The position numbers were made by a program, and so were the translations under genes. DNA of 64,000 nt from Lytechinus pictus (lineage: Eukaryota): positions 9,982,001-10,046,000 of the forward strand of contig NC_087261.1 in the NCBI RefSeq assembly GCF_037042905.1, read 5' to 3'. The notes beneath the pieces are model-generated. The model made no database searches. It saw only the letters and a program-made list of their open reading frames with translations, and was not told where the DNA came from. How positions within the stretch are numbered: position 1 is the stretch's first letter; each line of letters starts with the position of its first letter. Shown here in pieces: positions 1-64,000 of this stretch.

Positions 1-299
1 GTAGGGTTTATAGACAGTGCAAAGCGAGTGCGAGGTTAACTGGTTGATAGCACCAGTACCTCATATGCTGTGAAGATGTCGGCACTAAACACAACTCATG
101 GTGACAAAGAACATTGAGAGATGCACCTTTTTTTCTTGAGGACGTAAGAAGATTTGGAAGAACACTCAAACAACCACTTCGTGACTGCCATGGGAAATCT
201 TGTTATCTAGATTTGAGGTTTGTGAGTTGCGATAAGCTCGATTAGTATAGCAAAAGCTGGGTTAGTGTGGCAACACCGGTCAAAAATAATAAGTTAACA

Positions 300-860
300 C
301 ACCACTTTCATCTGGTACGGCCCTGGTCATTGGATTCTGGCTTGCCCACGAGAGGTTATTTACTTTCTCCACTCCCTGGGGAGTATTCCAGCAAGACCTA
401 CCAAGCTTAATTGCCGAGCATACTACATTGGTTTTTACATCCTACTAGAATGAAGTATCCTTTTCGATGGAGATTGGCGTATGGTAGATTGAAAAATCTT
501 TCTCCACTCCTTGGGGAGTATTCCAGCAAGACCTACCAAGCTTAATTGCCGAGCATACTGCATTAGGTTTTACATCCTACTAGAATGAAGTACCCTTTTT
601 CGATGGAAATTGGCATAGAGTAGTTTGAAAACTTCCTCCGCTCCCTGGGGCATAATCCAGCAGGTGTTACCAAGCTCAATTTTTGTTAGCATAATGTATT
701 AAAATTGTCTCCGGCTATCTGGCTATCCAATGAAAACCTGGGTGGAGAGTGGCAAAGAGCGGATGGATGTCTTGCCAAAGGATGATGCTGCAATGATAGA
801 AATAGAATAGAAAACACGAACCTTTGATTGCAAGTGAGAGCAGCTGCGAACACCCACCAG
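300..860 (-). mobile_element. Degenerate SINE-like element with an about 135-bp segment in three tandem copies
   Basis: CTCCACTCCCTGGGGAGTATTCCAGC...ACCAAGCT recurs at about 367, 502 and 636; followed by CCTGGGTGGAGAGTGGCAAA. Confidence 0.5.
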
Positions 861-3800
861 TATAGTTCTCCAGCTTGATCAATAGTGTGAAGATGGTGAG
901 ATCAATAGGTCCACACCCATCCTGGATAGGAACAATACCAAAGGGATCAGAGTTAACAATTCAGTCTGATGAGTTGCAATTTTCAGTCTGTGAACCTGAT
1001 CAGAGTATTACAAGGTTGGTGAAATGTCATCATGTTGTTAACAAATCGCATTCAAGAGACTTCTCATTTGGAATAGTTTCAGTTTGAGAAACTTGTTGTA
1101 TCATTACATACTTGATGAATTACCATCTAATTTATTCAAACGGATTGTGAAAGGGAAGAGAGGGGATTCGAATTGTTTTTACCATGAAGAATTCGGCTGA
1201 ATGTAACGTTTTTATTACATATTATGCAAGATGATACCAGTGTTGAGATTCAGCTTTCATTTTGGGAACTCTTATAAATGCTGATATATTTAAAAATATG
1301 CAGTAAAATAGAAGAATGGGGTATCAGAAGACCATTTCTTGAAGGTTAAAGGTCACTTGACAATAGAGTGAAACAATTTTTTTTAATATGTGCAATTTTG
1401 AGAAGCGCCATTGATGAGGAATCGTCAATGAGTCGATATGTGCTTTGTGAATTAACAGTGGCCGTTGTCCAGGATATGGCAGTACATGTAACTAACATGG
1501 ATAAAGGCCAAACTTCAACTTCAAGTACATTTCAATTTACTTCACTATAATACCTCGCACTGATACACAGAATGTTTTCATCCCGGGATGGCTTTGATGC
1601 TGCTGAAAGGAATTATTCTGCAAGGTTTGAGGTTCAAACTGAAGAATTCCAAATTTCCTTCAAATATTGGAGAGATGTGTATATCTCCAGATCAACACAA
1701 GATTGAACTTTCATTTCCATCTGTTCAAGATTGAAAGAGACAATATTTTTTAATGCTTGTAACTTATATAAATGCTGCCGAGTGTCAACTTCATGCAACT
1801 CTATAAAGAAAAAGAACTTTATTCTTTGTAACTGAACCTGTACTTGTAATATTTCGTGGAAGTATAATGAAACAATTCCTGGAACTCTTTTTACGTAAAG
1901 TAATATTAAGTTATTGCCCAATGTAACTGCATTATTGTTGATTCCTGTGCAAAGCCCATTGATTTTAAGAATGCAGTAGTCAACATGAATCAGTTGTACC
2001 ATTTGACATTGTGGTTACACATCATGTGTATTTGTATTTTCATTGTACACAGTTGCAGGGAAGAAAAAATGTATTTGATTTCTATGAAATCTTGATTTTT
2101 GTTTACTTTATTGGTCGAACCAAAGTACATTTCTTGCCAATGTGTAATCAAATGAATAGAGTGCATTGTAATGCCCTCAAAGCTGATGTATGGTCATTAA
2201 GATGTTTGTAAAGTTACAAATGTCTTCATTCAAGACTGGAACATGTTCTCAGATGCTAAGTCAGCTACATAGGGATATATCATTTAACACAAGAAAGGAT
2301 CACCAGTCCATTACACCAGTACATTATGTAGCTTTATTGATTACTTTTGATGACTTGTGCATCACTAGATTCAGGAAACCTCCAAAAAGGAAATTGTCAC
2401 ATTTTTAATTTGGTATAAAATTGATATTTTTACAGCATGCTCACAATATTGATGGATGTATAAAGCATGTTACATAAATACACTAGCATTATACACAATT
2501 GTGTAGCAATATGAAAAGTATTGCAATTTTATATCTACTTCGGGCCCCTATGCCATTGACGTAACCCCCATGCCATTAAAAGTACCCACACAAATGAAAC
2601 ATGATTACAGTTTCATTGGGGGATTTCAAGTTTGGTGTTGGTGTTAGGTCAATTTTAATGTCAACATAGCACCAAACTTAAAATGCAGCTGGTACACGGA
2701 TGAATTTCACTAGGTTGAGGTGTCAATAACGTGATCGTGATAAATTTTATGAACTGAGAATAGGTTTTGAAGCTAGGAGAAGCGATTTCCCTCCTACACC
2801 TACACCTAACTTGCAATCAACTATTCTGTGGTCAATTTGTTTCTACACTGAACTTTGTCAATAATTGCACAAACACTTCAAACAAGTTACTCTACTTAAA
2901 ACAATTTCATTAAAAAGAAACAGCATTCTGGAGGATCTGAACTTTTTTCTCTTATGTTAATATCAACTTCTCTGGTGGTTTTCTGTAGATCATTTTTGGA
3001 GGGAGAAATTGGCTAGAAGTTGTGAAATCTTTTCTAAAACTCACCATTCGTTGCAATGATCATAGGATTTTTAAAGATATTTATTTCATTTAATTCATTT
3101 GTTTATTGTTATTTATTTTCCCTTTTTTATAGTTTGTAAAATTATTTATTATATTTATTTTTTATTATTTTGATTATTCATTTATTATTATTATTATCAT
3201 TATTATAATCATTTTTATTATTATCATTATTATTATTTCTATTATTAATATTATTTTCATTCCCTTTTTTTTTTGAGGGGGGGGGTTGACTTAGCTTATT
3301 AAATTCAGAACCCTAAAGTACGTGTTTGCCAGATTCGTCTAATAATCTGCACACCCATTATTCATTTTGTTTTAATTATTATAAATGCAAATTTTAATCA
3401 ATTTGCATTCTGAATGTGAAAGTGAAAGTAATATCAAATCTGTAAATTGACTATAGGCTTACTAAATTGGTAACACCGTCATTTATTGCTGTTTATGATT
3501 AGCAATCTTATAAATCACAAATGTTGTTCCTCTGGAATCTGGATGCACAATCTCCAAATTCAATATACATGTATGAATATGTATTAAAAAGCAACTGCTA
3601 ATGTACTTGTTGTATCATAATTTGAAACATTGTTTTATTTTATACAAGAACATTTTCTTGCTGTCATGATATTCATGAAAATAATTTGACTGAGCCTGTA
3701 ATAAATATCAAAATTTATCATATATTTTTAATTGTGCNNNNNNNNNNNNNNNNNNNNNNNNNNNNNNNNNNNNNNNNNNNNNNNNNNNNNNNNNNNNNNN

Positions 3801-3951
3801 NNNNNNNNNNNNNNNNNNNNNNNNNNNNNNNNNNNNNNNNNNNNNNNNNNNNNNNNNNNNNNNNNNNNNNNNNNNNNNNNNNNNNNNNNNNNNNNNNNNN
3901 NNNNNNNNNNNNNNNNNNNNNNNNNNNNNNNNNNNNNNNNNNNNNNNNNNN

Positions 3952-4820
3952 NTCCTGATGTTGGTGGTGATGAGGATGATAATGATGATAGTAGTGATGT
4001 GTATGATGATGATAACATTGGGATGATGATAATGATGACAATGGACTGATGATGGTGATGATGATGATAGCAATAGTGATGGTGGTGGTGATGATGATGA
4101 TGATCATGATAGTCCTGATGTTGGTGATGAGGATGCTNNNNNNNNNNNNNNNNNNNNNNNNNNNNNNNNNNNNNNNNNNNNNNNNNNNNNNNNNNNNNNN
4201 NNNNNNNNNNNNNNNNNNNNNNNNNNNNNNNNNNNNNNNNNNNNNNNNNNNNNNNNNNNNNNNNNNNNTGACCCGGAGGAGACAATGATAGGAGGGGCAC
4301 TGTATTGTTTGTGAACAATGCTGTGCCCCTCCAATGCTTTGTCTCCTCCGGGTCACGGTCCGCCACTGATGATGATCATGATAGTCCTGATGTTGGTGGT
4401 GATGAGGATGATGATAGTAATGGTGATGTGTATGATGATGATTATGATAACATTTGGATGATGATAGTGATGACAATGGACATGATGGTCATGATGATGA
4501 TAGCAATAGTGATGGTGCTGGTGGTGGTGGTGATGATGATGATGGTCATGATAATGTTGGTGATGTTGAGGATGATTCTAAGTGTGGTGATGGCGATTAT
4601 GGTGGTGGTGATGACAAGGATGGTTACTTGTGATGATGATTGTGGTGGTGGTTGTTGAGATGGTGGTGATGATGGTGATGATTTTGATGGGTTGATGATC
4701 CGAATGACGGTGAGGAGGAGGATGAGGGTTGTGATGATATTGATGTCGATGGTGATCAGTTTGTGGATGATCGTGGTGATGTGAAGATGAATCTGCGGTG
4801 ATGTTGATGAATTTGGTTAA
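3952..4820. repeat. (GAT/GGT)n low-complexity region next to assembly gaps
   Basis: Trinucleotide repeats; a similar block lies at 62260-62830. Confidence 0.9.
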
Positions 4821-5473
4821 TTGGGGACTATCGTCCATAACTCTGGGCGGGCGGCGAGGGGGGGGGGGGGTCCCTGGTAAAAGATAAACCCAAAACTATG
4901 AAAATGTGGACAGATTTTGTACTTGATATTACACCTTTGCGTGTTAGATATGCAAGGAGGCAAAAGGCGCGACCCACGTTTATTACTCCATGGTCGATCG
5001 TTTTTGTCGAGAACTTTTTATTTACTTTTTTTACAAAGTGAACTATTAACCCCCGCCCCACAAAAAAGTGTAGGCCGATGGGCTTGATTATACGGATGAA
5101 ATTAATTAATTTAGTGAATTGATAATTACTTTCTGAATTGTAAGTATCACCCATAAATTCTATGAACATAAATTTTTATAAGGTATCAATAATAGTCCAA
5201 ATAGGCATAATCGTGATAGTGAGACAGCTATCTTGGATCGGGTATTGTTCTTTAATGTGATAATGTGCCAAAATTCAATTCATTCATGTGTAGAACTTGT
5301 TAAACGAGACAATTGCGTTCAGATGATTATCATCAGGTTTCAGTAATGTTTTATGTTTAATAGTCAGTTTGGAGTAATAATGGGCTGGTGTGTCATTCAT
5401 CTTTATGTACTAGGCATATCGATATGATAATGAGACAGCTGTAGTTTCATATTCCCTTGTAGTTGTTCAGCTG

Positions 5474-5926
5474 CATGGGCGGAAATCCCAGGGGGACGCG
5501 CCCCCCTACCCAAAATAGTAAGGGAGACACAAAATCAAATGTCCCCCTACTATTTTTTGTCTTTTATGATGGAAAGAAATACATCACTCAAAATCGAATT
5601 GAAACATGTATTTTGGACGAGATGACCTTACTTTTTTGGTGATCACATTTTTGTTTGCTTGTTAAATTTATTTTGGTCGACATGACCTTACATTTGGGGT
5701 GATAACTTTTTTTTGGCTTGTCAAATTTATTTTGGTGGAAATGATCTTACATTTTGGGTGATAAATTTTCTTTCTTTCTTTTTCCTTTTTGCTTGACAAA
5801 TTTCTTTTGGTCGAAATTACCTGACATTTGGGGTGACATCCTTTTTTTATTTTCAATTGTCAGATTTTCCAGCCCCTGGTCCCCCTACCTTTGGGGAAAG
5901 ATTTCCGCCCCCGGGTTCGGCCCTTG
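5474..5926. mobile_element. Short member of the same TIR family
   Basis: CATGGGCGGAAATCCC start, GATTTCCGCCC near the end, TSD TTCAGCTG at 5466-5473 and 5927-5934. Confidence 0.75.
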
Positions 5927-7179
5927 TTCAGCTGAATATACATGCAAAATTATCATTTTCTTCGGACAAATGTAATTTATCATTTTGCAGGGGCTTCAAG
6001 CAGGGCCCTTGGAACGATTTTTAGTGGGGGTGCTGATGTAAATTTGAAAAGCAAAAAAAAAAAAAGAGGTCAAATTGTTCCCGAGAAATTTGAAAAGCCC
6101 CCCCAAAAAAAAAAAAAAAATTAAAAAAAATCTACAAAATGAAGTTCAAATCTAAATGCATTCCAAATTCAAATGATATATAAATTCAGAATTCGGTTGT
6201 TCCCTAACCACAGACATGGGCGGAAATCCCAGGGGGGGGGGGGGGCAGGGGGACGCATCCCCCCTACCATTTTGGAAAGGGGGGGGACATGATATCAAAT
6301 GTCCCCCCTACTATTTGTGGTCTATGGAAAATAATACATAATTCAAAATCGAAATTATACACATGTATCCTCGAATTTCGAAATATATATGAAACAGATA
6401 GTTTTTGTTAAGAACTTGGATAGGAAAAGAAAAGGCATACCGGCCCGATTATTATCGAACTCGCATCTAGCCCTATATGCCAGCCAAAGAGTGATGACAT
6501 TGATGACATCGATGGCTATTGTCAATTTCATAACTAATAAAAATGACGACAAAAGAAAATCGCCTCTGAATACTAATCAGTGAATTTAGTGCATAGATGG
6601 TAGACGAGAATGTTCCATACCCCGTAAAAACATACCTTTGTTAAACCAATTCATTTTCCCTTTATTCCAAATTTACTTGGAATATAAGAATATTTTCATT
6701 GTTCGCGTACTCAGTAAACAAGAATAGTTTTCATGAGTTATGATTAACCCTTCGCAGTGAATTTCAACTATGTTCAATCCCCCAAAATTTGTTTTTAAAT
6801 ACTTTATCAACGAGACTTTTATATTCCATTTTTACACAAAATTCCTGCCGTTGGAGGGGTCATCGTAGGTAGATCATGGAGGCGAAGCGGCGGCCCGCCC
6901 CTTATTGGTGGCGCAAAATAGGAAGGTGAGGAGAAAAATTAGAAGAAAGATAGGACGAGGAAGAAAATTAAATGATGGAAGGGGAGGGGAATAATTGGAA
7001 AAAACAGAAAACTTTCAGGTCATAGTACAAAAATAAAAAAAATCGCTCGTTTAATACACAGCCATCTCTTTATTTAAAAACGTGCTTAATTTTTTATTCA
7101 CTTTTTGGATCGAAATATATAAAATAAAATCATTTATTTAGGAAGATATCCATCTTTTTCATAATTTGTAGGTTTAAAT

Positions 7180-8335
7180 CTTAAAAAAAATTAGCTCCCG
7201 CTTTGCGCTCTCATTGCTTATTGAGATAAACTGCTTCTTCTTTATTTCAAAAGTGCTTGAAAGATCCAGCTTTCAGATCTGAATATAAAAAATCATTTCG
7301 TGCTTCGCGCTCGCATCAGTAATATGGTTGAGTCAGATACTATCCTGTTTATTGCTATAATGTGAAAAGAAGATGACTTTTTGGGTCGGAAAATAAAAAA
7401 ATCAGGATACGCTTTGCGCTCACATTAATTGAAATTTAGTTAGATAGCTACCCTGTCCTTGATTTTAAAATATGCTAATAATACAAATTTTTAGGCCGGA
7501 AAGGACATATCTTCAGCACACACTTCGCGCTCGAATCTAATATTGTTTAGTAAATTCCTATCCTGTTCATGATTTGAAAAAGTGTTACGATTATCCAGTT
7601 TTAGGTTGGAAAAGACAAAACTTTCAGCTCTCGCTTCGCGCCCGCATTAATTGTTTAGATTCCTATCCTGTTCATACTTTTTTTTTAAGTACTAAGAATG
7701 TCTAGTATTTAGGTTGGAAAATAAAAAAACTTTCAGCTCGCGCTTCGCGCTCGCATTAATTGATTAGATTCCTATCCTGTTCATATTATTTTTAAGCTAT
7801 GAATGTCCAGTTTTTAGGTTGGCGCTCGAATCTAATCTAATAAGCAATGCGAACGCAAGCGCGGGCTAATTTTTTTTAGGTTGGAAAAAAAACTTTCAGC
7901 TCGTGCTTTGCTCTCGCATTCATTGTCTAGATTCCTATTCCGTTCATTATTTAATGCTAAGAATGTCCAAATTTTAGGTTGGAAAATCAAAAACTTTCAG
8001 CTCGCGCTTCACGCTCGCATTAATTGTTAAGATTCATATCCTGTTCATATTCTTTTTAAAGTCCTATGAATGTCCAGTTTTAGGTTGGAAAATCAAAAAC
8101 TTCACTCAGCTCGTGCTTCGCGCTCGCATTCATTGTTTAGATTCATATTCCGTTAATTATAAAGTGCTAAGAATGTCAATTTTTTAGGTTCTCGCGCTTC
8201 GCGCTCGCATTAATGGCTTGGGTAGGTTCGAATCTAGTTCATGATCACAAAAATTGTTCAGAATGTTCAATTTCCAGGCCACAATTTATGAAAAATCAAC
8301 ATATTTGGGCTTACGCTTTGCGCTCACATTATGTA
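7180..8335 (+). repeat. About 120-bp tandem array with core GCTCGCGCTTCGCGCTCGCATT
   Basis: About 10 diverged units inside the 6215-9791 element; the same core occurs in 23040-24560. Confidence 0.85.
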
Positions 8336-8408
8336 TTGAGGCCTTTCATCTTTAGTTAGGAATACTTCCCCTCTTCGAAATATGTTTATATATATATATA
8401 TATGTATA

Positions 8409-9490
8409 GTGTGATGATAAGTTTACTTCTACCGATCGCTGTTGAGTTTTGAATATTAAACATAATGAGATGAGGCGAGGCCAACTCAACAGATGACGCA
8501 GGACACCATTATTTGCTTTAGCTTTCGTATAATATAGCTTTTAATTACTCTCCCTTCATTGCATTTCTGGAGAACCCGCATCCCCTGCATGCATGGCAGT
8601 TTACTGCTAATGATTATCAGAACTGAAGTGGGCAGTTCTGATAATCATTCCACAGATGATATTCAAATTGTAGGAATAGAACTTATCAGTAAACAACATG
8701 AATCAATCATACTCAAACGAGAGTCATATTGGATTCTGAAACTTAAGACCCTTGTACCAAACGGCATCAATATAGAAGAATAGATATTTTCTAATTAACC
8801 TCAATCGTGTGTCACATTTGTTACATCAGTGTCACTAATTAAATGATTAAATGATTTTTTAAATACTTATTGTTATGTATTTGTTAGGTGCTTTCTAGAT
8901 GACCCAAGCTTGAGAAGTGAGACTTTTGGTCATTACGCGAATTATCAACAATTATATTTATAATCTTTACTCAATTTGATTTCAAAATTTATATCGTTTC
9001 ATAGAGATTTAATTACTATGCTTGTAAGAAACAATGTTTTCGTCATCATCCTCCAGCTTACGATATCTAATATCATGAATATTCATATTCATTGTGACAT
9101 AAATTATATGCGCTTTGCGCTTTCACCACCTAGCAACCAATGTTTCATTTTGCAATTTTTGCCACTTTCCTAAAGAACGAGATAGGATACGGTCATACTT
9201 GACTATCACAATAGTCTGTAATTACAGATATGTCTTCTTCATTTATATCATTATTATTTTAATTGAATTAATTATTTATTATTCATTAATTTATTTATCT
9301 GTTCATTCATTAATTTGTCATTATGGAATATATTCAACTTGGTGATAATTCATTGATGTGCAAAACAAACTTGGATGTTGTATCTCCTTATATTTTTCAG
9401 ACGCTTCTGACGAAGTCTCAATTAAAAGACGAAAGATAAAGCAAATAATGGTGTCCTGCGTCATCTGTTGAGTTGGCCTCGCCTCATCTC

Positions 9491-9495
<5 letters not shown>
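8409..9495 (+). mobile_element. 5'-truncated Penelope-like retroelement with inverted pseudo-LTR
   Basis: ORF remnant ending RESYWILKLKTLVPNGIN, typical of the PLE GIY-YIG C-terminus; 67-bp inverted repeat 8462-8528 vs 9429-9495; flanked by (TA)n; hammerhead motif present. Confidence 0.8.
9403..9442 (+). ncRNA. Minimal type-I hammerhead ribozyme motif
   Basis: GCTT-CTGACGA-A-GTCT-loop-AGAC-GAAA-GA-TA-AAGC: stem I GCTT/AAGC, stem II GTCT/AGAC, conserved core. Confidence 0.7.

Positions 9496-9562
<67 letters not shown>
9494..9562. repeat. (TA)n microsatellite
   Basis: Seen directly. Other microsatellites: (ATTC)n 38182-38245, (CAT/CTT)n 20540-20680, (CTT/CCT)n 59803-59960. Confidence 0.95.
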
Positions 9563-9565
<3 letters not shown>

Positions 9566-9814
9566 ATCAAACTAAATGAAGAATAGTCAAAGAATGCTCC
9601 AATATTTGAGCATTCTTTGACTATTCTTAATTTATTTTGATTATTATTTTCTTTCCGTGACGGGGGACATACTTCGTTATTTCATCGTGTTTATATATAA
9701 ATGTATATATATAGTTAGTAATTCTGTAGAACATAAAAACGGAAAACTCAATTGTGTCCCCCCTACCTTCAAGGAAAGATTTTCCCCCATGACCACAGAC
9801 GATCTTGTTTCACT

Positions 9815-10245
9815 TTGTCTCGCCTGCAAAGCAGCGCGATACTATAGGCGCCGCTTTTCCGACGGAGGCGGCGACGACAACGGCGGCGTCGTCAACATTG
9901 ACATCTTACCTAGGTTAATTTTCTTAAATGTCATCATAATTTAGAAAGTGTATGGATCAAGTTCATAAAACTTGGACATATTAATGGGTAATCAAGTATT
10001 ACTAAACATCCTGAATGAGTTTCAGGTAATATGACCTAGGTCAAAGGTCATTTAGGGTCAATGAACTTAGACCATATTGGGGAATCACATCGAAATCTTA
10101 ACCATGCAAGGTTAATTTTCTTAAATGTCATCATAATTTAGAAAGTTTATCGATCTAGTTCATGTAACTTAGACAGAAGAGCAATCAACTATCACTAAAA
10201 AACCTGTGTGAGTTTTAGGTCACATGACCAAGGTCAAAGGTCGTG
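9815..10245 (+). mobile_element. Helentron/DINE-like non-autonomous element fragment
   Basis: T-run, then subterminal hairpin (TCGCCTGC-AAA-GCAGCGCGA), GGC microsatellite and two about 190-bp tandem units with GGTCAAAGGTC. Confidence 0.45.
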
Positions 10246-10716
10246 TTGGGTGAAGTAGGGAGGTTATTTTGGTCATATAGGGGGGGGGGTCGATTTTTTT
10301 TTGGAAGGGGGAGCTTGAGCGATTTTTATTAATGGGGGGGGGGGGGGGCTTCAGTCCCCAAAGCTCCCCCTAGAACCGCTTGTGCCAGTGGGTGGCGTTC
10401 CACTTGTGGATGATTCTGACATCGGTGTGAATTGCCCACAATAACAATTCATTGTTATTAATTTTTTATCGGCAATTCACACAACATGCGGTGACAATGG
10501 TCATCAGCCATTTTCTATACAGTATCGATTGCAATAATCACTGAATATCGAATGATTAATCAATAGGCGTGGAACTCGGATGTATCACGTTGTCACGAAT
10601 ATTCATAAGTGCTTCTATTGCATGCACGAAGTCAAAAGGAAGACTACTCGTATTGAAATGATTGGTGGGCCCGATTTTCATTTCAACATTAGTTCTGTGA
10701 AGAAAGCGTTTCATCA

Positions 10717-10831
10717 ATGGCTCGTTTGAAAGTAATGCCTTTCTTTCTCATGATGTCCGGTTTACGTCTTTATGAAGTGTTTGTATTTGCACAGGAAACA
10801 TCCACAAATATATTGAATCCCGAAACTATTG
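10717..10831 (+). CDS. SRCR membrane receptor, coding exon 1 (signal peptide)
   Basis: ATG at 10717 opens MARLKVMPFFLMMSGLRLYEVFVFA-QETSTNILNPETI. It ends at a strong G|gtaaga donor in phase 1, matching the phase-1 acceptor at 14793. A reverse CCAAT box (ATTGG) lies at 10661. Confidence 0.65.
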
Positions 10832-12714
10832 GTAAGAAACATATCTAATTATTAAGATGAATTCTTCAAACACCTACAAGGTCTAAACAAATTTGATTTA
10901 GAATATACAGGCCGACACACCTTGTTACTTTTGTTCTTTAGGACTTTAGCATTATTTTTATTTGTCAGATCGTACGTAATGTCCCCTATTTTAGATTGTT
11001 CGAAAATGCAATAATGGGGCCAAATATACTCCAAACATATACCTTTCCTCATTTTTTTGTAGAATAATGATGCAATTTATTTGGAGGTTATTTGTTTTAC
11101 ATTAAATATTCATATGAAATTTTATAAATGTGTTAATATTCCGAAAGGAAATAAACAAGAAAAAAGGGGGAATGAAAATATAATGTATCGCAATATCGAA
11201 CCCGATCGAAAGGGGAGGGGGTATCATCATCATAATTATCCTACAGCACAGATAAGGAGGATGAGATATAATTATGCTGTTTAAAATTTTAAGCACGTTC
11301 TTTAAACCCGTCACTCTAACAACAAACTGCTTAAACTTTAAAACATTTTGTAAAACTTTAAAAAGAATTGTCTAAACCGTTTAAAAACAACTTGTTTAAG
11401 ACTTTCAATAAGAATGACGGGGAAAACGTGCCAAAAAAATAAACAGCGTGTTATATAGTGTAGCCTGTATGTGTTACGCTCCAAGGGAAAGGTATAATGA
11501 GTTATTGATGAGATTTATAAAAATCGATGCCCTAGAAATATGCTCTAGGCCTACAGGTTTCATTAATTTGATACAAAACTATACAGTATTTAATTACGGA
11601 ACAACCCTTCAATATTATTTACTTGATTTAAAAACTGTAAGCACGAAATTTAAGCCAGTCGCTCTAACAACTATTTTTTTACACTCTAAATTCCAAGGAT
11701 TTAAAATACATCCAGATCTGCTGGAATAGTGACCAGCCGAATATTAGATTTAGATTTAAACCTTGCTGATTTAGATATAAATCTAAAAGATTTGAATTTA
11801 AATCTTTTGAGATTTAAAAGTTAATCCTTAAATTCGGCTGGTCACTATGCACAGCCGATCTGGATTTATTTTAAATCCTTGGAATTGAGAGTGTAAGTTT
11901 TAAACAAGAATAATTTTTTTTTTGTTCTTTGTAAGTGCATTCGTCCTTCCCAGCTGCATTATTTGTACCCCTAATTTTGCACGGTAGAAGGCAGTGAAGA
12001 AAAACTGTCGCCACAAAATAGTTTAAACAGTTTAAAGAATAAACAATTGAATAAAAAAGTTTGGACATTTTTTTTAAGTTTGAACAACATTTTGTAAGAG
12101 TGATGGGCTTAAACAAGGCGCTTAATATTTTGAATATAGTTTTTTAATTTTCAAGATTGCATCAGCTCTTTACTGTATGCACACTCTAAAAAACACTGAG
12201 TAAAATTTTACCCAATATTGGGTAGAAAGGAAACATGTTTGCTGGGTTTTTTTTTTAGAGTGCGGGGATTGTTAAAAATCAGCCTTTTTACATTTTTCCT
12301 TCATGTTCTTCATTTATGTAATTGACATTAAAGTAGTAGGCCTGTCATTTTTCTCCGTCATATTTTCCTGAAGGCTATGGATACAAAGAAATTGTCCCTT
12401 TCTGCATGTGATAGCGTTTTCCTCGTTTTCTTTTCCGAAGCGTCATTTTTGTTCTCTGTAAGTGCATTCGTCCTTCCAAGCTGCATTATTTGTACCCCTA
12501 ATTTTGCACGGCAGAGGGCAGTGAATAAAAACTGTCGCCACAAAATAGAGCTAGTGTTATATATACTTAACCCGATTTAGGATATAGTTTTTAGCTAAAT
12601 ATGGGCCTAACCCCCCCCCCCCATGATCGGGCAGGATTACACCATATTGGCTGTCAGTTCCTCTAGCATGTCTGGGTTTCCAGTTTATACACGCTATGAA
12701 GAATAATGTCACGA

Positions 12715-12964
12715 CGGTGGAGTACAGATGGGGGGGGGGGGGGCGCTTGCCCCTCCCCCAAAAAATCACGAACAAGAAAAAAAGGAAACATAAGGAAAGA
12801 TAGAAGCGTGGAATATGATATTGCTTTCTGAATATTATGTCAAATCTATCACAATTTTTTTTTTTTTGTAAAGATTTTTTTTTGCTCGCTCGCAACTTAA
12901 AAAAAAAAAATCCCGATACGCCATATCTGCCCCCTCAAAATGTTTGGCTCTCATCACGCCACTG
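12715..12964. mobile_element. hAT-like MITE (CAGTGGCGTA-type ends)
   Basis: TSD TGTCACGA/TGTCATGA; related copy at 15232-15467 with TSD ATAGGCAC/ATTGGCAC. Confidence 0.72.
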
Positions 12965-13914
12965 TGTCATGATGTAAATGATAATGTTGATTGTCAGCTT
13001 TTGCTTTCGTAACGATGGATCAAAATAAAAATGTCCACTATATTTCAATGAAAGTACAGAGTAAAATGATGCACTAAAAAGTAATACTTATAACACCAAA
13101 TTTTACCCAGGCCAGGGGCAGTTTTCATCCGAAGAATGAACTGTATTCATTGCCATATCCTCATCAAACCGAAAGACAAAAGTACTGTCAATAACCTCTT
13201 AACATGTTAAGAACCATTTGCACGCGAACATTTCAAAATTGTAACTTCTTACAATCAAATTCCACAATCTCCTTCCAATAATTTCAAACAACTGTGCTAG
13301 TTAAGCAACACAATTTCAGATACTTTGGCCTATCAATAGAACACAGTAAATTGTTTGGGTTGGAGCATGTTGGATTCCAATTCAAAGCTGCAAGGAGACA
13401 GTGAAGATAAATAAAATGTCTCAATTTTAATTAACCTTTTTCAGTATTCATAAACAGTACACGGTTTTTAAGAATTTAGAGGTCAGTGATTATTAGCTGA
13501 CAAGCTAATTCACGATCATTATGCCAAGAAAGTGAATCTGAAAGACTAGTTTTATAACTTCAATACAAAACACATGTATTTTTCTGTTTTAAGAGGCTTC
13601 TTATATGGTTATAATTATTTCTGTGTCATCATGTGCATAGAAAAGAATCGCTTAAACTCCTTGATACGTTAAAAAAATCACATTCACAATATACATGTAT
13701 ATGTGATCAACGGACTGCCATTAATAATTAGCTTTTAAGCAAACCTTAGATTTCCTCTCAGTCGCTTCGAATTAGGAGCCCTTATAAAAACAAACATAAC
13801 AATGTTTGAAAAGAAAAGGGACAAAACTGAAGTAAAAATTCTGATGAAGCATGGAACTTACTTAAACTTAAATTATCAATATCCCATTTTTTTTTTGAAA
13901 AACCGTCCCCAGGC

Positions 13915-14403
13915 CGCATACATTGGTAATTCTGAAGCTTCGTTATTCCGAAGGTTCGGATATTCCGAAGGTTCGTTATTCCGAAGGTTCGTATTTCCGA
14001 AGGTTCGTAATTCCGAAGGTTCGTTAGTCCGAAAACGAAATGAGGTTCGTAATTCCGAAGGTTCGTTAGTCCGAAAACGAAGTGAGGTTCGTAATTCCGA
14101 AGGTTCGTTAGTCCGAAAACTAATGATTAACGAACCTTATTTCGTTTTCGGACTAACGAACCTTCGGAACAACGAACCTTATTTCGTTTTCGGATTAACG
14201 AACCTTCGGAACATCGAACCTTATTTCGTTTTCGGATTATCGAACCTTCGGAATAACGAACCTTCGGAATAACGCCACAAATGTTCGGATTAACGAACCC
14301 TTTTACGTTTTCGGATTAACGAACATCGAGGTATAGGCAATTTACGTGTTTCGGAATTACGAACCGTCGGAATAAAGAACCTTCGGAATTACGAAGTGTA
14401 ACC
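13915..14403. mobile_element. Foldback MITE built from TTCCGAAGGTTCG repeats
   Basis: Left-arm repeats are mirrored by CGAACCTTCGGAA in the right arm; CCCCAGGC on both flanks; partial relatives at about 33680-33880 and 63801-63960. Confidence 0.85.
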
Positions 14404-14792
14404 CCCCAGGCTATAGAGAAACTCAACAATTATGCGATATAACACACTCTTTAAATTATATCAGATATAAATTCTGATAGTTTGTGGTTGGGGTGACCAG
14501 ACGAACTCAATAGACATGATGGATTTATGTCTTTAATCGCAAATTACTAATGTTGAATTATTTAGGACAAAATCAAATTCGATTTGTTACCTGCAGCCGA
14601 TCAGGATTAATTTTACATCCCAGAAATGTAGGTTGCACGTCATATAGACTAACGTGACAATAAGTAGCACTTAATGAGGATTGATCAAGTAAGGAAGTAC
14701 TTTGTGTCATCATTAAAAAAAAACTAATCGTGACATCATATCGGTTTATTGTCAGCTTGATCGTTACGAATTAAATTAATCTTTTCACACAG

Positions 14793-15101
14793 ACTCTTCC
14801 AAGATTCGTCTCATCGGAGGATCTGATGCTTCTAAAGGTAGGGTGGAGATCTTCTACGAAGGTGTTTGGGGAACAGTGTGTGACAAGACCTGGGACTTTC
14901 AGAGTGCCAAGGCTGTGTGCCGACTGCTCGGCTTTGAAGGGGCACTGGCGGCGCCTGGTGCTGCTGCGTATGGTCAAGGGTCTGGCAGGATTCTCGGTTG
15001 CGATTCCACAGATGACAAACTAGATTGCTACCATCAAGGGATTGGTGTCCTTGATTGCCATCATGACGACGACGCAGGAGTCAGATGCTTCATGGGGTCG
15101 G
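14793..15101 (+). CDS. SRCR receptor exon 2, SRCR domain 1 (6 Cys, shortened)
   Basis: cacag| acceptor and G|gtatgt donor, phase 1-1. Reads IRLIGGSDASKGRVEIFYEGVWGTVCDKTW...DDDAGVRC. Confidence 0.93.
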
Positions 15102-15766
15102 GTATGTGGTTCTAAACGTATCTGCATCAGTGGACCCACCTAAGGAAGATGACACGTTCATTGGTGTCAAAACGAATGAAAATCCTTTTCATTTTGAAGT
15201 TTTTAAAAGGCAGTTTAGACTCAATAGGCACCAGTGGCATACAGATGGTGAGGGGGGGGGGACTTGGACGCGCCCCCCCAAAAAAAATCACAACTGAGAA
15301 AAAGAAATAAAGGAAAGAGAGAAGGATTAAAATTTCTGAATATTATGTCAAAATCTATCAATTTGATTTGTTTAGATAAAAATGTCGAAATTTTGGCTCG
15401 CTTTATAAATTTTCCCTATACACCATATCTGGCCCTCTAAAAAAATATTTAGCTCATTACGCCACTCATTGGCACCATCTTCTGTTGGACTTCACCCTCT
15501 CAAAAGCAATATAAATCGTTGATCCATTGTGTACATGGTGTAGGCCTATAAGGAATTATGAGGCCACGGAAACGCTCCTGATTAAATTGCCAAGTAATAG
15601 CGGATAATAATTGTAAAAAAAATGTAATCAGTCTGAAAGTACACTTTTATTTTCTTCCTTCAGAGTGTAAACATTGAATTTAGGGTCATATTCAAATCAA
15701 ATCAAGAGTAAAAATTAAACAGTTCTTTATGTAGTCTTATCCGCAGCTTCGGATGCATGGCATTAA

Positions 15767-16361
15767 AGGGGAATCCAACCCAAATAAAAACTTGTTTTTA
15801 TAAGAAAAAGAAAAATCAGACAAGTTGATAGGTGAAAGTTTGAACAATATTGGACAAACAACAAGAAAGTTATGAATTTTTAAAAGTTGTAAATATTGGT
15901 AATCACTATACTCATGGAGACTTCAAATTGGCCGCATATGAGATGTCATAGTGATGTAAGGCAAGGACTACTCTTCCATGTACTCCAATACATATTATGG
16001 CTAAAATGTCATTTTTCCCAAAAGTTTTATTTCAAATTATATTTTTCTTTCATGAGGACATAAAGCAATATACTACCTGGGTTTTATTTAGATTACTGCC
16101 CCAGGGGAATGGGTACTTAGGAGAAAACCACAAATCCCTGATAATAAAATACATGGCCTATGGGAAAGTTGTCCTTGCCCCTTGTCATAATTTACTTACC
16201 TAGTTGCCAATTTGAAATCTACATACTATTAGTGATCTCAATTTTAAAGCAGCTATAACTTTCTTATTGCTTGTCCGATTTCTTTCAAACTTTCACCATT
16301 CTGTTTAAATTATTTTTCTCCTTCCCAACACAACATTTTATGGCCAAGGCTGGATTCCCCT
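15767..16361. mobile_element. TTAA-targeting MITE (Kolobok-like termini), copy 1
   Basis: TTAA|AGGGGAATCCA...TGGATTCCCCT|TTAA. Confidence 0.88.
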
Positions 16362-16389
16362 TTAACTTTTTAGTCTTTCCGCATTCCAG

Positions 16390-16728
16390 ATCCGTTCGAG
16401 GTTCGTCTTATGGGAGGCGACGGAGCAGATGGCGCTCCTGATGGAAGGCAGGGTAGGGTTGAAATTCTTTACGACGGAGCCTGGGGAACCGTCTGTGACA
16501 GCCACTGGGACGTCAGTGACGCAACGGTGGTATGTCGGATGCTAGACTTCGATGGCGCACTGGAAGCAACGCATTCTGCCAACTTCGGCAAGGGTTTGGG
16601 GGACAGTGTCTTGGATGGTGTCCGCTGCAGAGGATCAGAGGAGCACCTTGCAGACTGCATGCATGGTGGATTCGGGACAAATGTTTGCAGTCACGAAAAA
16701 GATGCGGGTGCCATCTGTTATTCCAATG
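16390..16728 (+). CDS. SRCR receptor exon 3, SRCR domain 2
   Basis: ttccag| acceptor; VRLMGG...GRVEILYDGAWGTVCDSHW...LDGVRCRGSE...HEKDAGAIC; G|gtgata donor (weak), phase 1-1. Confidence 0.92.
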
Positions 16729-17256
16729 GTGATAATCATAATAATTGCATTTTAAACACCCTTTTTTTCGATTCCCATACGAAATAAAATGTATCTTTTT
16801 TATTACAATCCCTGCCCGGCGGGGATTTTTCTTTTCTTGCCACTAACGGCTTAGATACTTTGATTCGATTGGGCTACAAATCTTGGACTTTCATTTTTTC
16901 CGGCAAAGTATCGCCTTAATTTTGATCAAGTTAAATGGAAATTTGTAGATTTGGTCCACAGTCATTCACGGATTCAAATTTGCAGCTTTTTAACTGTGAG
17001 CCAAAGGGTCACCTCATTCCGCCGCGCATACGAGTTGTTCGAGGAATTGCAAAGTACTGAATATCCAAGCGATTCTTGTTTGTGAATATTCATAAGATAA
17101 TGTCTACTTTTCGCAATGTACATAATTATTGAAAAATGAAATATAGCAATCCTACCTCGTTCGATTAATCATAAGCTATTACCCTACAGTATTGTGCTCT
17201 GACGCTATGTTCATCAACCGCTTCTTCTTCTTCTTCTTTCCAACTGCACCAACTAG

Positions 17257-17571
17257 TTCGTCTCGTAGGAGGATCGAACGCTGCCGAAGGCCGCGTTGAG
17301 ATACAGCAAGGTGGTAGATGGGGAACTGTTTGCCACGACCAATGGGACAGCTTTGATGCTACCGTTGTATGTAGAATGCTCGGGTTTCAAGGAGCCTTGG
17401 AGGCCCTGGGATCTGCACACTTTGGCAAAGGATCGGGAGAAATCTTCATGGACGAAGTCCAGTGCGAAGGAACAGAGTTACGTCTAACAGATTGTAAGCA
17501 CAACGGAATAGGTGAACACAACTGCGCACACAACGAGGACGCCAGCGTGGTGTGTGATACTTTCCAGAAAG
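17257..17571 (+). CDS. SRCR receptor exon 4, SRCR domain 3
   Basis: Pyrimidine tract plus ctag| acceptor; VRLVGGSNAAEGRVEIQQGGRWGTVCHDQW...MDEVQCEGTE...HNEDASVVC; G|gtatac donor, phase 1-1. Confidence 0.93.
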
Positions 17572-18143
17572 GTATACATACCCATGTAATAATATCATAT
17601 TTCACCATAGATTAGCAATAGAGATTTTGTTGTCAATACTCCCGAACGTGTTTAAGGAGGAACAGAATTACAAATGAATTGCTCATGGACATGAGTCCGG
17701 AGGGAAAACGATTCCTCGAACAAAACCTAATTTCCGCCCCAGTGTTTTAACCACACAATTTTTACTCATTTATGTTTAACCTTTCAATACTGATCTACTT
17801 GATTGATATGAAAAAAAAGGAAAAAATATCACGAGTTTGTCCTTAACATAGGCGTCAATGCAATACCATTGTGTTTTATCTAACAGTTTACTATGCCCCC
17901 CAAAAAACGATTGTCCAGCAAGCTATATGAAAACATCAATAACTCAATCCCACTTGCTCAATTTTCCTAGCCGGTGTCCCTGTAAAAGTAACTTTCTACC
18001 ATTTGCAAAAGAAGGGTAACGTTTTTTTTTTATTGTAGGCCTAAATCAAAATGATATTCTAGATGAAGGTCAAATTCACTAACCATTTTCCAAATGAATG
18101 ATCGAAACTTTGTATTTTTTCCATTTCTCAATCATTGCAATAG

Positions 18144-18739
18144 GCTGTTCTACAAATATAAATGTTGGTGTGATCGTTGGTACTGTACTAGGAACTATCA
18201 TCTTAATACTGATGCTCTTCATCGGTGTGGCAGTTTTGATATTAAGGGGCTTCCGTAGGATAGGGAGGAACAAGAAAAAGTACAAGGAGAATCTTTCACC
18301 GTCCTTCCCATCGGAGATCATGATCGGATCACTTGAACCTGAGGGTATCAATATCAAACCTCCAAAGCTGCCAGCTAGGGCATTAACATTTCCCATAGGC
18401 TTTCGAAAAGGTGAAAAGTCCCCTCCAGGTGGGACGGTGGAAATCTGTCAGAGTCCCAAACCTGAAGATGCAGACCCTGTAGGCCTTAACACTGGTCATG
18501 CTGGTGAAGATTGCGTCTACATGAGCATGGAAACAGAGTACATGGCGCCCTCTGCGTCCAACGATGATCAGGATACAATCTCGACCACATTGCACAGGTC
18601 AGTGGTCTCGGATGAAGAAGGAACAGTCGCAGTCAAGGACAGTGTTTATATGGGGGACGAGCAGGTCGAAGCCGACAATCTTTCGGATATCGAAGAAGTG
18701 GTCGCTTCTAAAGTGGAGGATGATATTACTTCAGAATGA
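18144..18739 (+). CDS. SRCR receptor exon 5, transmembrane helix and cytoplasmic tail
   Basis: aatag| acceptor in phase 1; hydrophobic VGVIVGTVLGTIILILMLFIGVAVLIL followed by basic RGFRRIGRNKKK; stop at 18739. The five exons total 1674 nt (557 aa). Confidence 0.88.
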
Positions 18740-19137
18740 AAATGCATGCCCGACCTAGACCTAAAAGTATCTGACTCCATATAAGAAAGATACTTAAGCA
18801 ACTTGTCCGACACTCAGCACTGAACTGTATTATAAAACAAAACCTCAAGTTTCTACTTCTTCGGTTGCTACACTGGACTACTTTTGTCTTCACAACACCA
18901 CCTCCATAAAAGTCATCTTCCACTCTGTGCAAAGCCCCTGCACCCCCAAAATTACTTATTGATTTTAACCGTTGTATTAATTTTTTTTCATCGAAATGTA
19001 GATCTATGAATGATTGTAGTTTTGAAAATAATCAGAATCTAGTCTAGTTAACACCCCCGTGCAATTTCAGAAGTCCGTTGTAAATTTACGAACAGCGTTA
19101 TGTATTATACCTAAAAGGGGACTTATTGTCAATGAAG

Positions 19138-19570
19138 GCCACGGCCGCACACCTTACGACTCGTCCATGATCCGATTTTTATACAAATCGCATTTTGCTA
19201 AAAGTTTCAGACAATGTGAATAAAAAGTATCCTTACCTTTGAAGTCCGTATTAAATGAAAGAATACTAATATAACAAGTTTGGATGATTGCAAGGCAGCC
19301 TTTATCATGTTTATTTAGGAGTAAAGACCAAATAAGTCAAAAATCGTAGCTAATTGTACGATTGCTCTGACGCCATTACGACTAGATATTAAATTCGATT
19401 TTACTCTTATAAGGATGACAGCAGAGTCACAGATTTGAACGTAGGTATTCGTAAGATGATTTAGAACATTACACAACAAGATATTCCATGTCTCAACGTT
19501 AGAATCAAATTCTACTACGTTTTATTCCAAAATCTGTTCGCAGACCAATCGTAAGGTGAGCGGTGGCATT
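19138..19570. mobile_element. MITE in the 3' region between the two genes
   Basis: GCCGCACACCTTACGA...TCGTAAGGTGAGCGGTGGC imperfect TIRs. Confidence 0.6.
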
Positions 19571-21096
19571 AAGAATGGCTTGTTACATCAATTGTGAAAT
19601 TTAGGTCCTACATATACTTATTTATAGCCCTGTACCATGTATGCTTTTATAATAGTTAAATGGCTAAGATATCGTATATTGTGTTAGAAGCTACAATTAA
19701 GAAGGACACATAATAAAAAACATTATACACCAGTTATTACTATGATATTAACATAATGATAAAGCTAGTTTTATTGTTCTAGGAATACATGTAATTGAGT
19801 CGAACAATATTTGGCAATAATTTCGCTTATGATTATGCAAGAAATTAAGTAAAATGCGAATAAATAAATCGAACATTACAACCCTGATTAAAATATATAA
19901 TACCAAACAATTGTTGATATAAATAATGAGTACATGATTCTAAAAATGCAAAAATATGTATATCTCCAAAGTCTGTTAGAAGATTCATCAGTCAGAATGT
20001 TCTATTTTCGCATAGTATAATGTAAAATAATAAAAACTTAAGTTTTAACATGTAATTAATGTTCATTAAAAGGAACAAAAACGAGGGCACAAAAAATCTG
20101 AAATCACTTTCTTCATTAAAAATGGAGATAGTGATTACTTGGTGGGACAGGTGCCGTATGATAGAGAGAGAGAGGGGGGGGGAGCAGCGGAAGGGGGAGG
20201 CGGAGAGAGAGTGGGTTGATAGGAGCAAGAGAGTGAAGATGCATGGGAAATTACCAGGAAACAACGAAAACTATTTAAACTTAAAAACACATAATCATTG
20301 CAGCAGTACGAACATGACAAAGTCACAAATCAACGCAAAAGATTCTCCCTTAGTCCATGAAAATCTTATTTGAATTTATCTGTATCGTTTTAATCTTGTC
20401 GACCAAATAGGTGGTACTAATTCACCACAGGACAATGTTTTATTCGTTAATCGCTCTCGCACCTGTTTCCTCTCTTCTTCTCTATGAAAAACATAATGTC
20501 TCTTTACCATGTTTACATCCCCCTCCTTTTCCATGTGATTCTTCTTCGTCATCTTCATCATCACCGTCTTCTTCTCTTCTTAATCATCATCATCATCATC
20601 ATCACCACCATCATCACCATCTTCTTCTTCTCCTCCTTCTTATTCTTCCTCTTCTTCGCCTTCTTCTTCTTCTCCTCCTTTATCAAGTTTATATTCTACT
20701 TTGGGTTCTTAAAATTGGTAAAATTCTGCGACTGTGAATCTAAACGTCGTCCCATTTGCTTAAATACCATTGTTTAACATTATTTCAATGTAGACGTTCT
20801 GGGGCCCATTTGTAGAAACAGACGCAATTAAACACAACTCTAAATACACACGTGACTTGATTTTCAACCAATTAGAAGCACGCATTCTCGACTTGCGTTT
20901 AAATTTGTTGCGTTTACGCACAACTCTTCATGCACCGTTCGGGACCCTTGCGTACTTGCTTAGTTGAGTAAGAACAATACAATTTTTTTAGTTACTTATG
21001 AAGCACCATTATATTTTTGAACCGGAAAGTTCACAATATTGCCAGGGACAACAGCAGCAGCAGTTATGACCACGCCGGTGGATTATTTGTCAACGC

Positions 21097-22285
21097 TCAA
21101 GGGGAATCTGGCGGGAGAGATGGGGGACGCGGATGATGGAATTCCGCCGAGATGCGCGTCACCGCAGACACTGAATTCCCGCGTCCGACATTAACATAAT
21201 CGTGTTTAGTTGGTGTCGCAGAAGGGCTACCCATAACACCTATCCCGCCATTTGGTGATTTCATGTCTGCAAGTGATGCATACTGCGGCGACTCAGGTCC
21301 AGACAGTCCCGTATGGTCGGACCCGCCGTTAGTTTTTAATGTTAACGGGGATGGTCGATTCCGTTCCTTAGCACTTTCATGAGGCGAATCCCCTTCACCT
21401 GCAATACCGTTCGCTTTTAAAATTTCAGGTGGTGCTGGTTTGGGTTCACCTAAACTGTCGTATGGCGACTCATCCAGGTAACCACCGTTCACAGCTGCTG
21501 CTTCGGTTTCGCCTTTCACGTGTGAATCACTCTCATTATCAGACTTGGGGGACTCTGGATTCGAATTGTCCTCACCATTTCGAACATTGGCATCCGTCTC
21601 TGAGGTTTCAACTTCTCCATTTTTCTCTGTATCATGATCAAAGCCATTCTCTTTTGGCGTTTCAGGTTTTGGGGACGGTGGACGCGCAGTGTGAACGACC
21701 ACATGCTCTGTTGTCGGCGAGTTCTTCGACGGCAACGAAGGTGACGATCTTGCCGAAGATTCTTCATTATCGTACCCGTGGTTGACCCGACCATCGAATT
21801 CCACCATGAGCGCGTCTAGCATCTCACTGCTTCTACTTGATCTTAATTCACCCTTGAAGACCTCATCGAGGCCGTTGTCCACAGATGATACGATTGAAAC
21901 CGTCGAGAATCTTTTCATCGGTGCTGGGTTTGGCAGGGTACTTTCGACCTCGCTATCCGTTCGGGCGCCTTTCGGACTAACGTATCCAACTTCGGCATGA
22001 CTCGTAACCGATCGGGAGCTCGATTTCTTCGGATTCTTTTTCGGTGGCAGTTCGGGCCTGTTTCGGTTCAGTGTGACACGCTTGACGAATTGTTGCTTCA
22101 TGGTACTCAGTGAGTGTGTCAGTGTGCCACCTTTTTTAATATTGTCTGTTTCTCCTTCCGGGTTGTCTGTGAGATCCTTTTCCGGGTCACGATTACGTCT
22201 GAGGGTACCGCCGAGTGTTCCTTTTTTCTTGATGTACCCCAGCACAACTTGAGGGACGTGTTTGTTTTGCTCCTCTTTCCGTTTC
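21097..22285 (-). CDS. WSC-CCP receptor exon 6, long cytoplasmic tail
   Basis: ttttttatgacag| acceptor in phase 2; starts RKRKEE (stop-transfer); S/P/E-rich open frame to the stop at 21097. The six exons total 2403 nt (800 aa). Confidence 0.88.
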
Positions 22286-22880
22286 CTGTCATAAAAAAAG
22301 AAAGAAATATATTGAATTTTGTCATTTATGAATATATACATTTTTTACGAGCCGATTGAAATATTATCATGACCATGAAAACAAGTTTGGACAAACGTTG
22401 ATAATTAGTTTTTGTAATCATCGAATTCAAATTTAATTTGGAACAACATTAAATCGATAAAAAAATAATTAAGATACAAAACCAGACACGGTCTTTCTGC
22501 TAATACGGATTTTTCGCTCCGCAACCTAAGGAGGACTCAAGAACATACAAAATGTATTGTCAAATGCCCTTCATGACAAAAATCAACCAAGAATTCTTTG
22601 TAGAGTTATGGTGAATCAAAACAGCGGTTTCGTCATCGACTCTGGACAACGAGATGCATGCTTGCAATTTTTCGTCAGCTGCGAAACCTAAGACCAAACT
22701 ACTCTTCCGGTTCAACAATTTCGACAAAAACCTCCTAGCTGCTCCTTGTCATTTGATGGGCATTTTCAGTACATTGACTGTATTCTTGAACCGTCCGTAC
22801 ATTGCGGAGCAAAACCTCCATAATGACAGTGGATGCATCCGATTAAAACGTACAGGTGCGAGGAATTTCAGTACCTTCTT

Positions 22881-24736
22881 CATAGGCGGATCCGGAGCAA
22901 AAAAGGGAAAAAGAGGAAAGAAACAAAAAGAAGAAAAAAGGGGGAAAAGAGGAGAAAAAAGAAAAGGAGGAAGACGAGTGAATAAAATAAGATTAGGGGA
23001 AGACTTGGAAATAAGAAGAAAATTTCATGTCACTATATTAAACTTTCGCTCGCGCTTCGCGCTCGCATTGCCTGTTAGGTGATTTTCATATCTTGTTCAA
23101 TATGGAGTTTAAATATCAAGTTTGGAAGTCAATATACAAAACATATTTCAACTCGGAAATCGAACTTTCATTATTTTGTGTGATTTACAAATTGATTTTT
23201 AAAAAGTGCTCTGTAAAAATTTCAGTTTTATAGTCTGAATATAAACATTTTCTGCTCGCGCTGCGCGCTCGCAAATTTTGATTTATCAGGTACCTATTAT
23301 TTTCGTGTATTCCATAAAGTTTTCAAAATATCCCTTTTCAGGTCTGACTGTCAAAACAAATGCTAACGCTGCACGCTCGCATTTTGATTGGCGAGTTATG
23401 TATGTCTCAATATTGATTATACAACAAACTACTTAAAATCCCCTTTTCATGACATCAGTTTATCAAAAATTTTGGCTCGCAATTTGCGCTCGTATTAGTG
23501 GTTGAAAATATATTAACTGATGCATCCTATTTATGATTACAAAAAGTGCTTGAAATGTCCAGTTTTCAGGCTATATTATCATCAGATTTCGCGCCCTCAT
23601 TAGGCATTAATGAAATAAGATGTTAATTTAATAATTAAAATTGTTATGAAACACGTGCGCCCATGTTTATTCAGATACTCAACTTGTTCTCTATTTAAAC
23701 CATCCAGTTTCAGATCACAATATAAAAAATTTCTGCTTGCGCTTTGTGCTCGCATTATTGATGTAATTGGAAGATCCCCAATTACTCATCCTTTTTATGA
23801 TTTACAAAACATGAATAGAGTGTCTCGTTCACTAGGTCTAAGTCTCGAAATTTCTGCTCGCGCTTTGCGCTCGCATCGATTGTTTAGTTAGGCCTATATA
23901 GCTACCCTTTTCACTATTGCAAAAAATGATTAAAATTTTCCATTCTTTATGTAGAAATGTCAAAAATTTTCAGCTCGCGCTTCGCGCTCGCATTATTTGA
24001 TTGTGGAAATACTTATGTAACCTCTTCATGGCTAAGTGCAAGCAGTCTTTAACAGGTATCTTTTCGATCAGTTCAAAACGTATATAAAAAATTTCTGCTC
24101 CAGCTTTGCGCTCGCATTATCAATGTAAGGAAGATCCCCAATCACTCATCCTTTTCATGATTTACAAAACATGAATAGTGTTTCGTTCAGTAGGTCTAAA
24201 TCTCGAAATTTTCCGCTCACGCTTCGCGCCAATTGTTTGGTTATATACCTATTCTGTTTAACTTACAAAAAGTGCATAGAATTTCCATTCTTTGGGTAAA
24301 AATGTCAAAAAATTTCAGCTCGCGCTTCGGCGCTTCGCGCTCGCATTATTTGATTTATAAATATATTCATGGCTAACTGCATGCAGTCTTTAACAGGTAT
24401 CTTTTCCATCAGTTCATTTCTGCTCGCGCTTCGCGTTCGTAGTAATTATTTAGTTGAATACAGATCTTTTTAAGGATAACAAACATTGCCCAGAACGTTC
24501 AAATTTTAGGAATAAATACATAAGATTTCCAAAAAAATTTTTAACTCGCGCTCGCATGATATAAATAAGGATTATGATATATTTATATTGATTTATAAGA
24601 ATAAAGCTAAGAAGTGACTATTAGGACTACCCCTTCAAAGAAACCAAAACATCATCTTCGAGCAGCCGATCGGGGAAAATATGGCTGAAAAAAAATTCCG
24701 GGCCCCCCCTATTGGCGAAGGCTGGATCCGCCCCTG
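22881..24736. mobile_element. 1.86-kb non-autonomous TIR element with internal tandem array
   Basis: CATAGGCGGATCC...GGATCCGCCCCTG termini; flanks CCTTCTT/CCTTCTA; internal GCTCGCGCTTCGCGCTCGCATT units. Confidence 0.8.
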
Positions 24737-25100
24737 CCTTCTACCATTAATTGTCAGTGAAAATTGCTGACGTATCTCTTCGTGAAGTGCTTCCCATTAG
24801 AGTGTCCCATGGAGCATATCCACATGACAACAGTTATAAGCCTCAGTCATACTGAATTAGCGTTTCTGGTGCACTCTAAAAACACTGAGTAAAATGTTAC
24901 CCAATATTGGGTAAAATGGGAACATGCATGTTTGCTGGGTATTTTTATACCCCATATTGGGCAAAATGCAATTTGAAGGGTAAATTTCAACGCAACATTG
25001 CGTAAAATTTCTTTACCCAACCAACATGCATGTTCCCATTTTACCCAATATTGGGTAAACCTTTTTTTTATAGTTTGAAAACTAACCACACATTCCTTAC

Positions 25101-25176
25101 CTGTAACAACAAATGGCCATGATGACGATTAGGATGACGATGAGAGGCACCACCACGGCTACGGCGATCACCCAAC
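25101..25176 (-). CDS. WSC-CCP receptor exon 5, transmembrane helix
   Basis: gacag| acceptor; GWVIAVAVVVPLIVILIVIMAICCYR; AG|gtaagg donor; phase 1-2, which matches the last exon. Confidence 0.9.
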
Positions 25177-25388
25177 CTGTCGATGACGAAAGATAAACAA
25201 AAATAAGATGCAAACAATTATAACGCTTTGAAGGAATACTCCGCTCCGATTTACCCAGAATAGAAATTGATGTCAAATATTTCAGCGACGATTTCGATCA
25301 GAATTTCGGTCGTGATTTTCCTCAAGGTGTTAAATCTTGCAGGGGGGAAATGATTCATGATTTTCTTCCGTTTTGCTTGGGAATTATT

Positions 25389-26054
25389 CCCGGGGGGGCC
25401 ACTTCCATTGACGAGTGGATACCATGCGCGACCACGGGGTCTTGAAAAGCACCCTAAACACGTATTTTCCATATTCTGAAAATGCACCCCTTAACAAGTA
25501 TTGGCGTGTGAAACCCTACCCTTAACAAGTATTGGAAACAAATACTATTGGCAAGTATTCCCAGAACTGAGCCCCTAAACAAGTACAGCGATGTATTTTC
25601 CATATTCTGAAAATGCACCCCTTAACAAGTATTGGAAACAAAACGATACTCTTAGCAAGTATTCCCTGAAATGAACCCCTAAACAAGTACAGAGATATTT
25701 TATTGTTATGTCACGCGTCCCACGGTCGTCGGTTTTACCTTTAGACACCATTTGGTTTAGTACGGCCCCACCTTCCACACCTCGCGCAAATCGGACTCTA
25801 AACACGTAGTGTTGGGGCAAAAAGGACATCCTTTATAAAACATTTTGATTTTGTTTTATCATCCCCGCATATTTGACCCAAAACACGTATATTTTTCCGA
25901 GTGAAATAGATACCCTTTTTTAAATATTTTTGTGTTTTTGACACCCTTATCACGTTACGTACGTAACGTGCCCTATCTTGAAAAAGACATCCTTTTTACG
26001 TGTTTTTTTGGTCGCGCATGGTATCCACTCGTCAATGTAAGTGGCCCCCCCGGG
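25389..26054. mobile_element. MITE with about 45-bp TIRs and 8-bp TSD
   Basis: CCCGGGGGGGCCACTTCCATTGACGAGTGGATACCATGCGCGACCA and its inverse; TSD GAATTATT; internal duplication. Confidence 0.9.
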
Positions 26055-29000
26055 GAATTATTTTGACAAGCAAATAAGACGGATAACCCTCGTGGTATCA
26101 CTCCAAAATTGGTCACGTCACACCCCCCCCCCACGAAAATACACCCAAGAAAAAAAATGGCTTGTCATACACTTTTATAACTTGGTTATATTATGAACAT
26201 AGTTTTTATAAACAGAAGGGTTTAACAAACTGCATGTAGAACGAATAGGGTGTTTTTAAAACCAACATTCGGGTGTTGGTTATAAAAATATTCCGCAGTC
26301 GTCTATATAAAATAACGCGTAATTTAATGACCCCCCCCCCACCCGAGAGCCTCTGTCGTCACTGAGTGGGATTATGGGAAGGTCCCAGGAATAGACTTCC
26401 GTGTTGATTTCCTGTCCTCATGGTCACTGCTAAAACCCGCTTCGTTTCTCATGCTCCTTATTTCCTTTTTCAGTTTACAAACAATCCAAAACACCGGATG
26501 CAATAGACAGCTAATCATTACCTCGATGACATGTAAATTAAAAATGACGAACCCATAGAACGGATATTTCTTTGTTAATTTCAAACTGCTTAATTTGTCT
26601 ATTCCAATAAAAAAATGGAAGCCAGGCCTAATGTATATTAATGAACTTGCTTGCCTAATTGCTTTAAAGCGATTAGGAGTATTCCATAATAACCACCTAA
26701 TTATTGTACATGATTATTAGAGCATAAATGAAAATAAAATCTCATCGATGATGTGAAATGCAGTGGCAAATAAAACTATAAACTTGTATTCCATAACTGT
26801 AATTTGTATTACAGGTGGGTGTTTCACAAAGCTGTTCGTAATTTACGAGCGACTTTAAGAACGACTGGTGATCCTTTCTTGTGGTAAATGGGTATATTCA
26901 TTGGCGATGGATTGGCACGTAAGAAAGGTTCACCAGTCGTTCTTAAAATCGCTCTTAACTTACGAACAGCTTTATGAACCGGCCCCCTGAACTATTATTT
27001 CTTCAATGATTGAGATAGGTCTAATATAGATTCTTCATAAAGCCTTATAAAGGTCAATGAAAAGCAGGATCGAAATAAAAAAAAATGTCCGACGACTTTT
27101 TTAAATATATATTTTTGTTTGCGGTATTGATAATCCGAATTGATGATTAAGATATTCAATTGGAATATCAAAATTCATCGAAAACTGTATTGAACGTTTA
27201 CGTAAAGGAAATGAGGTCGTATGTAAGATTATGCAGTCCTTGAATGTTGAAAATGGAAATGAATATAGTGTTTAATGCCTCTGATTATTTGGAATTTGAC
27301 TAATTTACTATTTTTCGAAAATATTTTTGCAATCGCCTTTCGATTTACCCCCCCCTAAAAAAAAGGGGGGGGGGGATTTGAAGAAAAATTACGTTGGGCG
27401 ATGGCTCCTTGCAAACGTAGAGAAATCTTAACCATGTTATGCATTGGGTACACTTTATATTAGTGAATTTAAGATAAATCCACATCGATTTTAAACAGTG
27501 ACTAGTCGAAGTCTGGAGTCATATTTTATTCTTAAACGCTTGCATTTAATTCAGTTACGATTTACAAGTGTAAAATCTGAATGATCTCAATCTTAACCCA
27601 GAGTTTAATATCCGCAGTATCATATTTAGATTTAATTTGAATCGGTGTAATCATTGTTGAGTGTGGAAATTAACTGTCTGACTATGAGAGTGATTGTTTC
27701 GTTTAAAAATTGCTCCATTCATCGAAAATCCAATCCACACAAAAAGTCATGTAAAGACGAGTTCTTTCATTTTCATTTATCAATTCCTCTGTACTTTGTG
27801 AAATACTTTGATGAAAGCATTTCCAGCTTATTTTCATAAGTTCAAGGTCATGGACTTTCAAAGAAACCAAACGTGTAATATTCACACGACCTCAAAGTAA
27901 TTTTCGGGCAATGGTGACTTCCTAAACAACTACCTCGAAAACCACAGAGAGTCTTTTCACTTGTTTCTTGTCGGTGAATAGTCAGAAATATATATCATTG
28001 TTGAAATACAACATCGTTTATTTTCATCATCATTATCATTCTTTTTCCCCGAAAATGAAAATGTGTGGTTTGGAATCTCGCATGAATTTTCGGAGCTTCA
28101 TCTATTGTTAAAATACCATGTAGTAAAAATAAAGATAATGATCATCTACATAAATCATAAAGTGGCTAATAAACAATAGGGTAGGGAAATAACGCACGAA
28201 GGTACTAGAGGTGGCAACAATTAATTATGAGAGAACTTATTGGAAAAAATACGTGACATCATGGTAATTCTTTTAAAAGTTCATTTAAAGGAGGTTTGCT
28301 TCGTTTGTCTTCTAAACAATTATATATATATATATATTGTTATTCCGTGTATTACCATATGATTTCTCTTAATTTGCTATTATTTACATTATGTTTGTTC
28401 TGTTGCTTATTCTATGATTTGCTTTATTTGTTTTGTTTAGCAAATAAAAACTGAAGAAGGCCAGGGCCGAAAGCTTTACAACATAGTGTATACTTTGCTT
28501 CATCCTTGATTCTACTCTACTCTTCACACATATATTATAAACAATGATCAAAGCGATTGGTACATATATCAACGCCTCTCTCGTTATATATATATATATA
28601 TATATATAAATGTTCATTGCATTAATTTTGCATCACATTTCCCTCTTAAGAATTGCTCCTACCCTTTGGCTAAATAAAAACCCTATAAATACATTCCCTC
28701 CTCGACTATGTAGACATCCCCTCCTCACCCACACGCTGGTATCTTTCAACGCAGGCCTTAAAACGATGAAATTATATTTTCACCAGTAGAGCTAGAAATA
28801 CGTATATGAGTTAACCCACTCTCTACCGAGATCGTGTGGCCCCTGTAAAACCTATATATGAATTTCAGGATTCAACTAAAAAACGGTCAACAAGGTATCC
28901 TAAGGTATCCTTAGGAATAGGGAAGGTTTAGAACTGTTATTGTGTAATTGTGTCTAATTATTATTTTGTTAACCACACGCTTTTGTGTAGTATTTATCTT

Positions 29001-29633
29001 TGTTTTTAATTAATAATATTTATCATTATTGTATCATTCATTATATATATATGTCATATTATTTCTCATGTTACTTTGACTGGACCTCTAGGAAGATCAG
29101 AGCCATTATATCAATGGCTCTGAATAGATTGATCCATCCGTATATTTTCATGTTTATATATTCATATTTAATCTTATATCTTGTGCAATGTATGTTATTG
29201 TGATTTTTATACGGTAAATAAAACCAAACCAAACGAAACAATATCTCCCCAACGGACAATTAGGTCAACTCTCCTTTTCTATGCACGTTTCCCCCGTTGA
29301 AACCCCTAAGGTTAATTATTCTTTATCAAACGGAAAAAGGGAACTTATTACATCATTGGTTGCCTCACTGAATGATTTACACATAATGGTGGATTGAACC
29401 GTTTTGTGAAATTACATGAAACTTTACCGTATTTTCCACAACAGGAACTCGATGCTATTAGAACAAAAATCACATTTCAAATAAAGATTGCCAGGAAATG
29501 TTAGACTCACATAAAGCAGTTCATAATCCAGTCATCTATTTATGCATAACAGTACAAGCAAATTTATGAAACAAATCAGTAACCAAACATTGCATGTTTT
29601 CAGTCAAGTAGAATAAGCATCAAATTAACATAC

Positions 29634-29774
29634 CTTGGTTCGACTCACTCGTTGGGCCAACTCCTGTCGTGGATCCAGTGGGTTCAAGACTTGTCATATC
29701 AATGACGACCGCTGATGACGTTGGTTGGTCGTTGCTAGGTGTGGTCGCGGGAGACGCCACCGTTGTCATAACAT
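29634..29774 (-). CDS. WSC-CCP receptor exon 4, Ser/Thr/Pro-rich stalk
   Basis: tttttag| acceptor, G|gtatgt donor, 141 nt, phase 1-1; DVMTTVASPATTPSNDQPTSSAVVIDMTSLEPTGSTTGVGPTSESNQ. Confidence 0.85.
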
Positions 29775-31198
29775 CTAAAAAAACAATTTGGAATGTAATC
29801 CATGTTCAAACTTTGAAATCCGTTAATCATTCCGATAGAAAAAAAAATATAGTAGGCAATCCACATGTTAATAGAATTCTCTGCCTATATGATGAGGGCA
29901 TGAAACAAAGATGTCCGCTCTTGAAGAGACGAGGAGGGGTGCATGTTGAAAGGGGAAGGATGGTAAAGGGGTACTGGTGGGCAGGGGTGGGAGGAGGGTG
30001 TAACCTGAGCCTGAAGAGTTAGAGCAAATTGTACAAAATTATGTAGACAAGCTCGTAGAGATATGCAAATATCACCTACAAGACAGCATCGAGAGTACAA
30101 AAAGTGTATAAAGACCAGAAAAGGTGATGGAAAGTGTCCCTTAGGTGTGGGCGTGCGTGCGGAGAGAGAATGACAAGGGGGGAGGGGGAGGGGACAGGTG
30201 AAGGGGCTCCCCGTCCCCGATAATCCTTTTGACCCTAACCCCATGCTGCAACGATGAATAAGCTTACCACAAAACACCTGCACCTTGGAAAAAATCGGTC
30301 ACAGCTTCTCCAAACTTGGTCACCACTGATCTACAAAAACCGCGTATTAATCCATGCGTGCAGGTAACAATTTCTGACGAAATTGTTTGACCCACCACAT
30401 AATAACACAAAATGGCACAGAGCAAAGGTTCCAACAACTCTCTGGTTCCAACGACCAGCAGTACTTCAACTAGTGTGTAGAGTAATAATGGTATGAAAAA
30501 AGGTAATCGCAGTTCCTCTCAACATCCTGTAGTAGAGAGAAATGTGGCTGGTTGCATGAGGAAGGCGTAGCTAGGTCAACACACAATTTGGGAGCACTGT
30601 ACAAACATGATTTCCGAAGATAATATATACATTCAGGGGCCTGTTGCATAAAACCTATGCCATAAACAAAAACTCTGGCAAACAATATTATGCCTTTGAC
30701 GATAACACATTGAAAAACATTGAATAAACATTGCCTTAGTTTATTTTTTTTCTGTGCAACAGGCCCACGGTGGTAACAATACACCTTTGAGCTCGAACAT
30801 AGCACCAATTATGGTGTTACAATGGCATACAGAATGTGCTATAATAATTTCAATGTGTGTTCAACTAACACAGTGGATTCAACAGAGGTGTTAAGTTTTT
30901 GCTGTGGTTCTAACTGATGCAGGCCACTATTATAGCAGTATACATTTAAACTAAAGTCTAAGTCTACACCAACACTTAATCTCACTATGAAATAAAGAAA
31001 GATAAAACAAGCATATGACACTGAAAATTCAGCGAAGTTAGATAAACATGGTAAAGAATAACTTGCTAAAGATTTTTTTTCTCTATCTCATGAAATAATC
31101 ATTCGCAGAATGTGTAAGCGGGAGTCAGTGATAAAATCAGAAACGACAAACATTCATAATAAAATGTGATAATGAAGCTCTCTATACTAGTAAATTAA

Positions 31199-31779
31199 AG
31201 GGGAATCCAACCCAGATAAAAACTTGTTTTTAAAGGAAAAAGAAAATCAGACAAGTTGGTAGGTGAAAGTTGGGAAAATATCGGACAAACAATAAGAAAG
31301 TTAACAACTTTTAAAAGTTGTAAATATTGGTAATCATAATACCCATTGGCCGCATACGTGATGTCATAGTGATGTAAGGCAAGGACTACTCTTTCATGTA
31401 CTCCAATGCATAAAATTGCTAAATTGTCATTTTGTTAAAGAGTTTTTCTTCAAATTATATTTTTCTTTCATGAGGACATAAAACAATATACTCTTATAGA
31501 TTACTGCCTCAGGAAAATGGATACTTACTATAGGAGAATACCACATATCCCTAATAATTAAGTACATGGCCTATGGAAAGTTGTCCTTGCCCCTTGTCAT
31601 AATTTACTTACCCAGTTGCCAATTTGAAATCTAAATAGTCTTTGGAATTTTAATTTTAAAGCAGCCATAACTTTCTTATTGATTGTCCAATTTCTTTAAA
31701 ACTTTCACCATTCTGTTTTATTCATTTTCTCCTTTCTAACGGCCAACTCAACATTTTATGACCAAGGCTGGATTCCCCT
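31199..31779. mobile_element. TTAA-targeting MITE, copy 2
   Basis: Same TIRs and TTAA TSD; colinear with copy 1 but diverged. Confidence 0.88.
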
Positions 31780-32626
31780 TTAATCACAAAAAGTTGCAAT
31801 AATCATTTTACATGCTTCATGGCCAGCCGGATTCCATTCAAAGAACAAAAAAATATTAATCGGGAGGAGAAAGATCCAATTTAGATTACTTAAATACAAT
31901 AAGAAAACTGGGTGCGCGGTGTACTTTGCACCTTAAACCACGCAAAACTAACATTTCATAACTCAAATACTCTACATCCGATTTTAGAGAATTGTCAATG
32001 TTTACAAACTGTTGTTTAACTATTATTGTAATACAAATCGATGTTCACCTTCAGAATTTCATCCGAAATCTTGTGGGTCATGCTCGTCCCAAGATCCCAA
32101 GATTATATTTTATATACCCCCCAAAAAATAATAAAAGATAAAAATAAAACCCCTAATCAGGATAGAATGAAATGATTCCAGAAGTAAATATAGTAATTCG
32201 ATTTTCTGACTTATCTCAATACGAAACTTTTGTGTTGAGGGGTTATCAGTCCTTTTCATTAGAAAATATCACATAAACTCAAAATGTCATATAAACGCCA
32301 TTGTCTCATTATTACGTAATTCAATGCGTCATCCCGTATAATTTTGAAGAAAAGTGGATCCAGCCAAATTCCCTCGTTTATAAAGACTAAAAACTGGACT
32401 TATAAAATGTAAAATAATTTGAGAACACAGTGGAGATTCTGTGTTAGTATTTCCATGGTTTCAGGAGTTTTCTTGATAAAAATTATGAAAATGAAGAGGC
32501 GGCTACTGTCTACTGAATAGATTCAGTAGACAGTTATAGTGCTATGCTCTCCCATCAACTGACACGACTCCAAACCAACAGATGCTATGTCATTGACAAA
32601 AATGTAATAGTTTTTTTGTCGGCCAT

Positions 32627-32904
32627 GGCCCCGTCTTACAACAGTACAAAGAGTTACGATTGATCCGATCAACCTCAAGTATATGGAAATCCATCAATGT
32701 CATTTTACTTTCTATAGGAAATTTTCACAATGTCCTTTGGAAACAAAGAGAAGCACGCTGAGTTTTAAAGAAAACTATGAATGTATGACTACACATCATT
32801 ATCTAGAAAATATTTTACACAAACGTGTTTTTAGATGTTGACGTTGTTGGCTTTCCATAGTTGTGGTTGACTGGATCAATCGTAACTCTTTGCAAGGCGG
32901 GACC
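32627..32904. mobile_element. GGCCCCGTCTT-ended MITE (PIF/Harbinger-like ends)
   Basis: About 40-bp TIRs; second copy at 40400-40671; similar short elements near 26812-26989 and 30634-30766. Confidence 0.75.
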
Positions 32905-34861
32905 ATGAAGTCGGTTTCGTGAGTGTGGCTGTAGCATAAGTGATATACGTGGGATGAACGAATTTATAGGCCCTATTCTCGATAGGAAATTCATCAATAA
33001 TATTAACACTGTTACGGATATTTCTTATAGCTTCTCTGGTGATAAAGGAAGGCAATTGTTCCTGGCATGGCTGATAACATTCTGGGGTCACGCTACCATT
33101 GTAAACACAGACAACAGGAAGCTATTAATTTTCTTTTTGCATGTTTTGTGGCAGTGAGACTTTTCTTCCTCATTCCGTTCCCCCTATATTGCTTGTATTT
33201 CACTTTACCTTGTAATTNNNNNNNNNNNNNNNNNNNNNNNNNNNNNNNNNNNNNNNNNNNNNNNNNNNNNNNNNNNNNNNNNNNNNNNNNNNNNNNNNNN
33301 NNNNNNNNNNNNNNNNNNNNNNNNNNNNNNNNNNNNNNNNNNNNNNNGGTTATTTGCTATTTGGAGACCATAGTCAGTGATGGTAAACGTTTCAAAATTG
33401 CACCTTTCTGTCATTCTGTCATGTTCTTTGGTCCTAGGTTCAATCCCCCTTCTCTCTCCCACTATGAAAGGGAGGGGGTGCATATTCCCTGTACCCCCTT
33501 AGCGGCAATCTCCTCCCTCAAACAGGATACCGACTCACAGACAGGAGTGAGATTTGACATTTCCACTACATGGATTGCAAACGAGGCAAACGTCATTCAA
33601 AGTTGAATGACCTTCCGTTTCTCCACTTCCCTTGATGTCGCAGTCATATCGAAGAATCAGGTTAAAAATCTTCTTTTTTTCGAAGATTTTGTTAATCCAA
33701 AAATGAAATAAGGTTCAATATTCTGATGGTTAGTTGATCCGAAAACTAAATAAGATACTGTCCTATAAACGTTCGTCCGAAAACGAAAAGAGGTTTGTCC
33801 GAAAACGAAGCAAGAATCGCCAGAACAAGAAATGAGGGTCGTCCGAAAACGAAATAAGGTTCGTTATTTCGAAGGTTGGATGCATGGCCCTCGGAAGCAG
33901 GGAACGGTGCTGAAGCACCCCCAAGACTTAGCTGGGGTGCTGCTTGTACCATAGGCAGTACCCCTGGAAATCTGGTAGGTATACATGTATGGTAAATAGG
34001 AGAAATGTTATCAAAATCAGCTTCAATCTTGCAAGTCAAATTTTTCCTGGAACAACAACTTTATTTTGTATCCAAAACCATTTGTTCTTATGCTGGTCAA
34101 CTTAAACCAGCAACCTCCTGTTAAAGAAATTGTTCCCAGGGCCCTGCTTGTTTGCTTTGGATTCCATTCCGTTTGGTGTGACTGTGTTACTCTCTGACGT
34201 TATATGAATTTATGAACATAAAAACACACGAATGTACCCACCAAGAGCAAAGAGGAAACCAAGCAGACAAAGGAAATACACTTATGACTCAATTCAGAAG
34301 ATGCCCCAATGGGAATAAAATGGCATCGCAAATTATTCAGCAACAAAAGGGACCCCCTCCCCCCTTGAACCGAACCTGCAGTTGGTCTTTTCCCAACACT
34401 AAGAGCCGTGGTGACGGGATCAACGTTTGGGAGAAGAAGTAATCAGCATGATCAGTGTCGTTGCTGGAAGATCATATTGAGGGAGAATAGAACAAAGGAA
34501 ATCTAAAGGGAGAAGGAATGGGGGGGGGGGGGGTACTCATGGAGGCAGGGTAAAATAGTAGATCATGGACAAGGCCCTCTCTGGCGGGGGGGGGGGGTAT
34601 ATTACATTTAAGACGCATGCGTCAATAGCTGAGTTCTCCCATGCATGCCCTAGACCTTAGCGGATATAGGCCTATAATATTTTCAATTGGAAAAAGACAT
34701 CCGCTGAGAACCATGGTAAATGTAAACACGGCGGTAATGGCGTCACGAATAGATAGTCCATTCAAAATGGGATAAACTATATGGCGAAGATAACTCAAAT
34801 ATCAGATTAGTCAAAAGGCCTACATGTTTATCTAGCAAAGAAAATTCCTCAATTTACTTAC

Positions 34862-35401
34862 CTGGGCAAGTAAAACCTGATGTATTCCAGTATCCCAAAC
34901 TTCCACATCGGAACGTAAAACTTAAAGACACTCCATCACACACGAAATCTACGAGCGCCCCCATGGCAAAGTAGTCTAAATGTGAGGTGGTTGCTAGGGC
35001 GCCCCCAGGAGGCAAGTTCGTCTTTGCACACACCACTGGACAGTCCGTGGGTAACCACAAACCTGTGCTGTCACACTCGGTGTTATATAGATTTGTTGCA
35101 TTTCCCAAGCATGTGTACGACAACGTTTCGCCGATGACAAAGCTCTCGTTCGCCACAGACTCAAAGACCACGTACGGCAGCGGATCGGGTGGGGAGCAGC
35201 GGATTGTACAGACCGGCGGAGCACCGGACCAGTTGTTTTCTGTGCAGGTGATAGTGGATGTACCCGTTAAGGTACTAGGTGATACACAGATGGTGCTGTA
35301 GTCAAGGGTGTCGTTGATGGTGAAGTTCCTTTGGTTGACGGGTGGGTAGATGTCTTCACCGACATTGAGGTAACCCGGATGGAAGCAGTCCGATGCAGGA
35401 T
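34862..35401 (-). CDS. WSC-CCP receptor exon 3, three CCP/sushi-like domains
   Basis: 540 nt, phase 1-1, G|gtaagt donor. Three C...C...C..W..C units: CFHP...TITCTENNWSGAPPVC, CSPP...YTC...CDSTGLWLPTDC, CAKT...FVC...CGSLGYWNTSGFTC. Confidence 0.88.
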
Positions 35402-35653
35402 CTGTTGTTGGTAGATTAAAAATAGTCTTTTTTAATATTGCCCCATTTTTCTAGTTTAAGCCACCCCCTACCAAACCTGTATGTAATTTGCTCAACAATA
35501 ATCGACTTTTTGATTCACCTGAGGGAACAGAACTTTGAGAAGACCTGCCCAGTTGTACTGCATATCTTGACTTATACAGTTGACAACAGTTGTTAAGTTT
35601 ACAACATTTAAAAGATCTTAAGTCTTCAAATTTTGTTCGCCGATTATCCATAC

Positions 35654-36007
35654 CTTTTATTTCATAGACGAAAACATGAAAGCTTTCACCGCACATCTGT
35701 GTCTGGTCACCGGTACAGTTCTTGCTGCAAGCTGAGTCGGCCGGTGGCGCGCCTTTCGAATCATATGGCGCGAAAGCTCCTCCGCATAGGCACTGGCTGC
35801 CATCTTGGAGCCCAAAGTAACGTGCATTTTGGTTGGTGCATATTTGAAAACAGAGCTCAGGTGTCATGTCATTTGATTGGCAGTAAGGCTGTTTAGGAGT
35901 GCATGTGTTAATGCAAGATTGGTGAAGGGCGCCCTCGCACTGGATGAGATCTGGAAGAACATCGTATTCGAAGTTGTCGTAGAAGCAGCCTATACTGACG
36001 AACGAAG
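35654..36007 (-). CDS. WSC-CCP receptor exon 2, WSC carbohydrate-binding domain
   Basis: T-tract atag| acceptor; SIGCFYD...MTPELCFQIC...YFGLQDGSQCLCG...CSKNCTGDQTQMCGE...VYEI matches the WSC pattern; G|gtatgg donor; 354 nt, phase 1-1. Confidence 0.92.
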
Positions 36008-36164
36008 CTATAAAAAAAAAAGAATAAAAATGTTGTACATATTAAAGATCGTTCAATAATAATTATTAAAGACGTTTTCAGTCTCTTATATCATGTAAAT
36101 TTAGGAGGTTTCTTGTTGGACTTCGAAGGGTTAAAAAGGCGCTAACCCTGTAAGCATGACGAAA

Positions 36165-36665
36165 TTGAAAAATCCACAAATAATATGTCATTCATGATAC
36201 TGCAGCTCGTGAAGTTAGGGACACAATTAAAGCGAAAAGTAAAATTGAAAGAATTTACCTCAGTAAACTATAACGATATCTCAATTGAAACAGGTCGTAT
36301 AATAATGATGAATGGAGTCATTGTGCTTTGGAATTTTATTCTATATTTCTTCACAAAAAATAAACTATAATAAGAATGCATACTTCTATATTGTGCCCTT
36401 TGACATGTTCCAACTATCTATAATTTTCGTATCGTTTACACTTCAAGAATTGAAGGCACCCTAGATTATGCTTCGTGAATATTTCATGAGATTGTTCAAA
36501 ATAATGCGTTTGTGAATATATGTCTGACCGAGACAGAAATTGTCAAAATTAGTAGCCAACGTACACGTTAGAATTTACCAGACTTTGGTTAATATTGACA
36601 ATTTTTATCGGCCGGACACAATCACCAACAAATTTGTAACTTTGACCTATTCTTTTTCAGAGTGT
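36165..36665 (+). repeat. Interspersed repeat duplicated at about 39158-39640
   Basis: Colinear diverged copies (TTGAAAAATCCACAAATA...CAAGAATTGAAGGCAC...). Confidence 0.75.
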
Positions 36666-38583
36666 AGTTATGGTGATTGAGAAGGGCTAACACTGTGAAT
36701 ATTCTGTACATGACGAAACCCCGTCAACAACGACTATGAACAAACGACAGACTACTGACTTTGGTTTGCTCAAAGACTCTTTCTGATATCCACAAAGCTT
36801 TATCAACATGATCAAGGTTCCATTTCCACAGAATGGAGATCCCCTTGAAAGACTAGACCTACTAAAAAATGAAAATTGGCTTAGCCTTTCAACAGGCTCC
36901 AAGATCACTGAAATTTGTGTACTCTGTAGAATGGCTCTGGAAACAGCCGAAAGAATTCTGAAAGACACAGACTCATATTTTTTTGTCTTGCTAAAGTTTC
37001 AATGATCTTTCAGAGATATTTTATTCAACATAATTATAATCTTTCGGGCAATCTTTCTCCGGACCTTCGTCCTTCAATGATATTTAATGATCTCTCAGGG
37101 GCCTTGGAAAGATAGCAAGACTAAACAAAACCGTTGAAAGTTCATCAAGAGACCGCTGAAAGACCACTGGAAGACCATTTTCCAGGACTGTTTTGAAGCA
37201 ATTAAAAAACGTTTTGGATCCAATCGAGACCACAAACAGACAAAGGCCACTGTAGGACCGGTTGGGAATCGTGTAAGACCTCGGCGAACATGGGAAGTTC
37301 TTTGAAAGACCATTGAAAGATCAAGCAAACTACAAGTGGTCTTGCTCTCTGCGGAATGGGGTTTATCATTTCAGTTAAACTATGCTCCAAATAAGAAGCC
37401 AATTCCTGCAAACTATAATCAACATTTATTCATGACGCTTTGAAATGTGACCATATTTGATTTGCAATAATTGGCCCACGTTCACGACGTTTATCATACC
37501 TTCGTTACAAAATGTAATAATACAATTAAAAATTCCCACTACTATTAAACGGTTTTACTGCCCTTAATGGCTTGGTGATCATGATAATTTGGCATAGGGA
37601 ATAAAACAGAAAAAAATGAGGTGGAAACAATTAAAAATGAATATCCTTGAACAAAATGAGAAGATTCAATTGCCCCATTTTTCGTTTCCCTTGCTGAAAT
37701 ATTGTTTTGTTTACATTGAAAACGGTTTAATGCTTGAATAACCATGTTAGAATACGGTATGAGAGAAAAGAAAAGAGATTTAGGTCTGATGAAATGCCCT
37801 TTTAATAAGTTGTTCCTGAGGAGTAAATATAGGTCTACATGATTTAGAGTTACCCTGACATCATCTTCACACTATGATCAAGAGTGGTAAAAAAGTGACA
37901 AATTTGAAGGGGTTTATCTAAAATGCAAAGAAAGAGCGAGCGAATGGAATCACATTTATTAATCTGTCCAAGATATTTAAACTTTGAATAAACAAAAGTC
38001 AAATCAACGGTATCCGTAATGGAGTCCGATTGAAATAATTGCGAAATTTGATAGTTTTGAAAACACAATCATTAGGATTGTTATGCTTTCTTCGTTATTG
38101 CTGATGTATATTGTTGTTAAAGACAGTGTCATGATTCGCTTTTCCGTGAAAACCAGGAGGTTTCAATGGGAATTGAATTTTTCATTCATTCATTCATTCA
38201 TTCATTCATTCATTCATTCATTCATTCATTCATTCATTCATTCATTTGCATTTATTTCACCTGTACATTACAAATACATAAACAAACATGTTAACATTAT
38301 AATCACATAAACAGAATTAAATCGTGAATGTGAGGCAGCTTTAAAATGCTAAATGAACCTTACTGGTATTGGTGCTCCCAACAAGATAAAACAAATACCA
38401 AAATCTAAAAACATAATGTTAATACTTATGAAAGGTTGAAACTGGACATAGTTATAGGAAAATATTTAATGATATTATTCAGTAGATGATTTCAATCTGA
38501 TCATTTTAATTTCTTTCATTTCGATTTTCGTTTTTATTTTGTTCTATAAATCAAAGGATCGAAAATTTACAAACTTTGACTAT

Positions 38584-39052
38584 ATATGTGACCTGCCACC
38601 CCAAAACCAACAATAAGTCGACAAAAATGAATATTGAGATTTTTATTGAGCTGAAATATGTATTTCATAAGCTTTGAAATGATGTATAATATGTTAAAAT
38701 TGACCAACAATAACCATTACAAGTACTTGATTGAATGCAGAGGAAATTCAGCAAGAGTTTAAAAAATAAGGAGAAAACAAGGTTTGAAGTTAGGGGTTCA
38801 CTCAAGCATGAATGTGCATACTGTGCAATCTTAGTGAAACTTCCAAGCAGTCCGAAAAAGTAGTGTCCAAGAAACTCGTGTATCTTTTCTTTTATTAAAC
38901 TAATTCAACTTCACGACTTCAAATTTTCACAGTATGAAGAAGAAGAGTTGCTCCTTTAGATAAGCAATTTTTTCTTATTTGTGGTTTTTGGAGACTAAAT
39001 TACTATTTTGGCTATTCACAGAGAACCTGCTTACCTGTGGTAGGTCACATAT
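38584..39052. mobile_element. MITE with ATATGTGACCT...AGGTCACATAT ends
   Basis: Terminal inverted repeats in a TA-rich site. Confidence 0.7.
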
Positions 39053-40744
39053 TTACTATAAAGCAAATAGAATGATAATATTATCCATATTAACGTGTGT
39101 TTAAAATGATAATCGGCAGACTTATGTGTAACCATAATTTTACCTGTATATAACTATTTTGAAAAATCCACAAATATGCAACTGCGGCTTGCGAACACAA
39201 TTAAACCGAAAAGTAAAATTGAAAGAATTTATCTCAAGTGAACTGCGAAGATCTCTCAATCAAACCTGGGCGTATACTGTAATAATGGTGAATGGAGACT
39301 TATGGAGTCATTGTACTTTGATATTCTATTCTATATTTCTTCACAAAAATGCGAACTACAATGAGAATGCAAACTTCAATATTGTGCACTTTGAACTATC
39401 TACTTTTTGAATAGTTTACACTACAAGAATTGAAGGCACTGTAGATTATGCTCCGTGAATATTTTCAAGCATACACTCTTAATTAAAACTGGTAAAAATA
39501 ACCAATGCGTTCGTGAATATAACTGTGTATGACCGTCAAGAAAATTGCAATTTTGTTTTGATTTGGTTTGATATTGACCATTTTTATCTGTCGGACACAT
39601 ATTTCCCAACAGATTTTTTACTTTGACAATTCCCTTTTTTATAAGAGCAAAGTTATGATTATTCTTATAAGATTGAGTGCAGTACATGTTTGAATATCTT
39701 TTTATTCATTTCATATGGGTTTCATTTTCATATGAACTGCATAGAAAGCAGCGTTCATTATCTAAAGTTTATTTTCAGAATTCCTTTATGAAAAAAAAAC
39801 ATTAGTTAATCAAGATATATTAAGAAATATTTTCAATTAATAATCATCCAACTTTAATGAATATTAACATCAATATTTGCCATAATGCATACTAAAACAG
39901 AAAATACAGAACTTTATTTTCCATGATCCGGCATGAATCTTTGAAGAATAAACACATGATTTACGAATTTCTCGTAACGAATCGAACCGTATATCCTGTC
40001 CTCGCGATCAGGACTCACCACATAAGAGGATTAGCACTAAATCTAGTTAATGATGATACAAATTGAGGTCGATGAGCTAATGTCGAGATACAAATCTTAC
40101 TCAGATGGGTAGGCAAAGTATCGATAACACGTTCTGCTTGACCAGAGGAAGTCTGATTATACGTCACCAGTTATTGTGACGAGATTGATGAGGAAAATGC
40201 AGGATAAGACTAGTGACTTAATCGGCTTTCTAATCCACCGCCAATCTCTCATATTCTCATCACTTTTGCTCTTTCTCACCCATTATACGGCGATATATGC
40301 AGGTATCCTATTTAGAAGTTTTGTAAACCAAGAACTTTATACAGTTGTTAATTCTGCATTGGCTGTCACACCGTCGAAAGTGACTCGAAGCTGACTCTAG
40401 GACCCCGTCTTACGATTAATCAGATTAACCTCAACTATATGGAAATCCATCATTTTCATAATTTTTTTTCTTTAGGAAATTTGTACAATGTCCGTTGTAA
40501 ACAAAGAGAAGCGCAGAGAATTTTCAAGAAAACAATGAATGCATGAATATACATTAAATCTAGGAAATATTTTGAACAAACATACATAATACACTGATAC
40601 ATGTTGACGTTGCTGGCCGTCCATAGTTGCGATTGATCGGATCAATCGTAACTCTTTCTAAGACGGGGCCCAGACATATACTATGCTGAGATTGCTGACT
40701 AAACATGATCAAAGTCAACGTTTTGATCAGCCCTGATTGGTTTA

Positions 40745-41110
40745 TTCTCATTTGGTCCAATGCCCGTTCGTCCAATCACCAACTCGTCTACTGTAACATG
40801 CATAATTTGATCTACCATCAGTTCGTCCAATATCCACATGGTCTAATCGTCATTTCGTCCACTCACCATTTCTTCTAATAACCAGTTGGTCCAATAGCCA
40901 TTCAGTCCATATACCATTTGGTCTAACTAGACTAAGTGTTAATTGGTCAAAATGAATGAAAATAAAACGAATATTAGACCAACAGGTTATGAGACGAAAT
41001 GGTCATAGACGAAGTGGTGATTAGACGAAATGATGATTGGACCAAATGGTTGTTTGACGAAATGTTGATGGACGGAATGGCATTAGACTATAGACCATGT
41101 AGTGAGTGGA
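40745..41110. repeat. Foldback-like repeat with TTCGTCCAA/TAGACGAAA units
   Basis: Short-unit repeats switch orientation near 40940. Confidence 0.6.
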
Positions 41111-42850
41111 CCCCTGATTCATTCCCACTCGAGCTTCAAGAATCCTGCCAATTGATTTTCACATCTAAACAATGATTCACGATAGCAATAATAATTTATC
41201 TCTTCTATATATCTGATATGTACACTATTACATTCCTTCATAACTCATATATTTACATAATTCTTATATTTCAATACATATAAGTTCTGCACGTTGTCAA
41301 TCATTGCATGGTTGAAGTAAGATTTGAAACAATTGTCTTGCTGAAATACAGTGTAAACAGCTAACTATAACAAATATTTATATCCGAAACTGCTAAAGCA
41401 TCATAGCTTAAACATGAGAGCGCAAAAGCATATATACCTTGTTTGCAAACAAACATCGAAATTAAATTGGCAAACATAATCATGATAATACACTCCCGTC
41501 TGGTTTGTTTTCCATAAGACTGGTGCATTTCATTTTCATTTCATTTCATTTCATTTATTGGTTTTTGCAACATTTTTCATAACAGAATTCTGGACAAGAA
41601 AAATACATATCTGAAACTTGACATCAAGATAATGAACAATAGTTTTGTATATAAATCCTCAAACATATCTTACATAAATGAAAATCATTAAGTGGTATTT
41701 TCTGTTACACAATAAATAGGATGGTTGCAAGGGTCGTCACAAAAGCAAAGCTTGAAAACGTAACAACCCTGGAATATAGCCAAAATAATTAATATCTATT
41801 GTCATTAAACGTGCAGGCGCATGAGGGACGGGGGGGGGGGAGATGTTTGGTCCTTAGCATGGAATTTTAGAAAATAACACGTTTTGTTGTTTGATTTTGA
41901 TTTATACATGTTCTAGATAAAAGTCAATGTCTAATTAAACATGAAAAGGAACATCTTAACACTGCAAAAATAACGGTGTTTTAACACCAAGGTTCTTGAG
42001 TCGAACACCGCCCAGCTTCCATGTACGACAACACCGGTGATGGAAGGTAATAACCGAACACTAATTCTTGGTATTAATTTGCCAATGCAGCTGAATAATG
42101 ACAATACGCGGTGTTGATTTGACATCACTGGTGTTAATTTCAATAGTATAACACGTTGGTCTGGTAATTGGGCCCAATCCTGCGGCGTCACTTTGGTAAA
42201 CATAATAATCGAATGTGTTTTTTTTTTTCAAGTAATTGAACGGAAGTTTTTGTTTTGTTCTTCTTGTTAAAATCAACAAGAATAGCGAAATATTATGACC
42301 AACCCCCTCAAAAAAGTGTTATATTGTAAGTGACACACTATTTTGGCATTTCTTTTTTTACACCCGATCATTAATTTTACAGTGTGCCTACACCTTCTTC
42401 TTCTTTGGGACTTTCATTAGAGAAAGAATTTAGATTTTTCTGGCAAGATAGATATGTAATTTTACAATAGCATTATTATCGTATTAGTATTTGCAATTGC
42501 GTGACTATAGTATTATGTGATATCAAATTTAACACATTTTAAATTTATTCATTCCTTTATTCATTCATTCATTCATTTATCTAGGCTTTTACTTATATTC
42601 ATATACAAGGTTGCACATATTGATTGTCTTCCATGTGACCCTCTTCGGGAAAGATCAAACAAATAGCAACAATAAACAATGTATAATAATAAAAAGATAA
42701 TGCACAACCTTCTTCTTCTTTTCTCTTCCTCCACTAAATACGAAGATCTACAGCTGGTTACTGCATGGGTTGATAATAATTAGTGTATTAGGTGCCTCAA
42801 ACACTTCCTCCCTCAGAGTTGAACAGATATTAATACAAAAGTCAAAAGGG

Positions 42851-42889
42851 GCCTAAGCTTTCGATCCTAGCAGAATCTTCGTCGGAGGC
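42851..42889 (-). ncRNA. Minimal hammerhead ribozyme motif with core variant (Penelope-type remnant)
   Basis: The minus strand reads GCCT-CCGACGA-A-GATTC-TGCTA-GGATC-GAAA-GC-TT-AGGC. Confidence 0.65.
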
Positions 42890-45800
42890 AAAATGATAAA
42901 CATATAAAGTGGAACAACCATAATAATACATTCAAGAAAGAGAAGACAGAATTATGTAATTGTATGATTATAAATACTTAGTATTCTTATTGATTAAGTA
43001 TACCTGTTCATTCAATAATTATACTTGACAATCTGACTTTGTGAAATAATATTTTTACATTTAGAATTAGTTTTGACAATGAACATGAGGAAAACGATCA
43101 ATGGAAGCTTATAACTAATTATGTTGAAAGTAAACCCACATAATCTACACAGTCTTACATTTCAAATAAATGTTTATTTGAATTGAATTGAAGTGAATTG
43201 AATTTCGGATCATAATCTACTTTACATCCGGGAACTCCTTGTCCTTGGGACGGGTATAGATTGAATCAATGATTATGCTTATTGTCATTCTATTCTTAAT
43301 AATGGGGAGTAAAGAAACTGGATCTTTTCATGAAAAGCTGTCCGATCCTCCCACATTGGTGATAAAATCCTTAAATATTTGTTTGCTTTGTACTCTTGCC
43401 GAATATCTTTCCTCTTACAAATGATTCTCTCAAAGAGGGGTTTCTGTTCTGAAAAGCCTTGGGTTGAGTTGGACGAAAAAAAAACAGCGCACATATAAAA
43501 CGATTTGCTTCAAATATCCTTCGCTGCAATCAGCATGATCTGATGATCAACGCAATGCATTTTCTATATGGTCGAGGAATGGTTGATACGTATCTATTGT
43601 AATCGTAAAAACTAATTGCAAAAAATGATAGTTTGATAGGCGGTACTAGAATTACATCCATTCCTTTACCACGTAGATATAAGCACATTTGAATGTTTAT
43701 TCATGGTAATAGTTGGAATTGAGACTTGAATATTAAATACGATGTGACTTAAAAGCACCAATTCCACTCTGTCGAGTGTTCAGGGCGCATAAAGAGCTAA
43801 GAATTAAATAAAAAGTATTTTAGAAGATTTTTAAAGACTCAACAGCGATATGACATCAGAAAAACTATTCCCCAATGTGGGGGCATGCGTGAGTAAATAA
43901 TCTCGTAAAAAAAGATTTTGGGTAATTTTTCGAATTACCAAAGATATTAAATGTATTGAATGCATTAATGTCATTTGATCTCGAACTGTTAAACCTAGCA
44001 CAGTACAAACGCTTTAATCTTTTTTTAACATTATGATGCATTATGAACTGATCAGATATTGTTTAAACTTTGAACAAAATGTTTGATTTTTTTAAACAAC
44101 AACGTTCAATTTCTAATAGGTCTATCTATTGCTTAAAAGTTGGCATCGCTGTTGACATTTTGTCAACAATACTCTCTTTAAGCTCTTAAAGAACAACTGT
44201 AAATTCATATAGTAAACTAAGTTGTATGAATTGTCATGTTGTTTAATTTTGATTTTACTGTGTAAAATAATGATCCCATGGAATAAACAGGACCATTTTT
44301 ATGAATATTATCGCGATTCCTTGCTACGTTGAATCCATAGTAGAATGACCCTCGTTATAATGCAATCAAGCAGGGATACATGACCCGTGAAATCAATTTT
44401 TATAATTTTCAAAGGGATTTTGGCAATGATAAAAATTCTTGTATATGGCTTCCAAAATTTGCTCCGAAAATGGAGGAATAAACATCAATGATTAATCACA
44501 ATTCTACAATATTCCAATCACTATATAATGATCATAAAATCAACTGGAAGGGCGTCAATGGCGACATTGCCGAATTCCCTTAAAAGTCACAGAGCTTCCA
44601 AAAATTATAACTTGAATTTTTATTGTCGAATGTCCCACACACCTTCAACACAATGTACCTTGTCGCTGTTTTTCTTCTGAAATTAACTTATAGTACACAA
44701 CGTGAAACCTCAGTCACACTGACAAGGTCCAGACTCCGAACCAATCAAAATTAAATATCTATGTTCAATGACATGCCATTGGTCCATTTGGAGTCGCTTT
44801 CGTTATTATACGAAGGGGTCAAGAACAGAATATATTATTGGAAATAACAGACAAATTACAAAGAAGAAATGTGGTGAAACAGAACAGCAGTAATTCCTAA
44901 GTTTCAGAGCTGACGAAATATGGAAAACATATCGTTTGTCCACAGTTTAAAATCTTAAACAACAAAGTGTAATTTGCAATATTTAACTCTAAATAAATAA
45001 AGCATAGTTGTTTAAGCTGTTAAACAGCTATAGTGTAAGGTTCGTTTAGTAGGCAGCGTTGTATAAAACTTTAATAAGCGTTTCTACTGTGCAGAATCAA
45101 GGACTAATTTGCTGTTTTTATTCACCAATTTTTGACAAAGACTTAAGTTCTCATTCATGTGGGGCATTTTGCGATGTATTTTCTCTGTTCGTGAATCGTC
45201 CGTACATCAATCACTCAGCAAAAACTCCCTATACTACCTACCCTCCTCTCATCTTCTTGAATCACCGTGTACTATATTACTATTCTTCTCGCTTCATTTC
45301 AGACTTCCTTTCATATTGTATGATTGATATGCGAGTTTGGTGGTGTGATTGTTCAATATTGAAGCGCATGAAAAACCCAGAACAATAAAGGAAATATGTC
45401 CTGGACAATAAAGTAATATATCCTCTGAACTTTGCCTTGATTGGAGCACCACAACGTGAAATATGAATGCGAATATTACCAATATTTTTTATTGGTTTTG
45501 GTGGACTTTAAGAAGGCTTGGCAGTGGATGAATATTAGATTTCATATTCTCATTTAATGGCCTTTTTTATGCGAAAATCTTATCGAGTTCTTTTTCATTA
45601 TTGCAGTCTGGAAAGTTCACAAGTTCATGATAAATTTCCAGATACTCTTTATATCGTCTTTCATGGAATGTAACAAGAAGTTGTTATTTTTCTTTCTCTT
45701 GATACGAGGGACTTATTTACATTGATTGTTAGTATTATTTGCGATAAATTTAGTAATAAATGAATCATGCAAGCATATATATACAGGTATATAACATGAA

Positions 45801-47630
45801 TAAAAAAATAATGACACGTACAAAGAAGGAGGAAAATTACCTGTTTCATATCGAGTTTGATATCGTTACTTTTCATATCTAGATAAGTTTGAATTTCTAC
45901 CTCTAATATTTCTATAAGGTATAGAGAGCATGCATCTTATGTATTGTTTCAATGCTTATTTTGTAATACAATTGATATGATTGACAATGATATACATGAT
46001 GTTAATAATATTTATTTTTTGTTTTTAATGCATTTCTGTCAATACATTTTTTTGTTTTTAATGCATTTCTGTCAATACATTTTTTTGTTTTGCATTTAAA
46101 ACACTTTTTTACATTGAACATATATAGCATCTACTGATTTAGAATCAAATTTAAACAAGCTTGTTTACGAGCAAAGAGAAGGTAAATAGAAAGTATTTTC
46201 AGATAAATTGTAGATTACCGGTAATTCATAAGATTTAATTATCGAGTGTAAACATGAATTATCTTTACTATTTATTTAAGAATCTGACATTTACGGATAT
46301 CATATCTTTAGGCCCAATGATCCACAAAGGATTACCAATTTCAACTGAATAAATCAGTTATATATCAGTTTCATTTACTGTAAGAACAAATGTTAACTAT
46401 TATATTTAGCCCCCACCCATCTATACGACAGTGAAGAAAAAACGTAATACAGAAAGATTTTTTAAACCAAAATCGAATGTTAAATAAGGAAGATTTGATA
46501 TTACAAACTTTCGCTTCATTAAAAAAAGAAAAAAGTTTTCAATACATGCTATGATAGAGCCTATGACGTCACACGCATTGTAAATTGCACGTGTGACTTT
46601 AGAATGTAAAAAAAGAAAAGTAAATTTACAAGTGTTTGAAAAGTATAATAAAATAGTAAATTCCACTGTCATATTTGTTTTGAAATTAATAAGTTTAAAA
46701 AATTAAATTACACACGCACATTGAAATGTATATCAAAAAAGTACAGTGACCTAAAATCAAACATTCATTGACGTTTTGAAGTTATACTCAAGTTTGCATC
46801 AATATCATAGGATATGACATCATCGGTTTATCATTTTATTATGTATTATAATATGTGAAGTAATGCAAAGTTTCAAAATGGCGTCCTTTTGTTACTGACA
46901 TGACATCCTAATGATTAATATTGCTGACTGTAAAGTTGGTTAGGTATTTGATACAGTGTGTGAGGATATGCCCGTTTGAGACTGCATACATGTCCTGCAT
47001 GAGGTTGTGCCGCGATCGAGTGGCTTAAAGCACGAAAGTCAGAGGATCCCCGCTCTTATTAGGGGCAGGGGGGGCACAAACATACTTTCATTTGGGTTGA
47101 AAGGGGTATGGTGTTATTGTTTTGTTTTGCTTCGGTTACTTTTTCTTTTTTCTTTTTCTTTTTTTTTGCTTCTTGGCTATTCTTCAGACTCCTTAATATT
47201 AACAACAAAGGGGCGGGAGGGGGGGGGGGGTGGTAGGTAGGTAGGGTCCAAGGCCGAACCTATGTTGTTATAGGATATGAAATATTTAAGAAATGGGGCC
47301 AAGGTGTTAGAGGTTTTCATTTAAAATTTTGTTAATGGCTTCAATTCGACTAGATTGTATTAATGATTTATTTTGTGTATTTAGAAAATCTCTTAAAGTG
47401 TTGTGAATATTTGACAATAGAAAAAAGATTTGAGTACGTTGAGTTTATTGGGTTTTATTGTAACACTAAAGGGAAAAAAGAGAAAATGTAAAGTGTTAAT
47501 TATTTGAGTTTTCAATGTATTCAATTGATTTGTAAAGATATTATATTTTCTTTGATGTATTTCATTTTGTATATGAATTGAAGTTTGTTGAGAAATAAAA
47601 AATGCCCTTGAACAAATACAATTTTATCTA

Positions 47631-47872
47631 CACTGCAAAAACTCCGGTGTTGATTTAACACCAGCCCGGAATCTATATATGTCCACCCCAGAGAAGTGTT
47701 AAACAACACCAGTTTCGTTTTGGTCTAACACCAGAAAGGTGTTTATACAACACCAATTAGTATTAAAACAGCATCGGTTTGATTCCAAACTGGTGTTGTT
47801 TCAATACTTCTCTGGTGTGGACATATATAGATTCCGGGCTGGTGTTAAATCAACACCGGAGTTTTTGCAGTG
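47631..47872. mobile_element. Palindromic CACT...AGTG MITE with TA TSD
   Basis: About 55-bp perfect arms. Relatives with CACT ends occur at 11682-11893, 12183-12262, 24872-25074 and 41960-42384. Confidence 0.88.
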
Positions 47873-47929
47873 TATACAATTCTCTTTCATCGTGTATATA
47901 TGTATATATATATATATCAAAATGTTAAT

Positions 47930-48190
47930 CACTCTCGCCTTTCAAACAGAGGGTCGTGGGTTCGAATCCTAGCCATGGCGTGTTTTCCTTCAGCAAGAAA
48001 TGTATCCGCACTGTGCTGCACTCGACCCAGGTGAGGTAAATGGGTACCGGCAGGAAGTAATTCCTCAAAAAGCTGTGCGCACCGGAACGGTAGACTAGCT
48101 TAGTCGGGGTAATATAGGAGCGCCTTGAGCACCTAGCAAGGTGGATACGTGCGCTATACAAATCCTATATATTATCATTATTATTAATAT
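47930..48190 (+). mobile_element. tRNA-derived SINE, 5'-truncated
   Basis: B-box GGTTCGAATCC, central CTCGACCCAGGTG...AATGGGTACC, LINE-like tail GCGCCTTGAGCAC...GCGCTATACAAAT, then (ATT)n. Confidence 0.8.
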
Positions 48191-48547
48191 TATAGTACAT
48201 GTATTACCAAATCACACACGTGCTTATAATATTAATAACAAAAATGCTGTATAATATTTCATACAACGATGGTTACCACAATATTATTATGAACTTTACA
48301 GTGGTTGTTCAACAATTTAAACAATCACGCTATTTTATTGAAGATTAAATATTAAAAATTTTTGTTTATGCTTTTAAACACGTGTTTAAATCTCTGTAGA
48401 GTTCATACAGTGAACAGTAAGTATAAAATATTAAACAGCGCTTTTGCTGTGCTGTTCGTAGAAAAAAAAAATGTGCTTAATAGAGTTTATGTGTGGAATG
48501 TGTGTAGGTGTGTGGGGAGGGGGAGGGAGTGGGGGACGGGTACTTAC

Positions 48548-48650
48548 TAGAATTCAATTGTGACGTAACAAGGACCGGTGTCACCATCAGAATAGTAAAT
48601 GTCATCAGTCGTGTCAGCAGGAAGGAGTGTATGATATTGGCTCGATCCAT
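48548..48650 (-). CDS. WSC-CCP receptor, coding exon 1 (signal peptide)
   Basis: MDRANIIHSFLLTRLMTFTILMVTPVLVTS-QLNS then A|gtaagt, a phase-1 donor compatible with the acceptor at 36007. This implies a 12.5-kb intron, in which extra exons cannot be excluded. Confidence 0.65.
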
Positions 48651-51218
48651 ATCTCCACAAAAAAACAAGGCCTTCGTTTTAAAACAACAAAAACCGCACC
48701 AGCCTTTAGTACGTCACAATGATGACACACAATTTTTCATCAAGATCTTTGTTCTAATTGCAGCGTTTTGAAGTTAAATTGCAAGTTTGTCGTATTATGC
48801 AAAGTCGAATAACTGTTACGCCGTTGTATAATGAATTCCAAGTATGAAATCGTCGTTGTTCGTTAAAGAGCTTAACCAACATTTCCTATCTGGTAGCGTA
48901 TCGTTCTTATTGTCTCCTCAACTCTGAGTCAGGAGTTAAGTGTCCAATTTAAAGAGATACTGCTTTCATTCCTGATCAAGCGTTAAGAGATAATCCGACT
49001 TATTATCCATAAAAGAACTTTCATTGGATTGTGGGTGGGAGATGACGACAAAATAGTAGCTAATTCCTCTTCAGAAATCGTTCTTCACAAACTATGACAT
49101 CTCAATGATATGGACATTGTTATGTTCTTTTGAGGGAGAGAGAGAAAAAAAAACAATCGCAAATTGCTTGTTGTTTGTCGTCACAATGCCTATATTTTGT
49201 CCAGTCCTGAGCCAGAATCTGTTTGCATATCAAACGTAGCAGAGACGAGTGGTGATTTTACCATGTTTACGGTAAAGAAAAGTCTGAACTTTTATATGCT
49301 CCCATTCGTTAACACTAATTAATAAGAGGCCCGATAGAAAATAGCGTTTCCGAATGAGGTAGTTAATGACGCAACAATGTTAAGCACTAATAGATGCTTG
49401 CCTCTTGTGCAGATGATTAATAAGTTTCCTTAGCCAACAAGAAACGCCGGCAAAACAACAAGTTTTATGCTGATATCATTTGGATGACGGCTTCTCTTCC
49501 AAGTTGTTGCTCAAAAAAAGGTAAACATCAACTTCCAGAACTGAGTTCCACATCATATTCCTTAGACGCGTTTAAAAGAGTTTGACTCTTTGGCTTCATA
49601 ATACAAATGGGAAATAGGTCGGCAAGCTGCCCAAACTTCAACTTAGCTCATCCAAGAGTGGACCAACTTTTTTCACCTGCCTTTGTGTTTATATTCCGAT
49701 ATATCCGGTTACATCATAAGTACCCTTTAAAAGCACAAAAATAACTGATTTAGGATGTTGCGTTATCAATGAGCTGATATGAAATGACAAAATAGAATAT
49801 CCGGATGTTGTGACGAAAGAGTGTTCGTCGTCGTTGATCCAATACGCACACCACACTTAACATTGATCACAAGATGATCAGTGACTTGCAAAACTTAAAA
49901 AAGTCAGTATAAATATACACGAATCAGGGGAGAAAAAGAGGATGGGTCACCTCTCGCATAATCTTGTCAAATATATTGCAGACTCCTATATGGACGATAC
50001 CCGCACGTCACTTTTCGTTATAAGATTCGTTTTGCGTTGAGGATGACCGACCCAAAACAAAACGCCAGTAAAAAATGGACAGTTCGAGGACTTGGTGGTG
50101 GCGAATTCAGTTCTGATCCATGGACACAAAGTGAACTCCTATCTTCGAAGAGGGTGGAGGATGCTACACATTCGCGCTGATCCGCCACGCTAGTGCTTCA
50201 ATTTCCCATCATAACCAGTGGTAGGCCTACCGAGCATATGGGGCATATATGCCGACTTCATGAGCGCTTTGCACAAAGCCTGAAGAAGACCAAATAATGC
50301 CATGATAATGCTCCGGAGAAGAGGGTCTAATCCAGAACTCCGTGTATAGGCCAGGTATGGAAGTAAACAATCTTTGGGGCTCACTTCATTTATTTTGTGT
50401 TGACTCATGGCAAACTAATTCAACCTCGGAGAGTGGAGAGACCGCCTCACAGAAATCAACCACTCATTCATAAGATCTGGTGATCCATGAACCCTCAAAA
50501 TAATAGACCAAAACACCAGGATCGTGGAAGGAAAATGAAGAGGGTGGAGGGGAGGGGGGGGGGGCTGATAAAGAGAGAGGGTAGGGGGAGAGAGGAGAGA
50601 GTGTGTGCGCGCTCGTTTGTGTGTGCGTCAGTGCGGGTGTGTGTGAGGGTGCGTTGGTGTGTGTGTGTGTGTGTGTGTAAATGGGGGGGGGGGGAGACTT
50701 GATGAACTGGCCCAAATTATTTGAGAAGATAAAGAGAAGAATTTCCAACTGCAAACCGTATGGTATAAGGACAAATATCAATAAAAACTGGAAACTTACT
50801 GCACATACAGACTAAATGCACATTACAGTTTATCATATGACATCAAAATTGATTTTTACTTTCAGAGAGGCAAGATAACCATTATACATAAAAATAGATG
50901 TCTTTGAGGGTGGTTTTTGCGAAACACATGCATAGAGCAGGATGAAACAAGCAAAAAATACGTGTAGAAAGTATGGAAAATGTAATGAAAATCTTCACGT
51001 CCCCCATAAGAGAGCAATACCCCCATTAATGAAGTAAGAGCAAATAAATGATTGCTAGTTTATTCCCTTCCCATACTGACAGATTTTTTTCTGCCCCCAC
51101 CGCCTTATCAATCATTTTCTTTTAATGAAATCAAATGAGTGTGATTCGAAACGTATAACGGAAATCGACAAAGCGAGAAACAACTGCTTTTCTTTTGTTG
51201 AACTGGCTTACAGAGTAC

Positions 51219-51914
51219 TGTAGCGAACCCGTCCGCTACGGTTTTTAGTTATAATGCAGTAAACGTAGATGGCGCTATAGCTTTTGGTGCGTTAGAACTC
51301 AATGATCGACTTACGCAACGCACTGCGTAAGGCAGCTCTCGGAGACTATAAATAGCGGAGTTTCGCAGTGATCTCGTCACTTCGACGCTGGCGGAAGTCG
51401 GAGTCGGACGAAGAACTCCCTGCGCTCCTCTCCAACTGGGCTGAATCAAGAAAAGGTTTGGAAATGAACATTGCTCGCTTAATTTCTACTACTGCAAATA
51501 CAATTCTGGATAATTGGTGACGGTGTTAATGTTGATAACCTGTACAATTGCTGAACAATGATGTATAATTAAAATATGACCGTTGTCATACACCAAATGT
51601 AATCATCGTCTCCAACCTGTGTGATCTATGGAATCCAATTGACTACTGCAGTATAAGCCTACCCATAGAGATTATACAGCCCCAACAGAAATCTCTGTTC
51701 AGACTACCCCTCAACACTCCACCCCCATATATTTTGGGAAAACGGAACACGCCCAGGTCTCTACTCTCTACATAAAGCCATATTATACAGATTATAAGGA
51801 AGCCGCTCGCATCAAAGATGGCTAGTAATTCATCAACGGATGAAGGTGAAAGAGGCAAGGGACAGGCCGGCCCCCCAGCATCCAGGACCCGTTCCAAGAA
51901 GGAGGGCCGCCACA
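51219..51914 (+). repeat. 5' LTR (696 bp)
   Basis: TGTAGCG...CGCCACA; TATAAATA at 51347, ATTAAA at 51568; no difference from the 3' LTR seen by eye. Confidence 0.97.
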
Positions 51915-53560
51915 CAAATGGTGTCAGGAGTGGGATGGAGAACGTGAGGACATCTGGAACAAATGGCAGCAATTCTTCAGGGGATGAATCAGTTTCTACA
52001 CATTCTGGAATCAAGTTATCTACCAGTAGGAGGAGGAAGCAGAAGACCGAGGCTCTAATGGAGATCGTCGAGATGATGAAACATCAAGCCAAAGCCCAGG
52101 AGGAAATGATGAAATACCAATCGAAGGCTCAGGAAGAGATGATGAAAAATCAAGCCAAGCTAGCTCAGGACGAGATAATGAAACAGCAAGCCAATGCCCA
52201 GGTTATGATGATGCAACAGGCTAAATCTATGCAAGCACAGATGGAGAAGCTGCTTTTATCATCCTCTAATGAGCAGAGTAAACATACAAGGCGAAGACGA
52301 AGAAAACTGAGCACTCGGGGGAGCACAGATAGGTCTACACAAACAGCATCATCAACTGAGGAGGAGGAAGTTCCATCCAATACTACGTGGCGGAATAGCA
52401 GAGGCAATCCTATTAATTCGCCAGTACAAAATGCTGCCAGGAAGACGACATCACCAGCGGTGCAACCAACTGCTGTGCGAGACCCTCCAATTGATGACAG
52501 TAGGCTCCAGGCCATAATCCAGCAAGCATTGGAAGATACACTCCAACATGGGCATACGTCAAAACCAAGGTCATCACAGGATGCCCAACAGAAGCCTAGG
52601 GGTACCCACTTTATCAAGCCAGACAAATATGATGGATGTTCATCATGGATTGATTACAGCCAACATTTCGACTCATGCCGAGCAGTAAATGGCTGGGATG
52701 ATAAAGAAGCGGGGAGGATCCTAGCATCATGCTTACGAGGTCAGGCACTAAGGCTGCTACGTGAACAAAGGCAGACAGTAGGCTTCAATGATCTGAAGAG
52801 AATGCTGGCCAACCGGTTCTCAGATAATAAACAGGCTGAGAATCATCTACTAGAGCTAAAGCAAAGACAGAGACAGGAGGGCGAGACACTCAAGGAGCTT
52901 GCACAAAGCATCAGGGAGCTCACAGCATCGGCCTATCCAGAGCTGGATTTTGATGTTCGGGACAGATTGGCGAAGGGACACTTCATGGACGCCCTTGTGA
53001 AACCCAAGCTTAGAGAGGCAGTGTTCAACAACCAATGTAAGACATTGGACGATATGGTACATGCAGCAGTGGTAGCTGAGGCCTTCCATCATTCTGAAGA
53101 TCAGAGAAGTAGCAGGAAACCCAAGTACAGCAGGGCAATGACAAAAGAGAATGAGGAAGATAAACCAACTTCCGAACCAATCTCAGAAGTGAAAGCTATG
53201 GTAGCTACCTTGAACGAAGAACTCTCCAAGCGTAATGCTGAGATGACCACACTGAAGGAAGAATTGGAGGCCATCAGGACCGCATTACGGCAACAACCTC
53301 AGACTAATGATCCTAGTGACAAGCAAAAGCAGCAGCAGGGGAATTCAAGTAAATTTGATGGTAGCTGCTACTATTGTGGAAAGAAAGGCCACATGAAGAG
53401 GAAGTGCAAAAAGAGGATAAGAGACGAGGCTCAGATTCATCAAGCCGAGCAACAATATCAGAGCTCAACAAACGAAGTAAGGTCGCCCCAGGGGGGCATG
53501 GCGCGGCCGTGGAACCTGGAAGCACCAGCCCCTCAATACCAAATGCCACACAGCCAATAG
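51818..53560 (+). CDS. gag: Gag polyprotein
   Basis: 580-aa ORF with a capsid-like region (KPDKYDG...W...LRGQA; RQEGETL) and the CCHC knuckle CYYCGKKGHMKRKC. An alternative in-frame start lies at 51935. Confidence 0.93.
   Translation: MASNSSTDEGERGKGQAGPPASRTRSKKEGRHTNGVRSGMENVRTSGTNGSNSSGDESVSTHSGIKLSTSRRRKQKTEALMEIVEMMKHQAKAQEEMMKYQSKAQEEMMKNQAKLAQDEIMKQQANAQVMMMQQAKSMQAQMEKLLLSSSNEQSKHTRRRRRKLSTRGSTDRSTQTASSTEEEEVPSNTTWRNSRGNPINSPVQNAARKTTSPAVQPTAVRDPPIDDSRLQAIIQQALEDTLQHGHTSKPRSSQDAQQKPRGTHFIKPDKYDGCSSWIDYSQHFDSCRAVNGWDDKEAGRILASCLRGQALRLLREQRQTVGFNDLKRMLANRFSDNKQAENHLLELKQRQRQEGETLKELAQSIRELTASAYPELDFDVRDRLAKGHFMDALVKPKLREAVFNNQCKTLDDMVHAAVVAEAFHHSEDQRSSRKPKYSRAMTKENEEDKPTSEPISEVKAMVATLNEELSKRNAEMTTLKEELEAIRTALRQQPQTNDPSDKQKQQQGNSSKFDGSCYYCGKKGHMKRKCKKRIRDEAQIHQAEQQYQSSTNEVRSPQGGMARPWNLEAPAPQYQMPHSQ
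51919..51936 (+). promoter_or_regulatory. Primer binding site, tRNA-Leu type
   Basis: TGGTGTCAGGAGTGGGAT, 4 nt after the LTR, is complementary to the 3' end of eukaryotic tRNA-Leu(CAG) (...ATCCCACTCCTGACACCA). Confidence 0.9.
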
Positions 53561-56500
53561 TTACAACCAGGTACAATGGAGAAATCAACAAAGGAATTCT
53601 GAAGGGCATGTATGTGCCAGTCACTATCGGTGGGACACAGCTGAGTTTTCTGGTAGACACAGGAGCAACAGATACATACATCTCCAAGTCAGGCTATAGG
53701 AAACTACAAGAGAAGCCTACAATTCAAACTACTACAGAGAAGGTTATGCTTGCAGATGGCTCACAACTAGAGGTGGATGGAAATATCCACACAGAAGTGA
53801 TTATAGGCCAGGGGAAGGCAAGGATCACCCTAATTGTCGCTGATATCTGTAGCGATGGAGTCTTGGGCATGGATAATCTTCTACAGTTAGGAGCAAGGCT
53901 TAACTTGGAGACGGCTACAATGGTAACCAGGTGGGGTTCAGTTCAGTGTCGCCATGAAGACAACACTAGAACTTGCTTCCGCATCATAGCTACTGAGATG
54001 TACACTATACCAGCAGGCCGAGAAGGCATCATTACAGGAAAAGTACTGGACGGGGTTTCAGATGACGTTACAGGCGTTGTTGAAGCATCAAATGATAGAC
54101 GCCAACTTACACAGAAAGGCATAATCTTGGCCAGGACCCTCGTCAGAACTAGTAATGGAGCAGTCCCAGTTAGAGTGTACAACCCTACAGGATCCCAACG
54201 TGTGATAAAGAAGGGGACAGAGCTAGGATATTTGTCGGCAGTATCAGAACCAGATATCCAAGCATCTCAGCTTTCCAGTGAGGAGATTATTCTACCAGAG
54301 TACTTGACTGATTTGTACGAGCGGAGTATACAAGAGGTGCCAGAGCAGTACCATGCACCTATTGCTAAGCTTCTGACTACATACCAGGATGTCTTTTCCA
54401 AAGGAGACTATGACTTGGGGAAAACCAACCTGGTGAAACATACAGTTGACACCGGACAGACCAGGCCAATCAAACAGAGGCCACGGAAACATCCGTTTGG
54501 ACAGAGAGATGTAATCAGGAAGCATGTCAATGATCTTCTGGACAGGGAACTCATCGAGCCTTCAGACAGTCCATGGGCAGCCAACATCGTCTTAGTTAAG
54601 AAGAAAGACGGCTCCCAGCGCTTCTGTGTTGATTACAGGCAACTAAATAATGTTACCATCAAGGATGCATATCCTCTTCCTCGGATCGACGAGACCCTTG
54701 ACGCACTCTCTGGAGCCAAATGGTTTTCAACGTTGGACCTTGCTAGTGGGTACTGGCAGGTAGAGCTTGACACGGATGCTAAGAAGAAGTCAGCTTTCCT
54801 AGCAGGTGGGGGACTGTATGCCTGGAAGGTCATGCCTTTTGGCATGTGCAACGCCCCGGCAACGTTTGAAAGACTCATGGACCAGGTATTGAGAGGACTG
54901 CACTGGGAGACGCTATTGGTCTACTTGGATGACGTGATCGTGTTCGGGAAATCCATTGATGAGGAGATGGCGAGGCTGCAGCAGGTGTTTGAACGTCTAA
55001 GACAGAGAGGGCTGAAGCTGAAGCCAAAGAAGTGCAACTTGTTCAAGACTTCTGTTTCATACCTTGGGCACGTCGTCTCTGCAGAAGGCATTTCGACTGA
55101 GAAGGACAAAACAGAAACAATCAGGACATGGCCCAGACCCGAGTCAGTGAGGGAGGTCCGTGGATTCTTAGGCCTTGCATCTTATTACCGTCGCTTCGTT
55201 GAAGGCTTTGCCAGAATTGCTAGACCTCTGCACCAACTGACAGAAAAAGGACGGAAGTTTGAGTGGAACCAGGACTGCCAAGAAGCCTTCGAGAAACTGA
55301 AGCACAGACTAGTCACGGCTCCAATACTGGTATACCCTACCGAGGAGGAAAGATTCATTCTGGACACAGACGCCAGCAATGATGGTATCGGCGGTGTACT
55401 CTCCCAGATACAGAATGGCCAGGAACGGGTCATTGCCTATGGAAGCCGAGTCCTAAGCAAACCGGAAAGGAACTACTGTGTAACCCGTAAGGAACTACTT
55501 GCTGTAGTAGTGTATCTCAAACATTACAAGCAGTATTTGTATGGTCGCCACGTCCAGGTGAGGACCGATCATGGAGCTCTGAGATGGCTGATGAATTTCC
55601 GGCAACCTGAAGGTCAGCTGGCAAGATGGCTGGAAGTCATATCAAGCTACGACATTGAGATTATACATAGAGCTGGAAGGATTCACAGCAACGCTGACGC
55701 TCTATCACGAAGACCATGCAGGCAGTGTAAGCGAGAAGGAGGCTGCATCTATGGAGGAGACACTGGGAATATCAACGTTATCACGTTGAGGAATGATAAC
55801 CTAGCTGACATCCAAAAGGCCCAACAGGAAGATCCTAACATAAATCCAGTCAGGAATGCACTGGTGGAAGGGAGGAAGCCATCCCGGGAAGAGGCGACGG
55901 TATATCCTTTTAAGGTCAAGGTTCTTCTGGATCACTGGGACCAGCTAGAGGTCAAAGATGGTGTTCTCTACAGGAGGTGGGAATCAGGAGATGGACGTGA
56001 TGTCAGGTGGCGTTATGTACTACCTAAAGCTCTGATACCGGAGGTGCTACAGGACCTACACTCTTCTCCCATGGCAGGACATCTTGGTATGACAAAGACT
56101 CTTCACAAGGTACAGGAACGCTTCTACTGGGTAGGAATGAAGGAAGATGTCAGATCCTTCATTAGGCAATGTCCAGACTGCGCTCGCCGACAGAAGGCAG
56201 GACCAGGGAAAAGAGCTCCGCTACAGCAGAGGCAGAGTGGGTATCCAATGGAGAGGATCGCCCTGGACATTATGGGACCATTGCCAGTTACTGATGACGG
56301 GAACAAGTACATTCTTGTGGTAGCTGACTATTATACCAAGTATGTCGAGGCATATGCAATACCAGATGAAAGAGCTGAAACAGTGGCACGGAAGCTAGTG
56401 GACGAATTCATCTGCCGCTATGGAGTTCCTAATGAGATACATAGTGACCAGGGCAGGAACTTCGAGTCCAACATCTTCCAAGAAGTGTGTCAATTACTGG

Positions 56501-57306
56501 CTGTCAGAAAGACAAGGACGACACCGTACAACCCAAAGAGTGATGGGATGGTTGAAAGGTTCAACCGGACACTGATCAACATTCTTGCTACCCTACTGGA
56601 TCCAGAGAAGCACCAGCGGGACTGGGACAGGTATATACCCTACGCCACAGCTGCATACAGAAGCTCCACGCACGACACAATCAAGGAGACTCCAAACATG
56701 ATGATGTTTGGCCGAGAGATTTCACTGCCTATCGATTTGCAGTTCTCCAAACAGGATGGAAGTGAGTGGACTGACTATGCTCAGCAGCTGAGGGAAAGAA
56801 TGGAAGAGACATACCAGAGGGCCCAGGTACGTAAGGGTGTTGAACTGCGACGCCAGAAGAGGAACTATGATCGGAAATCAGATGGGAAACTCTATGAAGC
56901 TGGACAGTTCGTATGGCTCCGCAACAATGCCAGGAAGAAGGGAGTCAGCCCTAAATTAGCACCTAAATGGGAAGGTCCCTACCAAGTGTTGTCTAGACTT
57001 TCCGACGTGACCTATCGTATCCAGAGATCCCCCAGGAGCAAACTGAGAGTGGTCCACTTTGACCGACTGAAGCTCTACAACGGATCTGATGTACCGGAGG
57101 CCTGGAGGACTCAGCCAGCCGACCTAACAGACGAGGTGACTACCAATCGTGAACCAGATTTTGTGGATGATGGACAACCTACTCAGGCTTCTACTGAGAC
57201 TCCAGTGGAACCAGGAATTCCATTACCTGATGATTCTAGTGACTCAGACGTCAACCCTTCACGCTATCCAAGAAGGCGGAGAAGACCTCCAGACTATTTC
57301 TATTGA
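53374..57306 (+). CDS. pol: Pol polyprotein (protease, RT, RNase H, integrase)
   Basis: LVDTGA protease, YLDD RT, TDAS/ADALSR RNase H, HHCC and DD35E integrase, GPY motif; no chromodomain. Lies in the -1 frame relative to gag, so the true start is probably a frameshift near 53470. Confidence 0.97.
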   Translation: MWKERPHEEEVQKEDKRRGSDSSSRATISELNKRSKVAPGGHGAAVEPGSTSPSIPNATQPIVTTRYNGEINKGILKGMYVPVTIGGTQLSFLVDTGATDTYISKSGYRKLQEKPTIQTTTEKVMLADGSQLEVDGNIHTEVIIGQGKARITLIVADICSDGVLGMDNLLQLGARLNLETATMVTRWGSVQCRHEDNTRTCFRIIATEMYTIPAGREGIITGKVLDGVSDDVTGVVEASNDRRQLTQKGIILARTLVRTSNGAVPVRVYNPTGSQRVIKKGTELGYLSAVSEPDIQASQLSSEEIILPEYLTDLYERSIQEVPEQYHAPIAKLLTTYQDVFSKGDYDLGKTNLVKHTVDTGQTRPIKQRPRKHPFGQRDVIRKHVNDLLDRELIEPSDSPWAANIVLVKKKDGSQRFCVDYRQLNNVTIKDAYPLPRIDETLDALSGAKWFSTLDLASGYWQVELDTDAKKKSAFLAGGGLYAWKVMPFGMCNAPATFERLMDQVLRGLHWETLLVYLDDVIVFGKSIDEEMARLQQVFERLRQRGLKLKPKKCNLFKTSVSYLGHVVSAEGISTEKDKTETIRTWPRPESVREVRGFLGLASYYRRFVEGFARIARPLHQLTEKGRKFEWNQDCQEAFEKLKHRLVTAPILVYPTEEERFILDTDASNDGIGGVLSQIQNGQERVIAYGSRVLSKPERNYCVTRKELLAVVVYLKHYKQYLYGRHVQVRTDHGALRWLMNFRQPEGQLARWLEVISSYDIEIIHRAGRIHSNADALSRRPCRQCKREGGCIYGGDTGNINVITLRNDNLADIQKAQQEDPNINPVRNALVEGRKPSREEATVYPFKVKVLLDHWDQLEVKDGVLYRRWESGDGRDVRWRYVLPKALIPEVLQDLHSSPMAGHLGMTKTLHKVQERFYWVGMKEDVRSFIRQCPDCARRQKAGPGKRAPLQQRQSGYPMERIALDIMGPLPVTDDGNKYILVVADYYTKYVEAYAIPDERAETVARKLVDEFICRYGVPNEIHSDQGRNFESNIFQEVCQLLAVRKTRTTPYNPKSDGMVERFNRTLINILATLLDPEKHQRDWDRYIPYATAAYRSSTHDTIKETPNMMMFGREISLPIDLQFSKQDGSEWTDYAQQLRERMEETYQRAQVRKGVELRRQKRNYDRKSDGKLYEAGQFVWLRNNARKKGVSPKLAPKWEGPYQVLSRLSDVTYRIQRSPRSKLRVVHFDRLKLYNGSDVPEAWRTQPADLTDEVTTNREPDFVDDGQPTQASTETPVEPGIPLPDDSSDSDVNPSRYPRRRRRPPDYFY

Positions 57307-57969
57307 ACACTCATAACTTTCAATTTGCAGATAGATGTGGAACTGTATTCTAGCTGTTTCTAAAACTGACAAACTGTTAATATATGTCGATCTATGGATC
57401 TACTGCGTGGCCTAAAAAGAAGACGCAAGGATTCTGACGGTTGAAGAATGAAATAATGAGATAGAAGCACTAATCCACACGAACTGTTGAACCAATGTGG
57501 AAAACAACCCAATCTATACTGGACTTGTATATATATGTTTCGCCATATTTATGTCGTAGTGTAAGTCATTTATTTGTTTTGTGAAACACCACACCATTAT
57601 CTTTTCGGATAATATTGTTCAAGGAGGTGTCCTCGACTCACAGATATTTATAAAAATAATTTTGCATAGAAGCACTCGCTGTAATGTTTATATTCAGAGT
57701 TAATGTCCACAGAGTGAACACGTTTCATACAGCTAATGAGAATGATGATAATGTTGCTATCAATGAGAGCTCACAGAAATAAGTTATGGAAGATGTAGAG
57801 AGGTTGATTGTACATAGTATCCATATAAGGAGTGTATACAGGAGGACATAACTCTCAGTATGATTAATACAGCGATGCATATAATTCAATACATTTTGGT
57901 TGCTTTGTCAAATTGTTTGGAATCCCTCTGCTAATGTGAGGATAAAACAAATGTGAGGACACATTCCTT

Positions 57970-57980
57970 GAAGAGGGGGG
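57970..57980 (+). promoter_or_regulatory. Polypurine tract
   Basis: GAAGAGGGGGG, 3 nt before the 3' LTR. Confidence 0.9.
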
Positions 57981-57983
57981 CTG

Positions 57984-58679
57984 TGTAGCGAACCCGTCCG
58001 CTACGGTTTTTAGTTATAATGCAGTAAACGTAGATGGCGCTATAGCTTTTGGTGCGTTAGAACTCAATGATCGACTTACGCAACGCACTGCGTAAGGCAG
58101 CTCTCGGAGACTATAAATAGCGGAGTTTCGCAGTGATCTCGTCACTTCGACGCTGGCGGAAGTCGGAGTCGGACGAAGAACTCCCTGCGCTCCTCTCCAA
58201 CTGGGCTGAATCAAGAAAAGGTTTGGAAATGAACATTGCTCGCTTAATTTCTACTACTGCAAATACAATTCTGGATAATTGGTGACGGTGTTAATGTTGA
58301 TAACCTGTACAATTGCTGAACAATGATGTATAATTAAAATATGACCGTTGTCATACACCAAATGTAATCATCGTCTCCAACCTGTGTGATCTATGGAATC
58401 CAATTGACTACTGCAGTATAAGCCTACCCATAGAGATTATACAGCCCCAACAGAAATCTCTGTTCAGACTACCCCTCAACACTCCACCCCCATATATTTT
58501 GGGAAAACGGAACACGCCCAGGTCTCTACTCTCTACATAAAGCCATATTATACAGATTATAAGGAAGCCGCTCGCATCAAAGATGGCTAGTAATTCATCA
58601 ACGGATGAAGGTGAAAGAGGCAAGGGACAGGCCGGCCCCCCAGCATCCAGGACCCGTTCCAAGAAGGAGGGCCGCCACA
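57984..58679 (+). repeat. 3' LTR (696 bp)
   Basis: Direct repeat of 51219-51914 at offset 6765; the ORF track shows the same 66-aa ORF in both copies. Confidence 0.97.
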
Positions 58680-61244
58680 GTACGTTGTAGTAGGGGATTG
58701 TTACGGTTGGACATAATCAATCAACAGTAACTGAGACACGTCACTGTTGAAATAATGATAGATTCCAAGAAACAAACTTGACCAAACTCATTTGCCGCAG
58801 GAGAGTAAAAAGATTTCATAAAATATATTTATCATAAAATCAGTAGGGAAATGTATTTCTAAAGAAAGAAATACTGAAAAAAACATTGCCAATAGATTAC
58901 ACACGGTATACAGCTCTCTAATTTGTAAAGGGATTATTTTACCCTTACATTATAATTGTTATTAGAATCATCTTCAATTCTGTGATCATTTCGATCATAA
59001 TAATAGTAAACTCAAAGAAGAGACTCATAAGGTTAAGTCAAAAGTCATATAACGATTTAAAGAATATGGTCAAACTTTATTAATTTACTTTAATGAAATC
59101 TTATAATGCCTTATGACAAGCATTGCATATTTTCACGTAATTTATTGAATTGAAACCGATGATGACGTCATCTGGAATTGTGGAGATTAAATTATTGAAG
59201 GTTAAAACTCGCGATTTCTTGTGCTTCTAGATTATTATATTAATACAAAGCACCTTTTCATTTAATTGACTAAAAAATACTTAATTTTCACGGATTTTAA
59301 GCGATGCGCATGAACAAATTAAAAATCCTTGCTTGGTTTTTCCCTTCTATTCAATGGAAGAATGTTTCACTACAAAACGCCATTGATCGGGAAAGACTTC
59401 TTTGTCCAGAAAATAAAATAAGCTGAAAGACAGACGGATTCACAGGAAAGAACTGAGTTGAGTTGAGTCATCTGTCCTCTTCATTCTGATTGTTAAGTGG
59501 TTTATTTCAATAAATTGATTTCATTTTCAACCTGTCTCCTTTTGTTATTGGGGGGGGGGGGGGTTAATATGTTCTGAAACNNNNNNNNNNNNNNNNNNNN
59601 NNNNNNNNNNNNNNNNNNNNNNNNNNNNNNNNNNNNNNNNNNNNNNNNNNNNNNNNNNNNNNNNNNNNNNNNNNNNNNNNNNNNNNNNNNNNNNNNNNNN
59701 NNNNNNNNNNNNNNNNNNNNNNNNNNNNNNNNNNNNNNNNNNNNNNNNNNNNNNNNNNNNNNNNNNNNNNNNNNNNNNNNNNNNNNNNNNNNNNNNNNNN
59801 NNNTCTTTCCATCTTTCTTCCTGTCTTCTACTTTTCTTTTCTTCTTCTTCTCTTCCTACTTCTTCTTCCTATTTTCCTCCTTCTTCTCCTCCTCATTCGT
59901 CTTCTTCCTCTTCTCCTCCTCCTCCTCCTTCTTCTTCTTCTCCTCCTCCTCCTTTTTCTCTTTGCGCTACTTCGGTTGTTGTTGTTCTCAGAACCTTGTT
60001 CGACTTCGAATAGTTCTTTTTTTAAATCTCCTCTTCCTTTTTACCTTCTTTTCACTCTTCTTTCATCCACTTCCCATCCCTGACACTCTCCATCCTTCTG
60101 TCCTTTCGTCTTCAACAATCAGCTGCTGAACAATAAGACTACTTCTCTCGTTCTAACATCTTTCTTATATAGGAATTTTCATCGCTCTCAGGTTTTGTGA
60201 GGATATTTATTAGAGAAATTGATTTTTGTCATGTATTTACGAAGAGCTGTAACTGTAAATGTACATGAGAAAATGCATTTGACTCTTACTGTTTTACCAT
60301 CAATTACAAGACAAATTTTCTTATTTTCGACCTTTAGCTCAATCTCAGCCTTCCACATGGCATTGTGTACTAATATATTCAAGTTCTCTTTCCAATTCAT
60401 AACCTAGCAAAGATAAATAAGTAGGAAGCCATGAAGTACCTTTAAAAGCCAGTGGTAAATATTTAGCCACTGAGCTCGAAAGTAAACACTAAACAATGCA
60501 TTCATCCCGAACCAAGAAGACTTTGTAGGTTGGCATTAATATGTATTAAGGTCATCGATGAAAAGATCAATTTTCTTGCATTCTTTGTGTACTGTTAAGT
60601 TCAAGTTTCTTCCGCTGATTAAGTTCGCAATGGATGTGTTCGTTTTCACAGGTTAAAGCATGGGGGGGGGGGGCGTAACAAGAGGACCGGTCGAGGGCAG
60701 GGGCGTTTCATTACATTGACTTTTTTGACCGACAAATTCTTTTTTCATCAGACAGTTACCATAGTAACAGTCAGACCTGTGCTTCTCAGCCAATCAATAT
60801 CAAGAAAAATTGTCTAAAGTGACAACTTGTCAGATGAAAATGTTTTAGGGGTGGGTTGAATGTACGTTTTAATGGGCAAATTTTAATCATGGAGCTACTG
60901 AGCAGGAATTATCCAAAATTTTCGACAACTCTCAAAATCTGGAAAATTAGCTATGCACTTGCAAGATCCATCAGTATCAAGAAGTAATGGGGGTGGAACT
61001 CAAGCAATTAGCTCGTCAATGAATCCCATTTCAACAGTCAACCATCGATATGACAGAAACCAAGGGGCTTCAAATTGTTTGAAGCTCCTTGCAAAAACAA
61101 AATCTTGATACAGCAACAACCGCTCTTTTGAGGTCACCACCAGAATGTACTTCAAAAGGTCACAAAGTTCCACCCCTTGGTTTATTTATTTCATTTGTTT
61201 AAAGTGCACACCAAGTTACCAAGAATGCATGTAGCATTTCCATT

Positions 61245-61465
61245 TATTTGAATGCTGGATAAAAGAGCATTGTCGATTAAATGCCTTGCTCACGGGCAGC
61301 GAAATTATTTTTCCCCCACACGAGTTCCGCAAGTCATGAATATTCATATTGGGGTCCGGAACTCTTGTGGGGAAAATAATTTCGCTCACGTCGGGAATAG
61401 GTGCCGCGGCCGGGGATCGAACCTCGGACTTTTCATGTATAGCAAGGCGCCCTAGACCACTCGGT
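61245..61465 (-). mobile_element. SINE head interrupted by an 89-bp hairpin
   Basis: GGGATCGAACC (B-box on the minus strand) and TAGACCACTCGG (A-box-like); inverted repeat at 61298-61386. Confidence 0.6.
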
Positions 61466-64000
61466 GTGTGGGTGTGGGATAATTACATCTCCATGGTGCG
61501 TGTTGTAAGTTATTACGTGTTGGTATGGCCCCCTACGCGCTCTATCCATTTTGTTTTAAATGTATATCGATGCTTTCAACATGTTCAAAGTCCGGGTTCA
61601 AAGTAGAGCCGAGAAGAAAAGGCCGATGAAGGCGCTGTGTACGATTGATACTCTGCAGTTATTGACTATCAGACTAGATCTACGCACGAACGAAATCGTT
61701 CATAAACGCAACATGCATACTCGCATCATGAATATTCATAACCAGTAAATAGTTCTGAAATCCACGATTTTAAACGTTTTATTGCATTTTTTCTTTAATT
61801 TTCACATTTTGATGAATTTCATAACGAGATAAAAAGTTTTAATTTTGTCAATGAAATATGATACATAACTCATCTTTACAACAATAAGCTTATTGAAGAA
61901 TTAATGAAGTTTATTAAAGAGGAAAGTTGGTTAGCAGTAACCATAATATTGTAAAAGAAAAGAACAATACTTTAAATATGAATATTGATTCCCACTTGGT
62001 ATGGGAATCATTTCTTGTCCTTACACTCAGTGTACCTGTGTCTCCTAGCCCGGGATGTGACGGTACCTTGGTGGTAGGGGGAAGGATATACGATCTGTTT
62101 TGTATTTTTTTTCCACCCCACCCCCCCCCCCCACCCTCTCCTTTAAAAAAAGGAAAAGAAAAAAAAATGGAAATATGAATAAAATGAGATGAAAATTTAA
62201 ATGAGAAATTAAGATGCAAAACAAGTATTTTTCTAAAATAACTTTCCCATATTTTGAGGACTATGATGATGAGAATAATGATGATGGCGGTCTTGGTGGT
62301 GATGATGATTATGATAGCGATGATAGTGATGATGATGATGATGAAGTTGATGGTGATGATGATGATGATGATGGAGTTGATGGTGGCGATGATGATGATG
62401 ATTATGATAATGATGGTGGNNNNNNNNNNNNNNNNNNNNNNNNNNNNNNNNNNNNNNNNNNNNNNNNNNNNNNNNNNNNNNNNNNNNNNNNNNNNNNNNN
62501 NNNNNNNNNNNNNNNNNNNNNNNNNNNNNNNNNNNNNNNNNNNNNNNNNNNNNNNNNNNNNNNNNNNNNNNNNNNNNNNNNNNNNNNNNNNNNNNNNNNN
62601 NATAGCGATGATGGTGATGATGATGACGATGATGATTATGATGATGATAATGATGTTGGTGGTGGTGATGATGATGATGATCTTGATACTGATGTTGATA
62701 CTGATGTTAATGGTGATACCATACACCTACTACAACATGGTGATCCCGATGTTGGTGGTGATGAAGGTAATGACAATGACCGGGGTACGAAGGAGAAGAA
62801 GTTGACGGCGATGGTGGTGGTATTTTAAAGTTGCTAATGATCAAATTAATGATGATGACCATGATGAACATTCGGTTCCATGATATTTGCTCCGGCGACA
62901 ATTGCCCCGATGATTAATGTGCACGTTAAGCAAAATCTAGAACCTAACCTTCAAATAAAACCTTATCCTCATCTTTGAATTATTCTGAACCAAACTTGAA
63001 CAATATTACATATGCCCTCTGAGATAATAAGACCGGAGCAAATGTCTTGTTACCGACGATTATAGTGATTATGATGAGGATCATTGGATTGCCTTCTTTC
63101 TCATTCATTTCTCTCCTATATAGTGTTAAATTTTTTCCTCAATTTGTATCCATATTCCCTTTAAAATACTATTCTTTCATTATTTTTGTTCTAATTATTT
63201 CTTAGAGTAATTTATATCTGCATCCCTATCTAATCTACAAGATTTATCATTTTTAATACACTCTACCAAATCTCCTTGTTAATTATTTTTTCGCTTTACT
63301 TTCCAAAATAAAAACACAAAATTTTGTACTTAAATATGATATTTTAAAATAATGTTATATAATGTTGTGTTTTCTTTTTGATTGAAAATGTAAGTCAAAT
63401 CATTTAAGTTCACCCTTTATCTACAAAATTTTGTAGTAAATTCTATTTACAGGTGGCACTCGACTATTTGTTCGTCGCCTAATAAAATCATTGGCGCCAA
63501 ATGGATTTCTCGATGTCATGCAAATTCGATTCTGTATAACTAAATAATGATAAAATTAATGTTTAGGGAAGTATACCATCGGGGGCGGATCGAAATTTTA
63601 CCAGACGGAGAGGTTAGAAAGGGCACTTTTTACCCCCCCCCCAAAAAAAAAAAAAAAAAAAAAATACAGAAGATGATCACTTTTTTTACTGATGGTAGTT
63701 TTTTCTCGTTAAATTTTGACAAGCCCCACCCCCCCCCCCAAAAAAAAAAGTGAAAAAGGTAGATGGCACAATGCCTGCTCGACACCCTGTATACCCTTTT
63801 CGGCATACATTCGTAATCATGGTAATTCCGACGCTTCGTTATTCCGAAGGTTCGAATATTCCAAGGGTTCGTTATTCCAAAAGTTCGTTATTCCGAAGGT
63901 TCGTTCGTCCATAAACGAAATAAGGTTCGTTAATCCGAAAATGAAATAAAGTTCGTTTGAAGTACTTATTCTATTCCTGTATTCCATGAAGTTTTTAAAA

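Follow-up and report, generated by a model that had tools for sequence, protein, structure and literature searches.

Among described receptors, the selectins (CD62E/L/P) are type-I membrane proteins that present a recognition head on a stalk of CCP modules, distal to the CCP row and the transmembrane (TM) helix. Their head consists of a C-type lectin and an EGF domain, their tails are short and, to our knowledge, they are known only from vertebrates. In fungal Wsc-type cell-wall sensors a long Ser/Thr-rich region comes directly after the WSC domain, and a TM helix then leads to a tail that engages the Rho1 pathway. The yeast cell-wall integrity sensor Wsc1/Slg1 (PDB 7PZ2) is built from a signal peptide, a WSC domain, a Ser/Thr-rich stalk, a TM helix and a cytoplasmic tail. 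Its WSC domain contains eight cysteines that form four disulfides, has a conserved CGG motif in its loop L5 and showed no glycan pocket (PMC9024836). In animals, a WSC domain is found in the type-I membrane proteins Kremen1/2 (PDB 5FWS), packed between Kringle and CUB domains, and in Kremen1 it forms part of the rigid three-domain ectodomain of this Dickkopf co-receptor (PMC5014086). The adaptors LAT and PAG/Cbp have almost no ectodomain and carry a juxtamembrane cysteine pair followed by a long disordered tail with proline-rich sites and tyrosine motifs, including pY-x-N.

We analysed a stretch of 64,000 nucleotides of the Lytechinus pictus genome (the window), in which the region 21097-48650 is a single minus-strand gene, LOC129280341, already annotated and never studied. 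A six-exon model rebuilt from the raw sequence (Table 1), with all introns GT..AG and phases 1,1,1,1,2, contains a CDS of 2403 nt encoding 800 aa plus a stop. Splicing and translation reproduced exactly the model proposed in the first-pass annotation, and the product is identical to RefSeq XP_063967897.1 (800 aa; "uncharacterized protein LOC129280341", Lytechinus pictus). The N-terminus encoded by exon 1 has homologous counterparts in the RefSeq models of L. variegatus and S. purpuratus. The echinoderm origin guessed in the first-pass annotation is also correct. Domain searches and topology features also bear out the proposed type-I layout of WSC domain, three CCPs, Ser/Thr-rich stalk, TM helix and long tail. 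The N-terminus is hydrophobic, all eight N-x-S/T sites lie in the ectodomain, and the 24-aa TM helix ends in a juxtamembrane Cys-Cys followed by a basic stop-transfer run, RKRKEE; the protein is thus predicted to be a type-I single-pass membrane glycoprotein, with a stalk of the type expected to be O-glycosylated. The proposed "mucin stalk" is short, with a length of 47 aa and an S/T/P content of 49%. No named or characterised protein was found to share the layout, as had been suspected, and the protein is not a clear orthologue of any characterised family. Our literature search found no paper naming the identifiers of this gene or its orthologues, all of which are labelled "uncharacterized protein".

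Table 1 Features of LOC129280341, in transcript order (positions in the window).
Feature	Position	Strand	Remarks
Exon 1 (coding part)	48548..48650	-	ATG 48650-48648; signal peptide, residues 1-30; ends in phase 1
Exon 2	35654..36007	-	Phase 1-1; WSC domain, 12 Cys
Exon 3	34862..35401	-	Phase 1-1; three CCP/Sushi modules in a single exon
CCP1	35387-35208	-	Cys 158/191/205/217; 18.9 bits alone
CCP2	35198-35040	-	Cys 221/250/262/273; 21.0 bits alone
CCP3	35030-34866	-	Cys 277/307/318/331; no Pfam match alone in L. pictus
Assembly gap (N)	33218..33347	.	Within intron 3; absent from the mRNA seen
Exon 4	29634..29774	-	Phase 1-1; 47-aa Ser/Thr/Pro-rich stalk, 49% S/T/P; acceptor used in RNA
Exon 5	25101..25176	-	Phase 1-2; TM helix, residues 380-403, kept in orthologues
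Exon 6	21097..22285	-	Cytoplasmic tail, 396-397 aa; stop codon 21099-21097
Juxtamembrane island, residues 416-435 (PQVVLGYIKKKGTLGGTLRR)	22195..22254	-	Near-invariant, Lytechinus to Diadema
Basic, proline-rich island, residues 471-493	22021..22089	-	SH3 class I (RNRPELP) overlapping class II (PELPPK), pattern match only
Acidic amphipathic island, residues 556-574, with LDALMVEF	21778..21834	-	Conserved, near-invariant out to Diadema
YDSL (Y680) in SPYDSL	21451..21462	-	ITIM-like S-x-Y-x-x-L pattern; Tyr kept in 4/4 species
YASL (Y740) in GPESPQYA(S/T)L island	21271..21282	-	Conserved
YVNV (Y768) in invariant YVNVGRGN	21187..21198	-	Fits pY-x-N consensus
Proline-rich C-terminus, residues 789-800 (HPRPPSLPPDSP)	21100..21135	-	Conserved out to Diadema

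The head of the protein is a WSC domain of PAN/apple-like fold (Pfam PF01822; cut-off 27.8 bits), which scores 49.6 bits when exon 2 is searched by itself and 43 bits in the full-length protein. An AlphaFold (AF2) model of the exon 2 domain (pLDDT 89, pTM 0.84) was matched by Foldseek to Kremen1 (5fws; TMq 0.67, rmsd 2.8 Å) and to yeast Wsc1 (7pz2; TMt 0.78, rmsd 3.1 Å), both with E of ~1e-6, whereas canonical PAN/apple domains reached only E ~1 or worse. Kremen is the best match in sequence as well as fold, with 31 bits for the Kremen1 WSC domain. In a 66-sequence alignment (exon numbering), C7 is near-invariant and C52, C56, C72, C74, C93, C97 and C105 are invariant, corresponding to the eight cysteines of the four Wsc1 disulfides. 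The remaining four of the 12 cysteines lie in an insertion after strand 1 that is specific to this echinoid subfamily, and probably form two extra disulfides. At the CGG site, C105-G106 is invariant; the third position is Gly in S. purpuratus and Diadema but Glu in the two Lytechinus species, which read CGE for the CGG of Wsc1. We found no Kringle or CUB match and only the WSC part aligns with Kremen, which argues against membership of that family; the fungal Wsc-type sensors were likewise rejected, since three CCPs separate the WSC domain from an S/T stretch of only 47 aa and the tail is unrelated to that of Wsc1, with no non-echinoid homologue found. The earlier suggestion of WSC as the lectin is unsupported, as glycan binding is not shown for its two closest solved relatives, Kremen1, whose ectodomain makes protein contacts (PMC5014086), and Wsc1 (PMC9024836), and we know of no animal WSC domain proven to be a lectin.

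Each of the three CCP modules that follow, of ~60 aa, contains four cysteines, with a Trp between the third and the fourth (3 x 4 Cys in exon 3). The whole exon matches Pfam Sushi (PF00084) with 36 bits in two stretches (cut-off 20.7), and CCP3 alone scores 17.3 bits in Diadema and 13.7 bits in S. purpuratus. Aligning the CCP3 profile with a CCP profile (hhalign 94.5%, E 7.6e-8) places all cysteines and the Trp in register; judged by sequence, all three CCPs are real and the third is divergent. Foldseek matches of exon 3 include beta2-GPI, CD46 and factor H over 170-197 columns at ~20% identity. The AF2 model of the whole ectodomain is poor (pLDDT 51) and gives no relative arrangement of the domains. 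With its WSC head on a row of CCPs the ectodomain resembles that of a selectin, but only the CCP fold is common to the two; there is no Pfam match to Lectin_C or EGF and the head is of the WSC type, and we therefore rejected selectin membership.

The cytoplasmic tail contains no known domain in a Pfam search, belongs to no known family in a comparison with the Atlas (best score 0.81), and has a single genomic match; our search found no homologues outside echinoids. The tail is under constraint: its identity (92/78/51% for L. variegatus/S. purpuratus/Diadema) is as high as that of the ectodomain, and the conservation is concentrated in ~10 short islands separated by variable, indel-rich linkers, a pattern expected of linear docking motifs. 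All motifs named within these islands were assigned by pattern matching, in a 397-aa sequence of low complexity. LDALMVEF, in the acidic island, is a candidate LD motif by a single match to the paxillin-type pattern, and YVNV is a candidate Grb2 site, fitting by pattern the pY-x-N consensus that established SH2 specificity gives for the Grb2-type SH2 domain. All three conserved tyrosine motifs (YDSL, YASL and YVNV) also fit YxxPhi and would suit AP-2 endocytic signals equally well as phosphotyrosine docking; a motif scan of the tail found no dileucine or NPxY signal. In its motif patterns (juxtamembrane Cys pair, long disordered tail, Tyr motifs including pY-x-N, proline-rich sites) this region offers a functional analogy to LAT and PAG/Cbp, with which it has no sequence homology.

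The gene has 1:1 orthologues in L. variegatus (LOC121430676, XP_041483951.1), S. purpuratus (LOC100891112, XP_030838674.1) and Diadema antillarum (XP_071496841.1), which show the same end-to-end architecture and tail islands at 92%, 76% and 51% identity, respectively. The Diadema tail has ~100 extra residues in variable linkers, including an additional YASI motif. In a tree of the WSC exon the four orthologues cluster together (82/99), with the three camarodont species (Lytechinus and Strongylocentrotus) grouped at 95/93 and the paralogues apart. Membership of the orthogroup is supported by colinearity of WSC, three CCPs, TM helix and specific tail islands, and by a clade that follows the species tree. 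Paralogues include S. purpuratus LOC755338 ("protein SLG1 isoform X2"), the L. pictus "serine-rich adhesin for platelets-like" protein (XP_063967929/32) and four closer loci on the same L. pictus chromosome, at 6.414, 6.457, 6.471 and 27.276 Mb. Like LOC129280341, paralogues have a 12-Cys WSC exon (48-55% identity), one CCP1-CCP2 exon, an S/T stalk, a TM helix and a tail, but they lack the third CCP, their mucin-like stalk is much longer, and their short tails, with NPAF and other Tyr motifs, are unrelated to the tail described here. This chromosome also carries many further WSC(-Sushi) receptor genes, and exon series running from WSC through Sushi to TM recur on it; the layout is not unique in the genome, and LOC129280341 represents one branch within a large expansion of WSC-headed receptors in sea urchins. 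Its conserved single-copy 1:1 status sets it apart from the diversifying immune families of sea urchins. With ectodomain and tail similarly conserved out to Diadema, the idea of a pattern-recognition receptor, raised in the first-pass annotation, finds no support.

The best explanation of these features, which we consider on balance probable, is that the protein works at the cell surface as a receptor, binding a ligand and signalling by way of SH2/SH3 docking. A rigid WSC-CCP ectodomain would bind an extracellular ligand, protein or glycan, and binding or clustering would lead to phosphorylation of the conserved tyrosines in YDSL, YASL and YVNV; the phosphotyrosines, together with the conserved PxxP sites, could then recruit SH2/SH3 adaptors, for example of the Grb2/Drk type. 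The protein would in this way unite receptor and signalling scaffold in one molecule, combining in its logic a selectin-like ectodomain with a LAT/PAG-like tail, and would be a variant of known mosaic receptors.

The same tyrosines could instead serve an endocytic or scavenger-type receptor, whose ectodomain captures ligand and whose YDSL, YASL and YVNV are AP-2 sorting signals for uptake and recycling, not phosphotyrosine docking sites. All three fit Y-x-x-hydrophobic, and the neighbouring gene and related families in the genome pair WSC with SRCR scavenger-type domains; however, a 397-aa tail with ~10 islands, PxxP sites and the invariant YVNVGRGN far exceeds the needs of sorting, and the lack of dileucine or NPxY signals also speaks against this function, which we regard as unlikely. 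A more specific version of the signalling receptor, to which we give rather little credence, is that this conserved single-copy member of a sea-urchin-specific WSC-headed receptor radiation senses with its WSC-CCP head a defined extracellular glycan or matrix component (for example a sulfated polysaccharide or microbial beta-glucan) and signals via a self-contained phosphotyrosine/SH3/LD-motif scaffold. If true, it would be an animal counterpart of the fungal Wsc sensors, wired into metazoan SH2/SH3 signalling.

Resemblance to Wsc1 could also reflect adhesion or mechanosensing, with the WSC domain anchored in extracellular matrix or a glycocalyx, a spacer formed by CCPs and stalk, and the LD-like helix and PxxP sites coupling the tail to focal-adhesion-type proteins. 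The order of WSC, S/T stalk, TM helix and tail, the superposition of the WSC model on Wsc1 (TMt 0.78), the NCBI name "protein SLG1" of a paralogue and the near-invariance of the LD-like island out to Diadema all point this way. Yet the stalk, at 47 aa, falls far short of the long Ser/Thr-rich region found in fungal Wsc sensors, animal cells lack a wall, sequence similarity to Wsc1 does not extend beyond the WSC domain, and the LD assignment is a single pattern match, making such a role improbable.

Complement receptors and regulators such as CR1, CD46, CD55 and factor H have CCP modules that bind C3b/C4b. A role of this kind, with the three CCPs recognising the C3 homologue of sea urchins in the manner of CR1, CD46 and CD55 and the WSC domain merely assisting, would agree with the best sequence and fold matches of the CCP exon (factor H, CD46, CR1/CR2, beta2-GPI). 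It would also agree with the automatic name "complement receptor type 1" that NCBI once gave to a model covering the ectodomain half in S. purpuratus. The CCP matches are weak, with 18.9 bits for CCP1, 21.0 bits for CCP2 and none for CCP3, and generic to the fold, with ~20% identity to the best fold matches; we found no feature specific to C3b-binding modules, and the auto-name is gone from current RefSeq, so a complement function is very improbable.

RNA data show minus-strand transcription of LOC129280341 and, at the joints tested, the predicted splicing. The joint between exons 3 and 4 (29774->34862) reads CT..AC on the plus strand, which is GT..AG on the minus strand, and leaves out 5087 nt, the N gap among them. 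Two independent RNA contig sets contain it, X1 at a depth of 48.9 and X15 at a depth of 45.9, and so does raw stranded RNA-seq, with 10 reads from 8 different starts in X19 and 1 read in X20. That between exons 2 and 3 (35401->35654) was found in X1, X15 and X19. Exon reads are all first-mate-on-plus, which fits a minus-strand mRNA, and the non-repeat parts of intron 3 have little or no RNA depth (X1, X19, X20). The E1-E2, E4-E5 and E5-E6 junctions rest on canonical splice sites, colinearity with three orthologue RefSeq models and the geometry of a 3254-nt RNA contig that holds exons 2, 3 and 4. Exons that could be tested are thus joined in RNA, not distributed over different transcripts. A gene-model artefact, with exons drawn from more than one transcript or an exon hidden in the gap, might appeal to the three junctions not seen directly in reads and to unexplained 5' sequence in the RNA contigs, but is already largely refuted and hardly credible, given that the 3254-nt contig continues beyond these exons at both ends, reads jump the N gap precisely and three orthologous proteins follow the model in the same order over its whole length. 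On the 5' side of exon 2 the RNA contigs contain ~1.8 kb beyond what the coding part of exon 1, with its 103 nt, accounts for. A pyrimidine tract and AG sit 2 nt upstream of the ATG, so a non-coding upstream exon is possible.

Six coding exons separated by GT..AG introns throughout, with a pyrimidine tract at every acceptor and phases 1,1,1,1,2, make up LOC129280341 on the minus strand. The resulting coding sequence of 2403 nt specifies 800 residues, every one of which is the same as in XP_063967897.1 (P0164, "uncharacterized protein LOC129280341 [Lytechinus pictus]"). The six-exon model of the first-pass annotation was exactly recovered, phases included, from minus-strand stop-free stretches and splice sites.

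Coding exons of LOC129280341 and the gap in intron 3 (window positions), and conserved islands of the cytoplasmic tail (residue numbers)
Feature	Position	Strand	Sequence	Basis or remark
E1, coding part (signal peptide)	48650-48548	-		stop-free stretches and splice-site inspection
E2 (WSC)	36007-35654	-		stop-free stretches and splice-site inspection
E3 (three CCPs)	35401-34862	-		stop-free stretches and splice-site inspection
E4 (stalk)	29774-29634	-		stop-free stretches and splice-site inspection
E5 (TM)	25176-25101	-		stop-free stretches and splice-site inspection
E6 (tail)	22285-21097	-		stop-free stretches and splice-site inspection
N run (assembly gap)	33218-33347			within intron 3 (34861-29775)
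Tail island	416-435			juxtamembrane
Tail island	471-493		FVKRVTLNRNRPELPPKKNPKKS	overlapping SH3 class I and II pattern matches
Tail island	556-574		includes LDALMVEF	
Tail island	579-591		EESSARSSPSLPS	
Tail island	680-687		YDSLGEPK	
Tail island	736-743		ESPQYASL	
Tail island	767-774		DYVNVGRG	
Tail island	789-800		HPRPPSLPPDSP	C-terminus

A survey of window positions 29705-35704 in two RNA contig sets (X1, X15) and two raw stranded RNA-seq runs (X19, X20) shows that the gene is transcribed and spliced. The joint 29774->34862 between E3 and E4 skips 5087 nt, gap included, and is bordered by CT..AC on the plus strand, equivalent to minus-strand GT..AG; it is supported by one X1 contig at depth 48.9, by X15 at depth 45.9, by 10 reads with 8 starts in X19 and by one read in X20, and it places both sides of the gap in one transcript. 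The joint 35401->35654 (intron 2, 252 nt) was found in X1, X15 and X19. All read pairs in exon bins have their first mate on the plus strand, the pattern that a minus-strand mRNA gives in standard stranded sequencing. Non-repeat bins of intron 3, including those adjacent to the gap, are covered thinly or not at all in X1, X19 and X20 and, together with the gap-skipping joint, indicate that the gap and its surroundings contribute nothing to the mRNA seen; in X15, a thin depth of 2-6 across part of this intron is compatible with the presence of some unspliced RNA or DNA. Two further segments of intron 3 (31105-31904 and 32505-32904), where RNA-contig depth reaches the thousands to tens of thousands and both strands carry reads, are high-copy dispersed repeats unrelated to LOC129280341 mRNA. 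Two of the five proposed exon junctions, E2-E3 and E3-E4, are therefore joined in RNA, and we accept E1-E2, E4-E5 and E5-E6 because of their canonical sites and end-to-end colinearity with orthologous RefSeq proteins.

In X1, a 3254-nt contig covers part of E4, the whole of E3 and part of E2, extending 495 nt 3' and 2149 nt 5'. RNA contigs from two studies carry ~1.8 kb more sequence 5' of E2 than the 103-nt E1 coding part accounts for, and a pyrimidine tract with AG is located 2 nt before the ATG (window 48651 upward), which suggests that the 5' UTR is long or multi-exon, possibly with one or more upstream non-coding exons. XP_054772348.1, an earlier 775-aa L. pictus model whose differing N-terminus has no match in the window, was set aside.

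The encoded protein has a surface-type, N-glycosylatable, disulfide-rich ectodomain, a single TM and a constrained disordered tail. E2 scores 49.6 bits against Pfam PF01822 (WSC, cut-off 27.8), and its best solved sequence relative is the WSC domain of Kremen1 (31 bits). An AlphaFold model of this exon (66-row alignment, pLDDT 89, pTM 0.84) had Foldseek matches to Kremen1 (5fws) at TMq 0.67 and rmsd 2.8 A, to the sensor domain of yeast Wsc1 (7pz2) at TMt 0.78 and to the WSC of a Fusarium glyoxal oxidase, with ordinary PAN/apple domains reaching E ~1 at best. The eight WSC-defining cysteines (PMC9024836) are conserved (66-sequence alignment), and four additional cysteines, located in an insertion after strand 1, are confined to the echinoid WSC subfamily of LOC129280341. 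The single exon E3 holds three CCP modules, each with four cysteines and a tryptophan ahead of the last one. Pfam Sushi gives 36 bits for the whole exon and, with modules scored singly, 18.9 bits for CCP1, 21.0 for CCP2 and no score for CCP3; a CCP3 profile aligned to a CCP profile with all landmarks in register (94.5% probability, E 7.6e-8). The modelled CCP region, taken from an AF2 prediction of the L. variegatus orthologue ectodomain (10-row alignment, pLDDT 51, WSC unfolded) that was used for this part only, matched beta2-glycoprotein I, CD46 and factor H across 170-197 columns in Foldseek. An ESM Atlas search with the ectodomain returned no usable match. E4 contributes a 47-aa stalk (S/T/P 49%), and E5 a 24-residue TM helix with Cys-Cys at its end and RKRKEE next; all eight N-x-S/T sites lie in the ectodomain.

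LOC129280341 is a mosaic type-I receptor, already predicted in four RefSeq annotations. It works like the selectins as a head on a CCP stalk and is similar to LAT/PAG in its scaffold tail, but it is not a selectin, having no C-type lectin or EGF domain. Likewise, it lacks the Kringle and CUB of Kremen, and it differs from fungal Wsc sensors in its inserted CCPs, short stalk and unrelated tail.

Orthologues are found in L. variegatus (LOC121430676, 799 aa, 92% identity), S. purpuratus (LOC100891112, 806 aa, 76%) and Diadema antillarum (XP_071496841.1, 896 aa, 51%), all annotated as "uncharacterized protein". The S. purpuratus gene was formerly annotated in two pieces, of which the ectodomain half carried the automatic name "complement receptor type 1". 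In Diadema, two near-identical 896-aa copies (P0014 and P0154) lie on separate contigs; they could be haplotigs or the product of a recent duplication. A tree of WSC exons, short and with moderate support, places the four orthologues in one clade that follows the species tree, apart from the paralogues. A paralogous subfamily, with members such as S. purpuratus LOC755338 ("protein SLG1 isoform X2") and an L. pictus "serine-rich adhesin for platelets-like" protein, combines WSC, two CCPs, a long mucin-like stalk, a TM and a short tail unrelated to that of LOC129280341; four of its loci (6.414, 6.457, 6.471 and 27.276 Mb) share the L. pictus chromosome of LOC129280341, as do 28 of the 32 genomic WSC exon matches. 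One L. pictus paralogue protein has matches at 100% identity among the loci of this genome. The WSC-Sushi-TM layout recurs in this genome: at 29.44-29.46 Mb (G000:C17:29441500-29459500) a WSC exon precedes three Sushi exons and one TM-like exon on the same strand, and at 11.08 Mb (G000:C17:11078000-11086000) another precedes a single Sushi exon, also on the same strand. The layout is therefore not unique; WSC-headed receptors have expanded more widely in sea urchins, and LOC129280341 represents one conserved, single-copy branch of that expansion. Tandem WSC-TM pairs were also seen on the same chromosome at 14.28-14.29 Mb and 25.10-25.12 Mb.

Of 2446 proteins matching the WSC exon in an exhaustive HMMER search, only echinoid ones share the whole 12-Cys exon. 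Outside this family, the ten next-best WSC hits, from other organisms, combine WSC with PAN, DUF1996 or Metallophos, and Sushi is absent from all ten. An ENA protein (P0025) with 61% identity to the WSC exon is a possible non-echinoid orthologue; a Logan protein (P0055), an unspliced exon of the paralogue type, was set aside.

The 397-aa tail had no match in Pfam, and its best ESM Atlas score (0.81) was below the usable level. Its sequence occurs once in the L. pictus genome. Word-based searches with the tail alone and with the full-length protein (at most 8000 candidates) had only echinoid proteins among the matches listed; those for the tail, from 5.8 billion proteins, were the L. variegatus, S. 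purpuratus and Diadema orthologues only, and both results are silent on sea stars, sea cucumbers and hemichordates. Tail identity to these three orthologues is 92%, 78% and 51%; the WSC and CCP modules reach 93-94%, 72-83% and 45-63%, so that by sequence identity tail and ectodomain are about equally conserved. Conservation in the tail is concentrated in short islands, and the linkers between them are variable and rich in indels. Pattern matching yielded three YxxPhi tyrosines, one of them ITIM-like (SPYDSL) and one pY-x-N (YVNV; by established specificity, this pattern is the consensus of Grb2-type SH2 domains), along with 14 S/T-P sites and one helix resembling an LD motif. We treat these matches as leads. 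An ITAM formed by YDSL and YASL was ruled out, as the motifs are spaced 60 residues from each other.

We moderately favour a ligand-binding receptor that signals through tail phosphotyrosines and SH2/SH3 adaptor docking. The WSC-CCP head would bind an extracellular ligand, clustering could lead to phosphorylation of Y680, Y740 and Y768, and SH2/SH3 adaptors would then dock at the conserved motifs; palmitoylation of the juxtamembrane Cys pair is possible. The same YxxPhi motifs could serve as AP-2 signals of an endocytic receptor, which we regard as distinctly less probable, and a Wsc1-style adhesion or mechanosensing receptor coupling via the LD-like helix is more doubtful still. A complement receptor or regulator binding C3 is improbable. 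The reality of LOC129280341 as a gene is well supported, and a gene-model artefact is very unlikely.

The first-pass annotation had also cast the WSC domain as a lectin, a weak assumption because the Kremen1 WSC is part of a rigid Kringle-WSC-CUB ectodomain acting as a Dickkopf co-receptor (PMC5014086) and a glycan pocket was not seen in yeast Wsc1 (PMC9024836). Its proposed immune pattern-recognition role found no support; 1:1 orthology and even conservation argue against a diversifying receptor.

Within the literature library searched, no papers were found for the gene identifiers or for the combination of WSC and Sushi in sea urchins. WSC domains are much studied in fungi; among animal proteins, most of the attention has gone to Kremen and polycystin-1. 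The many single-pass receptors of sea urchins with a WSC head are all uncharacterised, and LOC129280341 is the most tractable entry to them, because it is single-copy and expressed, has 1:1 orthologues across euechinoids and carries a tail with few, sharply conserved, mutable motifs. L. pictus is an urchin amenable to genetics, so a knockout and tail-motif mutants could reveal the role of an animal WSC receptor; if the protein is an ordinary adhesion molecule, the value lies chiefly in a correct annotation.

Elsewhere in the window, a separate SRCR receptor gene (14780-18736, plus strand) lies on the opposite strand, tail-to-tail with LOC129280341; Pfam scores its three SRCR exons at 75, 101 and 112 bits, and the next exon encodes a TM helix and an acidic tail of 150 aa. 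Upstream of LOC129280341 is a Ty3/gypsy-type LTR retroelement (~51349-58290, plus strand) with a gag-like ORF of 594 aa (51776-53557) and an uninterrupted pol of 1313 aa (53365-57303) containing protease, RT, RNase H and integrase by Pfam; its identical flanks, at 51349-51525 and 58114-58290, resemble LTRs. Microsatellite-like tracts of low complexity, whose translations are rich in His, Ile or Asp, occupy 3700-4800, 59500-60100 and 62200-62800 and border the window's other four assembly gaps.
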